A stretch of 64,000 nt of DNA from Deinococcales bacterium (GTDB lineage: Bacteria; Deinococcota; Deinococci; Deinococcales; JAAFIG01): positions 4,842-68,841 of the forward strand of contig JAYWGM010000092.1 in assembly GCA_043778225.1 (NCBI GenBank), read 5' to 3'. Both the position numbers and the translations under genes were made by a program. Numbering within the stretch: the first letter of the stretch is position 1; every line of letters begins with the position of its first letter. Shown here piece by piece: positions 1 to 64,000 of this stretch. A model generated the notes under the pieces. That model was given only the letters and a program-made list of their open reading frames with translations, made no database searches and was not told the origin of the DNA.

Positions 1-1926
1 GCCCTCAAAAGCGTCACGGATTTTGGTGGAATTACCACAACCTCGAGTAACCTACGCCTTGCCACAGTTGCGACCTATGCCCAATCGGTGCGCCCTAGCC
101 AAGCCATGAGTGGTAACGGCACAGTTGCTGTGGTCGCAGGACAAGAGGATTTGGCATTATTTACCGAATACGACCTGAACGCCATGACCACAACCGCAGG
201 AGCAGCCCTTGCAAGCGGTGAATACCTTTTGCCTTATGGCTTTACAGTGCGTGATTTAGCCGCCCCAACTGCTGCCACCCAACGCACGATTACTGCCAGC
301 AACAGCGCTGACACTGGAACGGTCACACTGGCAATGGGTGTGAATGGCACGAACGAACCAACTGTTCCAACTGCCTACCGTTTTAGTTACACCGCACTGG
401 TTTTTGAAAATCCAACACCAGTTACCCAAGTTTCGGCTAGTCTCGAGGAAAAACCAAGTGCTTCTGTGGTTTCACGCCGTGGTGGACTTGCCCCTGCCGA
501 AGCGGTAACGCTGTACTCTTCGAGCCAGAATCAATTGGCAGACTTTGCTTTGCATCAAAACGGAGAGTACGCCAATGCTTGCCAAGTGCGAATTGCTGGA
601 ACTGCCACAGTCCCAGAAGCCTACTTAGAAAGTGTTGCCCCAAGTGTTATCTCGAGTCAACTTAATCCTTGCTTTGGCGGTGGCGGTTTACACACGGTTA
701 ATAATGGTCAACGCTACATCAACACCGACGTTGCGGTTCTATCCGATGGTCGAATTGCCACTGTAGGACAGTACGGTTCTGGTACGACCACGACTGGTTC
801 GTATGCCAGTATGGTTTTGCCAGATGGTTCACGCCAAGCCCTGCGTTCAATTAACGCGCACACCACCAGCACAGGCAATACCTTTTACACCAGTATTGCC
901 GTAGATTCACAAAACCGCATTATTCGGGCGGGCTACACCGAGGATTTAGGCGTGACAGCACTGGTGATTGGACGCAATTTGCCCGATGCAACCCTTTCTA
1001 ACGATACGACCTTCTCGAGCATTGACCATGTAATCACCACAATTCATGCTGCAACAGGTTCAGAACACGTGATTAACGACATTGCCGTGCAATCCGATGA
1101 TAAAATTGTGGCTGTCGGACGAGTCAAAAATGGTACGGCTGGCAATAACGATGTATTCCTGATACGGTACAACACCAATGGTACACTCGATACCACATTT
1201 AACACCACGGGCTATGTGATAGACGATGTGGATGGCGGTAGCTTAGACAACCAAGCGCTCAGTGTGCTGATAGACTCGAGCGGAAAAATTATTTTGGGTG
1301 GTAAACAAAATAATCCTGGTGCTTTTTTAATGATGCGGTTCACCAGTGCAGGCGCTCGAGACAATACTTTTAACAGCATTGGGCATAAAATTCAAGGCAT
1401 TACCAACGGCACGGATGATGCCGCTAATAGTATTGCGCTGCAAGGCACAAAAATCTTGTTTTCTGGATACACCAATCCAAATTCAACCCAAACGGGTTTG
1501 GCGGTGCTGCGAATCAATAATGATGGTACTTTAGACACAACTTTTGGCACAGGTGGCGAACTGATTTACACCAGCATCAATCCTTCTCGAGTCCGTGCCA
1601 ATAAAATTGTTGTTCAGCCCAATAATCGCTTTCTTATTGCCGGAACTTTAGAAGGACCCGGTAATTTAGCTTCGGCTTTTGTAGCTCGTTACTTAGCTGA
1701 TGGCGCACCCGAAAATACGTTTAACAGCACTGGAGTCCCTGCATTATATATCCAAAAATACGAATTTATGACCAATCAAAATGCGTATAAAGCAGGGGTT
1801 CATTCAGCCTTGCTTCTTGGAACACCGACCAATGGCAAATTGTTAATCGCTGGCTACTTCATGGATTCAAACATTCTAGGAAATCGTCGGGGAATGTTAG
1901 CTCAAGTCAACCTTGGCGCGAACTAA
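1..1926 (+). CDS. delta-60 repeat domain protein; 5' end probably lies outside the window
   Basis: Frame 1 is open from nt 1, with no stop before GTG 88 or ATG 106, and the in-window starts have no signal peptide. The C-terminal half carries repeated 'DGTLDTTFxxxG' and 'NTFNSxG' units typical of delta-60 repeats. A hairpin terminator follows. Confidence 0.6.
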   Translation, partial: ALKSVTDFGGITTTSSNLRLATVATYAQSVRPSQAMSGNGTVAVVAGQEDLALFTEYDLNAMTTTAGAALASGEYLLPYGFTVRDLAAPTAATQRTITASNSADTGTVTLAMGVNGTNEPTVPTAYRFSYTALVFENPTPVTQVSASLEEKPSASVVSRRGGLAPAEAVTLYSSSQNQLADFALHQNGEYANACQVRIAGTATVPEAYLESVAPSVISSQLNPCFGGGGLHTVNNGQRYINTDVAVLSDGRIATVGQYGSGTTTTGSYASMVLPDGSRQALRSINAHTTSTGNTFYTSIAVDSQNRIIRAGYTEDLGVTALVIGRNLPDATLSNDTTFSSIDHVITTIHAATGSEHVINDIAVQSDDKIVAVGRVKNGTAGNNDVFLIRYNTNGTLDTTFNTTGYVIDDVDGGSLDNQALSVLIDSSGKIILGGKQNNPGAFLMMRFTSAGARDNTFNSIGHKIQGITNGTDDAANSIALQGTKILFSGYTNPNSTQTGLAVLRINNDGTLDTTFGTGGELIYTSINPSRVRANKIVVQPNNRFLIAGTLEGPGNLASAFVARYLADGAPENTFNSTGVPALYIQKYEFMTNQNAYKAGVHSALLLGTPTNGKLLIAGYFMDSNILGNRRGMLAQVNLGAN

Positions 1927-1945
1927 AAAAATAAATTCTCGAGTG

Positions 1946-1982
1946 GGTCATTGGATTTATCCAATGACCTATTATTTTTTTG
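1946..1982 (+). terminator. rho-independent terminator (possibly bidirectional)
   Basis: 10-bp stem GGTCATTGGA/TCCAATGACC with a TTTA loop, followed by TATTATTTTTTT. An A-run precedes it. Confidence 0.7.
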
Positions 1983-1992
1983 AAGGGTTTTT

Positions 1993-2340
1993 TTAATCGG
2001 CAGCCTCAGCCAAACCAGTATTGACCACCACACCGTCTACAAATAAAACCCCAGTCCCGTGTTCAATATCCCAAGTGCATTCAAACTCGAGACCCCAAGA
2101 ATTAGATTTGTGCAATAAAAGGCGCGGAAAACTCAGCAGCGCCTCGAACTCGGTTATGTTTTGAACCTTCGGAGCAAGTTCTGGCACTCCAAAATAATCC
2201 AAAGCGGAAGAATGGTAATACTCGAGCAGTGCCTCGAGTGCCAATTGTTTGTACTTTTCTGGCTGATGAATGGTACAACGTGATAAATTGAAAGCCATGA
2301 ACTCAAGTGCTGCTAAACCTAAGGACATAGACCAGTACAT
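1993..2340 (-). CDS. hypothetical protein (start uncertain; ATG 2340, 2328 or 2298)
   Basis: 115-aa ORF with no motif I recognise. The longest form overlaps the divergent DUF1801 gene, so the ATG at 2298 may be the real start. Confidence 0.4.
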   Translation of the reverse strand: MYWSMSLGLAALEFMAFNLSRCTIHQPEKYKQLALEALLEYYHSSALDYFGVPELAPKVQNITEFEALLSFPRLLLHKSNSWGLEFECTWDIEHGTGVLFVDGVVVNTGLAEAAD

Positions 2341-2665
2341 TGCTGGTTTCCCAGCAGAAATTCAAATAATTCTCGAGCAAGTCCGAAAAGTCATTGCAAA
2401 AGCTGCTCCAGACGCAAAAGAAATCATCAGCTATGGAATGCCAACCTTTACCCTGAACGGAAATTTAGTGCATTTTGCAGCCTTTAAGAACCACATCGGT
2501 TTGTATTCTATGCCAAGTGCCACAACCGAATTTCAGCAAGAACTCCTTATTTACAAAAGTGGTAAAGGTTCAATTCAATTTCTGCTCGAGAAACCCATGC
2601 CACTCGAGTTGATTCGGCGCATTGTTATGTTACGAATCCAAGAAAATTTGGCAAAGAAAAAATAG
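2297..2665 (+). CDS. DUF1801 (YdhG-like) domain protein
   Basis: 'DIDQYIAGFPAEIQIILEQVRKVI...ISYGMPTF...LVHFAAFKNHIGLY' matches the DUF1801/YdhG pattern. The internal ATG at 2297 is preferred to the ORF-track start at 2270. Confidence 0.6.
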   Translation: MNSSAAKPKDIDQYIAGFPAEIQIILEQVRKVIAKAAPDAKEIISYGMPTFTLNGNLVHFAAFKNHIGLYSMPSATTEFQQELLIYKSGKGSIQFLLEKPMPLELIRRIVMLRIQENLAKKK

Positions 2666-2968
2666 GCAACAAGAATTTTGTTGTGAAGTAAGCCCATGAA
2701 ACTTTGTAGCGTGGCAGATGGACAAGAGCGCAACCATCTAGCCAATTACCAACGAGTTTTAGTCGAAGTCTGCCGAAAGTATGCCAAACAACGTCAGCCT
2801 CGTTCAGCATGGCAAAAGTTCTGGCTCGAGTGCTGTATTAAGCTGCAAGTGTTCATCAACCTCAAAAAAATGTATTCATCAAGCAAACACTACTTTGGTA
2901 CTTTGAACAAGCAGAAATGAGAATACAAACCTTAAAAATATCATGTTGGTTTGGGATTCGCACTGCTT

Positions 2969-2998
2969 GACTCGAGCCACCAGCTTTCAAGCATGATG
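2969..2998. repeat. partial copy (C) of the 44-bp cassette-associated repeat
   Basis: Shares the 15-nt core CTCGAGCCACCAGCT (2971-2985) and a ..AAGCATGA tail with copies A and B. Confidence 0.6.
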
Positions 2999-3021
2999 AT
3001 TTGAAAAGAGGTAAACCCAGA

Positions 3022-3261
3022 TTACGCCAGTACATCCTCAGCATCAGGGGCGACATTAGGCACAGATTGCAAAGCAGCTAAGAATTTTTCTCGAGAACCA
3101 CGTTGGCTGCGTTCCTCGAGAATGGTTTGAGTCTCAAGGGCGCTTAGTTTCTCAGCAACAGCCGTAGCAATTAAAGAATTAAGACTAATACCTTCATGTT
3201 CAGATAATTTCTTTAATTCCCGATGAACCGTGGTTGGTAAACGAACACTTAAAGTTGTCAT
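3022..3261 (-). CDS. ribbon-helix-helix/HicB-like antitoxin
   Basis: 'MTTLSVRLPTTVHRELKKLSEHEGISLNSLIATAV' is an RHH-type N-terminus. There is a 4-nt overlap with the upstream PIN gene. Confidence 0.65.
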   Translation of the reverse strand: MTTLSVRLPTTVHRELKKLSEHEGISLNSLIATAVAEKLSALETQTILEERSQRGSREKFLAALQSVPNVAPDAEDVLA

Positions 3262-3671
3262 GATTTGCTCCTTTGCAAAAACTCAAACGGACGAATGGTT
3301 TTAACTCCAAATTTATCTGAATCACGAAAGTCTCGGATATTGTAAGTCACAATGTAATCAGACCTAGCGTGCCATGCCAACTCGAGCAAGTGATCGTCTT
3401 TTGGGTCGCGCACGGCTGGTCGCCAAGTATAATAAAGACGTGGTTTAGTGGCAACACTGGCAAGATAATCGAGGACATCTTCAATGCTTTCATGACTAAG
3501 AGGAATTTTCATTTCTGGGCGTTTAAGAACATCTTCGTACTCGAGAATTAGGGCAGTCGAAAGGGCAATAGTAAATTCTTGTTGATACAGCTTAGTCAGG
3601 ATTTGAAAAGCACTTCCTTGGTTTGAACGTAAGCCTGAAACTAAGATGTTGGTGTCAAGCACAACTTGCAT
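3258..3671 (-). CDS. PIN-domain toxin (VapC-like)
   Basis: 'VVLDTNILVSGL' is an N-terminal acidic PIN motif. The protein is 137 aa and is translationally coupled to the antitoxin ORF. Confidence 0.7.
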   Translation of the reverse strand: MQVVLDTNILVSGLRSNQGSAFQILTKLYQQEFTIALSTALILEYEDVLKRPEMKIPLSHESIEDVLDYLASVATKPRLYYTWRPAVRDPKDDHLLELAWHARSDYIVTYNIRDFRDSDKFGVKTIRPFEFLQRSKS

Positions 3672-3728
3672 AAATTATGGTAGCACAGATAGTACCAATC
3701 TACAAGTGCTTCAAGATTCTCGAGAATA

Positions 3729-3772
3729 GGCTTTTATGGCTCAAGCTACCAGCCAAAAGCGTGATGCTCGAG
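3729..3772. repeat. 44-bp cassette-associated repeat, copy A
   Basis: GGCTTTTATGGCTCAAGCTACCAGCCAAAAGCGTGATGCTCGAG is 39/44 identical to copy B. It starts 2 nt past the RelE/ParE-like stop codon. Confidence 0.8.
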
Positions 3773-3776
3773 TGGA

Positions 3777-4037
3777 TTAACCGCGTTTAAGCAAGCGCTC
3801 GTACTCGTTGTGTCGTCCTATCCAAAACCAAACAATTCCAATTTTGTCATCTAAACCAAGAGCGCGATAATCATCCGTGATTCTAACCGACCATAAACGC
3901 CCAATGGGTTTTAACTGCAAACTTGGATGACGTGGATTTTCTTTGAGTAAGGCATAATTTTTGTCTGCCAGCATTTGAATTTCGGGCGGTAATTGATGAT
4001 AAAAATCCCAGAAACTTGGACGGGTAAAGTGATTCAC
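3777..4037 (-). CDS. RelE/ParE-family type II toxin
   Basis: 86 aa; 'HPSLQLKPI...WSVRITDDYRALG...IVWFWIGRHNEYERLL' is the typical toxin-fold signature. There is a 4-nt overlap with the upstream small acidic ORF. Confidence 0.65.
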   Translation of the reverse strand: MNHFTRPSFWDFYHQLPPEIQMLADKNYALLKENPRHPSLQLKPIGRLWSVRITDDYRALGLDDKIGIVWFWIGRHNEYERLLKRG

Positions 4038-4249
4038 AGGGCTTTGATATTTCCAGAGTCAATATCGGTTTTTACAGCTTGGAGCAAAGCATCAAAATGA
4101 CCTGCTTCTAGGTCGGCTGCAATTTGTGCATCCCAAGTGTCTGCCTCGAGTTGCCGAATCCAACGGGCAAATTCAAGCAATTCGGTGCTTTCAAGTTTTT
4201 TGGTATTTTCTTTGAGTTCAACTAAGCTCATGAATGTATCGTACAACAT
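4034..4249 (-). CDS. putative antitoxin (addiction module component)
   Basis: 71-aa acidic protein placed immediately upstream of, and overlapping, the RelE/ParE-like toxin. Confidence 0.5.
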   Translation of the reverse strand: MLYDTFMSLVELKENTKKLESTELLEFARWIRQLEADTWDAQIAADLEAGHFDALLQAVKTDIDSGNIKAL

Positions 4250-4287
4250 AAATTACAGATTGGAAGTTTGTGTTACTTTTGAGGACT

Positions 4288-4331
4288 GGGTTTTATGGCT
4301 CGAGCCACCAGCTAAAAGCGTGAAGCTCGAG
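4288..4331. repeat. 44-bp cassette-associated repeat, copy B
   Basis: GGGTTTTATGGCTCGAGCCACCAGCTAAAAGCGTGAAGCTCGAG contains the 12-bp perfect palindrome TGGCTCGAGCCA. It lies about 25 nt past the nucleotidyltransferase stop. Confidence 0.8.
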
Positions 4332-4355
4332 GCAGTGGGTCTGCCTTTTGAATAA

Positions 4356-5069
4356 CTAATCGAGTACAGTTTGTTTTTGGCTTTTGTACTCGATTGATTG
4401 CAATGGTGTAACCACACAAGCCAAAGCCTCAAGCGCTAGTTGCTTTTGCTGACGGCTGGAGTCTTCTAAGACGACTTTTGCCAAATCAGCAAGTTCTGAA
4501 TTTCGTCCTCGCAAATCCTGCAAAATGCTTTTTGGTCTTACTTCCCACCACCCCAATGTTTGATAAATCGCTTTAAGGATAAACACCAAAGCCTGAGGCA
4601 GAATATAATTATATGCCTCCGTCATTATGACACTGCGTGTCTCGAGGACGCATTCCATTGTGTTAAAGCGTATAAACTCGAGTTCGCTCGGGTCAACCAC
4701 TGGTGGCTTAGACAAAATCTCTTGAGCTAAATTCTGTAGCTTCTCGAGTTCTGGGTGCGCCAAAATTGTCACACCAGTGGCAAGCATATGCAGCGCAGCA
4801 GCGTCTGTGACGATGGTTTTCTGTAAAAATTTGGTCGGGTTAAAAAAGTATTCTACTGGCGTTTGTTCGAGCAGCCAGCAACCTCGCCAGCGCTTTTTGC
4901 CATTGGTAACGATGTAAAAATCGAGGTCGGAAAATTCGTTGGCACTACCACTTGCCACAGAGCCAGCCAAGACAAAGCCAAGCACTTCGGGATGTTCACG
5001 AATTTTGGCAATTGCAGTCTCGGCGGCTTTGGCAAAACGTGGTGGCAGACTTTCAAAAAGCTTTTTCAA
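4356..5069 (-). CDS. nucleotidyltransferase-domain protein (KNTase/aminoglycoside NTase-like)
   Basis: 'GFVLAGSVASGSANEFSDLDFYIV' is the G[SG]-x9-12-DhD polymerase-beta-type NTase motif. The C-terminal half is helical. Confidence 0.65.
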   Translation of the reverse strand: MKKLFESLPPRFAKAAETAIAKIREHPEVLGFVLAGSVASGSANEFSDLDFYIVTNGKKRWRGCWLLEQTPVEYFFNPTKFLQKTIVTDAAALHMLATGVTILAHPELEKLQNLAQEILSKPPVVDPSELEFIRFNTMECVLETRSVIMTEAYNYILPQALVFILKAIYQTLGWWEVRPKSILQDLRGRNSELADLAKVVLEDSSRQQKQLALEALACVVTPLQSIEYKSQKQTVLD

Positions 5070-5075
5070 TGTTGA

Positions 5076-5099
5076 ACCCCTCGAGAATTCTCGAGGGGT
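5076..5099. repeat. perfect 24-bp palindrome ACCCCTCGAGAATTCTCGAGGGGT
   Basis: Contains two CTCGAG copies around a GAATTC centre. It sits between the rplI stop (5118) and the NTase start (5069) and is a possible hairpin/terminator. Confidence 0.8.
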
Positions 5100-5117
5100 A
5101 TTGTACTGCTTTTATCT

Positions 5118-5573
5118 TTATAACGCGGTTACATTCAACTTCAAAGGAATCGGCACTTCTGGATGTGGCTTGTAAACCACGCCGTATTCGCCTAGGTCTT
5201 TGATGGCTTTGCCCATTTCAATTTTGCGCTTGTCTATTGCCAAGCCTGTTTGTTGTTCTACAGCATCAGCTACCATTTGATTGGTGACAGCGCCGTAAAT
5301 TTTACCTTCGCCAGCTTTGACTTTCAGTTCCACGACAATTTCGGCAAATTGACCAGCCAATTTTTCGGCATCGGTCTTAATCGCTTCTAAGCGCTTGACT
5401 TTGGCGCGTAGCTGCATCTCGAGGTTCTTGAGATTGCTTGGGGTTGCATAGGCTACCAAGCCACGTGGCACAAGGAAATTACGGGCGTAGCCGGGGCGTA
5501 CTTCGATGATGTTGCCAGTTGTTCCGAGCTTATTAACTGGCTCGAGAAGAATCACTTTGGAGTTCTTAGACAT
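5118..5573 (-). CDS. rplI: 50S ribosomal protein L9
   Basis: '[34 protein letters not shown]' is the L9 N-domain. It is the last gene of the rpsF-ssb-rpsR-rplI operon. Confidence 0.95.
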   Translation of the reverse strand: [151 protein letters not shown]

Positions 5574-5585
5574 AATGATTCCTCC

Positions 5586-5945
5586 TTATTTCCGCACGAG
5601 CTTGTCGGTGAATGGCAGTAAAGCAATCATCCGAGCGCGTTTAATCGTCAGCGCCAAACGGCGTTGGTTCTTGGCGTTGACCCCAGTGCGGCGGCGCGGC
5701 AGAATCCGACCAGTGTCGGAAACAAAGCGGCGCAGCATTTTGGCATCGTGGTAGTCCGTGACCTCGAGTTCACCCGTTTTGAAGGGGTCAACTTTCGGCT
5801 TGCGAGGACGCTTTGCGCCCTTGCCACCAGCTGCTCCGCCGCGCTTGTCGCCACGGTCGTTGTCGCGGTCGTTGCGGTCAGAACTGCGGTCTGAATTGCG
5901 GTCTCGAGAACCGCTGTTGCGATTGTTGGGTTTTCCTGCGGGCAT
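5586..5945 (-). CDS. rpsR: 30S ribosomal protein S18 with a long low-complexity N-terminal extension
   Basis: The C-terminal 'DYHDAKMLRRFVSDTGRILPRRRTGVNAKNQRRLALTIKRARMIALLPF' is the S18 core. The first ~50 aa are R/D/N/S/G-rich. Confidence 0.9.
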   Translation of the reverse strand: MPAGKPNNRNSGSRDRNSDRSSDRNDRDNDRGDKRGGAAGGKGAKRPRKPKVDPFKTGELEVTDYHDAKMLRRFVSDTGRILPRRRTGVNAKNQRRLALTIKRARMIALLPFTDKLVRK

Positions 5946-5954
5946 ATAAAACTC

Positions 5955-6848
5955 CTAAAATGGTAAATCTTCTTCTGGCGGGAAATCTTGTAAGCCGTCA
6001 TCAATGTCTGGTTTTGCACGGGACCCTGCGACTGGCGCAGACTGCTGTTGGGCAGCTGCGGCGGTGCGCGTCGGAGCGTAACCGCCGGCTTGGCGATTCG
6101 ACCCAGAGGTGGTTCCTAAACTGCCAGCAGTTCCGGGACCGCGAGCCAGTATTTCAATACGTCTTCCTTCAACACGGGTGGTTGATCTTTTATTACCTTC
6201 ACGGTCAGTCCAAGATTCGTTGACAAGTCTGCCCAAGACCATAATCGGGTCGCCTTTTTTGAGTTCTCCGGCGGCTTCGGCGAGGTCGCGCCACAAATTA
6301 ACCTCGACATAATGGGTTTTTTCTTGCCAGTTTCCAGTCTTGTCTTTCCAAGATTCATTGACAGCAATCGAAATGGTGGTAACAGCATCGCCATTTGGGG
6401 TGTAACGAAGTTCGGAATCTCGGGTTAAATTGCCGATTAAGACCACTTCGTTGAGGGCATTGGTCAAGCGCTTTCCACCAACACTGTCGGTCACAAGTGG
6501 TTCGGCGCGGTTGCCATAATTGGCGACCTCGACCCTAAGCGCTTTGACATTGACGGCGCTGCGTTTTTGACCTTCTGGGGTTTCCCAAGTGCGAAACTCC
6601 AAAGAACCTTCGACCAGCACAGCATCGCCAGCTTTCATATTGCCATCGGTTAAACGTTCGGCTTGTTGTCCAAGAATACTGACGCGGTGATACCACGGCA
6701 AAACTCTGGCTCGCCCATCGTTGCCCATCACATTATCTTCGCCAGCCACCGTTAAATCTGCTACGGCGATACCACTTGGGGTATAACGTAAGTCGGGGTC
6801 TTTTGCCAACGCGCCCATCAAATAAACGTGATTTAAGCCTCTTGCCAT
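5955..6848 (-). CDS. ssb: single-stranded DNA-binding protein with two OB folds per chain
   Basis: Two SSB OB modules ('LNHVYLMGALAKDPDLRYTPSG..' and 'LNEVVLIGNLTRDSELRYTPNG..'), then a Gly/Ala/Gln linker and the acidic tail 'DDGLQDFPPEEDLPF'. Confidence 0.95.
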   Translation of the reverse strand: MARGLNHVYLMGALAKDPDLRYTPSGIAVADLTVAGEDNVMGNDGRARVLPWYHRVSILGQQAERLTDGNMKAGDAVLVEGSLEFRTWETPEGQKRSAVNVKALRVEVANYGNRAEPLVTDSVGGKRLTNALNEVVLIGNLTRDSELRYTPNGDAVTTISIAVNESWKDKTGNWQEKTHYVEVNLWRDLAEAAGELKKGDPIMVLGRLVNESWTDREGNKRSTTRVEGRRIEILARGPGTAGSLGTTSGSNRQAGGYAPTRTAAAAQQQSAPVAGSRAKPDIDDGLQDFPPEEDLPF

Positions 6849-6937
6849 GTCTTTTCCTCTTCTCGAGCCTTAGCTCTACTGGTTACTTGCCAAAATCGTC
6901 TCGAGTCTGGGTTTTGTGCTTGCTCGAGGAAAGTGCC

Positions 6938-7249
6938 TTATGCCGCCTTTTTGGTGCGCCATTCGGGACGTTGTTTAACCACCATCACACGGCGCACATG
7001 GTCGCGTAAACGCAACGATGTTTGAATCGTGTTGGTGGCAGCTTCGGGCAGGTCTAAGCGGTAGACCAAAAAGTAGGCTTGCGTGTCCTTTTTGATCGTG
7101 TAAGCCAGCTTGCGATTACCCCACTCCTCGAGTGTTGCAACGCTTCCGCCACCGTTTTTAACTGCGTTTTCGATGTACTCTTTCTCGATTGCGATTTGAC
7201 TCTGGTCAAGATTTGGGTTGAGTAGCACGTTTAAGTCGTAATTTGCCAT
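6938..7249 (-). CDS. rpsF: 30S ribosomal protein S6
   Basis: 'YDLNVLLNPNLDQSQ...WGNRKLAYTIKKDTQAYFLVY' is the S6 signature. It is the first gene of the operon. Confidence 0.95.
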   Translation of the reverse strand: MANYDLNVLLNPNLDQSQIAIEKEYIENAVKNGGGSVATLEEWGNRKLAYTIKKDTQAYFLVYRLDLPEAATNTIQTSLRLRDHVRRVMVVKQRPEWRTKKAA

Positions 7250-7307
7250 TTGTTTTTCACCTCCTTATAGACATAAAATCACACCGCGAAGAGCGGCGCG
7301 AGGCGAA

Positions 7308-7336
7308 ACTATAACAGGTCTGGCATTTTCATACAA
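7308..7336 (-). promoter_or_regulatory. candidate sigma-70 promoter of the rpsF operon
   Basis: On the minus strand: TTGTAT (7336-7331), a 17-nt spacer, then TATAGT (7313-7308). This gives a ~55-nt leader with a small GC hairpin and an AAGGAGG SD before the ATG at 7249. Confidence 0.5.
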
Positions 7337-7436
7337 GAGAGTACGCAAACCGATGCAACTTATGTTAAACTCTTCTCAATGCTAAAAGCTGTGAAATCTT
7401 TTCAAGAGCGAGCGTTATCAAAGGAGGCTACACCGA

Positions 7437-7823
7437 GTGTCAATTGAGTCTGGGGCAGTGGTAGAGGGCAAAGTCACGCGAGTTACCGATTTCGGCGCGT
7501 TCGTAGAAATTAAAGATACTGGCGAAACTGGCTTAGTTCATATTTCGCAAATCGCCCATGAATTTGTGCGGTCAGTCTCTGAACACCTCCGCGACGGTCA
7601 GGAAATAACCGTGAAAGTTCTTGGAAGGGACGAGAAGGGGAGACTGGATTTAAGCATCAAAGAACTCCAAGACACCCCCGAGGAAATCCCCAAGCCCAAA
7701 CGCATCGGCAAGCAAGCACCTGCTTTTGAAGCCAAACTCCGTGCATTTATGCGCGACGCGAAAGACCGAACCACCAGTGGCATGGGTGGCGGCGGAACGG
7801 ATAAGAAAAAGAAAAAGAAATAA
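7437..7823 (+). CDS. S1 RNA-binding domain protein (YabR / general stress protein 13-like)
   Basis: 'GAVVEGKVTRVTDFGAFVEI...GLVHISQIAHEFV' is an S1 domain. GTG start 7 nt after AAGGAGG; Lys-rich tail. Confidence 0.85.
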   Translation: MSIESGAVVEGKVTRVTDFGAFVEIKDTGETGLVHISQIAHEFVRSVSEHLRDGQEITVKVLGRDEKGRLDLSIKELQDTPEEIPKPKRIGKQAPAFEAKLRAFMRDAKDRTTSGMGGGGTDKKKKKK

Positions 7824-7830
7824 ATGTTAA

Positions 7831-7862
7831 AAGCGCCAGGCAATTTGCTTGGCGCTTTTTTT
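7831..7862. terminator. bidirectional rho-independent terminator (S1 gene / ftsY)
   Basis: Stem AAGCGCCA/TGGCGCTT followed by a T-run, placed between convergent genes. Confidence 0.65.
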
Positions 7863-7871
7863 GGCTCGAGT

Positions 7872-8822
7872 TTAACCCAGTAAGGCTTCAACAAATTCTT
7901 TGGCATCAAATGGTTGTAAATCTTCGGCTTTCTCGCCGACACCAATAAATTTAAGTGGCACACCCAATTCGCGCACAATTGGAATCACAATGCCGCCCTT
8001 AGAAGTCCCATCGAGTTTGGTCACAATTACCCCAGTTAGACCAACCGCTTCATGAAACTTTTTGGCTTGCTCGAGTCCGTTTTGCCCAGTTATTGCATCC
8101 AAAACCAACCAAATTTCGGCAGGTTCTTTGGCATCGGCTTTTTCGATTGTGCGTTTGACCTTCTTGAGTTCTTCCATCAAGTTATGTTTATTGTGTAAGC
8201 GTCCGGCGGTGTCCACAAACAACAAATCTATGGCTCGAGCTTTGCGGGCGGTTGTGGCATCAAAGGCAACGGCGGCGGGGTCAGAACCGTCCAAGCCTTG
8301 CACAACGCTAATCCCAAGGCGTTCACCCCAAACCCCAAGCTGTGTGCCAGCCGCCGCACGGAAGGTATCGCCGGCGGCAAACATCACGGTTTTACCTTTT
8401 TCGGTGTAATACTGCCCAAGTTTAGCGATGGTCGTGGTTTTACCAACACCATTGACCCCAATCATCAAAATGACCTTGCCTTTTAATTCAACGGTACTTT
8501 TTTTGGCATCGGGGGTAAAACCAGCTTGGCGCAGTTTGGCTCTAAAGGCATCTGGCTCGAGTTGAATGGCTAGGGCTTGGGCTAGGGCTTCGCGCAGGTC
8601 GCGTTTCCCAGATTGCTTCATGTATTGGCGCACATCATCTAAAATCTCGGCAGCGTATTTTGCGCCAACATCTGCGCCGATTAAGGCAAATTCTAAATCC
8701 TCGAGTGTGCTTAGGTCTGATTTTTCGGGGATAATTTCGATCGCTCCGAGCGGACCTGCCATTTGGTTAATTGCCGAGCGGGTTTTGGATAATCCGTCTT
8801 TTAAGCGCTGAAGCCAACTCAC
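7872..8822 (-). CDS. ftsY: signal recognition particle receptor FtsY
   Basis: 'ILMIGVNGVGKTTTIAKLG', 'DTAGRLHNK' and 'TKLDGTSKGG' are SRP-GTPase G motifs. GTG start. Confidence 0.95.
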   Translation of the reverse strand: MSWLQRLKDGLSKTRSAINQMAGPLGAIEIIPEKSDLSTLEDLEFALIGADVGAKYAAEILDDVRQYMKQSGKRDLREALAQALAIQLEPDAFRAKLRQAGFTPDAKKSTVELKGKVILMIGVNGVGKTTTIAKLGQYYTEKGKTVMFAAGDTFRAAAGTQLGVWGERLGISVVQGLDGSDPAAVAFDATTARKARAIDLLFVDTAGRLHNKHNLMEELKKVKRTIEKADAKEPAEIWLVLDAITGQNGLEQAKKFHEAVGLTGVIVTKLDGTSKGGIVIPIVRELGVPLKFIGVGEKAEDLQPFDAKEFVEALLG

Positions 8823-8863
8823 AATCCCACTGTAGCAGATATAAAACGGGATTCATGCTTAGG

Positions 8864-8892
8864 TTGTGATTCTTACTTTTTTTTGCTACTAT
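8864..8892 (+). promoter_or_regulatory. promoter giving a leaderless mRNA for the MazEF-like module
   Basis: TTGTGA (8864-8869), a 17-nt spacer, TACTAT (8887-8892), then 5 nt to ATG 8898. No SD. Confidence 0.55.
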
Positions 8893-8897
8893 CTGGT

Positions 8898-9137
8898 ATG
8901 CAATCTGAGTCGCAACAATCTGGTAAATTGAGTATTAGCTTACAGCCCGATTTACTCGAGTTTGTTCATCATTACCAAATAGAACATCAATTGCCGAGTC
9001 GCAGTCAAGTTTTTGCAGATGCCTTAGGGTTGCTGCGCGAACAAGAATTGCGTCGTGCTTACCGTCAAGCCAGTCTGGAGTGGGATAGCAGTCAAGATTC
9101 GGTTCTTTGGGAAAGAACGATTAGGGACGGCTTATGA
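8898..9137 (+). CDS. ribbon-helix-helix (CopG/MazE-like) antitoxin
   Basis: 'KLSISLQPDLLEFVHHYQ...SRSQVFADALGLL' is an RHH fold signature. The stop overlaps the mazF-like start. ATG 8898 is preferred to TTG 8883. Confidence 0.6.
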   Translation: MQSESQQSGKLSISLQPDLLEFVHHYQIEHQLPSRSQVFADALGLLREQELRRAYRQASLEWDSSQDSVLWERTIRDGL

Positions 9138-9478
9138 AGCCTTCGATTCGACGCGGTGATATTTGGTTGGTGAATCTGAATCCTGCTCGAGACCACGAAG
9201 CCAATGATATTCGCCCAGCCGTGGTTGTGACCAATAATTTTGCCAACGAGGAAGGAACAATGCTGACCGTCGTTCCACTGACCAGCAACACCGAAAAAAT
9301 TTATCCGTTTCAGGTTCTACTACCGAATCAACGCACAAATTTAGACTTTGACAGCAAGGCGCAAATCGAACAAATTCGCAGTATCGCTTTGGGTCGTTTG
9401 CAAAAATACCTTGGATGTATTCCAGACGATCTGATGCAGCAAATCAACTCGAGAATTCGCTTACACTTAGCGCTGTAA
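9134..9478 (+). CDS. mazF: MazF/PemK-family endoribonuclease toxin
   Basis: 'RRGDIWLVNLNPARDHEANDIRPAVVV...VVPLTSN' is the canonical MazF/PemK N-terminal signature. Confidence 0.85.
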   Translation: MKPSIRRGDIWLVNLNPARDHEANDIRPAVVVTNNFANEEGTMLTVVPLTSNTEKIYPFQVLLPNQRTNLDFDSKAQIEQIRSIALGRLQKYLGCIPDDLMQQINSRIRLHLAL

Positions 9479-9484
9479 ACTTTT

Positions 9485-9883
9485 ATGACCACGCTGCTCG
9501 AGACCCCAGAAGCCCTTGAAAGCTACGCAAACGCCTATGCCCAAACCCTCGAGGCTGGTGCGGTGCTGATTTTATCTGGTCTGATGGGCGCGGGTAAAAC
9601 CACCTTTGTCAAAGGGCTGGCTAAAGGCTTAGGGGCAACCAGTCCAGTCTCGAGTCCGACTTATACGTATATTCATGAGTATGCCACGCCACGTGGGATG
9701 CTGATTCATATTGATGCCTACCGCCTCGAGACCCCCAGTAAACTTTGGCAGATGGGTTTAGCCGAATACCTCGAGACCAGTTTTGTGACCGTGATTGAAT
9801 GGGGACAAGGCTTGGATATTCCTGAATCAAAATATTTGCAGCTTGAAATTCTCGAGACTGGTAGGCTGTTAAAGCATGATTGA
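9485..9883 (+). CDS. tsaE: tRNA t6A37 biosynthesis ATPase TsaE
   Basis: 'LSGLMGAGKTTFVKGLAKGLG...SPTYTYIHEY' contains a Walker A motif and the YjeE signature. Confidence 0.85.
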   Translation: MTTLLETPEALESYANAYAQTLEAGAVLILSGLMGAGKTTFVKGLAKGLGATSPVSSPTYTYIHEYATPRGMLIHIDAYRLETPSKLWQMGLAEYLETSFVTVIEWGQGLDIPESKYLQLEILETGRLLKHD

Positions 9884-9920
9884 CGAATTGCACAGTCCAG
9901 TGATTGACGAATTGCACAGT
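9876..9920 (+). repeat. direct duplication of the birA start (21 nt, 24-nt period)
   Basis: ATGATTGACGAATTGCACAGT (9876-9896) and GTGATTGACGAATTGCACAGT (9900-9920). The duplication is in frame and gives MIDELHSPVIDELHS. Confidence 0.9.
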
Positions 9921-10640
9921 TTTCAGCCTATAGATTACCGTCAGTCAGTTGGCAGTACCCAAGATGAAATGCGAATTTTAGCTCGAGCAGGAGCGCCAGA
10001 ATACAGCCTTGTGTTGTCCGAAACACAAACGGCTGGGCGTGGGCGGCGTGGCAAAGTCTGGCAAGCTGCGCCTTATTCTGGCTTGTATTTTACCTTGCTG
10101 CTGCGCCCAGATTTGAACTTTGCCGCTTTTGCTTTACTGCCGCTTTTGATTGGGGCTTGTGTTGCCAAAAGTATCAACCTCGAGACTGGAATCAGCACGA
10201 TGCTAAAATGGAGCAACGATATTTTGAGTGCTGATGCTCGAAAATTTGCTGGTATTTTACTCGAGTCTGAATTGAGCCAAAAAAAAAGAATTGCTCTGGT
10301 TGGCATTGGTATCAATGTGCGAAACCAGGACTTTCCAGCCGAATTTAAGGCGGCGGCTTTAGAAGAATTTGCACCAGTTCATCGGCGTAATTTGCTGACC
10401 CAAATTCTACAAACCATCCAAGCTGAGTATCCACTTTTTCTCGAGCAACCAAGTCATGCAATAACTTTTTGGAAAGCCCAACCCAACTTTTTAGGGCAAG
10501 CTGTTCAGATTCTCGAGCCAAACGGTACGGTCAGCACAGGCATTGCCCAAGACCTCGACTCGAGTGGAGGTTTAATTATACAAACAGCCACTGGCTCGAG
10601 GCTACTTTATGCTGGGGAAGTTAGTTTGAAACGCGGTTAA
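9876..10640 (+). CDS. birA: biotin--[acetyl-CoA-carboxylase] ligase (no N-terminal HTH)
   Basis: 'TQTAGRGRRGKVWQAAP' is the biotin ligase GRGRxGR motif, and 'KWSNDI' is also present. The start overlaps the tsaE stop. Confidence 0.85.
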   Translation: MIDELHSPVIDELHSFQPIDYRQSVGSTQDEMRILARAGAPEYSLVLSETQTAGRGRRGKVWQAAPYSGLYFTLLLRPDLNFAAFALLPLLIGACVAKSINLETGISTMLKWSNDILSADARKFAGILLESELSQKKRIALVGIGINVRNQDFPAEFKAAALEEFAPVHRRNLLTQILQTIQAEYPLFLEQPSHAITFWKAQPNFLGQAVQILEPNGTVSTGIAQDLDSSGGLIIQTATGSRLLYAGEVSLKRG

Positions 10641-10702
10641 TTTTCTTCTAAAGTGCTGATTAAGTTGTGTTTGACAATTAGACTTGTGATAAAAAAACCG
10701 CC

Positions 10703-10731
10703 TTGCGTCGCGCCTCGAGAAACCCTAGACT
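10703..10731 (+). promoter_or_regulatory. promoter giving a leaderless mRNA for the VOC gene
   Basis: TTGCGT (10703-10708), a 17-nt spacer, TAGACT (10726-10731), then 6 nt to ATG 10738. Confidence 0.5.
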
Positions 10732-10737
10732 CGAGGT

Positions 10738-11088
10738 ATGGAACTTTTCATCAGCCGAGTGATTATTTTTGTCAATAACCTACCAGTGGTTGCCGCCTTC
10801 TACCAAGATATTCTGGGTTTAGTGCCTAAAATTTGCCCCGACGACCCCAAAGAATGGCAAGAATTTCAGGCGGGAGGTCTCACGATTGCGCTGCACCTGT
10901 CCAATGCCCCCAAGCCACGGCGAATCGCCACAAAATTGGTTTTTTACAGCCCCGACGTGAAAGCCACTAAGCAACTGCTCGAGTCTCGAGGAGTTAAACT
11001 TGGGCGAGTGCTGAAAACCGAGTTTTTTGAGTTTTGCAATGGCACAGACCCCGAAGGCAATCCGTTTTCAATCTCGAGCCGCTTATAG
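10738..11088 (+). CDS. VOC (glyoxalase/bleomycin-resistance) family protein
   Basis: 116 aa; 'VIIFVNNLPVVAAFYQDILGL' is a VOC beta-alpha-beta-beta-beta N-terminus, and 'DPEGNPFSI' is a typical C-terminal motif. Confidence 0.7.
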   Translation: MELFISRVIIFVNNLPVVAAFYQDILGLVPKICPDDPKEWQEFQAGGLTIALHLSNAPKPRRIATKLVFYSPDVKATKQLLESRGVKLGRVLKTEFFEFCNGTDPEGNPFSISSRL

Positions 11089-12309
11089 CCCAACCCATGC
11101 TTTGCCGTTCCACTGGCGGACATAGACCCGTTGTTGGGTTTGGGTAATTTCTTCGCTCCAAGCCACCACTGGCACACCGCTCCATGTGACTGCAAGGCTT
11201 GGGGTGGCGGCATAGGACTTGGGAGAGATGTTTAAGAATGTGCCGAGTTTTTTCCAAGCGTTGTTTTCCCAGCGCACGACCATGACTTTTAATGAACCAG
11301 CATTTTCGACCCAAGCCACATATGGGCGGTTGTTCGGGTCAAGGCGCAACCTTGGGCTGCTGGCTAAACCAGTGGCATTGTTGATGGTTTTTCCAAGGCG
11401 CTGCCAAGTTGTACCATCCCAGCGTTTGGCTGCCACATCAAAACCTAGGGTTGCCTCGAGCCACGCAATCACGGGGTAATCGTTGCTGTCTAAGTCAAAC
11501 GAAGGTTGGGCGGCATAACGTTCTTTATTGAGATTCAAGGAAGTTTCGCCAAGTGGCGACCAGTGTGCGCCGTCCCAGCCGCCAATATAGACGTTAAAAT
11601 CCTGTGGTCCTTTGTTGGGGATGTATTTTTGGACGCTCCAAGCCAAAATCGGCTGGTCTTTGGAATTGACACTCAGTTCTCTCGAGCGCGAGGCATGGGA
11701 AATGTCTGAACTGAGCGAACCGGGGTCAATATTCAGCCATTGTGTCCCATCCCAACGTTCGACAAAGTAACTATCGGCGTTAAAATCTGGGGTCAGTTCG
11801 CTCCAAGCTAAAACAGGATAGCCTTTGGAATCCACCCGCAGACTGGGTAAATCGCCAGCCGAATTTTCTTTTTTGCTGGGCGATGGATAGGCGTTCCAAC
11901 TCGAGCCAGTCCAACGTGCGACATAGACTTTACCGGGTCCTTTGCCTTTGCCATCAAACCCGGAATTGATGTTGCTGCGCTCTGTCCAAGATACATAAGG
12001 TGCGTCGTCTTTGGAAATGGCTAAAGAAACATTGAACGAATTAAAACTGGCATCGCGGTTTAACCGCCCACCAAGCGGTTGCCATTTTGTGCCAGTCCAG
12101 CGTTTGACAAACACATGGTAGACTCCACTGACATTCTCGAGCCATGCGACAATCGGTGTGCCGTTTTTCTCGAGAACCAACGAAGGGCGAATCGCATCGG
12201 CTTTGGGGTTGTTGTTGACTTGGGTAAAGGCGTTCTGGGTTTGACTTGTACCAACGCTCAAGAGTCCAAAGAATAGCAACAAACTCGAGATGATCAACTT
12301 TTTTATCAT
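11083..12309 (-). CDS. secreted protein with seven W-x-G-x-x-W repeats (putative 7-bladed beta-propeller)
   Basis: Signal peptide MIKKLIISSLLLFFGLLSVG. There are seven units of the type 'V(x)RW(D/T)G(x)xW(x)xLG'. An AGGAG SD precedes ATG 12309. Confidence 0.6.
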   Translation of the reverse strand: MIKKLIISSLLLFFGLLSVGTSQTQNAFTQVNNNPKADAIRPSLVLEKNGTPIVAWLENVSGVYHVFVKRWTGTKWQPLGGRLNRDASFNSFNVSLAISKDDAPYVSWTERSNINSGFDGKGKGPGKVYVARWTGSSWNAYPSPSKKENSAGDLPSLRVDSKGYPVLAWSELTPDFNADSYFVERWDGTQWLNIDPGSLSSDISHASRSRELSVNSKDQPILAWSVQKYIPNKGPQDFNVYIGGWDGAHWSPLGETSLNLNKERYAAQPSFDLDSNDYPVIAWLEATLGFDVAAKRWDGTTWQRLGKTINNATGLASSPRLRLDPNNRPYVAWVENAGSLKVMVVRWENNAWKKLGTFLNISPKSYAATPSLAVTWSGVPVVAWSEEITQTQQRVYVRQWNGKAWVGL

Positions 12310-12317
12310 GGATACTC

Positions 12318-13163
12318 CTATGGGCAAACATCGGTGATGATTTGGTCTGGAATCGGGTAGAGCGTTGGTTTCCCAGCGCCAAGACGGTACTGAATCACGG
12401 GCTGAGAAATAAACGTGTCATAACGCTTATTGGCATCTCTGAGGCGCGGACTCCCTTTGCAACTGAGTTTGATGCTCGAGCCAACAATGGCTACCCCAAA
12501 ACCACGTGAAGGCAAGATTTTAAGGTTAAGCGCATTGGAACTCACCAAACTCGAGCCTTCGGGCAGGCTTGGACTGCTGCCCGACATCCACTGCTCGAGT
12601 TTTCTAAAAAAAGTGCTGTCGTAACGCGGATTCATTAAAATTTTATCGTTCGAGACCCCTTTTGGTGCAAAGAGAATTTTGTCTACAAAAATCGTTTCGG
12701 GGGAATCGTTAAAAATCTGCATTGCTAAAAATAAGCGCTCGTTGGGTTGTTGTTGTAGCCGCTCATAAGAAAGAGGGTATTTCTGCAAAGGCTTTAGGTA
12801 CAAGACCCGAGAAGACGCAACCGCCACACTCGAGCCATTGATTTTGAGGCTGCTAAAAGTCGTGTCTAAACCAGCTTTAACATTCACCTCGAGTTCAAGG
12901 TTGCGCTTGCCAAAGGCATCCATGATGCGCCAGCTTTTTAAGGGTAAGCCAGTCACCGCAACCGTTTTTATATTATCCCCTGTGTTTGGGCTGGGCTTAC
13001 CACCAAAAGGATCGTTGGGGACAAGTGGCTGGGGGATTTCGTAATACAGCCGCAATGGGTCGCCGCCTTCCCATTCGTGGACAAAATGGACTCGAGGCTC
13101 GAGTTTTGGGGCTGGTGCAGCTAAGGCAGTCATGCCGAGCAGAACAAAAAATAATCTTTTCAT
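12318..13163 (-). CDS. secreted hypothetical protein
   Basis: Signal peptide MKRLFFVLLGMTALAAPAP. No recognisable domain. Co-oriented with pyrE, with a 4-nt overlap. Confidence 0.55.
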   Translation of the reverse strand: MKRLFFVLLGMTALAAPAPKLEPRVHFVHEWEGGDPLRLYYEIPQPLVPNDPFGGKPSPNTGDNIKTVAVTGLPLKSWRIMDAFGKRNLELEVNVKAGLDTTFSSLKINGSSVAVASSRVLYLKPLQKYPLSYERLQQQPNERLFLAMQIFNDSPETIFVDKILFAPKGVSNDKILMNPRYDSTFFRKLEQWMSGSSPSLPEGSSLVSSNALNLKILPSRGFGVAIVGSSIKLSCKGSPRLRDANKRYDTFISQPVIQYRLGAGKPTLYPIPDQIITDVCP

Positions 13164-13684
13164 ATCCCTAAACTGGTTTTACTGAACAGCGCTGTGCCAC
13201 TAAAACCAGCCGCCGCGATGTTTTCCTGTGCGCCTTGTTCACGGTTGACGACATAAACGATTTTTTGGACACTCGCCCCAAGTTCAGTCAATAAATTGGC
13301 GGCTCGAATTGCTTGGGCAGCTGTGGTCAGCACATCTTCAATCAGTGCAACCTTGGCATTTTCGGGCAGTAGACCTTCGATTAACTTGCTTGTGCCGTAT
13401 TCTTTTGCGCCTTTACGGACAATCACAAACGGTAGCCCAGTCTCGAGCGAGACCGCCGTTGCCAGTGGTACAGCCCCAAGTTCGACCCCAGCCAGACAAG
13501 TAATGCCTTGGGGCAGCAATCCCGCCAAGCCAATCGCAATATCGCGCAGCAGTTTTGGCTCGGTCGAAAAACGGTACTTATCCATGTAGTACCGACTGCG
13601 TTGTCCACTCGAGAGCAGAAAATCCCCCTCGAGATAAGCGGCTTGTACTAAGCGTTGCCCTACGGTTTTTGCGTCAAATGCCAT
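13160..13684 (-). CDS. pyrE: orotate phosphoribosyltransferase
   Basis: 'KVALIEDVLTTAAQ' is the PRPP-binding motif and 'FLLSSGQRSRYYMD' is also present. TATGAT lies 6 nt before the ATG (leaderless). Confidence 0.9.
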   Translation of the reverse strand: MAFDAKTVGQRLVQAAYLEGDFLLSSGQRSRYYMDKYRFSTEPKLLRDIAIGLAGLLPQGITCLAGVELGAVPLATAVSLETGLPFVIVRKGAKEYGTSKLIEGLLPENAKVALIEDVLTTAAQAIRAANLLTELGASVQKIVYVVNREQGAQENIAAAGFSGTALFSKTSLGI

Positions 13685-13705
13685 ACATTTATCATACCCT
13701 GACTC

Positions 13706-14206
13706 ATGTTACAATTGCTTCGTTCAGACAATTTAATCAGAGCGCTTGGCGCTCGAGGAGGCGTTCTTTTGCAACTTGAGGGAAACAACATCATTCAGGC
13801 GACTCCAGAACAGATTTTTATTGCCCTGCAAGACCCTGCGGTGCTGGCAAAGTGTGTCCCGGGGGTCAAAAAACTCGAGGTTGAATCCGAAGGGGTTTTT
13901 AAGACCACGCTCGAGGTGGCGGTCGGACCAGTCAAAGGCACATTCAACGGTAAAGTCAGTGTGCTTGAAAAACTCGAGAACACTGCCCTGACCTTAAAAG
14001 TCGAAATGCGTGCCCCAGTTGGAATTGCCAGTGCCATCGGGCGAGTGACGTTTCACCCCGAAGAAGGCGCAACCAGAGTCCATTGGAGTGGTGAACCACA
14101 ACTAGGCGGTATGATTGCCAGTGTTGGTGCGCGTCTGATTGGCGGCGTTGCCAAAGCCCAAGCTGATTTATTTTTCTCAAAACTCGAGCAAGAATTACGT
14201 CAATAA
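13706..14206 (+). CDS. coxG: CoxG/SRPBCC family protein
   Basis: 'PEQIFIALQDPAVLAKCVPGVKKLE...GPVKGTFNGKVSV' is the CoxG signature. The start position is uncertain. Confidence 0.7.
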   Translation: MLQLLRSDNLIRALGARGGVLLQLEGNNIIQATPEQIFIALQDPAVLAKCVPGVKKLEVESEGVFKTTLEVAVGPVKGTFNGKVSVLEKLENTALTLKVEMRAPVGIASAIGRVTFHPEEGATRVHWSGEPQLGGMIASVGARLIGGVAKAQADLFFSKLEQELRQ

Positions 14207-14294
14207 TTTTTTACGACTCATCGCGGGGTTGGAGGTGCAAATTTTTTAAGATAAGCAGCAATGGCAAACGTTTTTAGCTTAAAAGGAGATTTTT

Positions 14295-14771
14295 ATGGCA
14301 GACAAAGTTCCAATTACCCTGACCGTCAACGGCATCAAGCACAGCGCTCATGTCGAGCCACGCACCCTGTTGGTGCAATTTTTGCGCGAACAACTTTTTT
14401 TAACCGGCACGCACGTCGGTTGTGACACCAGCCAGTGCGGTTCTTGTACGATTCACATGGATGGTATGGCGGTCAAATCCTGCACGATGTTTGCGGTGCA
14501 AGCCAATGGCTCGAGCCTGACCACGATTGAAGGGCTTGGTGAGATTGGCAACCTCCACCCACTCCAAGAAGGTTTCTGGGAAATGCACGGTTTGCAATGC
14601 GGCTACTGCACCCCCGGGATGATCATGAGCGCCGCCGATTTGTTGCAGCACAACCCTCAGCCCACCGAAGCCGAAATCCGCCATGGACTCGAGGGAAATT
14701 TTTGCCGTTGCACTGGCTATCATAATATCATTAAAGCTGTTCAATACGCCGCCGATAAGATGGCAGGGTGA
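14295..14771 (+). CDS. coxS: (2Fe-2S)-binding small subunit of a CODH/xanthine dehydrogenase-family enzyme
   Basis: '[16 protein letters not shown]' and '[13 protein letters not shown]...CRCTGYHNI' are the two [2Fe-2S] motifs. Confidence 0.9.
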
Positions 14772-14823
14772 AAGGGTCAAAAGGTTAAAAGTTTTTCACA
14801 TTTAACCTTTTGACCCTTTCACC
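14767..14823 (+). repeat. perfect 23-bp-stem hairpin of the GGTNAAAAGG family (an 'empty' site)
   Basis: GGTGAAAGGGTCAAAAGGTTAAA (14767-14789), an 11-nt loop, then TTTAACCTTTTGACCCTTTCACC (14801-14823). It overlaps the coxS stop codon. Confidence 0.9.
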
Positions 14824-14851
14824 TTTTCACCTTCGCTTTTAAGGAGTTTCT

Positions 14852-17215
14852 ATGACCGAGAAGTATTTTGGTAAAGCCATGAAGCGCGTTGAAGACCCGC
14901 GTTTTATCACTGGGGCGGGGAATTATACCGATGACCTTGCGGTGCTGCACATGACCCATGCGGCGATGGTTCGCAGTCCGTATCCTCATGCGACGATTAA
15001 GAGCATTGACTCGAGTGTCGCGCTTGCGCTGCCGGGCGTGCTGGCGGTTCTGACGGGTAAGGATTTGGTTGGGGCGGGGATTAACCCAATTCCTACCGGT
15101 TGGTTGTTGCCAGACTTAAAAATCTCGGCACACCATGCGATTCAGCCCAACGAAGTCAATCATGTTGGCGATATTGTGGCAGCCGTCGTGGCAGAATCTC
15201 GAGCCATTGCCGAAGATGCCGTGGCTTTAATAGACGTGGATTACGAGGTTCTCGAGAGTTTATCTTTGGGTTCGGATGCCTTAGCCGAAGGCGCAGTTCA
15301 GGTTCATCCAGAAGCGCCGGGTAATTTGGCGTTTGACTGGACAATTGGCGATAGCGCCGCCGTAGATGCCGAATTTGCTAAGGCAGATAAAATCATTAAG
15401 CTCGAGCTTCGCAACCACCGCCTTGTGCCAAATGCGATCGAGCCTCGAGCCAGTCTTGCTGAGTACAAACGTGCCTCGGACGAGTACACACTGCACACCA
15501 CCAGCCAGAATCCGCACATTCACCGCGTCATGATTGGTGCGTTTGTGATGGGGATTCCAGAACATAAACTGCGAATTGTCAGCCCCGACGTTGGCGGCGG
15601 CTTTGGCAGTAAAATTTTCCAGTATCCCGAAGAAGTGATTGTGCTGTTTGCTGCTAAACGCTTAAACCGCCCAGTCAAATGGACTGCCCGCCGCTCGGAA
15701 TCGTTTGTCTCCGATGCTCATGGGCGCGACCACGAATCTGTTGCCGAAGCTGCAATTTCTAATGACGGAATGCTGCTGGCTTTGCGGGTCAGTACAATTG
15801 CCAACATGGGCGCATACCTGACCACCTTTGCGCCGGCTGTGCCAACTTATTTGTACGGCACACTCTTAAACGGCACATACAAATGGAAAGCCATTCATGC
15901 CCACGTGCGCGGGGTTTACACCAATACGGTGGGTGTGGATGCCTACCGTGGCGCAGGTCGCCCAGAAGCCACCTATTTGGTCGAGCGGATTGTCAGCATG
16001 GCAGCCCTCGAGCTAGGCATGGATGCCGCCGAGTTGCGCCGTAAAAACTTTATTCAACCCGATGAATTTCCGTACCAAACCCCAGTGGCGCTGCAATACG
16101 ACAGTGGCAATTATGAACCCGCGATGGACAAAGCCCTCGAGAAATTGGGTTATAAGCAGTTGCGGCTCGAGCAAGCCGAAATGCGAAAACAGGGCAAATA
16201 TATTGGGATAGGTGTCTCCACCTTTGTTGAAGCCTGTGGACTTGCGCCCAGTGCCTTGGTTGGTTCTTTAGGCGCACAAGCCGGGCAATGGGAATCTGCC
16301 TTAGTGCGCGTGGCTGCGACTGGCAAAGTCGAAGTTTTAACAGGCAGCCACAGCCACGGACAAGGACACGAAACCGCTTTTGCCCAAGTGGTTGCCGACG
16401 AACTACAAATCCCAGTTGAGGATGTGATGCTGGTACACGGCGATACCGCCCGTCTACCGCACGGATGGGGCAGTTATGGCTCGAGAAGTGCGCCAGTCGG
16501 ATTAAGCGCGATTACTTTAGCGTGTCGCAAAATTACTGATAAAGCCAAGAAAATCGCTGCCCATTTGCTCGAGGCTTCAAGCGAAGACATGGAACACGTC
16601 GGCGGAAATTTCCAAGTCAAAGGCGTTCCAGAACGCTCAAAATCCTTTTTTGAAGTCTCTTTGATGGCGCACCTTGCTCATAATTACCCAGCCGACCTAG
16701 AACCCGGACTCGAGGCAACCCATTTTTATGACCCGAAAAACTTTGTCTACCCATTTGGTACGCATTTAGCCGTGGTCGAAGTTGATGCCGATACTGGACG
16801 CACCAAACTGATTCGTTACGTCAGCGTGGATGACTGCGGACCTCGAGTCAATCCATTAATTGTGGATGGACAACTGCACGGCGGAATTGCCCAAGGCATG
16901 GGACAAGCCTTGCTCGAGAACACGGTTTACGATAAAAGTGGGCAACTGGTCAGTGGTTCATACCTTGAGTACACCATGCCTCGAGCCGATGACATGGTAC
17001 AAGTTGAACTTGACCACACCGTTACACCCAGCCCGCACAATCCACTCGGCTTAAAAGGCATTGGTGAAGCTGGCACAATCGCCAGTACCGCCGCCGTCGC
17101 CAATGCCGTCATGGATGCCCTCGAGCCATTTGGGGTTAAGCATCTGGATATGCCATTTACTGCCGAGAAAGTCTGGCGAATCATGCAGCCTAAACTGCTC
17201 GAAGCCGCAGATTAA
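14852..17215 (+). CDS. coxL: molybdopterin-binding large subunit, form-II CoxL-like
   Basis: 787 aa. 'GGGFGSK' is present, and the active-site loop reads 'VDAYRGAGRPEA', which is the AYRGAGR form-II motif rather than the form-I VAYRCSFR. Confidence 0.85.
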   Translation: MTEKYFGKAMKRVEDPRFITGAGNYTDDLAVLHMTHAAMVRSPYPHATIKSIDSSVALALPGVLAVLTGKDLVGAGINPIPTGWLLPDLKISAHHAIQPNEVNHVGDIVAAVVAESRAIAEDAVALIDVDYEVLESLSLGSDALAEGAVQVHPEAPGNLAFDWTIGDSAAVDAEFAKADKIIKLELRNHRLVPNAIEPRASLAEYKRASDEYTLHTTSQNPHIHRVMIGAFVMGIPEHKLRIVSPDVGGGFGSKIFQYPEEVIVLFAAKRLNRPVKWTARRSESFVSDAHGRDHESVAEAAISNDGMLLALRVSTIANMGAYLTTFAPAVPTYLYGTLLNGTYKWKAIHAHVRGVYTNTVGVDAYRGAGRPEATYLVERIVSMAALELGMDAAELRRKNFIQPDEFPYQTPVALQYDSGNYEPAMDKALEKLGYKQLRLEQAEMRKQGKYIGIGVSTFVEACGLAPSALVGSLGAQAGQWESALVRVAATGKVEVLTGSHSHGQGHETAFAQVVADELQIPVEDVMLVHGDTARLPHGWGSYGSRSAPVGLSAITLACRKITDKAKKIAAHLLEASSEDMEHVGGNFQVKGVPERSKSFFEVSLMAHLAHNYPADLEPGLEATHFYDPKNFVYPFGTHLAVVEVDADTGRTKLIRYVSVDDCGPRVNPLIVDGQLHGGIAQGMGQALLENTVYDKSGQLVSGSYLEYTMPRADDMVQVELDHTVTPSPHNPLGLKGIGEAGTIASTAAVANAVMDALEPFGVKHLDMPFTAEKVWRIMQPKLLEAAD

Positions 17216-17220
17216 GAGCA

Positions 17221-17683
17221 GGGGTAAAAGGTCAAAAGGAGAAAAGGTAAAAAGTGGATGTCCGAGATAGGGTTGAACGATTTGAAGACTTGATGGTTTG
17301 GCAAAAAGCTCGAGTTTTGACTAAGGAAGTTTACCGAATGACAAGTATAGGACAGTTCGCTCGAGATTTTGGGCTGAGTCAACAGATTCAGCGTGCTTCT
17401 GTGTCCATGATGTCAAATTTAGCCGAGGGATTTGAACGAGGAGGACGTGCAGAGTTTCATCAGTTTATTGTGATTGCTAAGGCATCATGTGCAGAAGTTC
17501 GTTGTCAACTCTACATTGCCTTAGATGTTGGCTACATCAATCAACTTGAGTTTGATGCCTTAAAAATCAAAGCCGAAGAAATCTCCAAACTCCTAAGCCG
17601 CCTAAAATCTTCTGTCGCCGCCCAACTCAAAAAGAACTAACCACCACAACCTTTTAACCTTTTTCCCCTTTGCCCTTTTCACC
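17221..17683 (+). other. hairpin-bounded insertion carrying the four-helix-bundle gene (IVS-like element)
   Basis: Left arm GGGGTAAAAGGTCAAAAGGAGAAAAGGTAAAAAGTGG (17221-17257). Right arm CCACCACAACCTTTTAACCTTTTTCCCCTTTGCCCTTTTCACC (17641-17683). The arms are imperfectly complementary and belong to the same word family as 14767-14823. Confidence 0.6.
17254..17640 (+). CDS. four-helix-bundle protein ('23S rRNA intervening sequence protein' family, Avd-like)
   Basis: '[21 protein letters not shown]...[47 protein letters not shown]' is the characteristic signature. GTG start inside the left arm. Confidence 0.8.
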
Positions 17684-17700
17684 TCTCCGAAGGAGTCTCC

Positions 17701-18489
17701 ATGTACACAGCCGAATTTGATTACCACAAAGTCTCGAGTGTTGCCGATGCACTGGCAGCCTTGGCAGCCAATCCAGATGCCAAATTATTAGCCGGTGGGC
17801 ATTCGCTAATTCCTACTATGAAGTTACGCCTTGCCGCCCCAAGTGCTTTAATAGATGTCTCGAGTATCGCGGGGCTAAAAGGCATTCGACTCGAGGGTGA
17901 CAGCATCATCATTGGTGCGATGACCACCCACCGCGAGCTTGAACACTCGAGTTTGCTCAAAGAAAAATGCCGTATTCTGCCTGAGCAAGCTGCCCTGATT
18001 GGCGACCCGATGGTTCGCAACAAAGGTACAATCGGTGGGGCATTGGCGCACGCCGACCCAGCTGCCGATTATCCAGCCAGTATGCTAGCACTTGGTGCGA
18101 AAATGAAAATCGAAGGCTCGAGTGGGGCTAGGGTTGTGAATGCTGACGAGTTCTTCGTTGGGATGTTCCAAACAGCCGTTCTCGAGGGTGAGATGCTGAC
18201 CGAAATTCATATCCCGAGCAACACGCTAGGCAGTGCTTATGAAAAGTTCGCTCACCCTGCCAGTCGCTATGCAATTGTTGGCGTGGCAGTGGTCAAGCAC
18301 TCAGATGGTTCAACTCGAGCCGCCCTGACAGGTGCAGGAGCTTGTGCTGTGCGTTTACCGAAACTCGAGGCAGGGGAGACCACGGGTTTGATTGCCGCTT
18401 CGGAGTTGCTGTCTGACCATTTTGCCAGTGCCGAATACAGAGCGCATTTGGTGGATGTGATGGCGCGAAAAGCCTTGGCTCGAGTTTAA
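17701..18489 (+). CDS. coxM: FAD-binding medium subunit (CoxM-like)
   Basis: 'LLAGGHSLIPTMKLRL' and 'TIGGALAHADPAADYP' are FAD-binding PCMH-type motifs. Confidence 0.85.
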   Translation: MYTAEFDYHKVSSVADALAALAANPDAKLLAGGHSLIPTMKLRLAAPSALIDVSSIAGLKGIRLEGDSIIIGAMTTHRELEHSSLLKEKCRILPEQAALIGDPMVRNKGTIGGALAHADPAADYPASMLALGAKMKIEGSSGARVVNADEFFVGMFQTAVLEGEMLTEIHIPSNTLGSAYEKFAHPASRYAIVGVAVVKHSDGSTRAALTGAGACAVRLPKLEAGETTGLIAASELLSDHFASAEYRAHLVDVMARKALARV

Positions 18490-18501
18490 GGTTTTGAATT
18501 G

Positions 18502-18534
18502 GCTGAGGCGGCTTTTTGTCGTCTCAGCTTTTCA
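18502..18534 (+). terminator. rho-independent terminator after coxM
   Basis: 9-bp stem GCTGAGGCG/CGTCTCAGC (one G-U pair) followed by TTTTC. Confidence 0.55.
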
Positions 18535-18649
18535 TTCTCAAGCCCGTCGTCTAAACCAACGTCTGCCCATTCCATTATTTCGCTTGGACTAAAATTTTGA
18601 ATTTCTTTTTCTATCGTCTCGAGACGGCTCATACTTGGTAGTATAGCGC

Positions 18650-20905
18650 ATGAGCGAATTTACCCACCTTGGTAAGGGTCGAAAAATTATTGATGGTCTC
18701 GAGAAAATTCTGGGTCAAGCGCAGTACGTGGCTGACCTTGAGTTCGCTGGAATGCTGCATATCAAATTGGTGCTGAGTGTTTATGCTCATGCCAAAATTA
18801 GGGCGTTGCATCTCGAGGCGGCAAAAGCCATGGATGGAGTCGTGGCGGTGCTCACTTTTGATGATTTACCAACCCGCCATAAAATTATCAATTCGCGTTC
18901 CAGTGCGGTTTTGGCGCGGGATGTGGTGCTGTTTGCGGGTCAACCGATTGTGGCTGTGGTGGCAAAAACCGCCGAACTGGCTGCCGATGCTGCTAGCTTG
19001 ATTGACATCGAGTATGAAGAATTGCCAGTTGTGCCAGACATGGCAGCTTCTCGAGCCGAGCAGATTATTGTGTGGCAAAACGGTGTGCCAAAAGAAGGAG
19101 CGGATTTAACCTCTTTGCATGGCGATACGGCGGTTGGAGCATCACAACAGATTACGGGGTCAAACATTCTTGAGTCAAAAACCTTCTCGAGGGGTGATGT
19201 GGGGGCTGCTTTTGCCAGTGCCGATATTATTCTCGAGCAGACGTTTTCTACGCCGTGGGTGCATCAGGCATACCTCGAGCCTCATGCAGCTGTGGTTGTG
19301 CCGGGGACAGAATTAACAGTCTACTCGAGTACCCAAGGGCAGTTTGCGGTGCGTTCCGAAGTGGCACGGCTTTTGGGGATGCCCGAACGCAAGGTGCGGG
19401 TTGTACCAATGACGGTCGGCGGTGGTTTTGGGGCAAAATATGGGTTAATCGAACCGCTTGTGGCGGCAATTGCAGTGGCGCTGAATAGACCAGTCAAAAT
19501 GGTTTTAACCCGAAGTGAAGACATGATGACCACCACTCCTGCTCCAGCCACCGAATTTAAGGCACGGCTGGCAGCAAATTCAAATGGCGATTTATTGGCG
19601 CTCGAGACCGATGTGGATATGGACAATGGTGTTTTTCCATTTGGCTTTGGCAGTATTGTAGCCATGCTTTTTGGTGGCACGTACAAATGCCCGAGTTTCC
19701 GAGCTACGATTCGGCAATTGGCAACCCATAAGCCGCAAGGCGGAGCATACCGTGCGCCCGGAGCGCCCCAAGTCGCCTTTGTTCTCGAGAGTTTAGTAGA
19801 TGAACTGGTGCGTCGCGTCAAAGCCGACCCAATCACATGGCGGCTGCGTCATGCGGTTGTGGCTGGCGACCCAACTGGAACAGGGGCAACTTGGGGTGGA
19901 ATTGGTATGCGCGATGTTCTCGAGGCAGCCCAAAAACATCCAATCTTGACTGCGCCTCGAGAACCAAATGTGGGTCTTGGCATTGCCGTTGGCGCGTGGG
20001 GTGGGGCATTTTCCCCGGCTGGTGCGGTTTGCCGCATTGAACCAGACGGCACAGTGCGGCTTCAAGTGGGCAGCGTGGACATCAGTGGGGTGCATAGTTC
20101 CTTGGTGTTGGTGGTTGCTGAAACGTTAAGCATTGAACCCGAAAGTATCGAACTGGTGCAGGGCGATACCAACATGGGTCCATATGCCCCTGCTTCGGGC
20201 GGTTCGCAAGTCACGGTTAGTGTCTCGGGCGCGGTGCTGGATGCCTCGAATAGTGTTAAACAACAACTTCTTAAACTGGCAGCCTCCGAACTCGAGGCGC
20301 ACATCGAAGATTTAGAACTTAAAAACGGTCAAGCCCAAGTCAAAGGCGTGCCAGACCGTGGTATCACGATTGCCAAACTGGCTGGAATTGCCCAACGCAA
20401 AGCTGGTGGCGATGGTCCAATTGTCGCCCAAGGACGCAGTGCCATGAAATCTGGTGCGCCCGGCTTTGCGGTTCACTTGGCAAAAGTTCACGTTGACCCA
20501 GAGACTGGTTTTGTTACACCACTCCAGCAAGTTGCTATTCAAGATGTTGGTTTTGCCTTAAATCCAACCCTTGTCCAAGGGCAAATGCACGGCGGTACAG
20601 CCCAAGGCATCGGCATGGGTTTATACGAAGCTATGCGTCACGACCAAGTTGGTGGTCACAGCACCGCCAATTTTCTCGAGTACGCTTTTCCACGCGCCAC
20701 TGATATTCCGCCACTCGAGACGACGATGGTACAAAACCCGTCTGACGCTGCTCCGTTTGGCGCTCGAGTGGTTGGCGAACCGCCACTTGTGCCGGGTGCA
20801 GCCGCGATTTGCAATGCGATTTTTGATGCCGTCGGGGTGCGGATTCTCGAGCTACCCGCCAAGCCCGAAACCATTTGGCGTGAGATGAAAAGGTTAAAAG
20901 GTTAA
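18650..20905 (+). CDS. second xanthine dehydrogenase-family molybdopterin-binding subunit
   Basis: 751 aa with 'GGGFGAKYG' and 'GGAYRAPGAPQ'. It has its own -10 box (TAGTAT, 18639-18644) 5 nt before the ATG. Confidence 0.8.
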   Translation: MSEFTHLGKGRKIIDGLEKILGQAQYVADLEFAGMLHIKLVLSVYAHAKIRALHLEAAKAMDGVVAVLTFDDLPTRHKIINSRSSAVLARDVVLFAGQPIVAVVAKTAELAADAASLIDIEYEELPVVPDMAASRAEQIIVWQNGVPKEGADLTSLHGDTAVGASQQITGSNILESKTFSRGDVGAAFASADIILEQTFSTPWVHQAYLEPHAAVVVPGTELTVYSSTQGQFAVRSEVARLLGMPERKVRVVPMTVGGGFGAKYGLIEPLVAAIAVALNRPVKMVLTRSEDMMTTTPAPATEFKARLAANSNGDLLALETDVDMDNGVFPFGFGSIVAMLFGGTYKCPSFRATIRQLATHKPQGGAYRAPGAPQVAFVLESLVDELVRRVKADPITWRLRHAVVAGDPTGTGATWGGIGMRDVLEAAQKHPILTAPREPNVGLGIAVGAWGGAFSPAGAVCRIEPDGTVRLQVGSVDISGVHSSLVLVVAETLSIEPESIELVQGDTNMGPYAPASGGSQVTVSVSGAVLDASNSVKQQLLKLAASELEAHIEDLELKNGQAQVKGVPDRGITIAKLAGIAQRKAGGDGPIVAQGRSAMKSGAPGFAVHLAKVHVDPETGFVTPLQQVAIQDVGFALNPTLVQGQMHGGTAQGIGMGLYEAMRHDQVGGHSTANFLEYAFPRATDIPPLETTMVQNPSDAAPFGARVVGEPPLVPGAAAICNAIFDAVGVRILELPAKPETIWREMKRLKG

Positions 20906-21029
20906 AAGGGGGAGTAGGTTTTTACTTCTTGACCATATACACGCACCCATCTTGGGCAGCACCTTCTTGCTCACAAGACAGCACCTATCGGGCTGCTTGC
21001 GCTTCGTGCATGGTCGCTTTTAACCTTTT
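20888..21029. repeat. third GGTTAAAAGG-family inverted repeat, enclosing ~100 bp of non-coding DNA
   Basis: AAAAGGTTAAAAG occurs in tandem (20888-20900 and 20896-20908), and its exact complement CTTTTAACCTTTT lies at 21017-21029. The site is between convergent genes. Confidence 0.7.
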
Positions 21030-21047
21030 CTACTTTTCCCCTAGACC

Positions 21048-22493
21048 TCAGTCTAGATTAAACTCCATGCTATCAAAGACATCCTGAGTGGCATGGCGGA
21101 CGGTGGGGGTGTCTGGGGCTTGATAAAACTCGCCTTGAAAAAAGCCTCGAGTCAGTTTTTGCACCACGGGCATCAGAATAAATAAAGCGATGATGTTTGG
21201 CACTGCCATGATAGCCAATAAAAATTCGGCACTCGAGAGAAAGCTGCCATATTCGACCACAATAAATGGCGCAAGAAAAACCATCCCGACCCAGACCAAA
21301 CGCAACGACCAACGCAAGCCATCGCCAAATAAATGCCCAAAGGCTTCTTCGGCATAGAGCGCCCATGCGATGGTGGTGGCGATGGCAAATAGCGTAATCA
21401 CGACGGCTAATGTGCCTGTGCCTAAGCCTGCCAGTTGCTCGTTAAAGTTTGTGCCAACCACCCCAAGGCTACGAAAAGCACTGGTCACGGTTTCGGCTGG
21501 AATGGCTTCACCCATGCCTTGCCAAACGGCTGGCACGGTTAAAACCGCCAGAGCCGTTAAACTCGAGACCATCAGTGCCACAAAAACCTCGACCACGCCC
21601 CAAAAACCTTGACGCACAGGATGATCAACTTGGGCTTGAGCGTGAGCGATACTCGAGACCCCTAAGCCCGCCCCAGTGGCAAAAATACTGCGGGCAAAAC
21701 CTTGCGAAACAATTGCAAAAAGTGCATAGCCCGTGCCGCCAGCCGCCGCCGCATTAAAAGAAATTACGCCTGTAAAAATACTGGCAAAAGCACTGGGGAG
21801 AACCGCAAAATTTTTAATGATTAAACCAATCGCTAAAACTGCATAAATACCCAGCATTAAAGGAAATAATACTTGTGCCACTCGAGCAATTCGGGTTGCG
21901 CCACCGCCGATAATCAGCAGCACAATAATTGCCATCACCAGACTCGAGAAGACTGGGCGCAGTTCAAAACTGGCTTCAAGGGCGGTGGTTGCCCCCGAAA
22001 TTTGCGCTAAATTGCCAAGTGCAAAAGCGGCAATAATTGCCAAGACCGAAAAAGCTGCTCCTAAAAACTTGCCAATCGGGGCTGGAAAAACGCCTCGAGC
22101 AATGTACAAAAACGGACCACCCAAAATACTGCCATCGCTGTAGATTCGCCGTAAATGCTGTGCCAAGACAACCTCGCCGTATTTGAGTGCCATTGCCAGC
22201 AGACCAAAAACCCACATCCATAAAATTGCACCCGGACCACCCAGTAAAATGCCAGCCGTGACCCCGACAATGCTGCCCGTGCCAACTGTGCCGCACAGGG
22301 CAATCATGGTGGCTTGATAGGCTGTGATTTGACCACTCGAGCCAAAGTGTCGTTCACGGATTGCGCCAATCGTTTCGGTAATAATCAGACCAAGTTTTGA
22401 GAACTGGATTCCACCACTGATAACCGTATATAAAATGGCTGCCAGCAGTAGTGGCACAACAAGGATTAAGGTGCGGAGCAAATCTGGACTCAT
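21048..22493 (-). CDS. alanine/glycine:cation symporter (AGCS family)
   Basis: 481-aa polytopic protein; 'GGPGAILWMWVFGLLAMALKYGEVVLA' is the AGCS signature. Confidence 0.85.
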   Translation of the reverse strand: MSPDLLRTLILVVPLLLAAILYTVISGGIQFSKLGLIITETIGAIRERHFGSSGQITAYQATMIALCGTVGTGSIVGVTAGILLGGPGAILWMWVFGLLAMALKYGEVVLAQHLRRIYSDGSILGGPFLYIARGVFPAPIGKFLGAAFSVLAIIAAFALGNLAQISGATTALEASFELRPVFSSLVMAIIVLLIIGGGATRIARVAQVLFPLMLGIYAVLAIGLIIKNFAVLPSAFASIFTGVISFNAAAAGGTGYALFAIVSQGFARSIFATGAGLGVSSIAHAQAQVDHPVRQGFWGVVEVFVALMVSSLTALAVLTVPAVWQGMGEAIPAETVTSAFRSLGVVGTNFNEQLAGLGTGTLAVVITLFAIATTIAWALYAEEAFGHLFGDGLRWSLRLVWVGMVFLAPFIVVEYGSFLSSAEFLLAIMAVPNIIALFILMPVVQKLTRGFFQGEFYQAPDTPTVRHATQDVFDSMEFNLD

Positions 22494-22564
22494 GACTCTA
22501 CTGTATCAGGATTCAGGCTGTGCTGCACTTTCTGGAGTTATCTTGTTGCATCCGATGGGAGACA

Positions 22565-23401
22565 TCAGCGTGTTCCACCCGATGGGACGACCCGAATTTT
22601 CATGCCTCGAGCCACTTTGAGTTTTTTCATCGCCACTTCTGCCATTTGTATCCGCCCAAGGCTATTTTCTCGACCACGCACCCGAAACATTTGCCGCTCA
22701 CCTTTTGGGGTGATAATTGTGGCTAAGACCGTGCCATAAATTGCTTTCCACTGGTCATAAAGGCTTTGGTCAACAAAAATCGTGGCTTCGTCGGGACTAT
22801 AAATCGGTAAGACCATCAACTCGAGCGGTTCGGTAATCTGGCTGGCAGAACCGAGTAAAATTTGCCGTTCGTTGGTCAATTCGACCAGGATTTCGGCAGT
22901 TCGGCGCGGTGGTAAGTCGCAACCATGAATAATTTCCTCGATATTGCTTTTCCCATTGACCAAGCCAATCACCTCAAGCCGTTCGGGGTTGGTGCTGCTT
23001 GGTGCGACCCCAGCCCACTGTGGCGAGAGCATCCAGTTTTTTAAGCGCCCACGAATTTTTTTCCACTCGAGGTTTTCGCTGTGCAGTTCTAAAAGTAAAA
23101 GTTGGGTGGGACGGTCAATGCTCTGTTCGTTGGGTAATTTATTTTCAAAAAACTCAAAAGCAGCACTGGGAAAGCTCGAGATGATACTGAGCGCCCGTTC
23201 ACCCTTGGATGGTGGATAGACGGCATGGACAATTCGCCCATTGATGACGCTAATCAGTCCGCCTTGGGCATACTCGAGTCGCACCGAACCCGTGCGGGCA
23301 TCGCGTTGCAGCATTTGCAGCACCCCAACCAAGGGAAAATCTGCGACATTTCCTTTTAGCACAACGCTGCTCTCATGGATGGCGATTATGACACGCTTCA
23401 C
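22565..23401 (-). CDS. DUF4388 (PatA-N-like) domain protein
   Basis: 'LKGNVADFPLVGVLQMLQRDARTGSVRL' is the DUF4388 signature. GTG 23401 is preferred as start; the longer ATG starts (23433 and 23455) lie inside the 22-bp tandem repeat. Confidence 0.55.
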   Translation of the reverse strand: MKRVIIAIHESSVVLKGNVADFPLVGVLQMLQRDARTGSVRLEYAQGGLISVINGRIVHAVYPPSKGERALSIISSFPSAAFEFFENKLPNEQSIDRPTQLLLLELHSENLEWKKIRGRLKNWMLSPQWAGVAPSSTNPERLEVIGLVNGKSNIEEIIHGCDLPPRRTAEILVELTNERQILLGSASQITEPLELMVLPIYSPDEATIFVDQSLYDQWKAIYGTVLATIITPKGERQMFRVRGRENSLGRIQMAEVAMKKLKVARGMKIRVVPSGGTR

Positions 23402-23417
23402 TTCAAATGCAAATATC

Positions 23418-23466
23418 GTATGGCACAGTTCATGGTGTTGTATGGCACAGTTCATGGTGTTGTATG
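23418..23466. repeat. 22-bp tandem repeat, 2.2 copies
   Basis: GTATGGCACAGTTCATGGTGTT occurs twice (23418-23439 and 23440-23461), followed by GTATG. It lies in the divergent region between the DUF4388 and thioesterase genes. Confidence 0.9.
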
Positions 23467-23475
23467 CTTTGTTTT

Positions 23476-23877
23476 ATGCCAGTTAAACAATCACAGACTC
23501 GGTTTCGGGTACGTTACGCCGAAACCGATGCCATGGGTATCGCCCATCACAGTAATTATTTGATTTGGCTCGAGATGGGCAGGGTAGAATTTTTGACCCA
23601 ACTTGGGCTGCCATACCGCGAAGTCGAAAAGCGTGGGGTCTTGTTGGTGGTCAGTGGCGCAGCCGTCAAATACCGCCGCCCAGCGATATTTGACGATGAG
23701 CTTTTATTGACCACTCGAGTCGGCGCACTCAAATCGCGTTTGATTCGTTTTGAATACGCCATCGAACGCACCCACGACTCAGCTTTAATTGCCGAAGGTT
23801 CGACCGAGCATATCGCTACCGATTTTGAGAAGCGTGCCATTCCAATTCCACAGTATTTGCGCGAATTGCTCGAGTAA
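23476..23877 (+). CDS. acyl-CoA thioesterase, 4HBT/YbgC family
   Basis: 'RVRYAETDAMGIAHHSNYLIWLEMGRVEFL' is the hot-dog fold 4HBT signature. Confidence 0.8.
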   Translation: MPVKQSQTRFRVRYAETDAMGIAHHSNYLIWLEMGRVEFLTQLGLPYREVEKRGVLLVVSGAAVKYRRPAIFDDELLLTTRVGALKSRLIRFEYAIERTHDSALIAEGSTEHIATDFEKRAIPIPQYLRELLE

Positions 23878-24087
23878 TCTATGCTATACTTAAAGTCGTG
23901 GTTAGCCAATTGTCAGTCTGCAACCCTTAATTTACCAACCAAAAAATGTGCATTTGGTCGCCCTGCGCTAGACTAATGTGCCGCCCAAGGAGTCATCATT
24001 AGCACGTCATCTCGTCCTGTTCGTCCACGCCGCAGCAAAAACTTTTCCGAAATAGCGCCGCTTTTTGAAGCCCCAGCCCCAGAACCC

Positions 24088-27048
24088 ATGCCAAAGGTGG
24101 TCAAGCCGCGCAAAGTTGCGGTCAAGCCAAGTCAAATTTCTGAAATAGAGGTCGTTCCAAAAACCAAACGGCGCAAACTGGTTGCTCCATTGGTTGAGAT
24201 TTTGGTGCAGCCTGAACCAGTGCAGCTTGCAGTCCCAAGCGAGCCAGTCAAAAAAGGGCGACCCAAAAAGGCAGTGGTTAGCCAACCCGAGCCAGAGCCA
24301 GTTGTGTTGCTCGAGCCAGAGCCTGTTATTTTGCCCGAGCCAGAGCCAGTTCTCGAGCCAACTGTGGAAGCTTTACAAAAAGCGCCAGCCAAAACTCGTG
24401 GCAGACCCAAAAAAGTTTTGGTTGCGGCAAATCTGCCCGAAGTTGTTAAGCCCAAAGCTCGAGGTCGGGCTGCCAAACTTGCTGTTGTCATAACTCCAAG
24501 TGTTGAACTTCTTGAACCGCTCGAGCCAGCCCGAAATCCTGAAACGCTTGAAGTCATTCCAGATGCCCCAGTTGCCCCAAAGTTGGTGCGTTTACGGCGT
24601 GAAGCTCGAGAACACGTTTTTTCACATCAGGGCGCGTTGTACAACCCATTTGAAGCCTTGCTTGAGCATTTTCGAGCCACGCCTAGTGGCTTCAACAGCC
24701 GCGAGTTGGCGGCAGACCTCGACCAAGCCTTGCTTGACCGCCTTGGTGGACGCAAAGGACTCGAGGAAGCGATTGCCAACTTGGAGCGCAGTGGTTATTT
24801 GATTGCTCCCAAGCGGGGTATTCACCAATCAAGCCGAGAATTTGTGCCAACCGTCGGGCGGCTCGAGCTTCGCAGTGATGGTTCTGGCTGGTTTACGCCA
24901 GACACGCCGGGTTTGCGTTCGATGTTGATTCCCAAAGGCTCGCTGTTGTTTGCTTGGCACGGTGACCGCGTGGTGGCACGTGAATTGCGCCGCAATGGAC
25001 AAAGCGAAGGCGAAGTTATTCGGGTGCTTGAACGTGCCAGAAATTCTTTGACGGGGACTTTGGAACACCAGCGCGGCTATGCACTTTTGCGCCCCGACGA
25101 AAGCCATTTGCCAAGCATCGCGCTCGAGTCTGATGGGCTCAGTTCAGGAACACGCTTGGTTGCTACGCTGGTCTACCCAGAAGATTCTGGCGAAGACGAG
25201 GCGCTGGCTCGAGTTAAGAATGTGCTGGGCGATGCCAGTTCGCTCGAGTCTGAACGGGCGGCGGTGATTGCTCGTTTTGGGCTACCCGAGACATTCCCCG
25301 AGGTCGCCCAAAAACAAGCCCTAAAACTTGGTTCGATGACTGCCAAAGACCTCAAAGGACGAATTGACCTGCGTGGCAAACGGGTTTATGCCCTAAGTGG
25401 TCTGGAGATGGCATTGCAAATCGAGCCGCTTGGCAATGGCAATGTGCTTTTGGCAGTCCACTATGCCGATGCTGCCCATTGGATAGATGAGGCTACGCCG
25501 CTCGAGGCAGCCATGTTTGAGCGCGGTGCAGCCTGTCATTTACAAGGTCAAAACCTAGCATTGTTCCCGCAAAACCTGCTTCAGACCATGCAGTTTGTGG
25601 TCAATACCGAGCGTTTGGCGCTGTCAGTCTTAATCGAAACCAGCAACACTGGCAATTTAGTCAACTATGTGGTGCGTCCTAGTGTGATTGGCGTGGTTGG
25701 ACTTTTGGGCAACGCGACCGAAACAGAACAAGCCCTGATTACCCAAATTGGCGGTTTAGAAAGCGCTCTGACGCTGGCAACTCGACTTTGCGCCGCCACA
25801 ATCACTGCTTCGGATGTGATGGCGTTGTACCGTGTGGCTGGCGAAACCAGCCCCGAACTCCCATCGGCACTTGAGCGCTCGAGTGGTTTTGACCCAGCCA
25901 GTGTGGTGATTAAAACCTTGCGTCAAAAATTAACCCAGCCCAGCACCTTAAAAGCCATTCACTCAGCCACAGCAACCGAAGGGTTAAGCCTCACAAGCCC
26001 ATTGACTCGAGCGGCTGATTTTATCAACATTCGGATTTTATCGTGGTGCGCTACTAAACTCTCGATTCGCAAGCGCCAACAATTGCTCGAAACCTTGCCA
26101 AGCCTTGCCACTAATTTGGCGCGTCTCGAGCAACGGGCATTGGCTAGCGAACAGAACCTCGAACAATTTCGGGCTATTCAAAATCTCACCCAAACCTATC
26201 CTCTGCGCGGTGTGGTGGTTGCGATTAACGAATTTGCCCTCGAAATCGTTCTCGAGAATGGTGCAGTTGGTCAATTAGCGCTCGAAGATTTGGGTGAAGA
26301 AGCCACCTATTCGCCTAACCAATGGAAAACCCGTCTCGGCAGGGTCTTTAAGCCGGGTAGCATCGTGCGTGTGGTCGTAGAAAAAACCCGACCCGCCACC
26401 CGCGAGGCACAACTTGCCTTGCATCAAAAGGAGTCCCATATGAGCAGATTGCGCCGCCGTAAACCGGGCGCAAACGCCAGCAGCACCACCCCAGGTGTAA
26501 AGCCGAGCGTAGGCAAAACAGTAGCTCGTCGTGGTGTGGTTGTTTTAGGCAACCGCCCCCGAGCCGAATATCCGCGTCCCGTCCGAATTACCGCCCGTAA
26601 ATTGTATTTTGGTGAATGGAGCAAAGAGCGCTTTGCCGAACTCGAGGGCGACAACCCCGAATTTGAGATGGCACGCCCAGCCCCACGCCCAAATCGTCCA
26701 CTGCCCAAAGGTAATGCCGAAGTGCGAGGCAACCGTCCGCACGAACCGCGTCCGCCTCGCCCGCCCCAAGCCAATCAGCCCCGCCCCGAGGCAGCGCCAG
26801 CCGCTCAGCCGCGCCGTGCGCCCCACCCCCATGCTGCCCAACCAGACACAGCCCGCAACTCGAGAATCGAAGCCCTGCGCCAACGCCAGATGCAAGCCCT
26901 CGAGCGCAATGCCAACCGCGCCCAGAGCGCCCCAGCCCCAGTCACTGCTGTAATCCCAGTCGCCCTCGAGACCAGCGAAGCCAGCCCTGTCAACAGCAAA
27001 CCCGCCTACCGCTCACGCCGTCGCCCAAACCGTACTTCAGCCGCTTAA
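24088..27048 (+). CDS. RNase II/R-family protein with a degenerate catalytic centre, AT-hook-like N-terminus and Arg/Pro-rich tail
   Basis: RNase R architecture (CSD-like, RNB-like 'LAVHYADAAHWI' and 'TSPLTRAADF', then an S1-like 'GVVVAINEFALEIVLENGAVGQL'). The motif-I Asp cluster is absent ('VYALSGLEMALQIE'). The N-terminus has GRPKK repeats. A strong SD at 23987-23992 suggests a possible upstream ATC/ATT start. Confidence 0.7.
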   Translation: MPKVVKPRKVAVKPSQISEIEVVPKTKRRKLVAPLVEILVQPEPVQLAVPSEPVKKGRPKKAVVSQPEPEPVVLLEPEPVILPEPEPVLEPTVEALQKAPAKTRGRPKKVLVAANLPEVVKPKARGRAAKLAVVITPSVELLEPLEPARNPETLEVIPDAPVAPKLVRLRREAREHVFSHQGALYNPFEALLEHFRATPSGFNSRELAADLDQALLDRLGGRKGLEEAIANLERSGYLIAPKRGIHQSSREFVPTVGRLELRSDGSGWFTPDTPGLRSMLIPKGSLLFAWHGDRVVARELRRNGQSEGEVIRVLERARNSLTGTLEHQRGYALLRPDESHLPSIALESDGLSSGTRLVATLVYPEDSGEDEALARVKNVLGDASSLESERAAVIARFGLPETFPEVAQKQALKLGSMTAKDLKGRIDLRGKRVYALSGLEMALQIEPLGNGNVLLAVHYADAAHWIDEATPLEAAMFERGAACHLQGQNLALFPQNLLQTMQFVVNTERLALSVLIETSNTGNLVNYVVRPSVIGVVGLLGNATETEQALITQIGGLESALTLATRLCAATITASDVMALYRVAGETSPELPSALERSSGFDPASVVIKTLRQKLTQPSTLKAIHSATATEGLSLTSPLTRAADFINIRILSWCATKLSIRKRQQLLETLPSLATNLARLEQRALASEQNLEQFRAIQNLTQTYPLRGVVVAINEFALEIVLENGAVGQLALEDLGEEATYSPNQWKTRLGRVFKPGSIVRVVVEKTRPATREAQLALHQKESHMSRLRRRKPGANASSTTPGVKPSVGKTVARRGVVVLGNRPRAEYPRPVRITARKLYFGEWSKERFAELEGDNPEFEMARPAPRPNRPLPKGNAEVRGNRPHEPRPPRPPQANQPRPEAAPAAQPRRAPHPHAAQPDTARNSRIEALRQRQMQALERNANRAQSAPAPVTAVIPVALETSEASPVNSKPAYRSRRRPNRTSAA

Positions 27049-27057
27049 AGTGGTCAA

Positions 27058-27092
27058 ATGACAAACACCAAGTTGGTGTTTGTCATTTTTAA
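27058..27092. terminator. rho-independent terminator
   Basis: Perfect 13-bp stem ATGACAAACACCA/TGGTGTTTGTCAT with a 3-nt loop and a T-run. Confidence 0.8.
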
Positions 27093-27105
27093 TTTTGGGA
27101 TAGAT

Positions 27106-27642
27106 TTAGCTTTTTTTCTTTATGGTTTTCTCAACAGTGCGTAACACTTCACGCCAGTCTATGTTTTTCGCCAGTTGTTTGCCCTGCTCGAGCAGTGTTT
27201 GGTTGAGTTGGTTCTCGAGTGGTGGCAATTCTGGTCGTCGGGCGCGAAAATAGCGCTCTGCCACAGCCCCCAAAGCAAAAGTGCTGGCGTAGACCATCGG
27301 GGTATTTAGAACCATGCCCAAGACTGGAATGGCTTTTAAGGCGCTTCTCGAGGCAATGCGGCTGGCATAACTCAGTGCCACCGTACCCGCCAACTCGAGC
27401 GCGATTTCTTTGGCACGTTCTTTGGTCAGCGCAAAGCCATAAATCTCGCCGATTTCCCAAACCATTTTGATGTGCAACGGCAAAATCACGGCTAGGTCCA
27501 AAAATGGCACTGGCTCGAGCGAAATTCCCGCGCACCAGAGGGCGCGTTGCTGAATCAGGCGCTGGCTTTCTTGGTGTTCTTGGCTGCCAGTAGCGATATT
27601 CAGCACCGTGACTTTTTGGTCGTAAAGCTCGAGTTCATTCAT
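27106..27642 (-). CDS. DUF697 domain protein
   Basis: 'EPVPFLDLAVILPLHIKMVWEIGEIYG' matches the DUF697 'P.P..D...l...Q..Mv..ia..YG' pattern. Confidence 0.55.
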   Translation of the reverse strand: MNELELYDQKVTVLNIATGSQEHQESQRLIQQRALWCAGISLEPVPFLDLAVILPLHIKMVWEIGEIYGFALTKERAKEIALELAGTVALSYASRIASRSALKAIPVLGMVLNTPMVYASTFALGAVAERYFRARRPELPPLENQLNQTLLEQGKQLAKNIDWREVLRTVEKTIKKKS

Positions 27643-27691
27643 AATTCTATATTACGCGCCCAAAGCCAGATGAGTTGCAAGTCTCTACAAC

Positions 27692-28036
27692 TTAAATTTC
27701 TTTATCGTCTGGGGTTGGAGGGGCTGCGCCGACTTGAATCAGCATCGCAATGGCAATCATGCTCAGACCAGCCACCGCCAAAGCCGGAAAAGGACTGCCT
27801 TGAATCATCCGAATCATAAAAAAGATTGCTAAAAAGCCACTGACCGCAAAGCCAAGTGGACGCGCCCATTTTGCTTCTTGGGCGAGACCATAGCCAGATA
27901 AAGCGGCAAGGCTACCAAAAATTCCACCAGTCACCAAAGAAATCAGGCTGCCCGAAGTCATCAGCCCAATAAACCCAGCAATCAGCACCACCACGCCGTA
28001 GAGCATCATGTATCTGGCGGGAGTAATTTTTTTCAT
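27692..28036 (-). CDS. small 4-TM membrane protein (TMEM14/UPF0136-like)
   Basis: 114 aa with four hydrophobic Gly-rich helices. There is a 4-nt overlap with the upstream peptidase gene. Confidence 0.5.
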   Translation of the reverse strand: MKKITPARYMMLYGVVVLIAGFIGLMTSGSLISLVTGGIFGSLAALSGYGLAQEAKWARPLGFAVSGFLAIFFMIRMIQGSPFPALAVAGLSMIAIAMLIQVGAAPPTPDDKEI

Positions 28037-29238
28037 GGTGTCTCGATCTGTTTAATTGCGGCTTCGAGCAAGGGGTCAGTGCCTTTGGTCAGGGCTTGGA
28101 GGTCGTCCTTGATGGCTAAATCTGGAATTATTTTCTCTAATAAAGGTTCTTCGGAAGGGTATAAATGGCGAATCACCGCCAAACGCAATTCGCTGCCCTC
28201 GAGTAAACGCAATGGTAGGGTCGCATATTTTGAACGTCCAGCCGTGGATTCACCAATAAATTTGGTGTACGAAGCCCGTTGCCACGCCAAGCCCATGACT
28301 TCGGCAGCACTCGAGGTCTGGTTATTGACCAAGACAACCACTTTGCCCGTAAATACACTTGGAAACTCGAGTGTAACTTTGTTGCTGTTGCCAATTGCCT
28401 CGAGCATCCCATTTTTTAAGGTATAGGTCAGAATGCCAACTCTGGAGCGCATTTTAAGCACTTCACCTTGGAAAAAAGCACTCAGTGTTAGCAGCGTTTC
28501 GTCAAGGTAGCCACCGGTGTTGAAGCGCAAATCTAAAACCAAACTTTTTGCACCGCGAGACACCAAATTCGAGAGCAAATTATGGACTTTTTGGGCTGTG
28601 CCAATGGCTTTGAAACTTGGAATACGAACATAGGCTGTGCCATGCTCGAGTAATTTTCCTTCTGGACTCAGTAGCCCCATCAGCAACCCCGAAGCTGGAA
28701 CAACTGTTAAATCAAAAACTTGCCCAGCCCGCTCGAGCCGTAACACCACAGGTGTGGCATCTGGAAAAGTGTTTTGTGAAACCGACCACGGCTTATTTTC
28801 GCGGCTCATGCTTAGGATTTTATCGCCGCGCTTGAGACCCATTTCTGCCGCACTCGAGCCAGCCAATACACGATAAACAATGTTCTCGCGCAATTCTATG
28901 CCAAGCCCAAAGCGGGTATCCAGACTGGCATCGCCAAGTTGCTCGAGTCGAATGCGCTCAAGGTCTGGCAGCGCCACAAAGCTCGAACTGGCATCGAGGT
29001 TTTGGGTGATGCGTTTGAGGTCATCATAGATTTTGATTGCAGCGCAAGTTGCTTCTGTGCCACAGCGTTCTTGCAAGGCGTTTTGGACTCGGGTTTTAAG
29101 GCTACTGACATCGAGCGTATCAGCATCCACATGGTATTCGGTCACAAACTCGAGGTATTGTTTGACCAAATCACTGGCAGGCGAAGCCGCCGCCACCGAG
29201 CCGAATAAAAACCAGACCAGAAAGAAAATTTTGAACAT
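28033..29238 (-). CDS. S41-family (C-terminal processing) peptidase
   Basis: Signal peptide, a PDZ-like segment, 'DLRFNTGGYLDE' and 'VLVNNQTSSAAEV' (catalytic Ser region). Confidence 0.8.
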   Translation of the reverse strand: MFKIFFLVWFLFGSVAAASPASDLVKQYLEFVTEYHVDADTLDVSSLKTRVQNALQERCGTEATCAAIKIYDDLKRITQNLDASSSFVALPDLERIRLEQLGDASLDTRFGLGIELRENIVYRVLAGSSAAEMGLKRGDKILSMSRENKPWSVSQNTFPDATPVVLRLERAGQVFDLTVVPASGLLMGLLSPEGKLLEHGTAYVRIPSFKAIGTAQKVHNLLSNLVSRGAKSLVLDLRFNTGGYLDETLLTLSAFFQGEVLKMRSRVGILTYTLKNGMLEAIGNSNKVTLEFPSVFTGKVVVLVNNQTSSAAEVMGLAWQRASYTKFIGESTAGRSKYATLPLRLLEGSELRLAVIRHLYPSEEPLLEKIIPDLAIKDDLQALTKGTDPLLEAAIKQIETP

Positions 29239-29293
29239 CGTGCGCCTATTCTGCCCTAAAACCAGGCTCGACTCAAGAGGGTAGACTTATTCT

Positions 29294-29992
29294 ATGCTCG
29301 AGGACACTTGGAATCTAGTTCGATTAGGCTTAGGCGCATTGTCGCGCCCTGCGGTTCAGGTACTCAATACCAGCCAATTTGAAATGACTGCCGCAGTGGC
29401 ACTTGAACTGGCAAAAGATGGTCACTTTAAGCGCTTATCTCAAGCTAAATTTGTCGTTCCAGCCGACCGAAACGAGGCTCGAGCCTTTTGGATGAACCTT
29501 TATAATGCCCAGACTCTGCACGCCATGCAGCAAGCCCAAATTAAGGATACGGTGCTTGAATCGTTGGGCTTTTATGCTCGGTTTGCTTATTTGGTCAATG
29601 GCTTGGTTTTTAGCCTTAACGACATCGAACATGGTGTGCTGCGTGAAAATCGGGCTGGTTTAGGCAGAATGCCCTTTGCCAAGACCGACCCCCGAGCCGC
29701 CTATACCTTGCCACTCGAGCCTCGAATTCATTTTGCGCTCAATTGTGGAGCGCTGTCTTGTCCGCCAATTCGGGTCTATGTCGGCAGTCAACTCGAGGCA
29801 CAGCTTGAACTTGCGACCGCCAGTTATTTGCAAGATTGTCGGCTCGAGAACAACGTCGTCTGGTTGCCAAGGCTTTTATCGTATTACCCACACGATTTTG
29901 GGCAGCCACTCGAGTTTGTACGGCGTTATCGCTCAGACTTACCAGCCACGGCTCGAGTTAAGTATTTGCCGTATTCTTGGAAAAAACTTTAG
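29294..29992 (+). CDS. DUF547 domain protein
   Basis: 'AFWMNLYNAQTLH' and 'HFALNCGALSCPPIRVY' are DUF547 signatures. TAGACT lies 6 nt before the ATG. Confidence 0.75.
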   Translation: MLEDTWNLVRLGLGALSRPAVQVLNTSQFEMTAAVALELAKDGHFKRLSQAKFVVPADRNEARAFWMNLYNAQTLHAMQQAQIKDTVLESLGFYARFAYLVNGLVFSLNDIEHGVLRENRAGLGRMPFAKTDPRAAYTLPLEPRIHFALNCGALSCPPIRVYVGSQLEAQLELATASYLQDCRLENNVVWLPRLLSYYPHDFGQPLEFVRRYRSDLPATARVKYLPYSWKKL

Positions 29993-30037
29993 TATTGTCA
30001 CAAAAATGTCATCTCAACTTTCATAAAAAGCCCTACA

Positions 30038-30778
30038 ATGATATTCACCGTGAAAGCCATTCTCGAGACCGTTTCACACGATAAGTGCCATGTCATTCAT
30101 GACCTTGCGGCTGCCAGTTTTTTGACTGACCCCCGCACCAGTGTGTTGATAGAGCCATTTATTGAGCAAGAAAGCACGATTACGGGTGCAGCCGAGCGGG
30201 TTGGAATCTCGAGTTTACGAATGTTTCGGGCGGTGCAGCGCATGGAAAACCTTGGTTTGATTCGGGTCTCCAAAGCCACCCCTCGGCGCGGACGACCCCA
30301 AAAGCACTATCGGGCGGTGGCAGACCGATTTTTTGTGCCGTACAACACCATCAGTTCGGACACCCTCGAGGACTTTTTACTCGAGCAAGATGACCGTGTG
30401 CGCCGGGTGTTGTTTCGTTGCCTAGCCGCCCATATGCACGAAATTCTAGGCGATGAATCCCAACCCGGACGGGTGATTCGCCGTGCGGCTGGCACACTCG
30501 AGCAAATCGGCAGAATCGAAGCCTATTCGGTGGCAAACTTAGGCGAAGCCAATGCCGAGAAGCCCAAGCCGCTCCTCTCGAGTGAACACAGCCTAGGCTG
30601 GAGCGATTATGCTGCCCTGACGCTTGACCGTGAATCGGCACTCGAGTTGCGCCGCGAATTGACGACCCTGTTTGCCAAGTACGCTAAGCCGCGTGGCAAG
30701 CAACAATTCTTGTTTCGCAGTGGGCTAACCCCAGTCCGTGAATCGCTGGCAGATTTGCTTGATAAACCTAAACGGTAG
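30038..30778 (+). CDS. putative winged-helix transcriptional regulator
   Basis: 'ITGAAERVGISSLRMFRAVQRMENLGLIRV' is an HTH-like segment. The remainder is uncharacterised. Confidence 0.45.
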   Translation: MIFTVKAILETVSHDKCHVIHDLAAASFLTDPRTSVLIEPFIEQESTITGAAERVGISSLRMFRAVQRMENLGLIRVSKATPRRGRPQKHYRAVADRFFVPYNTISSDTLEDFLLEQDDRVRRVLFRCLAAHMHEILGDESQPGRVIRRAAGTLEQIGRIEAYSVANLGEANAEKPKPLLSSEHSLGWSDYAALTLDRESALELRRELTTLFAKYAKPRGKQQFLFRSGLTPVRESLADLLDKPKR

Positions 30779-30876
30779 ATTGTCGGTCTGCCAAAGTACG
30801 TTATTCTCAGAATTCTGGCAGTACAATACCAGAGCTGACGCTACTAAAGCGTCTTGAATTTTGGAGGAAAACGCTA

Positions 30877-31239
30877 ATGGGTAAATATATCAACTTAACC
30901 GACGCTGATTTTGAACAACAAATCTCGAGTGGCTTAACCCTTGTGGATTTTTGGGCAGAATGGTGTCCGCCGTGCAAAGCCGTTGCACCGACCATCGAAA
31001 AACTGGCAGAAGAATACGAAGGGCAGGTCACTGTCGCTAAAATGGACATTGACTCAAATCAGCAGACTCCCCCAAAATTTCGTATTATGAGTATCCCGAC
31101 AGTGATTCTGTTTAAGGATGGTCAGCCTGTAGAATTTTATACAGGCGCGGACATGAGCGGCAATAAATACCGTGCCATGATTGCTAAGCACAACATCGTC
31201 AGCCCAGCCACTGAAAAAACCTTGCAGCCCACAGCTTAG
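30877..31239 (+). CDS. trxA: thioredoxin (CPPC active site)
   Basis: 'LVDFWAEWCPPCKAVAPTIE...FRIMSIPTVILFKDG' is a thioredoxin fold with WCPPC in place of WCGPC. Confidence 0.85.
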   Translation: MGKYINLTDADFEQQISSGLTLVDFWAEWCPPCKAVAPTIEKLAEEYEGQVTVAKMDIDSNQQTPPKFRIMSIPTVILFKDGQPVEFYTGADMSGNKYRAMIAKHNIVSPATEKTLQPTA

Positions 31240-31247
31240 GCTCGAGC

Positions 31248-31748
31248 CTAGAAAGTCCTTCCAGACTTATACTCTGGAAGGTTTTCTTTTGGTTGGTGCA
31301 GCACTTCTTGCAGTTCCTCGAGCCAAAAAGGTTCTCGAATCAGGCTTCTGGCAGCTTGAAAGATGATCGTTTGTGGTTTGCTGTGTTCATCGAGATACTT
31401 GATATAAACGGTCTTTGGTCGGGTGATACTCGATAACTTGGTTGTCTGAATCGTGATAATGTTCTGAAAACGAATGGTTTTTTGTAACCCAAGGCGCGAA
31501 ATGACAAACGACTGTTTACCGCGCTGAACGTGATAAAGACTGAATGTGTACCAAAGTGCATAGATTGCGATGACGCTAAAAATAGCCACCATAAACCAAC
31601 GCTCTTGTGGTGTTGCTAAACGCCTCAATACCCCACGCCCAGTGGTTAGGGCTGGAGATGTGGCAAAATAAATGGTCAGTGCCAGAAATCCAAAGCCAAT
31701 CAGTCTTAAAAAGTCGGTCAGGCGAGTCGAAATTCTTTGCATGACCAC
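31248..31748 (-). CDS. membrane protein (two N-terminal TM helices, PH-like C-terminal region)
   Basis: 166-aa ORF with hydrophobic segments 'LIGFGFLALTIYF' and 'WFMVAIFSVIAIYALWY'. No known motif. Confidence 0.45.
   Translation of the reverse strand: MVMQRISTRLTDFLRLIGFGFLALTIYFATSPALTTGRGVLRRLATPQERWFMVAIFSVIAIYALWYTFSLYHVQRGKQSFVISRLGLQKTIRFQNIITIQTTKLSSITRPKTVYIKYLDEHSKPQTIIFQAARSLIREPFWLEELQEVLHQPKENLPEYKSGRTF
31257..31290 (+). terminator. rho-independent terminator after trxA
   Basis: Stem CCTTCCAGA/TCTGGAAGG with a 7-nt loop, followed by TTTTCTTTT. Confidence 0.7.
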
Positions 31749-31768
31749 ACTGTAGCAACAAAAAGTTA

Positions 31769-35238
<3,470 letters not shown>

Positions 35239-35242
<4 letters not shown>

Positions 35243-35523
35243 GTCAAATTAAATTGGATGTCAAAGTTGTCCTAAATGATCAACATTGGGTTCAAGCTCC
35301 AAATGGCGATGTCTTGTACATGATGAATGTTAAAACGGGCAAATACTTGTACCTGAACGAAGTTGCCACTGAAATTTGGCGGCATATTAAAACCCCAATT
35401 ACGGTTCAAGAAATCTGCTTAAAACTCGAGGCGGCTTTTGATGTGGATGCAGCCCAGTGCCAAAATGAAGTGATTGGTTTTTTGAATAAACTCAAGCAAG
35501 AAGGCAATCTCGAGATTTGCTAA
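35239..35523 (+). CDS. PqqD-family lasso peptide chaperone (B1 / RRE)
   Basis: 94 aa; 'YMMNVKTGKYLYLNEVATEIWRHIKTPITVQEICLKLEAAFDVD...VIGFLNKLKQEGNL' is the PqqD/RRE pattern. Confidence 0.85.
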
Positions 35524-37446
35524 ATGAGTGGAATTTACGGGGTGGTGCGTTTTGATGGTAAACCCATTAACCAAGACTTGGCTGCCATGCAAGCGGCAAT
35601 GGCGCATTGGGGAATGGACGGGCATAGACACTGGCTGGATGACTCAGTGGCATTTGGACAGGCATTACTAAAAACCACGCCAGAAGCCAGTTTTGAACAG
35701 TTACCAAGGTTGGTCTGTGGTGGGACGGCTGTTTTAACGGCGGCGGCTCGGCTTGATAATCGGGTTGAATTAGCCAAAGAATTGGGTTTAGACCTAAGTC
35801 AACAAGTTATTACCGCCGATGGAACTTTGGTGGCACTGTCTTTTGAAAAATGGGGTCAGGATTGCGTGCATCGGTTGCTTGGCGATTGGGCTTTTGCGGT
35901 TTGGAATAAGAATCAGCGCAGTCTTTTTTTGGCTCGAGACCATTTTGGGAACACTGGACTGCATTTTTGTTTGTGGCAGGATGGTTTTGCTTTTTCTTCA
36001 GGCATTGAAGGGATTCTTGCACTAGAGGATGTTCAGCCAAAAATCAATCAGCCACGAATTGTTGCGTTGCTGACTTTGGCAGTAGAAGATAGCTCGAGTA
36101 CCTATTACGAAAATATTTTCCGCTTAGAAACAGCCCATAGCCTAACTTTGCAAAATCAGAAACTGCATTTTAAACGGTACTGGAAACTCGAGGAAACACC
36201 GCAACTTAAATTGGGTTCAGATGCCGAGTATGTTGAAGCATTTGTCTCCATTTACAAAACAGCCGTCCATGACCGAATGCGCTCGAGTCGTCCAATTGCC
36301 AGTACCCTTTCGGCTGGGCTGGATTCTGGGGCGGTCACGGCATTTGCCGCCGAGTTGTTGCGTGGGCGCGGTCAAGAACTGACCGCGTTTACTTCTGTGC
36401 CAGTGTACCCAACCTTTGATTTGGTGCAACGTGGAATTGCCAATGAATGGGATTTGGCGCATCAGTCGGCACAATGGATTGGCAATGTCAAACACATGGC
36501 TTTACCTGCCGATAATTGGACACCACTGGCTGGTATTCGGCAAGCAACAAAAATTCTGCAAGAACCCGAATTTGCGACTGGCAACAGTTACTGGATTCAA
36601 GCCTTGTTATCAGAACTTCGTCAGCAAGGTTTTGGGGTTTTACTGACAGGGCAGTGCGGAAACTTAGCCGCTTCTTGGGAAGGTGGTATGTACCGTACTT
36701 GGTCGGCTTTGCGTCAAGGTCAGCTTGGGTTAGTGTTTGGGCAGTTGCGTTCTGGGGCAATACAACGCCATTCTTGGACTCGAGCCGTGCTGGGTGAAAT
36801 TGCCAAACCCGCTTTTTTATCGCTTCAAGCCCATTGGCTACAATTGACTCGAGCGCCACAAAAACCGTATTGGACTAAACATTCGGTGATTTCACCAATT
36901 CTGGTGCATCAACTTAAACTTCTCGAGCCAAGCCAATATAAATTTAGTATTTCAGAGCAACCTTTTTTGTATTCGGTTAAGCAGCAATTACGGCAAGTTG
37001 TTTCTATTCCGACTCGACTAGGGGCGACTTGGCACACCATGGGAGCAGGCTATGGACTCGAGGTGCGTGACCCAACGATGGACAAACGCTTACTCGAATT
37101 TTGTTTTTCAATTCCGCTAGGGCAGTTTTCTGGCGCGGGTCATGACCGTTGGCTGATGCGTCGGGCTGTGCAGGGTCTATTACCGCCAGCCGTACAATGG
37201 AACACCAAGCGTGGTCAGCAAGGAAAAGACATTGGGCAACGGCTTTTGGCTTCTCGAGATGAGGTCGAAGAATTGCTGGAGCGTTTAAGCTCGAGTCAGA
37301 GTACAAGGTATTTGAATGTTCATAAAGTAAAAAATGCTTGGATTCGTTTGCAGCAAGAACAAGTCAATCCCGCTCAGGAAGACGGAATTATGATTTTGGG
37401 GGCTTTGGGTTTGGGGTTGTTTTTAGAACAGGCAGAGATACGATAA
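35524..37446 (+). CDS. asparagine synthetase-like lasso peptide cyclase (C)
   Basis: N-terminus 'MSGIYGVV' (Ntn-like but lacking Cys2) and the PP-loop 'STLSAGLDSGAVTA'. 640 aa. Confidence 0.85.
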   Translation: MSGIYGVVRFDGKPINQDLAAMQAAMAHWGMDGHRHWLDDSVAFGQALLKTTPEASFEQLPRLVCGGTAVLTAAARLDNRVELAKELGLDLSQQVITADGTLVALSFEKWGQDCVHRLLGDWAFAVWNKNQRSLFLARDHFGNTGLHFCLWQDGFAFSSGIEGILALEDVQPKINQPRIVALLTLAVEDSSSTYYENIFRLETAHSLTLQNQKLHFKRYWKLEETPQLKLGSDAEYVEAFVSIYKTAVHDRMRSSRPIASTLSAGLDSGAVTAFAAELLRGRGQELTAFTSVPVYPTFDLVQRGIANEWDLAHQSAQWIGNVKHMALPADNWTPLAGIRQATKILQEPEFATGNSYWIQALLSELRQQGFGVLLTGQCGNLAASWEGGMYRTWSALRQGQLGLVFGQLRSGAIQRHSWTRAVLGEIAKPAFLSLQAHWLQLTRAPQKPYWTKHSVISPILVHQLKLLEPSQYKFSISEQPFLYSVKQQLRQVVSIPTRLGATWHTMGAGYGLEVRDPTMDKRLLEFCFSIPLGQFSGAGHDRWLMRRAVQGLLPPAVQWNTKRGQQGKDIGQRLLASRDEVEELLERLSSSQSTRYLNVHKVKNAWIRLQQEQVNPAQEDGIMILGALGLGLFLEQAEIR

Positions 37447-37447
37447 A

Positions 37448-37477
37448 TTGCCGTGCCAAAGGTTTTTTGTGTATAAT
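37448..37477 (+). promoter_or_regulatory. dedicated promoter for the precursor gene
   Basis: TTGCCG (37448-37453), an 18-nt spacer, then TATAAT (37472-37477). An AAGGAG SD sits 8 nt before ATG 37502. Confidence 0.55.
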
Positions 37478-37501
37478 GAAACCTATCAAGGAGAAATAGT
37501 A

Positions 37502-37666
37502 ATGGAAAAAATTCAATCTGAGCAAGTAGAAATGCAAACAGAAGTTCTGACCCGTAAAGTGTGGGTAGCCCCGCAATTGGAAACGATTGAATTTTTAGAC
37601 ACAAGTCTGGCGATAAACCCCGGTGGAGTTTTTGATGCCATTTATAGTGCGAGTAGGTCATTTTAA
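37502..37666 (+). CDS. lasso peptide precursor (54 aa)
   Basis: MEKIQSEQVEMQTEVLTRKVWVAPQLETIEFLDTSLAINPGGVFDAIYSASRSF. The leader has an aromatic-x-x-P-x-L motif (WVAPQL). The putative core AINPGGVFDAIYSASRSF has Ala1 and Asp9. Confidence 0.75.
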   Translation: MEKIQSEQVEMQTEVLTRKVWVAPQLETIEFLDTSLAINPGGVFDAIYSASRSF

Positions 37667-37725
37667 CCATATCAATTGCTCTAAAAGTAGTATTGCTTTT
37701 AACTTTGTAACACAACTCAATTACG

Positions 37726-37753
37726 GCGGCTAAAGACCACAGTCGCTTTTTTT
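37726..37753 (+). terminator. weak (attenuating?) terminator after the precursor gene
   Basis: 5-bp stem GCGGC/GTCGC (one G-U pair) followed by T7. Confidence 0.35.
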
Positions 37754-37774
37754 GTTGACCTAAACTCTCGATTT

Positions 37775-38908
37775 ATGACTTACAAAATAAATTCCCACAC
37801 CCAATTTTTGAGAAGCCAACAAGTTTTGATGACTCAAAACACCAATAACATTGAGCTTCGGCATACTGTTTTTCAGACTTCTTGCCACATCAACCAAGTC
37901 GGGTATTCTGTTTGGCAACTTCTCGAGCAACCCCAAACCCTCGAGATGCTTGGTTCGCAGCTTGTCCACCAATACGATGTCAGTCCAGAAATTGCCAGCC
38001 GCACCCTAGAAAATCTGCTCGATCAATTGCATGGCTTGGGCTTTATAGGTGTGCAGTATGCAAATTTGCCCCCAGACCCAATGCGTCAACGGTATTTGGA
38101 ATTACTCCAAAAAGCCTTGATGAATTTGTTGTACCCCGAACATGAATTGCGAATTCGGCATTTGCTGATTGCCGAAAAACCAGCCAGTTCACTCGAGACA
38201 GACAGGTTTCTGCGTGATATTCGCAGCACACAACCAGAACAGTACGCCGAAGTTATGGCATCCAAACAAGTCGGTGGGGTGCTGTACAACGAAGTCACTC
38301 GGTATTCACACACCGCCATTGGGATTCGTCGCTTAGAGAATCTGCAAGCCTGTGCCGAAGCGGTCTTTGCCGATGGTATCAAAGGCGATTTTCTCGAGGC
38401 TGGAGTCTGCCAAGGTGGAGCATCTATTTTTATGCGGGCGTTGCAAGTGGCGTATGGGCAAGCCGAACGTCTCATGTGGGTGGCGGATTCATTTGCGGGT
38501 TTACCCGTGCCAACAGCCGACTTGGATGTGCAAAGTCAACTTGATTGGTCTGAACCTCGGCAACCGTGGTTGGCAATGAGTCTCGAGACGGTACAAGAAC
38601 ATTTTCGACGTTACGATATGCTGAGTGGTTCGGTACATTTTTTACAAGGTTGGTTTGCCGATACACTGCCTACAGCCCCGATTCAAAAACTGGCTATTTT
38701 GCGTCTCGATGCCGATTTATACAGTTCGACCACCGATATTTTAGAAGCCTTGTATAATCGGGTCTCGGCTGGTGGTTTTATTATCGTGGATGATTACGCG
38801 GGTATTAAAGCCTGCCGAGAAGCCGTGGATAACTTTAGAACCAAAAATAGTATTCTCGAGCCAATTCGCTCTGTGGATTGGAGTTGTGTCTACTGGCGTA
38901 AAGCCTAG
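37775..38908 (+). CDS. PqqD/RRE-like domain fused to a TylF (macrocin O-methyltransferase)-family methyltransferase
   Basis: The N-terminal 'HINQVGYSVWQLLEQPQTLEMLGSQLVHQYDVSPEIASRTLENLLDQLHGLGFI' is PqqD-like. The C-terminal 'GDFLEAGVCQGGASIFM', 'WVADSFAGLP' and 'LRLDADLYSSTTDILEALYNRVSAGGFIIVDDY' are TylF-family motifs. Confidence 0.75.
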   Translation: MTYKINSHTQFLRSQQVLMTQNTNNIELRHTVFQTSCHINQVGYSVWQLLEQPQTLEMLGSQLVHQYDVSPEIASRTLENLLDQLHGLGFIGVQYANLPPDPMRQRYLELLQKALMNLLYPEHELRIRHLLIAEKPASSLETDRFLRDIRSTQPEQYAEVMASKQVGGVLYNEVTRYSHTAIGIRRLENLQACAEAVFADGIKGDFLEAGVCQGGASIFMRALQVAYGQAERLMWVADSFAGLPVPTADLDVQSQLDWSEPRQPWLAMSLETVQEHFRRYDMLSGSVHFLQGWFADTLPTAPIQKLAILRLDADLYSSTTDILEALYNRVSAGGFIIVDDYAGIKACREAVDNFRTKNSILEPIRSVDWSCVYWRKA

Positions 38909-38910
38909 GT

Positions 38911-40428
38911 ATGGCTCACAGCATTGTTCATCTGTACGGCACTGACCCTGAAGGCGAAAACATTGGGCAATTCAAACACCGAGTTTTGAATCCGATAGCC
39001 TTGTTCGCCGACCACCCAGATTTTGGTGTTTTTGGACTATCTATTTTCGAGCCAGACTTTGAAGAAATTGCCCTGAATTGCGACCTTTTAATTATCCATG
39101 AACTGACTTACCCTGAACTCGAGTCACTGATTTTACTGCGTCGGTCAGGGCAAAAGCCAACACTGTACGAAATTGCCGATGATTTTCTGGCACTGGGTTC
39201 TTGGCTACCGGCAAATCATGGTTTGTTTAGCCCTATGAACCAATCAACTCGGTTGAACTTAGCGGCTTTGGCTGATGGAATTATTTTTTCTTCGCTTGGT
39301 TTAGAACAAAAATTTGCTGATGTGAACCAAAAAAAAACAGTCTTGTCCAACTATGTTGAACCACCGGCTAACGCTCCCAAAAAAGCCGATGGTTTTGTTT
39401 TTGGTTGGGCTGGAACAAGCACCCACAGCCAAGACTTGATGAGTGTTGCCCCAGAAATCACGGTATTTTGCCAAACGTACCCCCATGTTAAATTTGCCGT
39501 TATGGGGCAAAGAAGTCAACTCGAGCCGATGTTTAAGGACATTCCAAAGCATCAGCTGATTGTTCAAGATTTTGCTTCTTACAACACGTACCTTGGTTTT
39601 TTGCAAGGCTTGGATGTTGGGATTGCGCCATTATTGCCAAGCACATTTAATCAAAGCCGCACCGATGTAAAATTTGTGGAATATACTGTTTGCAACGTGG
39701 CTTGTCTTGTCTCAGCGCACAAAATCTACCAACCCCATCAAAGTTATACCAAGGTGTTTTCTAGCCCTTCGGAGTTTTTATCTTTACTCGAGCAACTGTA
39801 TGCCAATCCTCAAATCCGAACCGATTTGGTGACTCGAGCCACGGCTTGGGTGGAAGTAAATCGCAGCAAAAAAGCCATTTATGAGCAGCATCTACACTTG
39901 TACCGAAAGATGCTAGGTAAAACATTAGGCTCAAAAGTTTCTAAGCTAACCCTTCAAACAGACCTACGGCAGCAAATGTGCATGGCATGGCAAACTCGAG
40001 CCAAAGCTGACCATCAAAAAACCTTGGAATTGACGATGAATTTATTAAGCCAATATCCGCTCTGGCATCAGGCAAGGTATTTAGCGGTTTTATCGTTACA
40101 GGCTTTGGGGCAATTTAGGGAATTGGTATTGCTGGCAGAAACACATATAGATTCAATTTATGCAACCCTGATTGCCGAAATTGCGTATATCGCAACTGAA
40201 AAAACCCAACCCGAGCTTCAGCCCAATTTTTATGTCAGACTTTCGGAAATGGCACAATTAAGACTAAAAACACCAAGTCCACAGTCCCAATTTGAAATCA
40301 TTTTACAGCACCGTCCATACGACTTTTTTGCGCTGCACGGCATGGTTCATTGGCTCGAGCCTACCGACCCACAATTGGCAATTTTGCGGCAGCGTTTAGC
40401 CTTATTAAACCCTTTAGAAAAATCATGA
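38911..40428 (+). CDS. putative GT-B-fold glycosyltransferase-like protein with a helical (TPR-like) C-terminal domain
   Basis: 'GFVFGWAGTSTHSQDL' and 'PLLPSTFNQSRTDVKFVEYTVCNVACLVS' resemble the GT-B C-domain K/E-x-EY region. The assignment is tentative. Confidence 0.4.
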   Translation: MAHSIVHLYGTDPEGENIGQFKHRVLNPIALFADHPDFGVFGLSIFEPDFEEIALNCDLLIIHELTYPELESLILLRRSGQKPTLYEIADDFLALGSWLPANHGLFSPMNQSTRLNLAALADGIIFSSLGLEQKFADVNQKKTVLSNYVEPPANAPKKADGFVFGWAGTSTHSQDLMSVAPEITVFCQTYPHVKFAVMGQRSQLEPMFKDIPKHQLIVQDFASYNTYLGFLQGLDVGIAPLLPSTFNQSRTDVKFVEYTVCNVACLVSAHKIYQPHQSYTKVFSSPSEFLSLLEQLYANPQIRTDLVTRATAWVEVNRSKKAIYEQHLHLYRKMLGKTLGSKVSKLTLQTDLRQQMCMAWQTRAKADHQKTLELTMNLLSQYPLWHQARYLAVLSLQALGQFRELVLLAETHIDSIYATLIAEIAYIATEKTQPELQPNFYVRLSEMAQLRLKTPSPQSQFEIILQHRPYDFFALHGMVHWLEPTDPQLAILRQRLALLNPLEKS

Positions 40429-41378
40429 CAAAAGATTACTTATTATTTGGCTGGCGAGTACGTGCCAATATCAGATTGCCTTGTTTTGAATTATTCAAGA
40501 CGGGTGAACCAGACTGCTGCATCAATTTTTTACCTCCGCTCGAGTCACCTCAACTCTCCCTGCCAAATTTTGCGACCTTACTCGAAACCGATGGCGTACA
40601 GTCGGTTTGGCGGATAGACCAAGACACTTGGCGCATAGAAATGTTTAATCAAATCACCAATCAGTGGTTACAACTCAATTTTCGTCAATCTGGCAAAAAT
40701 ATCGAAGTAATCTACAGCCAAAACACGATTGTCGAAAACATCCTACCAATGCTGCTCACAAGGTTATTTACAACAATTTTATGGAATTCTGGACTCGTCT
40801 GCTTACACGGAGGTGTGGTCAATACCGAACAAGGTGGCGTTCTGCTGCTCGGGGATTCTGGCGATGGTAAATCCAGTACCTTAACCGCACTTTGGCAACA
40901 AGGTTGTACTGTGTTGAGCGATGATATTGCGGTTCTCGAGCCAAACGAACCTTGTCTGGTACATATTGGACCAAGGTATTTGCGCTTACACGACGACTCT
41001 GCCTCTGTACTGGGCATCAATCCAGAATCCCTACCAACCATATTTTTACCCGCCGAAACGATTGGCAATAAGCGTTACATCAACCTCGAACATCAAGTGT
41101 GTCCTGTCTCGGTGGCAGTGCAACAAATTTTTATTCTTGCTGGACGAGAAAATATCGAACAAACCAAATTGACTCGCCTTGCACCGTACATGGCTGTGGC
41201 AGAATTACTAAAATACCAATTTCGAGGTCAGCAACTCGAGCCACAAATTTACCCGCAACTCCTAAAAGTAGCTGTTGCCTTAGCGCACCAATGCCATGTC
41301 TACTTGGTTCACACGCCAGCTAACCTTGAGAAATTACCTGAAATAGCCCAAACGATACTTGGGCAGCCACTTGTATAA
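40425..41378 (+). CDS. HPr kinase-like protein (lasso peptide kinase family)
   Basis: 'GGVLLLGDSGDGKSSTLTAL' is an HprK-type P-loop. There is an ATGA start/stop overlap with the preceding gene. ATG 40425 is preferred to the ORF-track start at 40350. Confidence 0.7.
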   Translation: MTKDYLLFGWRVRANIRLPCFELFKTGEPDCCINFLPPLESPQLSLPNFATLLETDGVQSVWRIDQDTWRIEMFNQITNQWLQLNFRQSGKNIEVIYSQNTIVENILPMLLTRLFTTILWNSGLVCLHGGVVNTEQGGVLLLGDSGDGKSSTLTALWQQGCTVLSDDIAVLEPNEPCLVHIGPRYLRLHDDSASVLGINPESLPTIFLPAETIGNKRYINLEHQVCPVSVAVQQIFILAGRENIEQTKLTRLAPYMAVAELLKYQFRGQQLEPQIYPQLLKVAVALAHQCHVYLVHTPANLEKLPEIAQTILGQPLV

Positions 41379-41385
41379 TTGATTT

Positions 41386-42531
41386 ATGACCTTAACCGAA
41401 GACCAACGAGCGATTCTCGAGACAGTGACTGATTTTTGCAAAAAAGAAATTGCACCACTTGCGGCTCAGTACGATAGAAACAGTGAATTTCCGTGGGTGC
41501 AACTAAATAAATTAGGCGAAATTGGTTTGCTTGGTGCAACTGTGCCAGAAGCCTACGGTGGCTCTGGTTTGGATGCCGTGACTTACGCACTTTGTCTCGA
41601 GCAAATTTGTAAAGCCGATGCTAGTGTGGGCGTGATTGTCAGTGTCACCAACGGGCTACCGCAGCAAATGCTTTTGAATCATGGTACTGAAGCCCAAAAA
41701 CAGCGTTGGCTCGTGCCATTGGCTCGAGGGCAAAAAATTGGCGCGTTTTGTCTGACCGAAGCCAATAGCGGCTCGGATGCTGCCAGCTTACGAAGTCGTG
41801 CCACCCAAGAAGGTAACGACTGGATTCTCGAGGGGCAAAAGGTTTGGATTACCTCTGGCGGACAAGCCCAGACCTATTTGGTTATGGTGCGAACCAACGA
41901 TGAACGCGGCTCGAGAGGGATTAGCTGCTTTGTTCTCGAAAAAGGTATGGCGGGTTTATCTTTTGGTAAACCCGAAGAGAAAATGGGGCTTCATGCAGCC
42001 CATACCACCACGGTCAATATGGATGCGGTAAGAGTCTCGAGCGACCACATGATTGGTACTGAAGGACAAGGGCTGATTATTGCTTTATCCAGCCTTGACG
42101 GCGGAAGAATTGGTATTGCGATGCAAGCCATTGGCATTGCCCAAGCGGCTTTTGAAGCTGCCAGAGATTACGCTTTTGCCCGTGAGCAATTTGGCTCGAG
42201 ACTGTCCGAGTTTGAAGGGATTAGTTTCAAGATTGCGGACATGGCGACCCGAATTCACGCCTCGAGACTGCTGGCTTTGGATGCCGCCAGTCTAAAAGAA
42301 GCTGGTAAACCCTACAGCAAAGAAGCCAGCATGGCAAAATTATTTGCCTCAGAAACCGCCAATTTTGTAGCCAAAGAAGCGATTCAGATTTTTGGTGGCA
42401 ACGGCTACAGCCGAGAATACCCAGTCGAGCGCCATTACCGCGATGCAAAAATCACCGAGATTTACGAAGGCACATCTGAAATTCAGCGCCTTGTTATCTC
42501 GAGACAAGTGTTTAAGGACTCGAGACAATAA
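41386..42531 (+). CDS. acyl-CoA dehydrogenase (short-chain type)
   Basis: 'CLTEANSGSDAASL' and 'QIFGGNGYSREYPVERHYRDAKITEIYEGTSEIQRLVI' are ACAD signatures. It has its own TGTATAAT box (41372-41379) 6 nt before the ATG. Confidence 0.9.
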   Translation: MTLTEDQRAILETVTDFCKKEIAPLAAQYDRNSEFPWVQLNKLGEIGLLGATVPEAYGGSGLDAVTYALCLEQICKADASVGVIVSVTNGLPQQMLLNHGTEAQKQRWLVPLARGQKIGAFCLTEANSGSDAASLRSRATQEGNDWILEGQKVWITSGGQAQTYLVMVRTNDERGSRGISCFVLEKGMAGLSFGKPEEKMGLHAAHTTTVNMDAVRVSSDHMIGTEGQGLIIALSSLDGGRIGIAMQAIGIAQAAFEAARDYAFAREQFGSRLSEFEGISFKIADMATRIHASRLLALDAASLKEAGKPYSKEASMAKLFASETANFVAKEAIQIFGGNGYSREYPVERHYRDAKITEIYEGTSEIQRLVISRQVFKDSRQ

Positions 42532-43908
42532 TTAGCGGTAATAATTTTTTAACATCTCTTGGTACTCTGGCGGCAAACGCGGGTCAAGCACCGCCGATTC
42601 AGCCGCACGGCGGTACGAGGCGCTGCCAGTCGGGCTGGTAAAGCCATTTGTCGGGTCGCCGGGCAGTTGTAATGCGCCACTGCGAACATTATTGCCTTTG
42701 GCTGTGCCTTGAAGGTATTCGAGCTTGCCTTTGCCACTCTGGCGGTTGGCAGCCACAGGATTCCCATTGGCATCCTTTGCGCCATTTCCGGGGCTGGTGC
42801 TGCGATTGCCTTGGCTGTTGGGGTTTTGTGGGTCAAAACCTTGGGTATCTTCGCCACGGTCGAGGTTGTTGCCTCGAGGGTCGCGTTTTGGTTGATTGCC
42901 CTGTGTGCCATTGCCAGCTTGATTTGCGCCAGATTGCCCGTTTTGTCCATTTTGATCGCCCTGAGCGCCAGACTGCCCGTTTTGGTTATTGGGCTGCCCA
43001 TTTTGCCCATTTTGATTGTTGGGCTGTCCATTTTGTCCGTTTTGGTTTGCACTTTGCTGCCCATTTTGATCGTTTTGGTTGTTGCCACTGCCATTCTGAC
43101 CATCGCTCTTGCCGTCTTCTGAGCCAGACTGACCGGCGGTCGGTGGGTTGGCATCTTCGACTTGACCATCGGGGCTGCCCTCTTTATTGGGGTCGCGGTC
43201 ACGGACTGCACCGCGCTCGAGGGCTTCGAGAAATTCTTTAGAAATGGCTTCTGGACTTTCGGTGGCACTGCCACCACCGGGTTTTAATTCCCCCAGATTC
43301 TGCTCTGAAGCACTGCCCCCCGAGGCTGCTTGTCCGGGTTTGGCATCTGCGCCAGCCGGCGGTGCATCGCGGCTTGGCGCATCAAGGATTGGTTCGGCAG
43401 AACTAGAACTCGAGCCATTGGGTGTATTTGGATTCTCGAGTGATTCGCGGCTGATGGTACGGTCTTCGGCACTGATTTGGCTACCCAGTCCTCGAGTCGG
43501 CAAAACCAAAAGTAAACTCAGCAGTACCGCCATACCAAGCGTCTCGAGCCAAGGCAGTGGCGGCAACTCGGTGTTTTTTTGCACCGTCAGTGCCATGTTG
43601 TCCAACCGATTTTTGAAGCCGTGCATATCGGTTTGGGCGGTTAGGGCGGTGGTGTAAGCTGCGCCTGTTGTTTTTTCGATTTCTTGCAGCGTACTTTGGT
43701 AGCTCGAGCTTGGCATCAAAAGACCCAACAGCGCCAACAGCAACCAAAATGGCGAAGCCCCCAATATCCAAATTGCCAAGAGTAACCCAGCCACAGCAAT
43801 CAGCACGGCTCGAGCTTTGATTTGAAAAGCCCGTCTCGAGAACCACTGGCGATGCAGCTTGAGGTTTGGATGTTGCCACCAAGTTGGTAGGGAAGGGGTA
43901 CGAATCAT
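42532..43908 (-). CDS. membrane protein with a long Asn/Gln/Gly-rich low-complexity region
   Basis: N-terminal TM helices, an (NGQ)n-type repeat region and a conserved-looking tail 'RLPPEYQEMLKNYYR'. It is third in a three-gene overlapping operon. Confidence 0.55.
   Translation of the reverse strand: MIRTPSLPTWWQHPNLKLHRQWFSRRAFQIKARAVLIAVAGLLLAIWILGASPFWLLLALLGLLMPSSSYQSTLQEIEKTTGAAYTTALTAQTDMHGFKNRLDNMALTVQKNTELPPLPWLETLGMAVLLSLLLVLPTRGLGSQISAEDRTISRESLENPNTPNGSSSSSAEPILDAPSRDAPPAGADAKPGQAASGGSASEQNLGELKPGGGSATESPEAISKEFLEALERGAVRDRDPNKEGSPDGQVEDANPPTAGQSGSEDGKSDGQNGSGNNQNDQNGQQSANQNGQNGQPNNQNGQNGQPNNQNGQSGAQGDQNGQNGQSGANQAGNGTQGNQPKRDPRGNNLDRGEDTQGFDPQNPNSQGNRSTSPGNGAKDANGNPVAANRQSGKGKLEYLQGTAKGNNVRSGALQLPGDPTNGFTSPTGSASYRRAAESAVLDPRLPPEYQEMLKNYYR
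42890..43105 (-). repeat. imperfect coding tandem repeats (CCCATTTTG-type units encoding NGQ/NQNGQ)
   Basis: Encodes 'QNGSGNNQNDQNGQQSANQNGQNGQPNNQNGQNGQPNNQNGQSGAQGDQNGQNGQSGANQ'. Confidence 0.75.
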
Positions 43909-44405
43909 GAGCGAACTCCTTGTGGCTGAAATAATACCAGCAGTAAACCCAGCATACTTGAGCCGAGCAAAAGCAGCAAAGGCAAAGAATAGACACTGGG
44001 CTGAAAACCATTAAAAAAAAGCGCTGTTACGCCCAAGACAGGGAAAATCTGTGAAGCACTGGGGAAGATTCTGGCAAAAGTATATGAACCACAACCAGCT
44101 ACAAAACTTGAAATTAAACTTGGCGGAAATCCTTCTCGAGCCTCCAAAGAAAATGCCCAAAGCTCGGGCGGAGACAGAATAACCGCCCATAAAAAGAGCG
44201 TACTCAATCCCAAGCGTGGTGCAGCCTCGTATAAAAACGCGCCCAGCAGCAGCAAACCAATCAGGCGCAGGCTGCCAATCGCATGAAAGCCCAAAGGCTC
44301 GAGTCCAGAGGTACGTGGGCTGAGGGCAGCCAAGGTTAGTAACTCGAGCGCCAGCACAACGCTCAAAATCTGATACAGAATTTCTTTCTCGAGTATCTCT
44401 TTCAT
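43905..44405 (-). CDS. polytopic membrane protein, unknown function
   Basis: 166 aa with four or five hydrophobic helices. It has 4-nt overlaps with both neighbours. Confidence 0.5.
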   Translation of the reverse strand: MKEILEKEILYQILSVVLALELLTLAALSPRTSGLEPLGFHAIGSLRLIGLLLLGAFLYEAAPRLGLSTLFLWAVILSPPELWAFSLEAREGFPPSLISSFVAGCGSYTFARIFPSASQIFPVLGVTALFFNGFQPSVYSLPLLLLLGSSMLGLLLVLFQPQGVRS

Positions 44406-45646
44406 GGTGTACCCGCTAAAGCAATCAACAGTGTGCCATTGGGTTGCTGTGCCATGACCGCGTTTTCTGGCAGCAGTTTCATCAGTTCGGTATATTCATC
44501 CCACGGCAGGGTTTCGTAAATCTGGGCAGTTATCGTGCGGCTCGCACCAACTGCCAGTGGTTCTTGTCTTCCCATACCACGAATAAAAATTTTCTCGAGG
44601 CTTGTCTGGCTCTCGTTGATTAGTTTGCCATTTTCAATTCGCATCGGAACGCGGCTGGCGGTGGGCGGTATGAGATAGCGAATTTCTCGCCAACCGCTTG
44701 CCACAAAAATCGTCTCGGTTTGGCGGTGCTGGCGCTCGAAGCGCTCGAGCGGTAACGCACCTGCCGGAAGTTTCCAATCTGGACGCAAGGCATAGCGAGC
44801 ATGGATTGTCCAGCGTATCCCCCAGCCATTTGCACCAATCAGAACTTGGCGTTGTGCCTCGAGAAATGGCGCTTTGGGTTGACTTGCCCACCAGCCTAAG
44901 CCAGCTAAAAAAGTGCTGCACATTGCCAAGCCAATGGTGTAACGTGGCTCGGTTCGTTTGAGGCTGTACAAGCCAAGCAGCACAATAAAAACACCGACCG
45001 ACCAAAAACCAAGTAAAGTATGGCGACGTTCTGGCGGGCGGACAGTCGGTGCAAATTCTTTGAGCATCTCCAAAAACTTTAAGGGTAAAATACTGCCTTG
45101 AACGCTGCCAAGCCCTAAGCTGCCGCGTGGTAAACCAATTGGTGTTTGGCTCAGGTTTGCCCCACCAGCCACGACTGCCAAAGCCAGACTTGGCTCGAGC
45201 CGCCCAAGAATGGTGTGACCTGCCAAGTACAGACTTGGGTCTGGCGGTAAACGGCTGCCGTCTAATTCGAGCCGTCCAGCACTTGGCTCAAAGCGTTTTG
45301 TGACTGTGCCAGTTGCGCCGCTTAGTGTTACCCGAACAAGGCGGGTGCTGACAATGGGGATTAGAAGCCGTGCTTCACGAATCCCAGCCCCTTCAGGTAA
45401 CTCGAGTAAAGCCGAGACGGGTGTTAAGCCTTCCAACACTTTTCCTTCGGAAGTCTCGAGCTTGGCGCTAAATGCTCCGCCACTGGTTGCCACCAAGCGA
45501 AATTCGACCCAGCCGCCACTCGAGAAACGCCCATTCCAGCCAACTTCGGCAAACGCGCCGGGGATGTGTACTTGACCTTCTTCTTCGGCTCGAGCCACAG
45601 CCAAAAGCAGCCAGAAAGCCGCCACCAAAAACCATGCTCGAGACAT
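44402..45646 (-). CDS. secreted/membrane-anchored hypothetical protein
   Basis: Signal peptide MSRAWFLVAAFWLLLAVARA and two internal TM helices (~aa 215-260). No known motif. Confidence 0.5.
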   Translation of the reverse strand: MSRAWFLVAAFWLLLAVARAEEEGQVHIPGAFAEVGWNGRFSSGGWVEFRLVATSGGAFSAKLETSEGKVLEGLTPVSALLELPEGAGIREARLLIPIVSTRLVRVTLSGATGTVTKRFEPSAGRLELDGSRLPPDPSLYLAGHTILGRLEPSLALAVVAGGANLSQTPIGLPRGSLGLGSVQGSILPLKFLEMLKEFAPTVRPPERRHTLLGFWSVGVFIVLLGLYSLKRTEPRYTIGLAMCSTFLAGLGWWASQPKAPFLEAQRQVLIGANGWGIRWTIHARYALRPDWKLPAGALPLERFERQHRQTETIFVASGWREIRYLIPPTASRVPMRIENGKLINESQTSLEKIFIRGMGRQEPLAVGASRTITAQIYETLPWDEYTELMKLLPENAVMAQQPNGTLLIALAGTP

Positions 45647-45697
45647 GGGGTATTCTACAAGCGGCGGGCGTTAGAAGGGTGTCAAGGCTGTGACTTT

Positions 45698-46474
45698 TTA
45701 ATGATTTCTGGCTTGGGCATTTTTAACCATACTTGGCACAAAAGCTCGAGGCATTAGGCGTGGGCTAAACGCCAGAACTTGGTTGATGATGCCTGGAATG
45801 ACGACTCGAGCCTTATTCTCGAGGGCAGCCACAGCTTGGCTGGCGACTTCTTGGCTGGTCATCATTGGGTTCATTGGGCTTTGTAGCAATTTAGAGTCGT
45901 TCATATCAGCACGGTCTTGGAAACCAGTTTTGACTGGACCGGGGCAAAGGGTCGTAACGCTCACACCTGTGCCGCGCAGTTCTTCATCCAGCGCTTCGCC
46001 AAACGAAAGTACATAGGCTTTAGAAGCATAGTAAACCGCCATCAACGGACCGGGCATAAAAGCGGCGGTACTGGCAACGTTGAGAATTTTGCCCTGCTTG
46101 GCGGCAATCATCTTTGGCAATAAGGCTCGAGTTAGCATCGTTAGCGTGTTGATGTTCAAAAAAATCATTTGCTCGAGTTTTTGCGGACTGGACAAGTGAA
46201 ATTCGCCGTATTCGCCAAAGCCAGCATTATTGACCAGCACCTCGATTTCTAAACCTCGAGCCTCGAGTTGTGCCATCAGTTGTTGGGTTGCGTCGGGGGC
46301 AGCTAAATCCAGAGCAATGACTTCTGCTCCGCCTAATTCTTTAGAAAGTGCCTCGAGTTTGTCTTGATTGCGAGCCACCAAAACCAAGCGGTATTTGTGG
46401 CTGAGTTGCTTGGCGATTTCTTCGCCGATACCGCCCGAAGCACCAGTGACGAGTGCCAGTGGTTTATGATTCAT
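45698..46474 (-). CDS. SDR-family oxidoreductase
   Basis: 'TGASGGIGEEIA', 'NNAGF' and 'YYASKAYV' are classical SDR motifs. Confidence 0.85.
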   Translation of the reverse strand: MNHKPLALVTGASGGIGEEIAKQLSHKYRLVLVARNQDKLEALSKELGGAEVIALDLAAPDATQQLMAQLEARGLEIEVLVNNAGFGEYGEFHLSSPQKLEQMIFLNINTLTMLTRALLPKMIAAKQGKILNVASTAAFMPGPLMAVYYASKAYVLSFGEALDEELRGTGVSVTTLCPGPVKTGFQDRADMNDSKLLQSPMNPMMTSQEVASQAVAALENKARVVIPGIINQVLAFSPRLMPRAFVPSMVKNAQARNH

Positions 46475-47118
46475 AATTTTCCTTTTGAAGCCAATCCCAT
46501 AAAAAGGGTCGAGAGGCTATGCTCGAGTGCAACCGCAAACGAGACGTGCATGGCTGCAATTTCAGGGCGTTGTAAGACCAATTGCATTGTGCCAACAGGG
46601 CGCGACATCTGGGCTAAACCAATTACCAAGGCATTGATGGTTTGCAGCATCTCGAGTCCGTTGCTGTTTGGAAATATGGCTTCGAGTTTTGGAATGACGC
46701 TGCTGCTTTGCTCGAGTAGAAAAGTCTTAAATTTAAGGGCGGCTTCGTAACTTAAATTTTGCTCGAGGATACTGACTTGGACAGCAAATAAGCTAACCAG
46801 CGTTTGGCGGCTCGAGATGCTGTTGGCAATTTGTATTGCCAAGTTTTTTGATGGCTCGAGAGCGAGGGCTGGCTCGAGGATGTGGTGTAATTCTACAAAC
46901 CAAGCCTCGAGTTCTTGGCTTAAAAGTTCGAGTAACAATTCCTCCTTGGTGGCAAAATATAAATAGGTTGTGCCTTTGGCAAGACTGGCTTTCTGCGCCA
47001 CTTCAAGCATCGAAAATGCCATAGCGCATTGTTCAAAAAGTTCTCGAGCCACAGCCAGCAACAAGTTGCGACGGTCTTCTTTGGCGCTTTGGCTTCTGGC
47101 TCGAGTCTTAATGACCAT
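46471..47118 (-). CDS. TetR-family transcriptional regulator
   Basis: 'MLEVAQKASLAKGTTYLYFATKEELLLELL' is the TetR HTH. There is a 4-nt overlap with the downstream SDR gene. Confidence 0.85.
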   Translation of the reverse strand: MVIKTRARSQSAKEDRRNLLLAVARELFEQCAMAFSMLEVAQKASLAKGTTYLYFATKEELLLELLSQELEAWFVELHHILEPALALEPSKNLAIQIANSISSRQTLVSLFAVQVSILEQNLSYEAALKFKTFLLEQSSSVIPKLEAIFPNSNGLEMLQTINALVIGLAQMSRPVGTMQLVLQRPEIAAMHVSFAVALEHSLSTLFMGLASKGKL

Positions 47119-47148
47119 AAGTCAGATATTAAATGACTTATGGTCATT
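47110..47148. promoter_or_regulatory. probable TetR operator (15-bp inverted repeat)
   Basis: AATGACCATAAGTCA (47110-47124), a 9-nt spacer, then TGACTTATGGTCATT (47134-47148). It overlaps the tetR start codon (47118). Confidence 0.65.
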
Positions 47149-47159
47149 TGTCAAGACCT

Positions 47160-47188
47160 AAAAAAAAGGGCAGCATCCTGCCCTTTTT
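47160..47188 (-). terminator. rho-independent terminator of the lipoprotein gene
   Basis: GGGCAG/CTGCCC stem flanked by an A8 and a T5 run. Confidence 0.7.
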
Positions 47189-47204
47189 GCTCGAGATTTG
47201 TATT

Positions 47205-47597
47205 TTAGTAGGTGTTCAAAACAAATTTGATATTCAAATCGTTGGTAAAAACCTGTGCATAATCGCCGCACCCGGACTTGGCTGGCGTACAGCTTGCGTC
47301 CACGGCAGCAACGGTGGCGTTTTCGCGCTTGACAAAAGTCCAAGCCAACCGAATTTTGGCGTTGGGAGCAAATATGCCAAAGGCTGGAAGCGGTGTTGCC
47401 TCGAGAATCAAAGAAGTCTCGGTGATCACCACAGGCGAATAAAAGTTATACGAGAAACTTGGCTGGGTTTGTAGCCCTTTGGCGACGATCGCATCCTGAA
47501 GTTGTTGGACTGTGGCTTTGTAGACCGACAGAGGACGCGATTGTGGAATACAACTGACCGAGACCAAAAGTAGGAGCAATAAAGAAAGCCTTTTCAT
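47205..47597 (-). CDS. putative lipoprotein
   Basis: 'MKRLSLLLLLLVSVSC' is a lipobox-type signal when translation starts at ATG 47597. Confidence 0.55.
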   Translation of the reverse strand: MKRLSLLLLLLVSVSCIPQSRPLSVYKATVQQLQDAIVAKGLQTQPSFSYNFYSPVVITETSLILEATPLPAFGIFAPNAKIRLAWTFVKRENATVAAVDASCTPAKSGCGDYAQVFTNDLNIKFVLNTY

Positions 47598-47691
47598 AAT
47601 TCGAGCATAACAAATAGTTTTAAGGCAAGAAAAGGACATTGGTTTATTCTGCCAGCTGTAACTGCATCTCAACCTGCGCTCGGCTTGGCGG

Positions 47692-47886
47692 TCAATTGTC
47701 GAGCATCACGGTAAGCGTTAAATTTGCTAAAATCGCGGCTCGTGCTACCTCAATTGCCATCAGGCGCTTATTGACCCTGCGACCAGTGGCATAAGCAATT
47801 TCGATGCTCGAGTCTGGCGAATTGCGTGGAAAAATAAATTGGTCGGCGTGTAAGTAAACCAGTTCGCTTGATGATAAATTTTTCAT
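47692..47886 (-). CDS. hypothetical small protein
   Basis: 64-aa ORF 24 nt downstream of, and co-oriented with, the CxxC-rich gene. Confidence 0.3.
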   Translation of the reverse strand: MKNLSSSELVYLHADQFIFPRNSPDSSIEIAYATGRRVNKRLMAIEVARAAILANLTLTVMLDN

Positions 47887-47909
47887 GTTGGCAGTTTAAG
47901 ACATAATTG

Positions 47910-48668
47910 TCAGCTTTCCAATTTGAGAATTTGGGCTTCAAGTCGGGCTTTTTGCTCGAGATTTTTGGCTTTGTTTTTTGCACGGCGCAAAAATATCAAG
48001 GCTCGAGGGTCAGAAAACTCGAGTAAGATTTGGCTGGCTTGGTATAGGTTGTCGAAAGTTGGATTGGCAGGAATCAAGATATGCTCGAGCCAATGCTGCC
48101 GAATTTTAGATTTTTGGCAATCTGGGCAGTTGTGCCGTTTTGCGTCGCTAGAAATAATGTACTGCTGATGTGCCCAACGCTGCCAACTTTTTGTAACCAA
48201 AAATTCTTTGAGGCAAGTATGACAAATCATGGTTTGATCAAAATAAAAATACGGACGATGCCCACCAGCAGACTGGAGATTTAGTAAAAAAATTGTTTCA
48301 AAATTTGCCAGTTCAGCCCGTCCAGCCTTGACGCAATTATCACAAGCCCAAATTCGCAGCGTAAAAGGAATTTTGACCCAATGAAATAGATCGCCATTCA
48401 GATAGCTAAACCAGACAACTCGAGCCTGACGTGCCAAAACCTCAACGGCGCTGACAAAGGCTTCGTTTAAGTCCTGCAAACTGCGCTGCTCGAGAATCCG
48501 AACTTTAAGACCACAACAAGGACAGGTCACTTGAAAATCATGGCGTTCATATTGCTTTAAGTTTGGACGATACAAATCTAAGATGCGTTTTTGGCGTTGT
48601 TGAAAGACTTTGCGCCATTCTGGGATCCAGTCAGCCTCGAGTAAATGTTTGTCTGATTTGGCTGCCAT
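47910..48668 (-). CDS. hypothetical protein with four CxxC pairs (two zinc-ribbon-like units)
   Basis: The four pairs are 'CPCCG', 'CDNC', 'CHTC' and 'CPDC', spaced through 252 aa. No family recognised. Confidence 0.5.
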
Positions 48669-48786
48669 GAGCTTATTTTACTCGAGTTTTGTCACCTTCA
48701 CAGGCACAACCGTTCTCGAGCGCTGCAAAGGTGTAAACTTGGTACGTTTTGTGCCGTTGGGAGACACCCAAGGTATTAGGAGGAAC

Positions 48787-49941
48787 ATGAAACTTCATGA
48801 GTACCAAGCTAAGGAATTACTAGCCAGTTATGGTGTGCCAGTGCCGATGGGAAAAATTGCCCGCACCCCAGAAGAAGCCAAAGCAATTGCTAACGAATAC
48901 GCTGCCATGACTGTGATTAAAGCCCAAGTTCATGTCGGTGGGCGTGGCAAGGCTGGCGGCGTGAAACTGGCTAAGGATGCCAATGATGCCTTTGAAAAAG
49001 CCCAAGCGATTCTGGGCATGGACATTAAAGGCTTAACGGTTAAAAAAGTCTTGGTCGCTAAAGCCGTGGATATTGCCAAGGAATACTACTGTGGCTTAAT
49101 TCATGACCGTAATGTCCAATCTTTTACTTTAATGGTCTCTAAAGAAGGCGGTGTGGACATCGAAGAGGTGGCTGCCACCAATCCAGAAGCGATTACCCGA
49201 TTTGCAATTGACCCAATCAAAGGCTTACGGGCTTTCGAAGCCCGCCAAATTGCCTTGGACGCTGGACTCGAGGGCAACCTTAACAAGATTGCTGCAATGA
49301 TGGTCGGCTTGTGGCAAGCGGCGGCTGGCTCGGACGCGACCTTAGCCGAAATTAACCCGCTTGTGATTACCACCACAGGCGAAGTGATTGCTGCTGACGC
49401 AAAAATAGACATTGATGACAACGCCATGTACCGCCATCCAGACCTCGAGGCGTACCGTGAAGTTGAAGCCGAGCATCCGCTCGAGGTCGAAGCCAAAGCC
49501 TTTGGTTTTAGTTACGTTAAACTCGATGGGCATATTGGCGTGATTGGTAATGGCGCGGGTTTGGTCATGACCAGCTTGGATGTCGTCTCGAGGGTTGGGG
49601 GCAAAGCTGCCAACTTCTTGGACATCGGCGGTGGCGCAAAAGCCGATATTGTTTATAACGCCGTTAAACTGGTCTGCAAAGACCCAGATGTAAAGGGCAT
49701 TTTAATTAACATTTTTGGTGGGATTACTCGCGCCGACGAAGTGGCTAAGGGTGTGATTCGCGCCCTCGAGGACGGGATTCTCAATAAGCCCCTCGCCATG
49801 CGTGTGGCTGGAACAGCCGTAGCCGAAGCTAACGAACTCTTAAAAGATAAACCAATCAACATTTATCCAACCATGATGGAAGCTGCTACAGCCGTCGTGG
49901 CTGAAGCCGCTCCCGTACCTGTATCGGAGGCAGCGTTATGA
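48787..49941 (+). CDS. sucC: succinate--CoA ligase (ADP-forming) beta subunit
   Basis: '[20 protein letters not shown]' and '[15 protein letters not shown]'. An AGGAGG SD lies 4 nt before ATG 48787. Confidence 0.95.
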
Positions 49942-50828
49942 GCATCCTAATCAATAAAAGCACCAAAGTCTTAGTGCAAGGCATCACTGGGCGCGAAGGC
50001 GCTTATCACACCGAGAAAATGCTCGAGTACGGTACACAAGTCGTGGCTGGTAGCACCCCCGGCAAAGGCGGACAAACCCTCAACGTGCTTGGCAAAAGTA
50101 TTCCAGTCTATAACAGTGTTCAAGAAGCCAAAGCGGCTCATCCAGACATCGATGCCAGCATTATTTTTGTACCACCGCCTGCGGCTGCCGATGCAACCCT
50201 CGAGGCGGCTCACGCTGGAATTGCGCTAATTGTCAATATCGCTGAAGGAATGCCGGTCTTTGACATGATGAAAGTGGTCAAAGAGTTAAAAGAAATGCCA
50301 AATGTGCGCTTAATTGGTGGGAACTGCCCCGGTTTAATTACGCCAGGTGAATGTAAGCTCGGAATTATGCCCGCCAGCACTTTCAAAGCTGGGCGGGTCG
50401 GGATGATCTCGAGAAGCGGTACTTTGACCTACGAAGCCAGTGCGATGCTCGCGGCGGCTGATATTGGTTGCAGCACTGTGGTTGGCATTGGTGGCGACCC
50501 CATGATCGGTACGACTTTTATAGATTTACTGCCAATGTTCAACGAAGACCCAAATACCGATGCCGTGGTCATGATTGGTGAAATTGGTGGCGCAGACGAA
50601 GAACAAGCCGCCGAGTGGATTAGTAAAAACATGAAAAAACCCGTGATTGCTTTTATCAGTGGGCGCACTGCACCAAAAGGAAAGCGCATGGGTCACGCTG
50701 GAGCGCTGATTATGGGCAATGTCGGCACAGCTGAATCCAAGCTCGAGGCGATGGCGAAAGCCAATGTACCAGTGGCAGATACGATGGAAGATATTATTGT
50801 ATTGACCAAAAAAGCTCTTGGGTTATAA
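49938..50828 (+). CDS. sucD: succinate--CoA ligase alpha subunit
   Basis: '[11 protein letters not shown]', 'SRSGTLTYE' and 'MGHAGALI' (phosphohistidine loop). Confidence 0.95.
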
Positions 50829-50842
50829 GGTTTTCTCGAGTC

Positions 50843-50873
50843 AAAAAGCGCGGTTAATCGCCGCGTTTTTTTT
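50843..50873 (+). terminator. rho-independent terminator after sucD
   Basis: Stem AAAGCGCGG/CCGCGTTT followed by T8. Confidence 0.75.
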
Positions 50874-50906
50874 GATGTCAATAACTTTTCGATCTACATT
50901 TAGCGT

Positions 50907-51002
50907 ATCAACAAAACACAAGTTATACCGTCTTTACATAGATACTCTGTATTCCGCAAAAAGCGCGAAATACGCCGTATCCGTCAAAGACGGTCTTTTT
51001 TT
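50907..51002 (+). ncRNA. candidate small RNA (promoter plus long hairpin plus U-tract)
   Basis: TTGATG (50872-50877), a 17-nt spacer, then TACATT (50895-50900). A long imperfect hairpin follows, with outer stem ACCGTCTTT (50927-50935) / AAAGACGGT (50986-50994) and then C-T7. No ORF. Confidence 0.25.
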
Positions 51003-51102
51003 CACTCCCTTTGGTCGGGAAGTTCTTACGAACTTCCTCAATTTGGTATTATTACGCCAACACTGGCATTACCCGAAAAGAAAGCCAGAGGCTTTACATA
51101 GA

Positions 51103-51330
51103 TTAAGGCTGATTTGAAACTTTGTCAGTGTGAGCGCGTAAGCGGCTATGGAGCATCACCTCGAATTCCTCGCGGGTAGCGTAAGCTCGTACTTCATTAC
51201 CTGTTTGGATTTGACTGATTGCCTTGGTGGTTTCAAGTTCGAGTTCTTTTTCAAATTCAATGGCTTGCTGTTCGAGTAGGCTTTTTTCTACTTGAGTTAA
51301 TTCTCGAGGCTGGTTTATTACTGCGTTCAT
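51103..51330 (-). CDS. hypothetical small acidic coiled-coil protein
   Basis: 75 aa from ATG 51330, 20 nt downstream of the dus stop. No known motif. Confidence 0.35.
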   Translation of the reverse strand: MNAVINQPRELTQVEKSLLEQQAIEFEKELELETTKAISQIQTGNEVRAYATREEFEVMLHSRLRAHTDKVSNQP

Positions 51331-51349
51331 GTTCACGATGTTACACCTT

Positions 51350-52384
51350 TTAATCTCGAGCCGCGTGTCCATCTAAGCTGGCGGCTCGGTGTCCCTCAAA
51401 AGCTGCGCCCATGCTGACATTCTCGAGACTGACCTCTGGGAAAATTTCGCTAAATAGCACTCGTACACTTTCTAAACTCGAGACTTGGGTTATTTGTTGG
51501 CGGACTCGGTTTGCTCCAGCAAAACCCTTAAAATAATGCGGCAACACACCGCGCATTTGGCGCATTCCGGTTTGTTGTCCGTACCATTCGGCATTGAGTA
51601 AACAGTGTCGGTAGGCAAGTTGCACAATTTCTGGTAACTCGAGGCTCACCCCGCCCAGCACTTCTTGGAATATCCACGGTCTGCCAACTGCGCCGCGACC
51701 AATCATGATGCCACTGGCTTTGTGTTGGCGCTCAATAAACATGGCTTTGCTGGTGACATCGCCACTTCCAATCAAGGGAATAGACAGGTGGCTCGAGACT
51801 TCTTCAATTTTGTCCCAGTCGGCTTGTCCAGAGTACGCCTGGGCGCGGGTGCGTCCATGCAGGGCAATGCTGGCAGCGCCGCCACTCTCGAGGGCTTTGG
51901 CGACTTCAATGGCGTTGTATTTGTCCCAGCCTAAGCGAATTTTGGCGGATACTGGAATCGGAACGGCTTTGTCGAGGGCAGCAATCACATCATGCGCTAA
52001 ATCTGGGGTTTGCAATAAGCACGCGCCGCCGCCGTTCTTGACGATTTTTGGCACGGGGCAACCCATGTTAATGTCAAGGGCTACGGGCTTAAATTCTTCA
52101 TAAAGTTTTGCGCCTGCTTCTGCCATGATTTGCGGGTCAGAACCGAATAATTGAATGATTAGGTTTGGTTCGCCAAGGTAAGGTTCGCCGATTTCAAAAC
52201 TTTTCTTGCCATTCATGACCACGCCCATGCTCGAGACCATTTCGGTCACAGCCCAAGCTGCGCCGTATTCACGGCAGAGTAACCGAAATGGCGCGTCAGA
52301 AAAACCTGCCATTGGGGCGAGGACAGCCCCGCCAGACTCGAGTTGGGTGCGATGAAAACTGGTTTTAGAAGCTGTTACGGTCAT
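51350..52384 (-). CDS. dus: tRNA dihydrouridine synthase
   Basis: 'LAPMAGFSDAPFRLLCREYGA', 'DINMGCPVPKI' and 'HGRTRAQAYSGQADW' are Dus family motifs. Confidence 0.9.
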   Translation of the reverse strand: MTVTASKTSFHRTQLESGGAVLAPMAGFSDAPFRLLCREYGAAWAVTEMVSSMGVVMNGKKSFEIGEPYLGEPNLIIQLFGSDPQIMAEAGAKLYEEFKPVALDINMGCPVPKIVKNGGGACLLQTPDLAHDVIAALDKAVPIPVSAKIRLGWDKYNAIEVAKALESGGAASIALHGRTRAQAYSGQADWDKIEEVSSHLSIPLIGSGDVTSKAMFIERQHKASGIMIGRGAVGRPWIFQEVLGGVSLELPEIVQLAYRHCLLNAEWYGQQTGMRQMRGVLPHYFKGFAGANRVRQQITQVSSLESVRVLFSEIFPEVSLENVSMGAAFEGHRAASLDGHAARD

Positions 52385-52480
52385 AGCCTTGCAAGTCTAG
52401 CAGAATACAAGTAAAAGTCGAAAGCCAAAAGGCTTAGATTCTCACAGCTTTTTTTTAGTTTTTAGCTTAGACTGTTCAAC

Positions 52481-53290
52481 ATGAAACAAAGGCTGGTGCT
52501 GTTTTTGATGCTGTTCTCGAGCCTAGCGTTAAGTGCTGTGCCGGACGAAAAATCTTGGCTCGAGGTGGTCGTGCAACAAGCCAATCAGCCAAATGTGGCA
52601 ATGTATGATTTACAAAAGGTAGCTGACTTAAACCAAGGCACATTTTTGACCGACACCACACGGGCAACGTTAAGATTTCAAAAACGGATTACTTATGTTT
52701 TCCCTAACAGCTTTGATGTGATTGTGGATGGTCAAGATATTCGTTTGAATGCGCCAGTCTTACTTAAAGATAAACGTTGGCTTGCGCCACGTGTGCTGCT
52801 CGAGGCATTGCAACTTAAAGCCCCAACCGCCATCGAAGACGATGCGCCTTTACAAACCCTCGAGTTGCCTTGGGAAAACCTCGAGCTAAAATCTGGCGTG
52901 TCTGGTTTGCATCTTTTTTATACTTCTGAATATAATTCGGTGGATGACGCGAGTATTTTTTTGATGCCATTTGAACTGGTCTCGAGCTTAGACAAAGACT
53001 TGCAAACCTCGGTGCGAAATGTCTTGGCGAACCTCAACTTAAATCAAGCCGGTAAAATTTTATACTTCTCGGTAGCAACCGAAAAAGGCAGCAATCCGAT
53101 TGACCAACTCGAGTTTATTCAAGGAGCAACTCGCTATGCAGTCGAAAATGGGGCAGGGTTGTACAGTTTTTCTGGAGTTTTCCCAAAAGCCAGCCTAGGA
53201 GCGGTCAAACTCCCAAGCAGTTTTAATCTGCGCCAACCCATCCGAATTATTTGGGGCGATTCCAGCGCAGATTATGTGTTTGTTCGTTAG
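52481..53290 (+). CDS. secreted hypothetical protein
   Basis: Signal peptide MKQRLVLFLMLFSSLALSA. TAGACT (52468-52473) lies 7 nt before the ATG. Confidence 0.5.
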   Translation: MKQRLVLFLMLFSSLALSAVPDEKSWLEVVVQQANQPNVAMYDLQKVADLNQGTFLTDTTRATLRFQKRITYVFPNSFDVIVDGQDIRLNAPVLLKDKRWLAPRVLLEALQLKAPTAIEDDAPLQTLELPWENLELKSGVSGLHLFYTSEYNSVDDASIFLMPFELVSSLDKDLQTSVRNVLANLNLNQAGKILYFSVATEKGSNPIDQLEFIQGATRYAVENGAGLYSFSGVFPKASLGAVKLPSSFNLRQPIRIIWGDSSADYVFVR

Positions 53291-53425
53291 GAGTGCATCA
53301 CGAACGTGCTTTGGCTGAGTTGGCTTGGGATGCCTGTCAAAAATTTTGCTGCCATGTCGGCTTTCTTTGAAAATGCACTTGGTCTCGAGTTATAAAGTCG
53401 AGACCAGTTCAGTTCAAGGTTCTCT

Positions 53426-54733
53426 TTAGCGGCTGTTGCCACGTCCACGGCGTTGGATGCTCGAGGGTCGTGGGTGTTCACTGCGTGGTGTACCAGCCCC
53501 TTGTTGGGTTGTGGCAGTGCGTCCAGCTTGCGGTGAGCGCCTTGGGGCATTGCGACGTGGGTCGCCTTGTCTCGAGTCACCACGGTCTACGGTCATTTTT
53601 TCGCCAACCGCTTTGTAATTAAAGCCTTCGACCCATGAGCGCGGCAGTTTTTGTTGAATGGCACGTTCGATGTCGAATAATTGCCCTTCTTCTTCTTTGC
53701 TAAAAAAAGTCAGGGCTTCACCAGTCCGTTCGGCTCGAGCCGTGCGCCCAACACGGTGAATATAATCTTCGGGGATGGCTGGAACATCGAAGTTAATCAC
53801 ATATTCAAGGTCTTGAACATCAATACCTCGAGCCGCGATGTCGGTTGCCACCAAGACTCGGTACTTACCCGACTTAAAGCCTTTGAGGGCTTCGGTGCGC
53901 TGTGATTGGCTGCGGTTGCCATGAATTCGTTCGCAGTTTACGCCATACCCACTCAAGTATTTTTGTAACCCATTAGCACGGTGTTTGGTGCGGGTAAAGA
54001 CAATCACACTTTCCATTGGGTTTTGTGCCAGCATCTCGAGTAGCAGCGCAGGCTTGAGGCTTTGTGGCACAGGATAACAACTCTGGGTGATGCCCGTGGC
54101 GGGTTTGGCTTGGCGCTCGACGTTTAATGTAATCGGGCGGTTTAGTAAGTCCTTGGCGAGTTGCCCAATCTGGGTGGGCATGGTTGCTGAGAAAAACAGT
54201 GTTTGTTGCGGCTTTGGAATGTGCTGCAAAATCTTTTTGATGCTTGGTAAAAAACCCATGTCGAGCATACGGTCAGCTTCGTCAAAAACCAAGACCTCGA
54301 GACTATTTAATTTGGCGTAATTGTACTGAAAATGATCCATTAAACGCCCGGGGGTGGCAATCAAAATATCGATGCCGCGCTCGAATGCCTGAACCTGTCC
54401 TTTCATTGGTACACCACCAAAAATCGTGGCGCTTTTGACGGGTGCGTACTTACCTAGTTCTTGGATGGCTTCGTGAATCTGCATGGCGAGTTCTCGAGTT
54501 GGGCAAAGAATAAGCGCTCTGGTAACACCACGGGTTTTTTTGAATAAACGCTCTAAAATCGGCAACACAAAAGCGGCGGTCTTGCCACTGCCAGTCATGG
54601 CGCAACCCAGCACATCTCGACCCTCGAGGGCTGGTGGGAGGGCTTTTTCTTGAATATCGGTCGGGTTTTCGTAACCCGCGTCTTTAATTCCACGTAAGAG
54701 CGAGCCATGTAAGGCAAATTTTTCAAATGACAT
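53426..54733 (-). CDS. DEAD-box ATP-dependent RNA helicase
   Basis: Q motif, 'AMTGSGKTAAF', 'VFDEADRMLDMGF', 'SAT', 'HRVGRTARA' and an Arg/Gly-rich tail. Confidence 0.95.
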   Translation of the reverse strand: MSFEKFALHGSLLRGIKDAGYENPTDIQEKALPPALEGRDVLGCAMTGSGKTAAFVLPILERLFKKTRGVTRALILCPTRELAMQIHEAIQELGKYAPVKSATIFGGVPMKGQVQAFERGIDILIATPGRLMDHFQYNYAKLNSLEVLVFDEADRMLDMGFLPSIKKILQHIPKPQQTLFFSATMPTQIGQLAKDLLNRPITLNVERQAKPATGITQSCYPVPQSLKPALLLEMLAQNPMESVIVFTRTKHRANGLQKYLSGYGVNCERIHGNRSQSQRTEALKGFKSGKYRVLVATDIAARGIDVQDLEYVINFDVPAIPEDYIHRVGRTARAERTGEALTFFSKEEEGQLFDIERAIQQKLPRSWVEGFNYKAVGEKMTVDRGDSRQGDPRRNAPRRSPQAGRTATTQQGAGTPRSEHPRPSSIQRRGRGNSR

Positions 54734-55079
54734 ATTGTAATCCTGTAAACCACGAAACCTCGAGATTCAGGACGAGAGGCGTAGAAAAGAAAGAGGCGAA
54801 CTCGAGCGCAAGCAGCCGTCCTGATGAAAGGCTTGCAACAACTGTCTAGCATACACCAACAATAGTGAAAGTCATGGGCAAAATAGCCTAAGTATCTACC
54901 GCCTTTGTTTTAGATTTTTCAAAATACGGCAAATCTGTCACTTCAGCGGTAGATACGCTGTCCTTACTCCTTCTAGTCGCAAAATGTTTTAGGAAAAACA
55001 CCTAAAACATTTCGGGGAGATACTTAGGTGGTGATTTTGGGTTGACGAGCGGATACTTGACAAAAAATTGTGGACTTAA

Positions 55080-55679
55080 TTAACGCGAAGTCATATGAAC
55101 CAGAATTCCTAGGATAGCCTCGAGTTCGGTCAATGTATATTCACGAATATCCAAGGTGACTTGTGTTCCCTCGAGTTGTAAAAATCGCCAATCTGTACCA
55201 CTGGTGACAGCGCCAAAAATCTTTTCTCGAGCCTGATTACGGGCTTGATTAAAACGTTGTGCCGCGATCATCTCTGCTACACACTGGGCAATCCCGCCAG
55301 ATAAATCTTCACGTTTTGCCTCTACAAGCATCACCACAGGGGCTTGTACTTGAATTAAAAGTGGGTCTTGGCTGATTAAAAAGTCACAGAAACCATGTAA
55401 ACCAAGTTTTTTATCAACATTGAATGCTACGCCAGAAAAAACAGCAATTCGCTGCTCGAGGATTTCACGAATCTCGACTAGAATGGGGGCGATAATATGT
55501 TCGGAACGGGCTTTTTCTGTGCCTTTGCCAATCACAAGTGGTAAATTGCGTTTGAGTACAGCGGTTAGTAAATCGCTGGCTTTTTGAAGTTTGACTTGGG
55601 CAAATAAATCTTTATTCTGCACAATAGAAAGTGCAAATCGTTGTATCAGTAAATCCAAGGTGAAGCCTTCGTATGCCAT
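55080..55679 (-). CDS. PD-(D/E)xK nuclease-superfamily protein (HsdR-N-like)
   Basis: 'GFCDFLIS...VVMLVEAKRED' gives a D...ExK arrangement. CTCGAG density is native-like (4 copies in 600 bp). Confidence 0.5.
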   Translation of the reverse strand: MAYEGFTLDLLIQRFALSIVQNKDLFAQVKLQKASDLLTAVLKRNLPLVIGKGTEKARSEHIIAPILVEIREILEQRIAVFSGVAFNVDKKLGLHGFCDFLISQDPLLIQVQAPVVMLVEAKREDLSGGIAQCVAEMIAAQRFNQARNQAREKIFGAVTSGTDWRFLQLEGTQVTLDIREYTLTELEAILGILVHMTSR

Positions 55680-55708
55680 AGCGTTAGCCTAGCACAGCAT
55701 CTAGCTGT

Positions 55709-55784
55709 TTATAGATACTTTTCGAGCCAACCTAGATACTCTTTTAGCCTAAAGACCCGCCTATCTGGTCTGCCGCTTTTCGAG
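55709..55784 (-). pseudogene. orphan copy of the last 25 codons plus stop of the S9 peptidase gene (left direct repeat)
   Basis: Encodes ..SKSGRPDRRVFRLKEYLGWLEKYL*, versus ..SRSGRPDRRVFRLKEYLGWLEQHL* in the live gene at 58475-58550. The 63-nt core is 59/63 identical. Confidence 0.85.
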
Positions 55785-55860
55785 TTTATTTTATACCGAG
55801 TCTCAAGTCGCTCGAATAAAATCATTTACGCAACGAAATTGTTCGAGGTTGAACATAGCT

Positions 55861-55969
55861 GTGTCAATAATGCTAGTCTATGGATTGGGATTATATCACT
55901 CAAGAAGATTTGGCGGCAACACCTACATTTGGTGTCAATAATGCTAGTCTATGGATTGGGATTATATCA
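55861..55969 (+). repeat. perfect 38-bp direct repeat with a 33-bp spacer
   Basis: GTGTCAATAATGCTAGTCTATGGATTGGGATTATATCA occurs at 55861-55898 and 55932-55969, at the 5' end of the REase-like gene. Confidence 0.95.
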
Positions 55970-56896
55970 ATGGTCATTACAAGAAATCTTCATACCCAAA
56001 AAGCTGAAATTTTGCGCTATTTGCGAGACCGCGCCTCAGAAGCTTATGGCGAAATTGTGGTGGTTTATGGCGAGCGTGACTTCAAAAAAAGAGGCACAGC
56101 GATCAATCAAGCAATTGCAAAAACCATTTCAAATTTGAAGACCATTATTGTGCAACGGGCTGCAAGTCAAAATTGGAATCAAGAAGAGAAGTTAAAAAAT
56201 ATTCTTATTGTGACTTACTGTTCTTATGTTGTGATGATTGAATTTAGAAATATGGTTTGGGCATACGAATATATGGCTTTTTCTCGAAGAATTGGCGAAT
56301 TGTGGGATCCTTTTTGTAGACTTTGTTTTGATTATCCTGTACGCAGCGATATTGAACTTTATGAACCACCACTTTTTTCAGAAGTCAAAGAACAACTTCA
56401 AAATGAAATTCGGATTTATATTGCGAATCTTTATTTGACTCAAGAAGAAAAAAGTAGGCTTGTTTCTTACTATGATAAGGTTTGGAGCTTGGTGACTTCT
56501 GGCGAGATTCAGTTGGAACTTGACCTCCATTTTCGTATTGGAGATATTAATTTCAATGTTGATTTTAAGAGTGGGTTTCAATCAAATGAAAAAGGAAATA
56601 CAAATCGCCTACTTTTGGTGGCTTCAATTTATAAAAATATATTGAGTTCAAATAATGAGTGTCTTTTGCTTGTTCGAGCCAATGAAGATGAGAACAATAA
56701 TTATTTGCAAACACTCAAGAACTCGGGTATTTGGAGTGTCTATTGTGGTGCGCAAGCCTACGAGAAAATTTATCAGTACAGTGGTTTTGATTTGGCTGAT
56801 TGGATACAAAATAATGTTTCTTGGATAACAGATTTTCTGCCTGAAACACATCAATATCTCGAGCAAAATGACCTAGCGAAGTATTTAATATGGTAG
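55880..56896 (+). CDS. putative type II restriction endonuclease (start uncertain)
   Basis: 338-aa AT-rich ORF overlapping the MTase start by 7 nt, with a weak PD-(D/E)xK-like 'ELDLHF..GDINFNVDFK'. The call rests mainly on context. Because the 71-nt repeat period shifts the frame, an alternative ATG at 55970 is possible. Confidence 0.4.
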   Translation: MDWDYITQEDLAATPTFGVNNASLWIGIISMVITRNLHTQKAEILRYLRDRASEAYGEIVVVYGERDFKKRGTAINQAIAKTISNLKTIIVQRAASQNWNQEEKLKNILIVTYCSYVVMIEFRNMVWAYEYMAFSRRIGELWDPFCRLCFDYPVRSDIELYEPPLFSEVKEQLQNEIRIYIANLYLTQEEKSRLVSYYDKVWSLVTSGEIQLELDLHFRIGDINFNVDFKSGFQSNEKGNTNRLLLVASIYKNILSSNNECLLLVRANEDENNNYLQTLKNSGIWSVYCGAQAYEKIYQYSGFDLADWIQNNVSWITDFLPETHQYLEQNDLAKYLIW

Positions 56897-58395
56897 GGAC
56901 AGTCTCGAGAAAACGAAATGAGTTTCAGGCATTTTATACAAACTGCAATGATATTACTTCTTACATGGTTGGGTTATTGGACTGTCAAGCGGGAATGTCA
57001 ATTTTAGAGCCATGCGCTGGAGATGGGGCGATTATAGACGAATTGCTTAAGCAAAATTCTCGAGCGCAAATTTCTGCTTTTGAAATGAACAACCAAAGTG
57101 TAAGCAATCTTAAAAGAAAATATCGAATGGTCAACACAGTTCAAATTACTGGGGTCGATTTTACGCAATATCATTCGCAAAACACTTATGACAGAATTAT
57201 TGCCAATCCTCCATATGGTGCTTATCAAACCCTTGAAAAACGGGCAGAACTCAAAAATGAGTATCCAGATTTATATGCCAAAGAAACTTACGGAATCTTT
57301 TTGGCAAAAGCCATAGAAATGCTTTTGCCAAAAGGACGTTTAGTATTTATCGTTCCAGATACTTTTTTGACACTGCATATGCACCAAGGATTAAGAAAAA
57401 AACTACTTCTCGAGTGCAAAATTGAGTCTATTACACTATTCCCATCGCATTTTTTCCCCAGTGTTCATTTTGGCTATGCAGGACTTTGTATTATTTCGGC
57501 TTGCAAAGATGTGGCACATGAATGTGATTTTCCTGTTTATAAAGGTTTGACAAGTACCCAAGACCTCAAAATCTTACTGACACCACAAAAAGTCAGTTTT
57601 GAGATTTGTCAGCTTTCCTACAGGCAAATAAAAACGAATCCTGCCCATTCTTTTTATCTATCTAATGATTTACAGATTCAAACTTTGCTCGAACAAGGTT
57701 TACCGACGCTCGAAAATATCTGTGATGTTGTGACCGGATTTTATTCTGGAAACGATGCAATATATCTTAGGAGAGCCGAAAAAGTGAAACGTGGAGTTCA
57801 TAAATATAAAACTATTGAACTTGATTTGATTTATCAAGAACCCACGCCTTCGCTTGAGGGAATTGAAGCAGCAAACTATTGGATACCTATTGTTAAAGGT
57901 GGTAACAGGCGTTTCTATAAACCGTCTGAATGGTTTATGGACTGGAGTAAAAACGCGATTCACGACTATAAAGTGGTCAATAAGAAGAAAGCTAGATTTC
58001 AAAATTCGCAATTTTATTTTCGACAAGGAATTGCCGTACCAATGGTTTCGTCGAGTGCAATAACGGCGGCACTCATCAACAATAGATTATTTGACCAATC
58101 AATTGTTGGAATTTTCCCAAAAGAGGATTACCAGTTTTTACTGATGTATCTGCTTGGATTTTTTAACTCGAGTATCTGTAATCGTTTTATCCGAATCATT
58201 AACGCAAGCACCAATAACTCATCAAACTATATCAAAAAAATCCCATTTTTGATGCCCAATAAAGATCAAATTGATACTGTTTCTAGCTTAGTAGTTGGGC
58301 TGTGTGAACTTGCAAATTACAGAGAAATTAAGGCATCTGATTTACACACTCTGGATACAGTTTTTGAACAAATTTATCAACTCAAGAGCATCTAA
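56890..58395 (+). CDS. N6-adenine DNA methyltransferase, gamma class (TaqI/Eco57I-like)
   Basis: Motif I 'ILEPCAGDGAII', motif IV 'IIANPPYG', then 'YGIFLAKAIEMLLPKGRLVFIVPDTFL'. The C-terminal target-recognition region is unassigned. Confidence 0.85.
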   Translation: MVGTVSRKRNEFQAFYTNCNDITSYMVGLLDCQAGMSILEPCAGDGAIIDELLKQNSRAQISAFEMNNQSVSNLKRKYRMVNTVQITGVDFTQYHSQNTYDRIIANPPYGAYQTLEKRAELKNEYPDLYAKETYGIFLAKAIEMLLPKGRLVFIVPDTFLTLHMHQGLRKKLLLECKIESITLFPSHFFPSVHFGYAGLCIISACKDVAHECDFPVYKGLTSTQDLKILLTPQKVSFEICQLSYRQIKTNPAHSFYLSNDLQIQTLLEQGLPTLENICDVVTGFYSGNDAIYLRRAEKVKRGVHKYKTIELDLIYQEPTPSLEGIEAANYWIPIVKGGNRRFYKPSEWFMDWSKNAIHDYKVVNKKKARFQNSQFYFRQGIAVPMVSSSAITAALINNRLFDQSIVGIFPKEDYQFLLMYLLGFFNSSICNRFIRIINASTNNSSNYIKKIPFLMPNKDQIDTVSSLVVGLCELANYREIKASDLHTLDTVFEQIYQLKSI

Positions 58396-58474
58396 ATGCT
58401 TACTGAACTATGCACCACAAGTCAATTTTGTAGTGCATGCAAACTCAAGGATTGTGATTTCTCGAGCCGAACTT

Positions 58475-60394
58475 TTACAGGTGCTGCTCGAGCCAACCTA
58501 AATACTCTTTTAACCTAAAGACCCGCCTATCTGGTCTGCCACTTCTCGAGAGTTCGTGGTTCTCGGCTGGAAAACGCACCAAACGGGTTGGTACACCTAA
58601 ATTCTTGAGCGCCACAAACCACTGCTCGGCTTGCTCGATTGGGCAACGGTGGTCCTCCTCTGAATGCACAATTAAACATGGTGTCTTGACATTTTTAATG
58701 TGTTTAAGCGGCGATTTTTCCCAGAGCCGATCAAAATCTTCTGGGACTTTGCCGCGCAATTCTCGAGGCACAAAGCGGTAGCCAATGTCAGATGTGCCGT
58801 TAAACGAGACCCAATTGCAAATGCTGCGGTCGGTAATTGCTGCCTTAAAGCGTTGGCTGTGTGAAATTGCCCAGTTGACCATTAAGCCGCCGTAGCTTCC
58901 ACCAACAATCGCAATGCGTTTTGGGTCTAAATAAGTATGTTGATCTAAACAAGTGTCTAAAAACGCCATCAGGTCAGCATAGTCGCCGTTTAGGTAATCG
59001 CCACCAATTCCAGCCGTTTGGGCATCGCCGTAGCCCGTGCTGCCGCGAATGTTGCAAAATGCGACCGCATAGCCAGCCGCCGCGAGGGTCTGAAATTCGT
59101 TCATGTAGGCATAGCCCCAAGCCGTGGCAGGTCCGCCGTGGACATTTAAGACCATCGGGTACTTTTTGCCGCGTTTTTTCTCGAGTGGGTGCAGCAGCCA
59201 ACCTTCTATGGTGTAACCTTCGCGGATAAAGCGAAGATGCTCGAGGTCGCGTCCGGCGGCACTTTTGTTAAAATCCGAAAGCTGTTTACCGACAAAATGC
59301 AGTTCGCAAGGGTGGGCATGATGCTCGAGTAAATAGGCAATTCGACCATCTTTGGTGGCAGCAAAGGCTGGAACGCTTGAGGATTGCGGCTCGATTCGGG
59401 TTTTGAGCTTGCCATCCAAGGTCAGTTCATAAACGCCACTGCTGCCGCCTTTTTGGGCTAAGGTCAGAATTGTTTGGTCGTCGAGCCAGATTGGCGTAAG
59501 CGGGTAATTGCCAAGGTGCGAATCGGAATTGACGGTTTGTCCAATCCAGAGGTCGTGTTCTGCGCCAATTGGCTCGAGTTGAGATTTACTCTCGAGTTTG
59601 CCGACGTACAAATGCAGGTCGCCCGGCTGATCGGCAAAATCTGGGTCGGCAACCACGGCATAACGTAAGCCATCTGGCGAGACCGCAATTTGCCCAATAA
59701 AGCCACGAAAATCGGTCAAGCGCCGTGGTTTTTTCTTACCGAGCAACAACAAAAAGACTTCAGTTTGCCACTGCTGGGCTGCCTCGAGATTGCGGGCTGC
59801 CACAAAAACCAGTCCCCAACCATCGGGAAGCCAAGCAAAACTTTCGATGTCGGTGCTGTGGCTCGAGATGACCTCGAGTTTTTGAGTCTCGAGGTCAAGC
59901 ACATACAGCGCTAAGGGTTCGGTTGGCAGGAAACCGATATTGGGTATCCCATTGGATTTATAACGCAGATGCTCGACCACCCGAGGCAGCCCGTCTTCTT
60001 GGGCGGTGTCTGTCCAATCGCCACGCGATAAAAAAGCCACCCGAGTCCCATCGCTCGAGAATTGCGGATTTGCAACACCAGATTTGAGGTCGGTCAGTTT
60101 GCGAGGTTCGCCGCCGGTCATTGAAACTGTAAATAGTTGTGGTTTTTTATCCACGACTCGAGTAAAAATAAGCGCCGTGCCATCTGGAGAAAATCTGGGC
60201 TGGCTGTCTTTGTGTTCGCCAGACGTAAAGCGCTGTACGGCTTGGTCGTGGCTCGAGACAAAAATCCCCGAGGTATAGGATTTTTTATCGCTTGCCACTT
60301 CGGTCATCACACAAGCCACATACTGCCCATCGGCGGATACAATTGGTTCGGAGGCAATTTTTAAGCCATACAAAGATTCGGCAATTTGAGTCAT
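58475..60394 (-). CDS. S9-family serine peptidase (acylaminoacyl/prolyl oligopeptidase-like)
   Basis: Beta-propeller N-domain, 'IVGGSYGGLM' (GxSxGG nucleophile elbow) and 'HSEEDHRCP'. ATG 60394 is preferred to 60466. Confidence 0.85.
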   Translation of the reverse strand: MTQIAESLYGLKIASEPIVSADGQYVACVMTEVASDKKSYTSGIFVSSHDQAVQRFTSGEHKDSQPRFSPDGTALIFTRVVDKKPQLFTVSMTGGEPRKLTDLKSGVANPQFSSDGTRVAFLSRGDWTDTAQEDGLPRVVEHLRYKSNGIPNIGFLPTEPLALYVLDLETQKLEVISSHSTDIESFAWLPDGWGLVFVAARNLEAAQQWQTEVFLLLLGKKKPRRLTDFRGFIGQIAVSPDGLRYAVVADPDFADQPGDLHLYVGKLESKSQLEPIGAEHDLWIGQTVNSDSHLGNYPLTPIWLDDQTILTLAQKGGSSGVYELTLDGKLKTRIEPQSSSVPAFAATKDGRIAYLLEHHAHPCELHFVGKQLSDFNKSAAGRDLEHLRFIREGYTIEGWLLHPLEKKRGKKYPMVLNVHGGPATAWGYAYMNEFQTLAAAGYAVAFCNIRGSTGYGDAQTAGIGGDYLNGDYADLMAFLDTCLDQHTYLDPKRIAIVGGSYGGLMVNWAISHSQRFKAAITDRSICNWVSFNGTSDIGYRFVPRELRGKVPEDFDRLWEKSPLKHIKNVKTPCLIVHSEEDHRCPIEQAEQWFVALKNLGVPTRLVRFPAENHELSRSGRPDRRVFRLKEYLGWLEQHL

Positions 60395-60776
60395 GCCCAA
60401 TAGCATACCGCGTGGTAGGCTTGAAGACGTGCATCTCGACCCAATTTCGGCGGTCTGGCTGGTCATCAGTAACCAAATAGCGGCTGATGAGCGGATTACT
60501 TTGCAATCTGGAGAAGAAAAATACGCCCTAATTTTTACTGATTTGGCTGTAGCTCATGAGTTTATGCGCGATATGCAAGACCCAAATTTATTCCTTGAGC
60601 GGCTCGAGAACTGGGTTTTTAAGGAAACTTTTTTAACCACCCTGAGGCTTTTATCGGTCACTCGAGTGATGTTTGATTATGCCCAAGGTCAGCACAACGC
60701 ACTTTCCGCGCCGCTTGACTTGTTGCAGGCGCACTGCAAAGCCCAAATTGGCACACGCCCTCGAGCCGAAGCCTGA
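60393..60776 (+). CDS. hypothetical protein (start uncertain; GTG 60429 possible)
   Basis: 127-aa ORF divergent from the peptidase gene. 'YALIFTDLAVAHEFM' is faintly SseB-like, which is not enough for a call. Confidence 0.35.
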   Translation: MPNSIPRGRLEDVHLDPISAVWLVISNQIAADERITLQSGEEKYALIFTDLAVAHEFMRDMQDPNLFLERLENWVFKETFLTTLRLLSVTRVMFDYAQGQHNALSAPLDLLQAHCKAQIGTRPRAEA

Positions 60777-60778
60777 AT

Positions 60779-61513
60779 TTATAGCTTGACTGCGCCAACC
60801 CCAAGAACTTCAGTTGGGGTGCTTGAACCGCCAGTTGGCTCGAGTGAAATAGCCACCGCTACGGCATTGGCTGGAATACTGGTGTCAAGGCTTTGGCTAA
60901 AAGTCTCGAGCGGACGCGGGGCGCTTTCGCCTTTGGCGATAAACCAGGCTTGGTAGGTTTTGCCCGTTTGTGGAGTCGGTAACTTTAAGGCAATCACCAA
61001 TTTGCCTTCTGGGGTCAAAAAAGCCTGCCCGATGGGTGTGTTTTGATTGGAAGCCAATTTAACCAAGCTGCTCTGCGATAGGATTGAAATTCGAGCTTGA
61101 CTTTGAGTGCTGATTTGATTGACTTGGCTGGACAGCGCACTGACTTGGCTCTCGAGTTGTAGGCTGCGCCAACCAAAAAAAGCCGCTATGGCAAGGGCTG
61201 CCACAGGAAATGCCACGGCTCGAGTCCAGAATGTGGCGGAGCGCGATTGTGGGAGTTGGCGCGTTTTGATTGTTGGGGCTGGGCGCACGTTTGGCTGACG
61301 GATGCGCTCGAGAATTTTTGCCTCGAGGTTATTTGGTACATTGTGTTGCGGTACATCCAAGGCAAAAAGGCTTAAACTTTTTTGCCAAGCTGCCAATTCC
61401 AACGCCAACGCAGGAGATGCAATCACAGCCTCTTGTACTTGCCAAGCCAAGTCTGGCTCGAGTGTACCGAGTGCATATTGAATCAGGGTGTCGGGGTCGG
61501 GAATCGCTTTCAT
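60779..61513 (-). CDS. anti-sigma factor, RskA-like
   Basis: N-terminal anti-sigma helix region, one TM helix ('AVAFPVAALAIAAFFGW') and a C-terminal 'KTYQAWFI...ISLEPTGGSSTPT' RskA domain. Confidence 0.75.
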   Translation of the reverse strand: MKAIPDPDTLIQYALGTLEPDLAWQVQEAVIASPALALELAAWQKSLSLFALDVPQHNVPNNLEAKILERIRQPNVRPAPTIKTRQLPQSRSATFWTRAVAFPVAALAIAAFFGWRSLQLESQVSALSSQVNQISTQSQARISILSQSSLVKLASNQNTPIGQAFLTPEGKLVIALKLPTPQTGKTYQAWFIAKGESAPRPLETFSQSLDTSIPANAVAVAISLEPTGGSSTPTEVLGVGAVKL

Positions 61514-61603
61514 ACTTATAAATACGCAAGCAGTATAACATTCAGATGACGCTCAGCCGACACACAGCAACATCCAACCCCAAACTTGATAACGTATACT
61601 TTA

Positions 61604-62155
61604 ATGATGCTTCTCGAGTCGAACACCTCAACAGATGAATTCTTGCTGTTTAGCATTGCTGCTGCCCAAGAACAAGCGCTGCTCGAGTTGTACCAGCGCT
61701 ATTGCAAAGCGGTGCATAGCCTTGCCAAACGAATGCTGCGTACCGATGAGGATGCCGAAGAAGTGACCCAAGATGTGTTTGTCAAAATCTGGGCAAAAGC
61801 CCTCGAGTATTCGCCACAAAAAGGCAAAGTCAGCACTTGGGTTTTAACGATTGCTCACCACAGCGCGATAGATGCACTGCGGCGGCGCAATTCTCGAGCC
61901 ACGCTACCGATGTTTGAAGACGAACTTGAACACACCCCAGACATCCGCGAAACCCGTGACCCACTCGAGGTCAGCGCCATGCAGACCGCGATGCAAAAAC
62001 TCGAGCGAGAAGAAAAACACTGTATCGAATTGGCATATTTTGAAGGTCTAAGCCATGCCCAACTGGCAGCCAGACTCGAGATGCCGCTTGGGACGGTCAA
62101 AACCCGAATCCGAACTGGATTACAAAAACTGCGCGACGTGCTTGGCGATTGGTGA
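61604..62155 (+). CDS. ECF (sigma-70 family) RNA polymerase sigma factor
   Basis: Region 2 'DAEEVTQDVFVKIW' and region 4 'IELAYFEGLSHAQLAARLEMPLGTVKTRIRTGLQKL'. TATACT (61595-61600) lies 3-6 nt before the ATGATG. Confidence 0.85.
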   Translation: MMLLESNTSTDEFLLFSIAAAQEQALLELYQRYCKAVHSLAKRMLRTDEDAEEVTQDVFVKIWAKALEYSPQKGKVSTWVLTIAHHSAIDALRRRNSRATLPMFEDELEHTPDIRETRDPLEVSAMQTAMQKLEREEKHCIELAYFEGLSHAQLAARLEMPLGTVKTRIRTGLQKLRDVLGDW

Positions 62156-62170
62156 TTTAGTGTAAGTGTC

Positions 62171-62208
62171 GGTTAATCTCGAGAATTTAGTTATCCTCGA
62201 GATTAACC
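62171..62208. terminator. bidirectional hairpin between convergent genes
   Basis: GGTTAATCTCGAG / CTCGAGATTAACC forms a 13-bp perfect stem with a 12-nt loop. Each arm ends in CTCGAG. Confidence 0.6.
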
Positions 62209-62214
62209 AGCAAG

Positions 62215-62706
62215 CTAACGGGTAAACACATAGTCGTTCTCGGCTGTTTTTGTATGGCACTGGTTACATTTGGCAATTGCGCCTCGAGTTTGTGCGCCGT
62301 TTGCCTCAAGCGCAATTTTTCCAGTGGTTACATCCAACACAAACCATTCCCAGCCACCGCCGTCTGGATTAAAGCCAGCCCCACGTTTGACCATAGCAGT
62401 TGCACCGAGTAGCGTATTGCTTTTATCGGTGTACTGCTTGACCAGTGTTGTGCCGATTGGGAATTTGCCGTTGTCGGTGCGGTCAGCGTTGTTTTTAATA
62501 TAGATGGTGCGGGTCGTGTTTGGGTTATCTGACAAATGCGCTCCTTGGGTTAAGTCCGAATTCCCACTGACTTTATCAACCAAAGTCCATTTGCTGAAAT
62601 TGCTAAAATCTTCGTTTTGGGCAATATATCCAGCCCCAGATTTAGGCATACAAGCCACCGCAACCAGACCAATAACTGTCAGCACCAACATTTGCGTACT
62701 TTTCAT
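62215..62706 (-). CDS. cytochrome P460-family lipoprotein
   Basis: Lipobox 'LVAVAC' and a C-terminal heme motif 'CNQCHTKTAENDYVFT', as in the cytochrome P460 family. Confidence 0.6.
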   Translation of the reverse strand: MKSTQMLVLTVIGLVAVACMPKSGAGYIAQNEDFSNFSKWTLVDKVSGNSDLTQGAHLSDNPNTTRTIYIKNNADRTDNGKFPIGTTLVKQYTDKSNTLLGATAMVKRGAGFNPDGGGWEWFVLDVTTGKIALEANGAQTRGAIAKCNQCHTKTAENDYVFTR

Positions 62707-62875
62707 AATGACCTCCGAGTTTTTGAATCAATAAACATACGCAAAAAGTAGATTAAGAGTTCAGTTTTATGAGCTATGTCTCATGAATGGTTGTGTAAGC
62801 TCCTGCCATGCTCAGTGAAGACGAGAAAAAACAGATTCGACTCGAGTAGGAAATCCAAGCGAACAACTTTTGATA

Positions 62876-63952
62876 TTACGGCGAGATTTCGCGTTTACTC
62901 GAGGTAAAACTGAGTTTAGGATTGATTTTCTTAGCAATCCAAATGCCAACCCAAATTAGTCCAGTCAGCACAAAAACCAGTAAATAATCTATGGCGGGAA
63001 TCCGAATGATTTCGTTGAGTTTGCCCCAGCCTCGGATTGAATAAACATAGACCACTGCCGCGCAGTAGATTCCAAGAATCAGCCAGCGCGACCACTGTGG
63101 AATTTTAAGCCCATACAACTGCGTGACCACCAAAATACCAGCAAAGCCAAAAGCAAACATTGCCCAGATACCATTGCCTTGGGCAACCGCCACCAATGTG
63201 CCATGGATCAAGACGCTAAACTCGAGCGAAAATGTCCACCAGCGATTAACGTGCGCTCTGGTAAAGAACAAACTGCCTTGGAGCAGCAACAAAAACATAT
63301 AAATAAAGCCAATTAGATGCCCCGGTGTGCTGACCATTGGGTGATACCAAAAGGTATAAATCGTTGCCCAGGAAAAAAAGTAGCCGTGATGTTTTTTAAG
63401 AAAATCGATTACTTCGCTGTTTAAGGGGGCTTTTTTTCCAAAGAACATCCCTCGGCGTTTATTTTCCATAATCAGCACCATCACCAACAACAAAATCACG
63501 CTGCCTTGGCTCGAGAAAATGCTGACATCTTGGGCAAGTCCATCGTAAAAAAGGTGGGATTGCAATAAGTGCAGGCTAATAAATAGAGCATTAAAGCCCA
63601 GCGCCACAATGTTGATGCGGTGCAAACTGTTGGAATAGGTCTTGACCTTATTTTGGGCATACCAAATCGTCCACCAAATCGAGACTTGATGCAAAATATA
63701 CAAGCCCCAAACCGAGGCTCGAGTCCAAAAAGTCGGTTCGGTCAATTTCCAATAATAATGGTCTGCGCCTGTGTCTGGTGCTAGGTCAGTGCGGTTCAGG
63801 CGGTCGCCAAGAAACCAAATCAGGGCGGTAAATAAGAGGCTAAACAGAATCCCGCCCCATAAGGCGGTACTGCTCGAGGGCGGTTTTGGTTCAGATATTT
63901 TTGGTAATGCACTTTGCATCGGCTCATCCTGCGCCTTGGGGCGTAAAATCAA
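62876..63952 (-). CDS. polytopic membrane protein, unknown function
   Basis: 358 aa with about 9 TM helices. An alternative ATG lies at 63919. Confidence 0.5.
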   Translation of the reverse strand: MILRPKAQDEPMQSALPKISEPKPPSSSTALWGGILFSLLFTALIWFLGDRLNRTDLAPDTGADHYYWKLTEPTFWTRASVWGLYILHQVSIWWTIWYAQNKVKTYSNSLHRINIVALGFNALFISLHLLQSHLFYDGLAQDVSIFSSQGSVILLLVMVLIMENKRRGMFFGKKAPLNSEVIDFLKKHHGYFFSWATIYTFWYHPMVSTPGHLIGFIYMFLLLLQGSLFFTRAHVNRWWTFSLEFSVLIHGTLVAVAQGNGIWAMFAFGFAGILVVTQLYGLKIPQWSRWLILGIYCAAVVYVYSIRGWGKLNEIIRIPAIDYLLVFVLTGLIWVGIWIAKKINPKLSFTSSKREISP

Positions 63953-64000
63953 CGGGTGATAGCTTACAATTGAATTTCTTTTGGGCGAAAAATCGGCAAG

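What the first reader, a model, noticed from the sequence alone, without database searches (positions are those of the whole stretch)
1..64000. CTCGAG is a hyper-iterated palindrome: about 400 copies in 64 kb
Reading the window line by line, I counted about 400 copies of the palindromic hexamer CTCGAG, roughly one per 160 bp. A random hexamer at ~50% G+C would be expected about 16 times in 64 kb, so this is about a 25-fold excess.

The signal acts on the DNA, not on a peptide:
- It occurs in all three codon phases: CTC-GAG (Leu-Glu), nCT-CGA-Gnn (x-Arg-x) and nnC-TCG-AGn (x-Ser-Ser/Arg).
- It occurs in genes on both strands and in intergenic hairpins (5076-5099, 62171-62208).
- The intein and the lasso cluster carry it at near-native density.
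- All four bases can precede it, although GGCTCGAGCC is frequent.
- One-off variants (CTCGAA, TTCGAG) are far rarer, at a few dozen.

The only long CTCGAG-free stretch that looks statistically odd is the AT-rich islet (none in 55452-56858). In kind this resembles cyanobacterial HIP1 (GCGATCGC), but the word differs and the density is higher. I do not know of a described CTCGAG equivalent.
Basis: seen in the sequence. Interest (0 to 1): 0.85.

Follow-up and report, generated by a model that had tools for sequence, protein, structure and literature searches.

The report
CTCGAG palindrome saturates a Deinococcales genome
An uncultured relative of Deinococcus from glacier-fed streams carries the 6-base palindrome CTCGAG about once every 160 bases, 50-80 times more often than chance; this is the same kind of genome-wide "highly iterated palindrome" known so far only from cyanobacteria, but with a different word, in a different phylum and at a higher density.

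Summary
CTCGAG occurs 403 times in 64 kb, against 8 ± 2.6 in dinucleotide shuffles, about 5 from a site-masked background and 29 ± 5 in synonymous-codon shuffles.

- **The word:** it is exactly the hexamer, with near-uniform flanks. Density is equal in coding and non-coding DNA, and all three frames are used.
- **Proteome effect:** 69% of Leu-Glu dipeptides are spelled CTCGAG. Leu-Glu is 2.4-fold over-represented, while Glu-Leu is not.
- **Not local, not an artefact:** nine independently assembled relatives, all "Deinococcales bacterium" MAGs of 45-62% G+C, have CTCGAG as top hexamer at 2.8-6.9/kb. The cultured Deinobacterium chartae shows a weaker CCTCGAGG form. One nearer relative and Deinococcus lack it.
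- **Site history:** sites are conserved at orthologous positions (85% vs 33% for other hexamers when amino acids are identical). New sites have arisen in a recently acquired, AT-rich restriction-modification island.
- **Context:** the same genomes almost completely lack most other palindromes (GGCC: 0 vs 277 expected).

It is a HIP-like element outside cyanobacteria. The mechanism is not shown. I infer a clade-conserved CTCGAG-recognising protein, most likely a solitary methyltransferase, with sites kept by selection or drive. No prior description was found.

The parts
1..64000 (.). 403 copies of CTCGAG spread over the whole window. The mean spacing is 159 bp and the median 125 bp.
   Evidence: Density is equal in coding and non-coding DNA. 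Short spacings are too few: 28 gaps under 30 bp are observed against 54-69 expected, KS p=6e-5.
5077..5098 (.). A perfect 22-bp palindrome, CCCCTCGAGAA/TTCTCGAGGGG, built from two CTCGAG copies. It is an intergenic, terminator-like hairpin.
   Evidence: The sequence was read. The sites lie at 5080 and 5090.
62173..62206 (.). An inverted repeat, TTAATCTCGAG...CTCGAGATTAA, with an 11-bp stem and a 12-nt loop. It lies between convergent genes.
   Evidence: The sequence was read.
5118..7249 (-). The rplI-rpsR-ssb-rpsF operon, which has a low site density (3.75/kb). The two-OB-fold SSB gene (5955-6848) has none.
55785..58473 (+). A recently acquired, AT-rich restriction-modification island with 36% G+C. 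It carries only 6 CTCGAG (2.2/kb), although about 0.3 would be expected by composition.
   Evidence: All 4 sites inside the methyltransferase gene are absent from homologous genes elsewhere and coincide with amino-acid changes.
55880..56896 (+). A putative PD-(D/E)XK restriction endonuclease. The ORF is 338 aa, but homologues are about 308 aa, so the true start is probably internal.
   Evidence: It has no Pfam or NCBIfam hit. More than 2,300 homologues exist. D215...D228-x-K230 is invariant. The AlphaFold2 model has pLDDT 85, with only weak fold hits to restriction or nicking enzymes. The same gene pair occurs in Chamaesiphon and other bacteria.
56890..58395 (+). A gamma-class N6-adenine DNA methyltransferase of the Eco57I/TaqI-like family. 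Its sequence specificity is unknown.
   Evidence: It matches Pfam PF07669 and PF02384. Its catalytic domain matches M.TaqI and the rest matches BREX PglX. Homologues come from many phyla.
55708..55784 (+). The relic copy of a 77-bp direct repeat that flanks the island. It carries TTCGAG at both positions where the native copy has CTCGAG.
58474..58550 (+). The native copy of the 77-bp repeat, which is the 3' end of the S9 peptidase gene. It carries two CTCGAG.
48787..50828 (+). The sucC-sucD genes, used for the orthologous-site comparison. Of 10 window sites, 2 are CTCGAG in all seven genomes and most others in 4-6. Gains and losses are also visible.

Best explanation
CTCGAG is a highly iterated palindrome of the HIP kind. 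It is a property of a whole lineage of uncultured Deinococcales.

**Shown**
- The pressure acts on the DNA word itself.
- It is strong enough to override synonymous and some non-synonymous choices.
- It keeps existing sites in place over long divergence.
- It adds new sites to DNA that enters the genome.

**Inferred**
- The word is the recognition site of a sequence-specific protein conserved in the lineage. This is most likely a solitary DNA methyltransferase of XhoI/PaeR7I specificity, as orphan methyltransferases accompany HIP1 and its variants in cyanobacteria.
- Sites are retained because a genome-wide, density-dependent function depends on them. That function could be marking the chromosome as self for recombination or transformation, for repair, or for nucleoid organisation.
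- The observed density is then an equilibrium between site gain, transition-type decay and protein-coding cost.
For: - **The hexamer is the unit.** Flanks are near-uniform. CTCGAG occurs 403 times, against 0-23 for each one-off variant and 0 for the reverse arrangement GAGCTC.
- **The pressure is at the DNA level.** Density is 6.30/kb in coding and 6.23/kb in non-coding DNA, in all three frames. 214 of 309 Leu-Glu dipeptides are spelled CTCGAG. 57% and 43% of the peptide contexts that allow the other two frames carry the word. Leu-Glu is 2.4-fold in excess and Glu-Leu is not. The same Leu-Glu excess occurs in all site-rich relatives. It is absent from the site-free relative L227.
- **It is lineage-wide.** Nine further assemblies from different projects have 2.8-6.9 sites/kb at 45-62% G+C. 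74 non-relatives have at most 1.7/kb.
- **Sites are conserved.** 69% of CTCGAG are retained at orthologous positions, against 25% of other hexamers. With identical amino acids the figures are 85.5% against 32.6%. At under 80% nucleotide identity they are 84% against 26%.
- **Gain is ongoing.** A foreign island of 36% G+C has 6 sites where about 0.3 are expected. Its homologues elsewhere have none at those positions.
- **There is a cost.** Density is lower in the ribosomal-protein/ssb operon.
- **Closely spaced sites are too few**.
- **The flanks differ between lineages over a shared core.** The window clade has CTCGAG and Deinobacterium chartae has CCTCGAGG. HIP1 variants likewise share the methyltransferase core CGATCG (PMC4390886).
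- **CTCGAG escapes the general purge of palindromes.** The genomes otherwise purge palindromes (336 observed against 1,016 expected; GGCC 0 against 277), which indicates many restriction systems.
Against: - No protein that recognises CTCGAG has been identified.
- The only DNA methyltransferase in the window lies in a recently acquired island. It cannot explain an old, clade-wide trait, and its specificity is undetermined.
- No methylation data exist.
- Only about 0.2 Mb of the clade's DNA was examined.
- Conservation of sites would also result from a strong site-restoring repair bias, so selection is not proven.
- Counts per 2-kb window are Poisson-like (variance/mean 1.04), so there is no strong regular spacing.
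- The pairwise conservation counts are not phylogenetically independent.
Confidence: 0.5

Rival explanations
1. CTCGAG is a DNA-uptake or recombination signal, analogous to the USS of Haemophilus and the DUS of Neisseria. Under this view, DNA carrying the word is taken up or recombined preferentially, so the word spreads by molecular drive. This is not exclusive of the best explanation, because uptake could be methylation-dependent.
For: The pattern matches what is established for USS/DUS (my own knowledge of that literature):
- a word shared by related species;
- conservation at orthologous positions;
- an effect on the proteome;
- scarcity in recently acquired DNA, followed by gradual gain;
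- lower density in constrained genes and fewer closely spaced sites than random;
- inverted pairs forming terminator-like hairpins.

Deinococcus and Thermus are naturally transformable (own knowledge). HIP1 itself is now proposed to act in transformation (bioRxiv 10.64898/2026.06.24.733823; 10.1101/2024.09.10.611283).
Against: - Known uptake sequences are non-palindromic 9-12-mers with extended consensus. This word is a bare 6-bp palindrome without flanks, which gives little discrimination per site.
- Competence genes were not examined.
- Deinococcus and Thermus take up DNA without known sequence preference (own knowledge).
Confidence: 0.25
2. The word is a functionless by-product of biased short-patch repair or gene conversion. 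In this view a Vsr-like or mismatch-repair bias linked to a CTCGAG methyltransferase or nuclease converts near-matches into CTCGAG.
For: - Density is equal in coding and non-coding DNA.
- Sites are gained in foreign DNA, including through amino-acid changes.
- At the two CTCGAG positions in the duplicated 77-bp segment, the native copy has CTCGAG and the relic copy TTCGAG.
- Elhai proposed a repair-based origin for HIP1 (PMC4390886).
Against: - One-off variants are not depleted but mildly enriched: 205 observed against 134 expected.
- The would-be deamination products are the most enriched: TTCGAG/CTCGAA 2.2-fold and CTTGAG/CTCAAG 1.9-fold.
- Known Vsr/Dcm effects on word frequency are modest, not 50-80-fold (own knowledge).
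- Independent conversion events do not predict the shortage of closely spaced sites.
Confidence: 0.15
3. The restriction-modification system encoded in the window (55880-58395) recognises CTCGAG and causes the enrichment.
For: - The methyltransferase is a TaqI-like gamma-class N6-adenine enzyme. From memory, this is the class of the CTCGAG methyltransferase M.PaeR7I.
- TCGA is the core of the word.
- Hosts of homologous systems carry few CTCGAG: 1 observed against 6.5 expected.
Against: - The island is foreign: it has 36% G+C, is flanked by a 77-bp target duplication and is itself poor in CTCGAG.
- No close copy was found in relatives; the best homologue is 66% identical and lies on unrelated contigs.
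- The trait is far older than the island.
- Restriction systems select against their sites, not for them.
- The putative nuclease does not match the Pfam XhoI family.
- The host-avoidance test does not single out CTCGAG; CTGCAG and many other palindromes are equally avoided.
Confidence: 0.04
4. The excess reflects a protein-level or codon-pair preference, a dispersed repeat element, or an assembly or cloning artefact.
For: 58% of coding sites are in the Leu-Glu frame.
Against: - Non-coding density equals coding density, and the other two frames are used.
- Synonymous shuffling gives 29 sites against 370 observed.
- No flank is conserved.
- Assemblies from several projects and technologies show the same excess.
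Confidence: 0.01

Closest known systems
HIP1 (GCGATCGC) and alternate HIPs (GGCGCC, GCsGC, GGGATCCC, rCCGGy, TCGATCGA) of cyanobacteria (Elhai 2015, PMC4390886; Xu, Lawrence & Durand 2018, PMC5861425)
   Same: - It is a short GC-rich palindrome, tens of times over-represented, in genes (all frames) and between them.
- It is lineage-specific.
- It is conserved at orthologous positions beyond protein constraint.
- The flanks vary around a shared core.
- The host genomes are rich in signs of restriction-modification.
   Different: - The word differs; CTCGAG is not among the described HIPs.
- The phylum differs: Deinococcota, not Cyanobacteria.
- It is a hexamer rather than an octamer.
- Density is 2-20 times higher: 6,300/Mb against 300-2,700/Mb.
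- No cognate methyltransferase has yet been identified.
- The 10-90-kb periodicity could not be tested.
DNA uptake sequences (USS of Pasteurellaceae, DUS of Neisseriaceae)
   Same: - The word is clade-specific and about 1 per kb or denser.
- It has a proteome footprint.
- It is scarce in newly acquired DNA.
- Its spacing is more even than random.
- Inverted pairs occur in terminator-like hairpins.
   Different: - Uptake sequences are non-palindromic 9-12-mers with an extended consensus and a known or inferred receptor.
- This word is a bare 6-bp palindrome.
- Uptake specificity is untested.
XhoI/PaeR7I recognition site (type II restriction-modification, CTCGAG)
   Same: The word is identical. 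A palindromic hexamer is the typical target of type II methyltransferases and nucleases.
   Different: Targets of active restriction systems are normally avoided in the host genome, as most other palindromes are here. CTCGAG is instead enriched 50-80-fold. No XhoI-family gene was found in the window.
Dcm/Vsr very-short-patch repair bias (CCWGG in E. coli)
   Same: It is a methyltransferase-linked process that raises the frequency of a palindromic target word.
   Different: Its effect size is small, and it depletes the T:G-derived variant. Here the corresponding variants are enriched about 2-fold.

Membership tests
Highly iterated palindromes (HIP) | A short GC-rich palindromic word that is at least 15-fold over-represented genome-wide. 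| tested here: met
   The word occurs 403 times, against 8 in shuffles and about 5 from a masked background. It is the top hexamer in nine related assemblies.
Highly iterated palindromes (HIP) | The word is present inside genes in all frames and between genes, so it is not a peptide motif. | tested here: met
   Phases are 214/72/80. Density is 6.30/kb in coding and 6.23/kb in non-coding DNA.
Highly iterated palindromes (HIP) | Sites are conserved between genomes more than the background (criterion of Xu et al. 2018). | tested here: met
   With identical amino acids, 85.5% of CTCGAG are retained against 32.6% of other hexamers, over 21 orthologous gene pairs. The pairs are not phylogenetically independent.
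Highly iterated palindromes (HIP) | The genome encodes a methyltransferase that recognises the word or its core (Elhai 2015). | tested here: inconclusive
   The only methyltransferase seen (56890-58395) is in a foreign island and its specificity is unknown.
Highly iterated palindromes (HIP) | The word is GCGATCGC or a described variant, in a cyanobacterium. | tested here: not met
   The word is CTCGAG. The host is a Deinococcales bacterium (record titles; two-OB SSB closest to Deinobacterium and Deinococcus). CTCGAG is absent from Elhai 2015.
Highly iterated palindromes (HIP) | Sites are distributed along the chromosome with a 10-90-kb periodicity. | not testable with these tools
   Only 64 kb of contiguous sequence was available.
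DNA uptake sequences (USS/DUS) | A clade-specific over-represented word that is scarcer in recently acquired DNA and more evenly spaced than random. | tested here: met
DNA uptake sequences (USS/DUS) | A non-palindromic core of 9-12 bases with an extended flanking consensus. | tested here: not met
   The word is a 6-bp palindrome with near-uniform flanks.
DNA uptake sequences (USS/DUS) | DNA carrying the word is taken up preferentially, through a dedicated receptor. | not testable with these tools
   This needs transformation assays.
XhoI/PaeR7I restriction-modification target | The genome encodes a nuclease and a methyltransferase of CTCGAG specificity. | tested here: inconclusive
   The 338-aa ORF has no Pfam hit, including none to the XhoI family. 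The methyltransferase family is compatible, but its specificity is unknown.
XhoI/PaeR7I restriction-modification target | The target word is avoided in the host genome. | tested here: not met
   CTCGAG is enriched 50-80-fold, while 35 of the 63 other palindromic hexamers have observed/expected of 0.2 or less.
Vsr-type very-short-patch repair bias | The deamination-product variant of the word is depleted. | tested here: not met
   CTTGAG/CTCAAG has observed/expected 1.9 and TTCGAG/CTCGAA 2.2.
Dispersed repeat (REP/MITE) | Conserved sequence extends beyond the core. | tested here: not met
   Base composition at positions -4 to -1 and +1 to +4 is near background.

The most novel reading that the evidence does not exclude
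Hyper-iterated palindromes are not peculiar to cyanobacteria. They would be a convergent solution in transformable bacteria that are rich in restriction systems.

In this Deinococcales lineage, methylated CTCGAG would serve as a dense self-mark. It would promote uptake or recombination of kin DNA, or guide repair and reassembly of the chromosome, and it would spread by molecular drive.

The lineage would then offer an independent test of the function of HIP elements. It has a different word, and a cultured relative, Deinobacterium chartae, carries CCTCGAGG.
Probability: 0.25. Interest if true: 0.9.

Novelty: new variant of a known kind. Interest (0 to 1): 0.82.

Why it matters
The function of HIP1 has been an open question for three decades, and until now it could be studied in only one phylum.

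- **An independent instance.** This one has a different word, a higher density and a clear phylogenetic on/off pattern. It is present in nine MAGs, weaker with CCTCGAGG flanks in Deinobacterium chartae, and absent in a 48%-G+C relative and in Deinococcus. That pattern allows a comparative search for the responsible gene.
- **Direct experiments.** A cultured type strain allows XhoI digestion, a methylome and transformation assays.
- **Effect on proteins and foreign DNA.** A DNA-level pressure has added roughly 180 extra Leu-Glu dipeptides per 19,000 codons. It also rewrites foreign genes after their arrival.
- **Practical consequences.** The word skews k-mer-based binning, and it offers a signature for assigning contigs, and possibly prophages, to this lineage.

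Tried and rejected
- **Maximal-order Markov expectation (353).** Rejected as a null, because the pentamers and TCGA are dominated by the word itself.
- **Metagenome scan with the RNase R-like protein.** It found nothing. The second scan, with SSB, gave 8 loci.
- **Scan of viral contigs for clusters of three CTCGAG.** The hits are selected for the pattern and are mostly high-G+C contigs. In many of them GAGCTC is equally common, which points to codon usage.
  - L201 (57 sites in 9.7 kb, no GAGCTC) does not share the clade's palindrome-avoidance profile, and its ORFs have no Pfam hits.
  - Only the CCTCGAGG-rich L149 looks related to the Deinobacterium form.
  - Overall this is inconclusive.
- **Specificity of the island's restriction-modification system.**
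  - Plasmid homologues are at most 38% identical and carry only generic names.
  - Palindrome avoidance in hosts of homologues does not single out one word.
  - The fold search has no hit with E below 0.05.
  - The look-up of P0069 failed.
- **Synteny between clade members.** It does not extend beyond sucCD and the ssb operon. The conservation test therefore rests on 21 gene pairs.
- **Population variation.** L001 and L002 are identical, so no polymorphism test was possible.
- **Structural RNAs.** No tRNA or Rfam family is present in the window.
- **Literature.** Searches for a prior description found none.

Full report
**1. The observation**

CTCGAG occurs 403 times in the 64,000-base window. 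It is by far the commonest hexamer. The next six are its own overlaps, and the commonest unrelated hexamer has 98 copies.

Several null models give much lower counts:
- Dinucleotide-preserving shuffles give 8.0 ± 2.6, with a maximum of 16.
- Markov models of order 0, 1 and 2 give 14.6, 8.4 and 24.
- A background estimated after masking the sites gives about 5.
- Shuffling synonymous codons keeps every protein and the already distorted codon usage. It gives 29 ± 5 against about 370 observed in genes.

This says nothing, because 89-90% of the CTCGA and TCGAG pentamers and 70% of all TCGA lie inside the hexamer.

**2. Anatomy**

- **The unit is exactly the hexamer.** The four positions on each side have near-background composition. 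The 16 possible octamers range from 9 to 42 copies, and the commonest decamer has 14.
- **Near-matches are rare.** Each of the 18 one-off variants has 0-23 copies. The reverse arrangement GAGCTC has none.
- **Coding and non-coding DNA are alike.** With a simple gene call (65 genes, 91% coding), density is 6.30/kb in genes and 6.23/kb between them. Sites lie in genes on both strands.
- **All three frames are used.** There are 214 sites as CTC-GAG, 72 as xCT-CGA-Gxx and 80 as xxC-TCG-AGx.

The word shapes the proteins:
- 214 of 309 Leu-Glu dipeptides are spelled CTCGAG, against 2-6% expected from codon usage.
- 57% and 43% of the peptide contexts that permit the other two frames carry the word.
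- Leu-Glu is 2.4 times as frequent as expected (309 against 128.5). Glu-Leu is at expectation (125 against 128.5).
- SucC has 4-5 Leu-Glu in this lineage, against 2.1 ± 1.1 in 74 orthologues from other phyla.

Spacing is close to random at the 2-kb scale, with variance/mean 1.04. Close pairs are too few: 28 gaps under 30 bp against 54-69 expected, KS p=6e-5. Long gaps are also too few.

Density is low in the rplI-rpsR-ssb-rpsF operon (3.75/kb, none in ssb). It is near average in the IMPDH intein (6.5/kb) and the lasso-peptide cluster (5.8/kb).

One is a perfect 22-bp palindrome at 5077-5098. The other is an 11-bp stem at 62173-62206, and both are built from pairs of the word.

**3. Source and distribution**

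The window is part of a 136.8-kb scaffold of a glacier-fed-stream metagenome (ENA ERZ28574018). The same sequence was assembled from other samples.

*SucC search of one genome per species.* Six relatives were found at 83-97% amino-acid identity. All are titled "MAG: Deinococcales bacterium", and one is a closed 5.09-Mb chromosome (OZ252252.1).
- CTCGAG is the top hexamer in every one, at 2.8-6.9/kb. This holds at 61% G+C as well as at 45-53%.
- The other 74 loci, at 55% identity or less, have at most 1.7/kb.

*SSB as a marker.* The two-OB-fold SSB is typical of the phylum. Its closest named relatives are Deinobacterium chartae at 62% and Deinococcus species at 54-61%. Loci ranked by SSB identity gave the following.

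| Locus / genome | SSB identity | G+C | CTCGAG |
|---|---|---|---|
| L217 (JAESGJ01) | 80% | 62% | 5.8/kb |
| L218 | 80% | 59% | 4.4/kb |
| L226 (GCA_965190885.1) | 73% | 60% | 6.3/kb |
| L227 (GCA_965191025.1) | 67% | 48% | none in 20.9 kb |
| L228, cultured Deinobacterium chartae | 62% | 65% | 2.9/kb |
| Other metagenome loci (L219-L224) | 49-57% | 63-73% | at most 0.5/kb |
| Deinococcus wulumuqiensis megaplasmid segment | not measured | 65.5% | 1 in 49 kb |

In Deinobacterium chartae CTCGAG is again the top hexamer, and nearly half the sites are the octamer CCTCGAGG. That octamer is the commonest 8-mer there.

The Leu-Glu excess accompanies the word in every positive genome. It is absent in L227.

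The trait is therefore old, lineage-wide and independent of base composition. It is patchy at deeper levels, and it is not an artefact of one assembly.

**4. History of the sites**

*Conservation.* In a seven-genome alignment of sucCD (74-93% pairwise nucleotide identity), 2 of the 10 window sites are CTCGAG in all genomes. Most others are CTCGAG in 4-6 genomes, and gains and losses are visible in each lineage.

Over 21 orthologous gene pairs:
- A CTCGAG in one genome is CTCGAG in the other in 69% of cases, against 25% for all other hexamers.
- Where the encoded amino acids are identical, the figures are 85.5% against 32.6%.
- In pairs below 80% nucleotide identity, they are 84% against 26%.

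Synonymous positions inside the word are thus held far more tightly than elsewhere. The pairs are not independent, but the effect is large.

*Decay.* With the sites masked, one-off variants are mildly enriched (205 against 134). The three transition classes are enriched most, at 1.9-2.2-fold, as expected for decayed or nascent sites. Two-off variants are at expectation.

*Gain in foreign DNA.* The only statistically odd site-free stretch lies in a 2.7-kb island (55785-58473).
- It has 36% G+C.
- It is bounded by a 77-bp direct repeat, which is a duplicated 3' end of the S9 peptidase gene.
- It still holds 6 sites where about 0.3 are expected.
- The four sites inside its methyltransferase gene are absent from the homologous genes of a Chamaesiphon genome and of another metagenome. 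Each coincides with an amino-acid difference.

Resident DNA therefore acquires the word.

In the duplicated 77 bp, the native copy has two CTCGAG and the relic copy has TTCGAG at both places. This is an anecdote that fits either loss by C-to-T change or gain by T-to-C change.

**5. The island is not the cause**

It encodes two genes:
- **A gamma-class N6-adenine methyltransferase.** It matches Pfam Eco57I and N6_Mtase. Its catalytic domain resembles M.TaqI, and the rest resembles BREX PglX.
- **An overlapping upstream ORF with no family assignment.** It belongs to a family of more than 2,300 proteins of about 308 aa. It has an invariant D...D-x-K motif and a confident AlphaFold2 model (pLDDT 85). 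Its fold matches are weak only, the best being restriction and nicking enzymes.

The same gene pair occurs in Chamaesiphon, a proteobacterial MAG and another metagenome contig; named MAGs of sulfur bacteria (Thiotrichales, Desulfobacterales) carry close homologues of both proteins. In a phage, the methyltransferase is paired with a second methyltransferase instead. It is a mobile type II restriction-modification unit.

Its specificity could not be inferred. Its foreign composition, its flanking duplication and the lack of a close copy in relatives rule it out as the cause of a trait shared by genomes as divergent as 73% SSB identity.

**6. Context**

The window almost completely lacks other palindromes:
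- 25 of the 64 palindromic hexamers are absent.
- 35 have observed/expected of 0.2 or less.
- All hexamer palindromes other than CTCGAG total 336 against 1,016 expected.
- GGCC is absent (0 against 277).
- GATC (36 against 170) and CCGG (65 against 212) are depleted.

GGCC is absent in all low-G+C relatives. CTGCAG, GAGCTC, GACGTC, GTCGAC and GGATCC are missing or nearly missing from every clade member, including the high-G+C ones. This is the signature of many restriction systems. CTCGAG is the single GC-rich palindrome that goes the other way.

**7. Mechanism**

*Shown:* a pressure on the DNA word itself. It is lineage-specific, preserves sites, creates sites in incoming DNA, costs amino-acid changes, and yields to strong protein or expression constraint.

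*Inferred:* a protein conserved in the lineage reads CTCGAG. Three observations point to an enzyme of the restriction-modification type, most simply a solitary methyltransferase, as for HIP1 and its variants (PMC4390886):
- The word is a 6-bp palindrome identical to a classical type II target.
- It is exempt from an otherwise general purge of palindromes.
- Its flanks differ between lineages over a constant core.

The function served is open. Site conservation led Xu et al. to favour selection over biased repair for HIP1 (PMC5861425). The same argument applies here, and the absence of any depletion of one-off variants argues against an efficient Vsr-like conversion.

The pattern also fits the molecular-drive model of uptake sequences: scarcity in new DNA, lower density in constrained genes, a shortage of close pairs and terminator-like inverted pairs. 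Recent work proposes such a role for HIP1. However, a bare hexamer palindrome is unlike any known uptake sequence.

I put 0.5 on the methyltransferase-linked, selectively maintained HIP-type model. The uptake or recombination signal gets 0.25 and is not exclusive of it. Pure repair bias gets 0.15. The island system as cause, or trivial explanations, get 0.05 or less.

**8. Comparison and novelty**

On every feature I could test, the element behaves like a HIP. It fails membership in the described family on the word and the host. The defining link to a methyltransferase is untested.

CTCGAG is not among the HIPs listed by Elhai. Full-text searches combining CTCGAG with iterated or over-represented palindromes, Deinococcus or Deinobacterium found no description. 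The held library lacks most subscription journals, so an earlier report cannot be excluded.

I rate it a new variant of a known kind. It is the first outside cyanobacteria to my knowledge and the densest. A cultured relative makes it experimentally approachable.

Noticed in passing
window 1-64000; loci L005, L006, L008, L009, L010: The tetranucleotide GGCC is completely absent from the window (0 against about 277 expected). It is also absent from all low-G+C relatives (0 against about 194). High-G+C relatives keep it (L007 119/146; L217 20/132).
   Followed up: partly
window 1-64000; L007, L217, L226: Palindromes are purged in general. 25 of 64 palindromic hexamers are absent, and the total apart from CTCGAG is 336 against 1,016 expected. 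GATC is 36/170 and CCGG 65/212. CTGCAG, GAGCTC, GACGTC, GTCGAC and GGATCC are about 0 in every clade member, which suggests many long-standing restriction systems.
   Followed up: partly
window 55708-55784 and 58474-58550: A 77-bp direct repeat (88% identical) flanks the restriction-modification island. It is a duplicated 3' end of the S9 peptidase gene, so the island inserted with a long target duplication and without an integrase. The relic copy has TTCGAG where the native copy has CTCGAG, twice.
   Followed up: yes
window 55880-56896: This ORF belongs to a large uncharacterised family of more than 2,300 proteins of about 308 aa, with no Pfam model. It has an invariant D...D-x-K motif and is always next to an Eco57I/TaqI-like methyltransferase. 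It is probably an undescribed type II restriction endonuclease family. No significant structural match was found in the PDB.
   Followed up: partly
L228 (Deinobacterium chartae GCA_014202645.1, JACHHG010000008.1 108328-129185): This cultured type strain has CTCGAG as its top hexamer (61 in 20.9 kb) and CCTCGAGG as its top octamer (28 copies). Leu-Glu is in excess (57 against 34.7). It is a weaker, octamer form of the same phenomenon.
   Followed up: partly
L227 (GCA_965191025.1, CBCZNU010000078.1): This relative is closer to the window by SSB than Deinobacterium (67% identity) and has the same 48% G+C. It has no CTCGAG in 20.9 kb and a normal Leu-Glu frequency. It is a natural negative control for finding the responsible gene. 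It also carries an intein in DnaB.
   Followed up: partly
L149 (IMGVR_UViG_3300029258_003487): This viral contig has 35 CTCGAG in 5.1 kb, half of them CCTCGAGG, at 67% G+C. It may be a phage or prophage of a Deinobacterium-like host that shares the host's word.
   Followed up: no
window 32097-34787: The IMP dehydrogenase gene is interrupted by an intein with a homing-endonuclease domain (Pfam Hom_end_hint), at roughly 33156-34233. The intein carries CTCGAG at native density, so it is a long-term resident.
   Followed up: partly
window 34784-41378: A lasso-peptide gene cluster is present. It encodes a transglutaminase-like protease, PqqD, an Asn-synthetase-like cyclase, a 54-aa candidate precursor (37502-37666), a PqqD-TylF methyltransferase and an HPr-kinase-like protein, which suggests a modified lasso peptide. 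An Atxe2-like/S9 peptidase lies at 58475-60466.
   Followed up: partly
window 48787-50828 vs L008/L009 and L006/L010: sucCD is 92-93% identical between L008 and L009 (and between L006 and L010); no comparably similar flanking DNA was found between L008 and L009, where both contigs extend well beyond the genes. This suggests rearrangement or recombinational exchange of this segment among clade members.
   Followed up: no
window, words CACGAG/CTCGTG: Among the one-off variants of CTCGAG, CACGAG/CTCGTG (the BssSI-type word) is depleted (4 against 13-16 expected). The other non-CTAG variants are at or above expectation.
   Followed up: no

Follow-up and report, generated by a model that had tools for sequence, protein, structure and literature searches.

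How does a gene of the '23S rRNA intervening sequence protein' family come to lie between two cistrons of a protein-coding operon, enclosed by the arms of an inverted repeat? The question is raised by a 64-kb stretch of Deinococcales DNA (64,000 nucleotides, analyzed in full and referred to here as the window), in which three sites with inverted arms follow cox genes (Table 1). The family (PF05635/TIGR02436), to which the names S23p and DGR Avd also apply, is among the commonest function-unassigned gene families of bacteria, with >4000 close matches to the protein studied here, often several per genome. ORF-bearing rRNA intervening sequences (IVS) have been a curiosity for 30 years, and the excess of heptamer repeats, on record since 1990, has had no explanation.

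Table 1. Location of the cox operon, its inverted arms, and the enclosed gene (window numbering)
Feature	Coordinates	Strand	Basis
Host operon coxS-coxL-coxM	14295..18489	+	gene calls, Pfam, synteny in relatives
Site 1 hairpin, ORF-less, coxS/coxL junction	14757..14833	+	inverted-repeat search, duplex energy, fold
Site 2 left arm GGGGTAAAAGGTCAAAAGGAGAAAAGGTAAAAAGTG, four octamer units	17216..17256	+	TRF, fold, duplex energy
128-aa four-helix-bundle protein, PF05635/TIGR02436	17254..17640	+	profile matches, dN/dS, homologues
Site 2 right arm AACCTTTTAACCTTTTTCCCCTTTGCCCTTTTCACCTC, imperfect complement of left arm	17645..17685	+	inverted-repeat search, fold, duplex energy
Intrinsic-terminator-like hairpin and T-run after coxM	18501..18529	+	terminator scan
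Site 3, two arms enclosing 108 non-coding nt, flanked by two convergent genes	20887..21038	+	inverted-repeat search, fold, L001 comparison

The host operon encodes a coxS-type 2Fe-2S subunit (14295-14771), a form-II-type large subunit with the motif AYRGAGR (14852-17215), and the FAD subunit coxM (17701-18489); the cassette of site 2 occupies the coxL-coxM junction. The transcription unit that includes sites 1 and 2 probably ends at the hairpin and T-run downstream of coxM. Because this canonical terminator follows coxM, the second large subunit probably belongs to a separate transcription unit. The sequencing runs that contain the region are two biofilm and two freshwater DNA metagenomes, with no RNA run among them, and the best match among the GTDB representatives searched is 66%.

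The arms at all three sites are built from one word family, as the earlier note had proposed for the sites after the cox genes. This family proves to be a tandem repeat of 8 nt, (GGTNAAAA)n, together with the complementary sequence. The word GGTNAAAAGG has 8 exact matches in the 64 kb, all inside the three sites, compared with a mean of 0.82 and a maximum of 3 in shuffled sequences, and TRF reports a period of 8 at 14793-14833, 17226-17254, 17648-17663, and 20888-20909. At every site, the arms pair with energies that beat all 300 shuffles and ∼99.9 to 100% of the window controls. The idea was to be abandoned if the genome held no other copies of the hairpin family; since about nine further contigs with the arm family, at this genome's own depth, were found in two metagenomes, that objection falls away. 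With regard to MITE criteria, inverted arms are present and there are about nine further copies in the metagenome, with no flanking direct duplication by inspection; we know of no transposase for the family. At the gathering threshold, Rfam reports no family in the 64-kb window or in 80 related loci, and at the E-value threshold the sole matches are trivial ones, between the site 1 hairpin and models of miRNA precursors. Intrinsic terminators were rejected as an identity for sites 1 to 3, as the terminator scan reports none there and the stems are 22 to 36 nt long and A/T-rich.

The left arm of site 2 begins directly after the coxL stop codon (17213-17215). Within it lie a Shine-Dalgarno-like sequence (GGAG/AAGG) and the GTG with which the enclosed ORF starts; the TAA stop of this ORF ends 4 to 7 nt ahead of the right arm; 3′ of the right arm are the coxM Shine-Dalgarno sequence (GAAGGAG) and then the ATG at 17701. 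The arm duplex (-32.7 kcal/mol) is better than all 1263 other windows and all 300 shuffles. In the MFE fold of 17205-17700, the arms pair with each other and the start GUGG pairs with CCAC after the stop. The claim that the arms on the coxL side enclose exactly one ORF of the IVS family, with its GTG in the left arm, is upheld by the fold and by the PF05635 match (E = 1.5e-35). The stem is imperfect, consisting of 5- to 8-bp helices with small internal loops between them, and is weaker still in the relative L001 (-24.7 kcal/mol); RNase III might nick or ignore a stem of this kind. No target-site duplication is visible around the cassette on inspection of the sequence. The stretches before the coxL and coxM starts (14822-14854, CCTTTTCACCTTCGCTTTTAAGGAGTTTCTATG; 17674-17703, CCTTTTCACCTCTCCGAAGGAGTCTCCATG) had been considered paralogous. 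Their likeness is real: the part that they share, CCTTTTCACCT, forms the right arm's outermost unit, and the remainder is Shine-Dalgarno sequence and spacer.

The enclosed protein matches PF05635 over profile positions 1 to 105 of 106 (122.1 bits, cutoff 33.8) and TIGR02436 with 109.3 bits (cutoff 24, E = 1.1e-31); it also matches PDB entry 2GSC (E = 1.9e-13). The public gene call is a shorter, 100-aa version, and homologues at 88% identity favor the 128-aa product of the GTG start. The ORF is intact and under purifying selection, with a dN/dS of 0.10 relative to L001 and L002. No matches to the protein were found in PADLOC, PHROGs, or phage genomes, and plasmids yielded only 30 records; a defense-system or phage origin was rejected on the absence of the PADLOC, PHROGs, and phage-genome matches. 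PF05635 proteins resemble Avd, and solved relatives are pentameric four-helix bundles (PMC10053308).

The other two sites are without the four-helix-bundle gene. At site 1, 36-nt arms (14757-14792 and 14798-14833) are 86% complementary around a perfect core of ∼25 bp. The left arm reads (GGTNAAAR)3-4 and the right arm is its complement, with a loop of ∼5 to 10 nt. The predicted MFE is -43.1 kcal/mol (z = -9.0), and the arm duplex (-44.3 kcal/mol) is matched by 0 of 1550 windows. The left arm contains the coxS stop TGA (14769-14771), and the coxL ATG follows 19 nt past the end of the right arm. The hairpin is followed by TTTT. At site 3, 22-nt arms of the same complementarity (86%; 20887-20908, GAAAAGGTTAAAAGGTTAAAAG; 21017-21038, CTTTTAACCTTTTCTACTTTTC) are paired in the predicted fold (z = -4.8), with a duplex energy (-24.3 kcal/mol) equaled by 0.1% of windows; the left arm overlaps the last codons and the TAA stop of the second large subunit. 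In L001, the site 3 arms bound a 1.84-kb insert of unrelated genes, and homology between the window and L001 stops at the arms. Site 1 had been described as an empty and site 3 as a decayed form of the filled site. The comparison gives these labels no support: the L001 insert contains no four-helix-bundle remnant, and an ORF may never have been present at site 1.

In the comparison of the coxL-coxM junction among relatives, proposed in the earlier note, the insert is kept in L001 and L002 and is absent from 80 more distant coxSLM operons. Because 0/80 of these operons have the ORF at the junction, the cassette is, judged from this distribution, a derived insertion. In the closest of the 80 (L085), the intercistronic spacer at this junction is filled by an ORF-less hairpin of a different, heptamer type, and a second one lies after coxM. 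As for the suggestion of a mobile element, recent movement is not seen here, the cassette having stayed in place over a dS of ∼0.6 to 1.1.

The same design recurs in other bacteria. Among 77 loci of relatives of the gene, drawn from >10 phyla, 57 carry a tandem array of a 7-nt unit on the upstream side and the reverse complement of that array on the downstream side, counted where upstream-downstream complementarity lay above that of every control window of the locus (median score, 19.5 versus 6.7 in controls). The filled site does have the IVS-like topology suspected in the earlier note, and flanking inverted arrays are a property of the family as a whole. The arrays comprise 25 different repeat units, which vary by locus and are each paired with their own complement. 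Median arm length is 29 nt, and the arms stop 27 nt short of the start codon and resume 21 nt past the stop. The period is 7 in 69/70 related cassettes and 8 in Calidithermus (also Deinococcota), as it is in the window. The design is retained at 49% identity in Nostoc and at 42% in Riemerella.

The host junctions of these cassettes include groES-groEL, accB-accC, fadB-thiolase, and merR-clpB, as well as suf and cox; the neighbors are mostly co-oriented (64/75 upstream, 58/73 downstream), with gaps of ∼50 to 75 nt. As predicted, a Xanthomonas XCC0516-type gene lies between accB and accC with GGGAATC-type arrays and their complement on its flanks. The GGGAATC heptamer family forms 70 to 75 inverted pairs in Xanthomonas genomes (PMC4692102). 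Not one of the loci of the 80 closest relatives is located in rRNA, so the earlier view of the mRNA setting as an exception has to be reversed: these genes normally reside in operon junctions and only rarely in rRNA.

Taken together, these results make it probable that the coxL-coxM junction of this uncultured Deinococcota bacterium contains a self-contained PF05635 cassette in a stem loop, with a design that is common to its relatives and to the ORF-bearing 23S IVS and that would be open to processing by RNase III. Such a cassette would have no promoter of its own and would be transcribed by read-through in the host operon. In the modeled RNA, the arms would pair as stems of ∼25 to 35 bp in which the GTG of the enclosed gene and its Shine-Dalgarno sequence are hidden; translation of that gene could then take place only for a short time, until the 3′ arm has been synthesized. 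In the Coxiella rRNA IVS, two to three GACAGAT heptamers stand ahead of the S23p ORF, and RNase III cuts within the stem (PMC4990558). By analogy, RNase III would cut inside the stems here, parting the flanking cistrons and freeing a short-lived loop RNA, so that insertion into an essential operon or rRNA would be tolerated. The cleavage analogy draws on one experimentally studied relative, in an rRNA setting.

Family-wide statistics suggest a further role for the 5′ arms. A stop codon is present in the sense strand of 57/70 units (33 ± 3.8 in shuffled units), and all three frames are stopped in 48/70 arrays in sense versus 5/70 in antisense; because the period is 7 or 8, the stops cycle through all three frames. 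Being purine-rich, Shine-Dalgarno-like, and stop-bearing, the 5′ arms would insulate translation. The stop enrichment could also stem from common descent of a TGAG core, and some families, GGGAATC and GAGTTCC for instance, are without stops.

A different reading, which we consider unlikely, places the system at the DNA level: the palindromes would be made, copied, or maintained via cruciform or hairpin intermediates, template switching, or slippage, with the protein as a trans-acting partner like RAYT and any RNA effects incidental. The arm unit family is also the ORF-less hairpin family in 4/5 genomes checked, namely the window, Calidithermus (L018) and Thermoflexus (L080), where ORF-less hairpins occur alongside filled ones, and Xanthomonas (with PMC4692102). 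Even at distances of >400 nt from the gene, arrays with 7- to 8-nt units reach about nine times the density otherwise seen (21.4 versus 2.5 per 100 kb). Units turn over fast and differ between relatives at one junction, and Coxiella strains differ in their number of heptamers. How similar two proteins are hardly depends on unit or host taxon (identity, 0.62 to 0.64 in all classes), and use of the unit to trace protein lineage or host phylum was therefore rejected. Among arm mismatches, G:U is not in excess (39 G:U versus 37 A:C), which gives no sign of selection on RNA pairing as such. An unbiased mix would follow if the palindromes arose or were maintained at the DNA level and is not predicted by long-term selection on RNA pairing, although the test has low power.

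Against the DNA-level reading stand the nature of the protein and the behavior of the cassette. The former is a 128-aa helical bundle with, to our knowledge, no catalytic motif, and its characterized relative Avd is a nucleic acid-binding and reverse transcriptase-binding cofactor, not a recombinase. The cassette has been immobile over the divergence given above, with no visible target-site duplication, no phage matches, and few plasmid ones. In a 102-kb Riemerella record, moreover, the arm unit occurs only at the cassette; dispersed ORF-less hairpins are thus not obligatory, and their universality was rejected.

Still less probable is that these are ordinary intercistronic hairpins (REP-like 3′-end stabilizers, partial terminators, or coupling devices) that grew by slippage at stop codons, with the gene as a chance passenger. 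The ORF-less examples do fill their spacers exactly, with the upstream stop in the left arm and the right arm near the next start (sites 1 and 3; L085), and site 1 is followed by TTTT. Xanthomonas arrays likewise average 28 nt past the upstream ORF (PMC4692102), and Nostoc heptamer arrays at start codons affect expression (bioRxiv 10.1101/2022.06.06.494920). However, the association of PF05635 genes with arrays in 57/77 loci from many phyla, also at 42 to 49% identity, is impossible as coincidence, stems of 25 to 50 bp far exceed stabilizer or terminator hairpins, and the terminator scan passes over site 1 while finding a normal terminator after coxM. Chance likeness of low-complexity purine-rich and pyrimidine-rich spacers, although shuffled A/G-rich and C/T-rich segments pair fairly well (means, -13 to -21 kcal/mol), has practically no probability given that the observed energies beat 300/300 shuffles at each site and ∼99.9 to 100% of windows, that the word count is 8 versus 0.82 with 8-nt periodicity at all three sites, and that the same architecture is found in dozens of unrelated genomes.

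The cassette reading ties PF05635 genes, heptamer repeats, and IVS together, as the cassette arms are the same repeat arrays that are found alone elsewhere in the genome. The ORF-bearing IVS then appears to be the rare rRNA-resident form of a general cassette normally found in housekeeping operon junctions (groESL, accBC, fadBA, suf, and cox). In a literature search, thin on subscription journals, no paper was found that connects flanking inverted arrays with PF05635 genes, and the gene-in-hairpin rule across phyla seems not to have been described previously in general form. More speculatively, and with a probability that we hold to be rather low, PF05635 proteins and inverted 7- to 8-nt arrays may constitute a widespread two-part system, in which the protein would act on the hairpins by binding, creating, spreading, or maintaining them, as a RAYT/REPIN counterpart that is non-enzymatic or has a novel activity. 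If true, this would explain the heptamer excess (STRRs, Xanthomonas GGGAATC), the abundance of 'four helix bundle protein' genes, and the origin of ORF-bearing rRNA IVS. If RNase III processing is true, the cassette would be a natural portable module for gene insertion into an essential operon without polar effects. Cultivable carriers exist in Xanthomonas, Calidithermus, Nostoc, and Riemerella.

Among known systems, RNase III-processed intercistronic stems occur in the phage T7 early region and in E. coli rpsO-pnp. These are also long stems between cistrons, of a kind that would split a polycistronic RNA and alter the fate of its parts, but they enclose no gene and contain no tandem arrays, and cleavage in the cassette is only inferred. 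DGR Avd belongs to the same four-helix-bundle superfamily, although flanking inverted arrays are no feature of DGRs. A DGR accessory gene was ruled out here, as Pfam identifies no RVT family within 10 kb on either side and there is no long direct repeat pair (template/variable) near the ORF. REP/REPIN elements with RAYT share the dispersed short palindromes and the gene flanked by inverted copies of a genome-specific family. The gene at site 2, in contrast, matches only PF05635, a small helical bundle and not a Y1 (RAYT) transposase; its arms are tandem 7- to 8-nt arrays instead of a single REP, and at least one carrier has no dispersed copies.

Closer likenesses are found in the heptamer arrays of Xanthomonas (GGGAATC; Rehm et al. 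2015, PMC4692102), heterocystous cyanobacteria (STRR), and Beggiatoaceae (TAACTGA; PMC4679880). These are likewise intergenic, near an upstream 3′ end or before starts, often form convergent pairs capable of a stem-loop, and turn over fast in length and sequence, whereas the unit in the window is an octamer that is not G-quadruplex-prone. The papers on these arrays make no link to PF05635, yet the Xanthomonas PF05635 gene was found here between two of them. In the 23S rRNA IVS, elements located in helix 9, 25, or 45 of the 23S rRNA gene (helix 45 of Coxiella burnetii with S23p; Leptospira), the host is rRNA, whereas the cassette lies between two protein-coding genes in a window without an Rfam family; its unit is 8 nt compared with 7 in Coxiella. 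RNase III cleavage is published for the Coxiella IVS and predicted for the cassette. The Coxiella ORF is reported to be decaying and untranslated, whereas that of the cassette is under purifying selection. What the IVS and the cassette share is a PF05635-family ORF in the loop of an inverted-repeat stem, tandem repeats just before that ORF (in Coxiella, GACAGAT in strain-variable number; PMC4990558), and transcription within the transcript of the host.

The repeat words that the earlier note had described after three cox genes proved confined to those places within the window: GGTNAAAAGG occurs eight times in 64 kb (0.82 expected), and every copy lies at one of three sites (sites 1, 2, and 3, after coxS, coxL, and the second large subunit, respectively). 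This word family turned out to be a tandem array with a period of 8 nt, (GGTNAAAA)n, which occupies the left side of every site and has its complement on the right. Fold and duplex controls bore out complementary arms at all three sites (see table). At site 2, no other segment of the sequence, and none of 300 shuffles, gives as good a duplex; the arms of this site pair in the MFE fold of the entire 496-nt segment, in which the start-codon GUGG pairs with CCAC located 3' of the stop. The left arms contain the stop codons of coxS and the second large subunit. The ORF enclosed at site 2, assigned in the same note to the family of 23S rRNA intervening sequence (IVS) proteins, is a clear member of PF05635/TIGR02436, with XCC0516 (PDB entry 2GSC) as its closest solved structure. 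The observation was confirmed in every part.

Features of the cox region (window positions)
Feature	Position	Strand	Remarks
coxG-like gene	13706-14206	+	
coxS	14295-14771	+	2Fe-2S small subunit
Site 1 arms	14757-14792 / 14798-14833		fold -43.1 kcal/mol, z -9.0
coxL	14852-17215	+	molybdopterin large subunit, AYRGAGR motif
Site 2 arms	about 17216-17256 / 17645-17685		duplex -32.7 kcal/mol
Four-helix-bundle (4HB) ORF	17254-17640	+	128 aa
coxM	17701-18489	+	FAD subunit
Terminator-like hairpin	18501-18529	+	canonical, G+C-rich with T-run, directly 3' of coxM
Second large subunit	18650-20905	+	paralogue of large subunit
Site 3 arms	20887-20908 / 21017-21038		pair across 108 nt, z -4.8
Na:alanine symporter	21048-22493	-	convergent

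The public annotation of the contig gives a 100-aa version of the 4HB ORF (17338-17640) from an internal ATG, which would lose the first helix. The longer version, from the GTG within the left arm, is backed by homologues and by the Pfam match (residues 11 to 115). Two metagenomic relatives carry the gene at the same junction, with 88% identity for the 4HB protein and 91 to 92% for CoxL and CoxM. Between the window and these relatives, dN/dS is 0.10 for the 4HB ORF (dS, 0.60) and ∼0.055 for coxL and coxM (dS, ∼1.1). The low ratio of the ORF and the shared junction point to a gene that is functional, under selection, and vertically kept in place.

When the coxL-coxM junction was compared across relatives, as the earlier note had proposed, the insert was present in these two close relatives and in 0 of 80 more distant coxSLM operons, retrieved by a scan for CoxM relatives (≤69% identity). 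The cassette, i.e., the 4HB gene with its inverted repeat arrays, is thus a derived insert. The closest of the distant operons (L085 and L086; 75% CoxL identity) have an ORF-less hairpin of a different unit at the same junction (arms AGCGATGAGCAATAAGTAATGAGCTATGAGC / GCTCATAACTCATTGCTCATCGCTCATTGC; z -6.5). A second hairpin in these loci lies 3' of coxM, with the coxM stop inside its left arm and its right arm stopping 8 nt short of the next ATG. At site 3, the window and the close relative L001 are homologous only as far as the arms, which enclose 108 nt in the window (20909-21016) versus 1.84 kb in L001 (L001 positions 10020-11870). The L001 insert carries a toxin-antitoxin-like pair, namely, a DUF6932 gene and an HTH_3/HipB-like antitoxin-like gene. 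We note that 28 nt of the window's site 3 spacer match this insert in inverted orientation.

The finding is real and more than a single-operon oddity. We examined the loci of the 80 closest protein relatives (55 to 66% identity) in species-representative genomes of Cyanobacteria, Chloroflexota, Nitrospirota, Acidobacteriota, Desulfobacterota, Planctomycetota, Gemmatimonadota, Proteobacteria, Deinococcota, and other phyla. Almost all have a 7-nt tandem array 5' of the gene and the reverse-complement array 3' of it (e.g., units GGACTGA, GAGTGCT, GAGTGAT, GAGCAAT, and GTGGAAA). The inverted arrays expected around other 4HB genes were recovered in 57 of 77 loci, where upstream-downstream complementarity exceeded every control window of the same locus (median score, 19.5 versus 6.7 in control windows). 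The best ungapped arm has a median length of 29 nt and stops 27 nt 5' of the start codon, while its partner starts 21 nt past the stop codon. The units fall into 25 classes, each paired with its own complement; GGACTGA alone accounts for 28 loci, spread over at least 10 phyla, and protein identity is ∼0.62 to 0.64 irrespective of agreement in unit or taxon. Seven Nitrospira loci (L027, L028, L043, L044, L053, L054, and L082) have a GGACTGA-type upstream array and a longer ORF (∼147 aa), with no recognizable downstream arm. The same design is kept in more distant proteins: a Nostoc plasmid gene at 49% identity has GGGGAAA-type arms, and a Riemerella gene at 42%, inside the suf operon, has AAGGTTN arms. 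Period 7 was found in 69 of 70 upstream arrays; the lone period-8 array belongs to Calidithermus, also of the Deinococcota, whose unit (AGGTGAAA) and ORF-less hairpin (GGTGAAAAGGTCAAAAGGGTAAAGGGTGAAAAG...) come close to identity with the window's words. The window element thus belongs to a widespread type of cassette, as a Deinococcota representative with octamer arms.

The earlier note had pointed to an IVS-like topology inside a protein-coding operon. The topology stands, but the setting is not special, as none of the 80 related loci is located in rRNA. Cassettes sit within operons: neighbors are co-oriented upstream in 64 of 75 cases and downstream in 58 of 73, with small gaps. Where neighbors are annotated, they place the junctions in conserved operons, with cassettes splitting groES-groEL (Phycisphaeraceae, L025), a fadB-like/thiolase pair (Thermoflexus, L080), merR-clpB (L033), accB-accC (Xanthomonas, L165/L168), and the suf operon (Riemerella, L170). 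The rRNA site that gave the family its name is therefore the exception. In one locus (L048), an SAH riboswitch (3506-3583) lies ∼130 nt 3' of the 4HB cassette, which places the cassette upstream of a riboswitch-controlled gene.

Repeat arrays also occur apart from the gene. In the window, neighboring junctions hold ORF-less hairpins of its own repeat family. A dozen loci have ORF-less, short-loop inverted array pairs within 3 kb of the cassette, and in Calidithermus (L018) and Thermoflexus these share their unit with the cassette arms. Arrays of 7 to 8 nt located >400 nt from the gene number 21.4 per 100 kb in cassette loci versus 2.5 in cox control loci. A search for further hairpin copies in the window organism's two metagenomes retrieved about nine more contigs with arm-like sequence when contigs were aligned to the region, many joining left arm to right arm across a 3- to 16-nt spacer. 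Their depth equals that of the window's genome (about 25 to 30 in one sample and 12 to 14 in the other); thus, the repeat family is dispersed in this genome. Dispersed copies are not universal, as a 102-kb Riemerella record has the arm unit nowhere but at the cassette.

In the predicted folds, the arms form long stems that would mask both the Shine-Dalgarno sequence and the start codon from which the enclosed gene is translated. A sense stop codon is present in 57 of 70 upstream units, compared with 33 ± 3.8 for shuffled units. Because neither 7 nor 8 is a multiple of 3, arrays can stop all three frames, as 48 of 70 do in sense; in antisense, only 5 of 70 do so. The opposite arm, being the complement, would by symmetry act likewise on the opposite strand. 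We infer that the arms pair within the read-through transcript and, with Coxiella as the model, that RNase III would cut them. Cleavage would uncouple the flanking cistrons, and translation of the enclosed gene would be confined to the time before the 3' arm is synthesized. Insertion could in this way be rendered harmless in rRNA and essential operons. One observation that speaks against a purely RNA-level view of the arms is that A:C mismatches are as frequent as G:U (37 versus 39). The lack of a G:U excess and the rapid turnover of units, in both arms in concert, suggest that the arms are shaped at the DNA level, by palindrome correction together with slippage, or by a dedicated factor.

The host operon may not encode a true CO dehydrogenase. 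Its large subunit has AYRGAGR (15941-15961), the "form II" CoxL-type signature of the active-site loop, and the paralogue has AYRAPG; form I CoxL has AYXCSFR in this loop. The hairpin directly 3' of coxM is unlike the repeat-array hairpins closing the other genes. FtsY from the window is 75 to 79% identical to proteins of Deinococcus, Meiothermus, and "Deinococcales bacterium," which places the organism among the Deinococcota as an uncultured member. The same contig occurs in two biofilm metagenomes. Three further repeats are unrelated to the hairpins: a 30-nt period repeat (×3.6) within a long ORF (42974-43084), a perfect 22-nt tandem duplication (GTATGGCACAGTTCATGGTGTT, ×2.2; 23418-23466), and a pair of 33-nt inverted repeats lying 76 nt apart (54887-55028). 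The 64 kb contain 403 copies of CTCGAG, where composition predicts ∼15 and the runner-up 6-bp palindrome has 56. The copies have a median spacing of 125 nt and fall in all three codon frames. Among the relatives examined (L001, L085, and L086), it is likewise in excess (71 in 12.4 kb; 94 in 9.8 kb), and more mildly so in other Deinococcota loci. This abundance resembles the cyanobacterial "highly iterated palindrome" HIP1; we found no paper on the CTCGAG excess.

Parts of this architecture are on record. In Beggiatoaceae and cyanobacteria, TAACTGA repeats lie 5' of start codons (PMC4679880), and heptamer repeats influence expression in Nostoc (bioRxiv 10.1101/2022.06.06.494920). We found no paper linking PF05635 to inverted arrays in general, although literature coverage was incomplete and absence is unproven. 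In Xanthomonas, Rehm et al. described 186 (GGGAATC)n arrays, a mean of 28 nt past the upstream ORF and 70 to 75 of them in close convergent pairs, and do not mention the PF05635 family (PMC4692102). As predicted, GGGAATC-type arrays flank the Xanthomonas family member, with GGGAATCGGGAGTGGAGAATCGGGAATCGG upstream and ACCCATTCCCCATTCTCGACTCCCTATTCCC downstream, directly followed by the accC ATG. The Coxiella 23S rRNA IVS has a Shine-Dalgarno sequence and two to three tandem GACAGAT heptamers 5' of the S23p ORF, their copy number differs between strains, RNase III cleaves within the stem, and the excised RNA is short-lived (PMC4990558). Classical IVSs that carry an ORF in rRNA appear to be one special form of the cassette type found here.

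Follow-up and report, generated by a model that had tools for sequence, protein, structure and literature searches.

A TylF-type methyltransferase fused to a lasso B1-type RRE: a candidate enzyme for O-methylation of a precursor-borne sugar

The lasso peptide locus and its genes

The window analyzed here is a stretch of 64,000 nucleotides of Deinococcales DNA that contains a lasso peptide cluster in the order B2, B1, C, precursor, RRE-methyltransferase, GT-B/helical-repeat glycosyltransferase, and HprK-like kinase (Table 1). B2, B1, C, and the precursor gene are all present and co-directional between 34784 and 37666, which makes this a lasso cluster. The feature under study is the RRE-methyltransferase gene, hereafter the fusion gene. 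The window cluster lacks NDP-sugar biosynthesis genes, as well as an NTP_transf_5 gene and an ABC exporter.

Table 1. Coordinates of the cluster genes, sites, and protein domains in the window
Feature	Position	Strand	Length or residues	Basis
Lasso leader peptidase B2 (transglutaminase-like)	34784..35242	+		PF13471, 70.7 bits; NCBIfam lasso_biosyn_B2, 85 bits (cut-off 33)
Discrete RRE/B1 (PqqD family), the cluster's first RRE	35239..35523	+		PF05402, 67.2 bits; clusters with related B1s
Lasso cyclase C (asparagine-synthetase-like)	35524..37446	+		PF00733, GATase_7; NCBIfam lass_lactam_cya, E 1e-119, below its cut-off
Promoter-like site 5' of the precursor gene	37448..37477	+		TTGCCG, 18 nt, TATAAT; 10/12 consensus, a consensus match only
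Precursor peptide A, MEKIQSEQVEMQTEVLTRKVWVAPQLETIEFLDTSLAINPGGVFDAIYSASRSF	37502..37666	+	54 aa	Homologous small ORFs in >20 related loci
RRE-TylF fusion gene (feature under study)	37775..38908	+	377 aa	
RRE (PqqD-type) domain	37790..38059	+	residues ~6-95	Pfam; B1/PqqD profile matches; AF2 beta3-alpha3 layout
TylF-family SAM O-methyltransferase domain	38078..38905	+	residues ~102-377	PF05711, phmmer, Foldseek
GT-B-fold (GT4-like) glycosyltransferase with C-terminal helical-repeat domain	38911..40428	+	505 aa	AF2, Foldseek
HprK-like lasso kinase	40425..41378	+	317 aa	Hpr_kinase_C, E 1e-5; TIGR04352, E 5e-8 (both below cut-off); ATG overlaps the glycosyltransferase stop codon

The promoter-like site is followed by a Shine-Dalgarno sequence (AAGGAGA) and the precursor gene, the sole match in the window, where no further precursor genes were found. 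The homologous small ORFs adjoin the fusion gene in the related loci. Across phyla, these precursors have in common a leader of the form WxxPx[I/L]..T and a C-terminal D-x-G-x-Y-[S/T] tail, and the acidic ring acceptor is an Asp that is invariant across the homologues. Several cleavage registers can be drawn: placing the conserved Thr at -2 gives a ring of 9 or 10 residues, placing it at -3 gives 8 or 9, and the canonical spacing, with W at -17, leads to 7 or 8, i.e., candidate ring sizes of 7 to 10 overall. The leader aromatic residue and the conserved Thr are spaced by 13, compared with a canonical 15. The window precursor ends in ..SRSF, with a penultimate Ser; in many relatives, Ser is the last residue (YS, YAS, YGS). 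Ser is penultimate in the Deinococcales precursors (..RSF), whereas it is C-terminal in paeninodin. The tail sometimes extends only five residues beyond the ring Asp.

The gene directly downstream of the fusion gene is conserved beside it in relatives. Its product matched nothing in the PDB by sequence search and has a weak Pfam match (Glyco_trans_1_2, E 6e-4), its GT-B fold being seen only by fold prediction. The AlphaFold2 (AF2) model (pLDDT 92) retrieved PimA, BshA, MshA, and the tetrahydrobiopterin glucosyltransferase in Foldseek (probability 1.0, TMt 0.6-0.7), and the protein is, on this model, a GT4-like GT-B glycosyltransferase with two Rossmann-like domains. The HprK-like kinase scores below the Pfam cut-off (Hpr_kinase_C, 25 bits vs 33.3) and likewise below that of NCBIfam TIGR04352; its length agrees with that of orthologues in three related loci (317-327 aa in L082, L084, and L085).

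Domain architecture of the fusion protein

The start at 37775 is preferred to Met19, where the database protein (P0001, 359 aa) begins, because residues 1-18 are conserved in two relatives (P0002 and P0003) and modeled as β-strand. The AF2 model of the whole fusion is of high confidence (pLDDT 92.5, pTM 0.92).

The first-pass annotation read this gene as a second RRE fused to a TylF-type methyltransferase, and both halves of that description are borne out by profile searches that score above the Pfam cut-offs. At the N-terminus, PqqD (PF05402) matches residues 38-91 (E 2e-10, 41.3 bits vs a cut-off of 23.4), and the same cut-off is passed by 24 of 24 diverse fusion relatives. A profile built from the N-terminal 100 residues of 24 relatives and searched against PDB sequences matches solved lasso B1 RREs (9x90_B, 4.8e-11; TbiB1 5v1u, 1.7e-10; TfuB1 6jx3, 3.6e-8), as well as PqqD 3g2b (9e-6). 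In the AF2 model, where this region has a pLDDT of about 90, four strands (residues 9-13, 17-21, 26-30, and 36-39) precede three helices (41-49, 56-67, and 71-87), a predicted order that is that of the RRE winged-helix layout.

The annotation was also right to count this RRE as the second, the discrete B1 of the cluster being a PqqD-family protein as well, with only 21% identity to the fused RRE. That the second RRE came from the B1 of this cluster by recent duplication was considered and rejected, because the methyltransferase-fused RREs and the discrete B1s of all clusters divide on one well-supported branch (96/95) in a tree across clusters. The fused RRE evolves at 3-4 times the rate of the catalytic domain and is under purifying selection (dN/dS of 0.48 vs L002 and 0.27 vs L003). 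From a conserved B1-type RRE under such selection, it is reasonable to infer that the enzyme acts in a leader-dependent manner, with the fused RRE presumably binding the leader, for which the leader motif shared among the precursors and the dN/dS below 1 give indirect support.

The remainder of the protein is a TylF domain (PF05711, residues 105-376, E 1.2e-82, 277.6 bits vs a cut-off of 23). TylF and Methyltransf_24 are the sole Pfam families of the catalytic domain at E values up to 1, in line with the earlier view that this lasso tailoring enzyme differs from the lasso methyltransferases known so far. SpnH (4cdz) aligns by phmmer over residues 176-376 (E 8e-63), with ~47% identity in the Foldseek alignment, and a Foldseek search with the AF2 model retrieves NovP, MycF, and SpnH at TMt 0.86-0.96 (E 1e-24 to 1e-20). 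The nearest solved relatives by phmmer and Foldseek are all (deoxy)sugar O-methyltransferases, namely SpnH (a rhamnosyl 4'-O-methyltransferase), MycF, NovP, and CalS11. The acidic motifs are retained: LRLDADLY (D312, D314) aligns with LRLDGDLY of SpnH and VDDY (D339, D340) with IDDY, and among 54 relatives D312, D314, and D339 never vary, with D340 conserved at 90% or more. We take the D-x-D and D-D motifs to be the metal/catalytic site, following the NovP and MycF literature. The stretch that links the N-terminal helix to the Rossmann core exceeds that of SpnH by ~28 residues (residues 123-175 vs 24-48), so the substrate pocket may be remodeled. In principle, a different vicinal-diol or hydroxyl substrate could also fit an active site of the TylF type.

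Distribution and evolution of the fusion

We sampled the neighborhoods of 166 TylF loci, 33 RRE-fused and 133 labeled unfused. Kinase or lasso genes lie nearby in every fused locus with enough flank, with an HprK-like kinase in 24 of 33 and a cyclase in 24 of 33. The GT-B/helical-repeat gene is found in 25 of 33; four others (L091, L094, L104, and L109) have an unrelated GT2 directly downstream instead (PF00535, E 1e-31 to 1e-35), and in the remaining four, the contig ends less than 500 nt from the gene. A glycosyltransferase thus always accompanies the fusion where the sequence allows it. The replacement of GT-B by a non-orthologous GT2 ties the methyltransferase to glycosylation as such.

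Among the 133 loci labeled unfused, none has an HprK-like kinase/cyclase context, bar four artefacts: L106 and L110 are truncated where their contigs begin and belong to the fused clade, and L136 and L138 are frameshifted. The fusion is therefore exclusively associated with these clusters, and no truly unfused TylF is. Unfused TylF relatives are joined to GT2, GT41-TPR, or sulfotransferase domains, i.e., glycan contexts.

The methyltransferase domains of 30 fused rows and the two truncated ones (L106, L110) form one clade (SH-aLRT 99). An initial AU test had rejected monophyly because the truncated pair was labeled unfused; non-monophyly was dismissed, the clade being clean once both are counted in. 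The single methyltransferase clade and the single split between fused RREs and B1s point to one ancient origin of the fusion. In Pigmentiphaga humi (L102/L103), B1, RRE-methyltransferase, glycosyltransferase, kinase, and precursor are found apart from any cyclase. A database search for the family found 2,237 proteins (E<=0.001); among the 120 matches listed, nearly all have both domains. NCBI labels the family members only as 'PqqD family peptide modification chaperone' or 'O-methyltransferase'.

Proposed pathway, alternatives, and relation to known systems

Our starting points are observations: what the domains are, how the genes are ordered, that the module is conserved, and that the fusion is associated exclusively with these clusters. 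In our reading, which we hold with moderate confidence as a whole, the fusion gene product is a two-domain tailoring enzyme of the lasso pathway, a lasso B1-type RRE joined to a metal- and SAM-dependent TylF-family O-methyltransferase, in which the RRE would hold the conserved leader while the TylF domain O-methylates a sugar placed on the D-x-G-x-Y-S/T tail by the glycosyltransferase. RRE-methyltransferase, glycosyltransferase, and HprK-type kinase make up a conserved three-gene tailoring module, whose reaction can be rationalized into four steps, in a presumed order. (i) Phosphorylation: the linear precursor would be phosphorylated on a Ser/Thr near its C-terminus, on the model of paeninodin-type kinases. 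For HprK-like kinases of lasso pathways, the substrate is the linear precursor and B1 assists, and in pseudomycoidin hexoses are found on phospho-Ser (PMC9266682, PMC10368454). (ii) Glycosylation: the GT-B/helical-repeat enzyme would add a sugar to that phosphate, or to the invariant Tyr or Ser/Thr of the tail. (iii) Methylation: the RRE would grip the leader (W-x-x-P-x-I/L ... T) and the tethered TylF domain would O-methylate a hydroxyl of the attached sugar. (iv) Maturation: the leader would be removed by B1/B2, and the ring then closed by C.

The first-pass annotation had the precursor peptide itself as the methyl target, which is probably wrong. A precursor-attached sugar is the likelier acceptor because the close solved relatives methylate sugar hydroxyls and a glycosyltransferase is present in every informative locus; judging from these homologues and from the accompanying glycosyltransferase, the methyl group would go to a sugar hydroxyl. 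Leader-dependent methylation of the peptide at a side-chain hydroxyl (on Ser/Thr or the invariant Tyr) or at a carboxylate, independent of the glycosyltransferase, is unlikely. The RRE fusion does point to a peptide substrate, the precursor tail offers an invariant Tyr with a nearby Ser/Thr, and the region longer than in SpnH may have remodeled the pocket. However, methylation of the peptide does not explain why a glycosyltransferase, of one fold or the other, strictly co-occurs with the fusion, runs against sugar hydroxyls being the substrates of all close characterized relatives, and would require a TylF-family peptide methyltransferase, none of which was found in literature searches.

The RRE could instead be vestigial, or it could dock or chaperone the kinase, the glycosyltransferase, or B2; the TylF domain would then act on a glycosylated lasso that is already mature and free of its leader. 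There are known cases of vestigial RREs (RRE-Finder preprint), some lasso tailoring takes place on the mature lasso, including iterative glycosylation by IgtG (PMC11912497, PMC13352647), the RRE evolves faster than the methyltransferase domain, and a discrete B1 is already in the cluster. Yet the RRE has been retained since a single, ancient fusion with dN/dS below 1, passes the Pfam cut-off in every one of the diverse members, and is confidently positioned relative to the catalytic domain in the AF2 model (pTM 0.92). We regard this explanation as quite improbable.

Least credible, and very improbable, is a TylF domain that caps the phospho-Ser or polyphosphate made by the HprK-like kinase as a phosphate methyl ester: no TylF-family member is known to methylate phosphate, the obligatory glycosyltransferase is left without a partner role, and kinase-bearing lasso clusters without the fusion exist (paeninodin, bsf), so phosphorylation alone does not require it. 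In its favor, the kinase is as constant a companion of the fusion as the glycosyltransferase, a metal-dependent active site could hold a phosphate through its oxygens, and lasso kinases are reported to polyphosphorylate, which a cap could limit (PMC9266682).

Sugar methylation on the precursor thus remains our preferred reading, and a widespread, unstudied set of lasso clusters probably adds phosphate, sugar, and methyl groups to its peptide. A bolder version, put forward tentatively, is that the RRE aims the enzyme at a precursor-borne glycan and not at the peptide, in a phospho-/glyco-/O-methyl-lasso family of more than 2,000 members in multiple phyla. The short tail may depend on a bulky methylated sugar or phosphate as a steric plug, and the cyclase-less P. 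humi genes hint that the tail-capping module is portable and might be used on non-lasso peptides too.

Lasso peptides are prized as stable scaffolds, and each new tailoring reaction extends what can be made. Their modifications include methylation of the C-terminal carboxylate, methylation of Asp leading to aspartimide, and glycosylation, described only recently. If our reading is true, leader-guided methylation of a peptide-linked sugar would be a new type of lasso reaction and a new use of an RRE, in which it steers an enzyme toward a second-layer modification. For genome mining and heterologous expression, the module and the precursor motifs, both conserved, offer a handle. We found no description of the RRE-TylF fusion in the searchable literature, with passing mention possible in the paeninodin (PMC4919450) and RODEO (PMC5391289) papers. 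Literature searches turned up no paper that brings together lasso peptides and TylF, or macrocin/TylF and PqqD/RRE, and none of the papers retrieved on kinase, glycosyltransferase, methyltransferase, and Acidobacteria describes the fusion.

Among characterized enzymes, SpnH, MycF/MycE, NovP, CalS11, and TylF have Pfam family, fold, and acidic motifs in common with the methyltransferase domain of the fusion. The SpnH/MycF/NovP-type enzymes are single-domain proteins whose substrates are glycosylated polyketides, aminocoumarins, or NDP-sugars; in contrast, the fusion has an N-terminal RRE, a ~28-residue longer lid region, a RiPP cluster around it, and a presumed glycopeptide substrate. Other lasso tailoring enzymes, StspM/LasF and TceM/LihM, are SAM-dependent like the fusion, and StspM acts on the linear precursor (PMC9266682). 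However, StspM and TceM/LihM (isoaspartyl-methyltransferase homologues) belong to methyltransferase families other than TylF (PMC9266682) and have no fused RRE. The contrast that the first-pass annotation drew with lassomycin-type methylation stood as to enzyme family, but its isoaspartyl-methyltransferase (PIMT)-like label did not: the lassomycin-type C-terminal methyltransferase StspM was modeled on mitomycin 7-O-methyltransferase, and PIMT homologues are the enzymes responsible for the aspartimide of cellulonodin-2 and lihuanodin (PMC9266682).

Closer in cluster context are paeninodin (PadeK), ThcoK/SyanK, BsfK, and pseudomycoidin (PsmK/PsmN), in which an HprK-like kinase lies in a split-B lasso cluster, as here. 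Paeninodin/pseudomycoidin-type precursors have a Ser/Thr at or near the C-terminus, as here, and are tailored in linear form with B1 assisting; two fusion relatives (L082 and L085) even carry an NTP_transf_5 gene like PsmN. Unlike the clusters described here, those of the paeninodin/pseudomycoidin type have neither the RRE-TylF methyltransferase nor the GT-B/helical-repeat glycosyltransferase. The fused RRE itself resembles the discrete lasso B1s (TbiB1 5V1U/5V1V, TfuB1 6JX3; profile E 1e-8 to 1e-11) and PqqD in its predicted order of strands then three helices, but it forms its own clade and is attached to a tailoring enzyme, being neither standalone nor fused to the B2 peptidase. The RRE-glycosyltransferase fusions of RRE-Finder follow the same principle, an RRE in cis with a modifying enzyme. 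The RRE-Finder preprint discarded its 1,050 methyltransferases as presumed false positives; in the present case, the fused RRE is genuine and its genomic context is that of a RiPP.

A TylF methyltransferase joined to a second RRE

The fusion gene, RRE-MT, is a real open reading frame that encodes 377 aa and lies within a lasso-peptide cluster. The first-pass annotation had read its N-terminus as a PqqD/RRE domain and the remainder as TylF, and Pfam bears out both, with matches above cut-off for PqqD (PF05402, residues 38-91, E 2e-10, 41.3 bits, cut-off 23.4) and TylF (PF05711, residues 105-376, E 1.2e-82, 277.6 bits). The best phmmer match in the PDB is SpnH (4cdz/4ce0/5i10; E 8e-63, residues 176-376), ahead of MycF (about 1e-56) and NovP (3e-54), while Foldseek ranks NovP first, then MycF, SpnH, and CalS11. 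These four are, without exception, O-methyltransferases of deoxysugar hydroxyls; direct methylation of the peptide by the TylF domain is an unlikely alternative to methylation of a sugar. The motifs LRLDADLY and VDDY align with LRLDGDLY and IDDY of SpnH and form what we take, from NovP and MycF, to be the metal and catalytic site. Across 54 relatives, D312, D314, and D339 never vary and conservation of D340 is at least 90%, so the enzyme looks catalytically competent. It has ~28 more residues than SpnH between its first helix and the Rossmann core.

The RRE was characterized using a profile of the first 100 N-terminal residues from 24 diverse relatives, all of which (24/24) pass PF05402. This profile matched 9x90_B (‘lasso peptide biosynthesis PqqD family chaperone’, 4.8e-11), TbiB1 (1.7e-10), and TfuB1 (3.6e-8), all solved leader-binding RREs of lasso pathways, as well as PqqD (9e-6). 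NCBIfam lasso PqqD models matched the fusion protein weakly, under their strict cut-offs. An AlphaFold2 model built with the 54 relatives as input (pLDDT 92.5, pTM 0.92) places strands at residues 9-13, 17-21, 26-30, and 36-39 before helices at 41-49, 56-67, and 71-87, a predicted RRE layout with the methyltransferase domain C-terminal to it. The cluster has its own discrete RRE, B1, also a PqqD protein (PF05402, 67 bits), and the fused domain is therefore a second RRE, as initially proposed; the two share 21% identity over 52 residues. That this RRE does not bring substrate to the methyltransferase seems quite improbable.

The database gene call (P0001) begins at Met19. The longer start is supported because residues 1-18 are conserved in two relatives (P0002 and P0003) and are modeled as a strand.

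Gene neighborhood and conservation of the module

All seven genes are co-directional.

Genes of the lasso cluster in the window, in order
Feature	Coordinates	Remarks
B2 (leader peptidase)	34784-35242	
B1 (discrete RRE)	35239-35523	
C (lasso cyclase)	35524-37446	
Precursor	37502-37666	own promoter-like site and Shine-Dalgarno sequence
RRE-MT	37775-38908	+ strand
505-aa protein	38911-40428	
HprK-like kinase	40425-41378	start overlaps stop of the 505-aa protein gene

The 505-aa protein gave a weak Pfam match and no match among PDB sequences. Its AlphaFold2 model (pLDDT 92) predicts a GT-B fold followed by a C-terminal helical-repeat domain, and Foldseek retrieved the GT4-type PimA, BshA, MshA, and tetrahydrobiopterin glucosyltransferase (probability 1.0, TMt 0.6-0.7).

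The 108-nt gap before RRE-MT (37667-37774) contains GCGGC..GC followed by a T-run at about 37727-37756, and no clear Shine-Dalgarno sequence precedes the ATG at 37775; judged from sequence, the gap could be an attenuator setting the precursor-to-enzyme ratio. Immediately after the tailoring genes comes one for an acyl-CoA dehydrogenase (41386-42531), as in the acidobacterial locus L085 (14812-15993, on the opposite strand there); its presence may be a coincidence, or it may be an unrecognized cluster member. At 32097-34787, an IMP dehydrogenase ORF of 896 aa carries an in-frame insert (about 33114-34244) between GIGPG and SICTTR that, with LAGLIDADG-type motifs FLGDGH and VDSDGF, looks like an intein.

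The fusion is common. At E<=0.001 the search retrieved 2,237 proteins; nearly all of the 120 matches listed contain both Pfam domains, and they are named ‘PqqD family peptide modification chaperone’ or ‘O-methyltransferase’. They come from organisms including Deinococcales MAGs, Acidobacteriota (Terriglobus, Thermoanaerobaculia), Longimicrobium, and Pigmentiphaga humi. Longimicrobium and an acidobacterium share the order C, small ORF, RRE-MT, ~525-aa protein, and HprK-like kinase, with B1 and B2 adjoining C and an NTP_transf_5 gene next, fused to GT2 in the acidobacterium.

We scored 166 TylF-gene loci with HMMs made from the window cluster proteins. The fusion occurs in 33, accompanied by the kinase in 24/33, the cyclase in 24/33, and the GT-B/helical-repeat gene in 25/33; some loci are one contig from two collections, so independent cases are nearer 26. 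In L091, L094, L104, and L109, a family-2 glycosyltransferase (PF00535, E 1e-31 to 1e-35) lies directly downstream in place of the GT-B gene, and in L095, L097, L100, and L101 the contig ends <500 nt from the gene. Lasso or kinase genes accompany only 4/133 ‘unfused’ loci, and these are artefacts: the gene is cut by the contig start in L106 and L110, and a frameshift parts RRE from methyltransferase in L136 and L138. In truly unfused relatives, TylF is joined to GT2, GT41-TPR, sulfotransferase, or other methyltransferase domains, all glycan-modifying contexts. The large proteins of L008, L073, and L126 combine TylF with GT41+TPR, with two GT2 domains, or with a sulfotransferase and another methyltransferase, and resemble glycan-capping enzymes built of several domains.

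Evolution and variant clusters

In the methyltransferase-domain tree, the fused proteins, together with L106 and L110, make up one clade (SH-aLRT 99), sister to an unfused cyanobacterial enzyme, and a single branch (support 96/95) divides the fused RREs from the stand-alone B1s found in those clusters. The fusion thus happened a single time, long ago, and that same branch rejects recent duplication of the cluster's B1 as the source of the fused RRE. The RRE part is under purifying selection, looser (dN/dS 0.48 and 0.27) than on the catalytic part (0.12 and 0.16). In the window's phylum, the cluster is accessory and patchily distributed: 2/301 sampled genomes carry the fusion gene, and 0/4 of the same genus.

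Several loci vary the arrangement. In Pigmentiphaga humi (L084, UWPJ01000025, 8667-13967; L168), cyclase and B2 are missing from a group made up of B1, RRE-MT, a pair of small precursor-like ORFs, the GT-B/helical-repeat gene, the kinase, and a further class I methyltransferase; separate contigs of that genome carry a cyclase together with B2, and another cyclase. Metagenome loci L102 and L103 likewise have no cyclase within the flank. In L094 (4703-14212), a radical SAM gene separates B1 from C, and RRE-MT is followed by three GT2 genes in tandem, suggesting multiple glycosylations; a precursor-like ORF at about 10151-10369 overlaps the second GT2 frame at its start. In L101 (1807-5987), a CMAS-type methyltransferase, a short-chain dehydrogenase, and an Old-Yellow-Enzyme-type oxidoreductase separate kinase and B1.

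Proposed tailoring order and known lasso systems

Lasso HprK-like kinases phosphorylate linear precursors, a reaction accelerated by B1, and pseudomycoidin carries hexoses on phospho-Ser (PMC9266682, PMC10368454). Taken together, the findings suggest that RRE-MT, glycosyltransferase, and kinase work as a tailoring trio on the linear precursor's tail. In the order that we consider probable, phosphorylation near the precursor C-terminus would be followed by glycosylation by the adjacent glycosyltransferase; the RRE would then hold the leader while the TylF domain O-methylates the sugar, before leader removal and, finally, cyclization. Methylation of the phosphate itself is very unlikely.

Small ORFs adjoining the fusion gene in >20 loci share a leader motif, W-x-x-P-x-[I/L]-x-E-[V/I/L]-D-..-T, and a core with a single invariant Asp, then x-G-x-Y and a Ser/Thr at or near the C-terminus. 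Cores end in YS, YAS, YGS, YTV, or YSST, and in YSASRSF in the window. Ring size, 7 to 10, hinges on the cleavage site and cannot be fixed from sequence alone. Some cores have just five residues past the ring Asp (e.g., ..DFGIYS), a tail unusually short for threading.

The domain families, and RRE fusions as an idea, are already known; no description of the RRE-TylF fusion and its module was found in the searchable literature, whose coverage is incomplete, and the RRE-Finder preprint set aside its methyltransferase matches as false positives. The fusion is readily testable. Known lasso methyltransferases belong to families other than TylF (PMC9266682), and whereas canonical lasso precursors space Y(-17) and T(-2) by 15 (PMC10368454), the leader W and conserved T are spaced by 13 in precursors beside the fusion gene.
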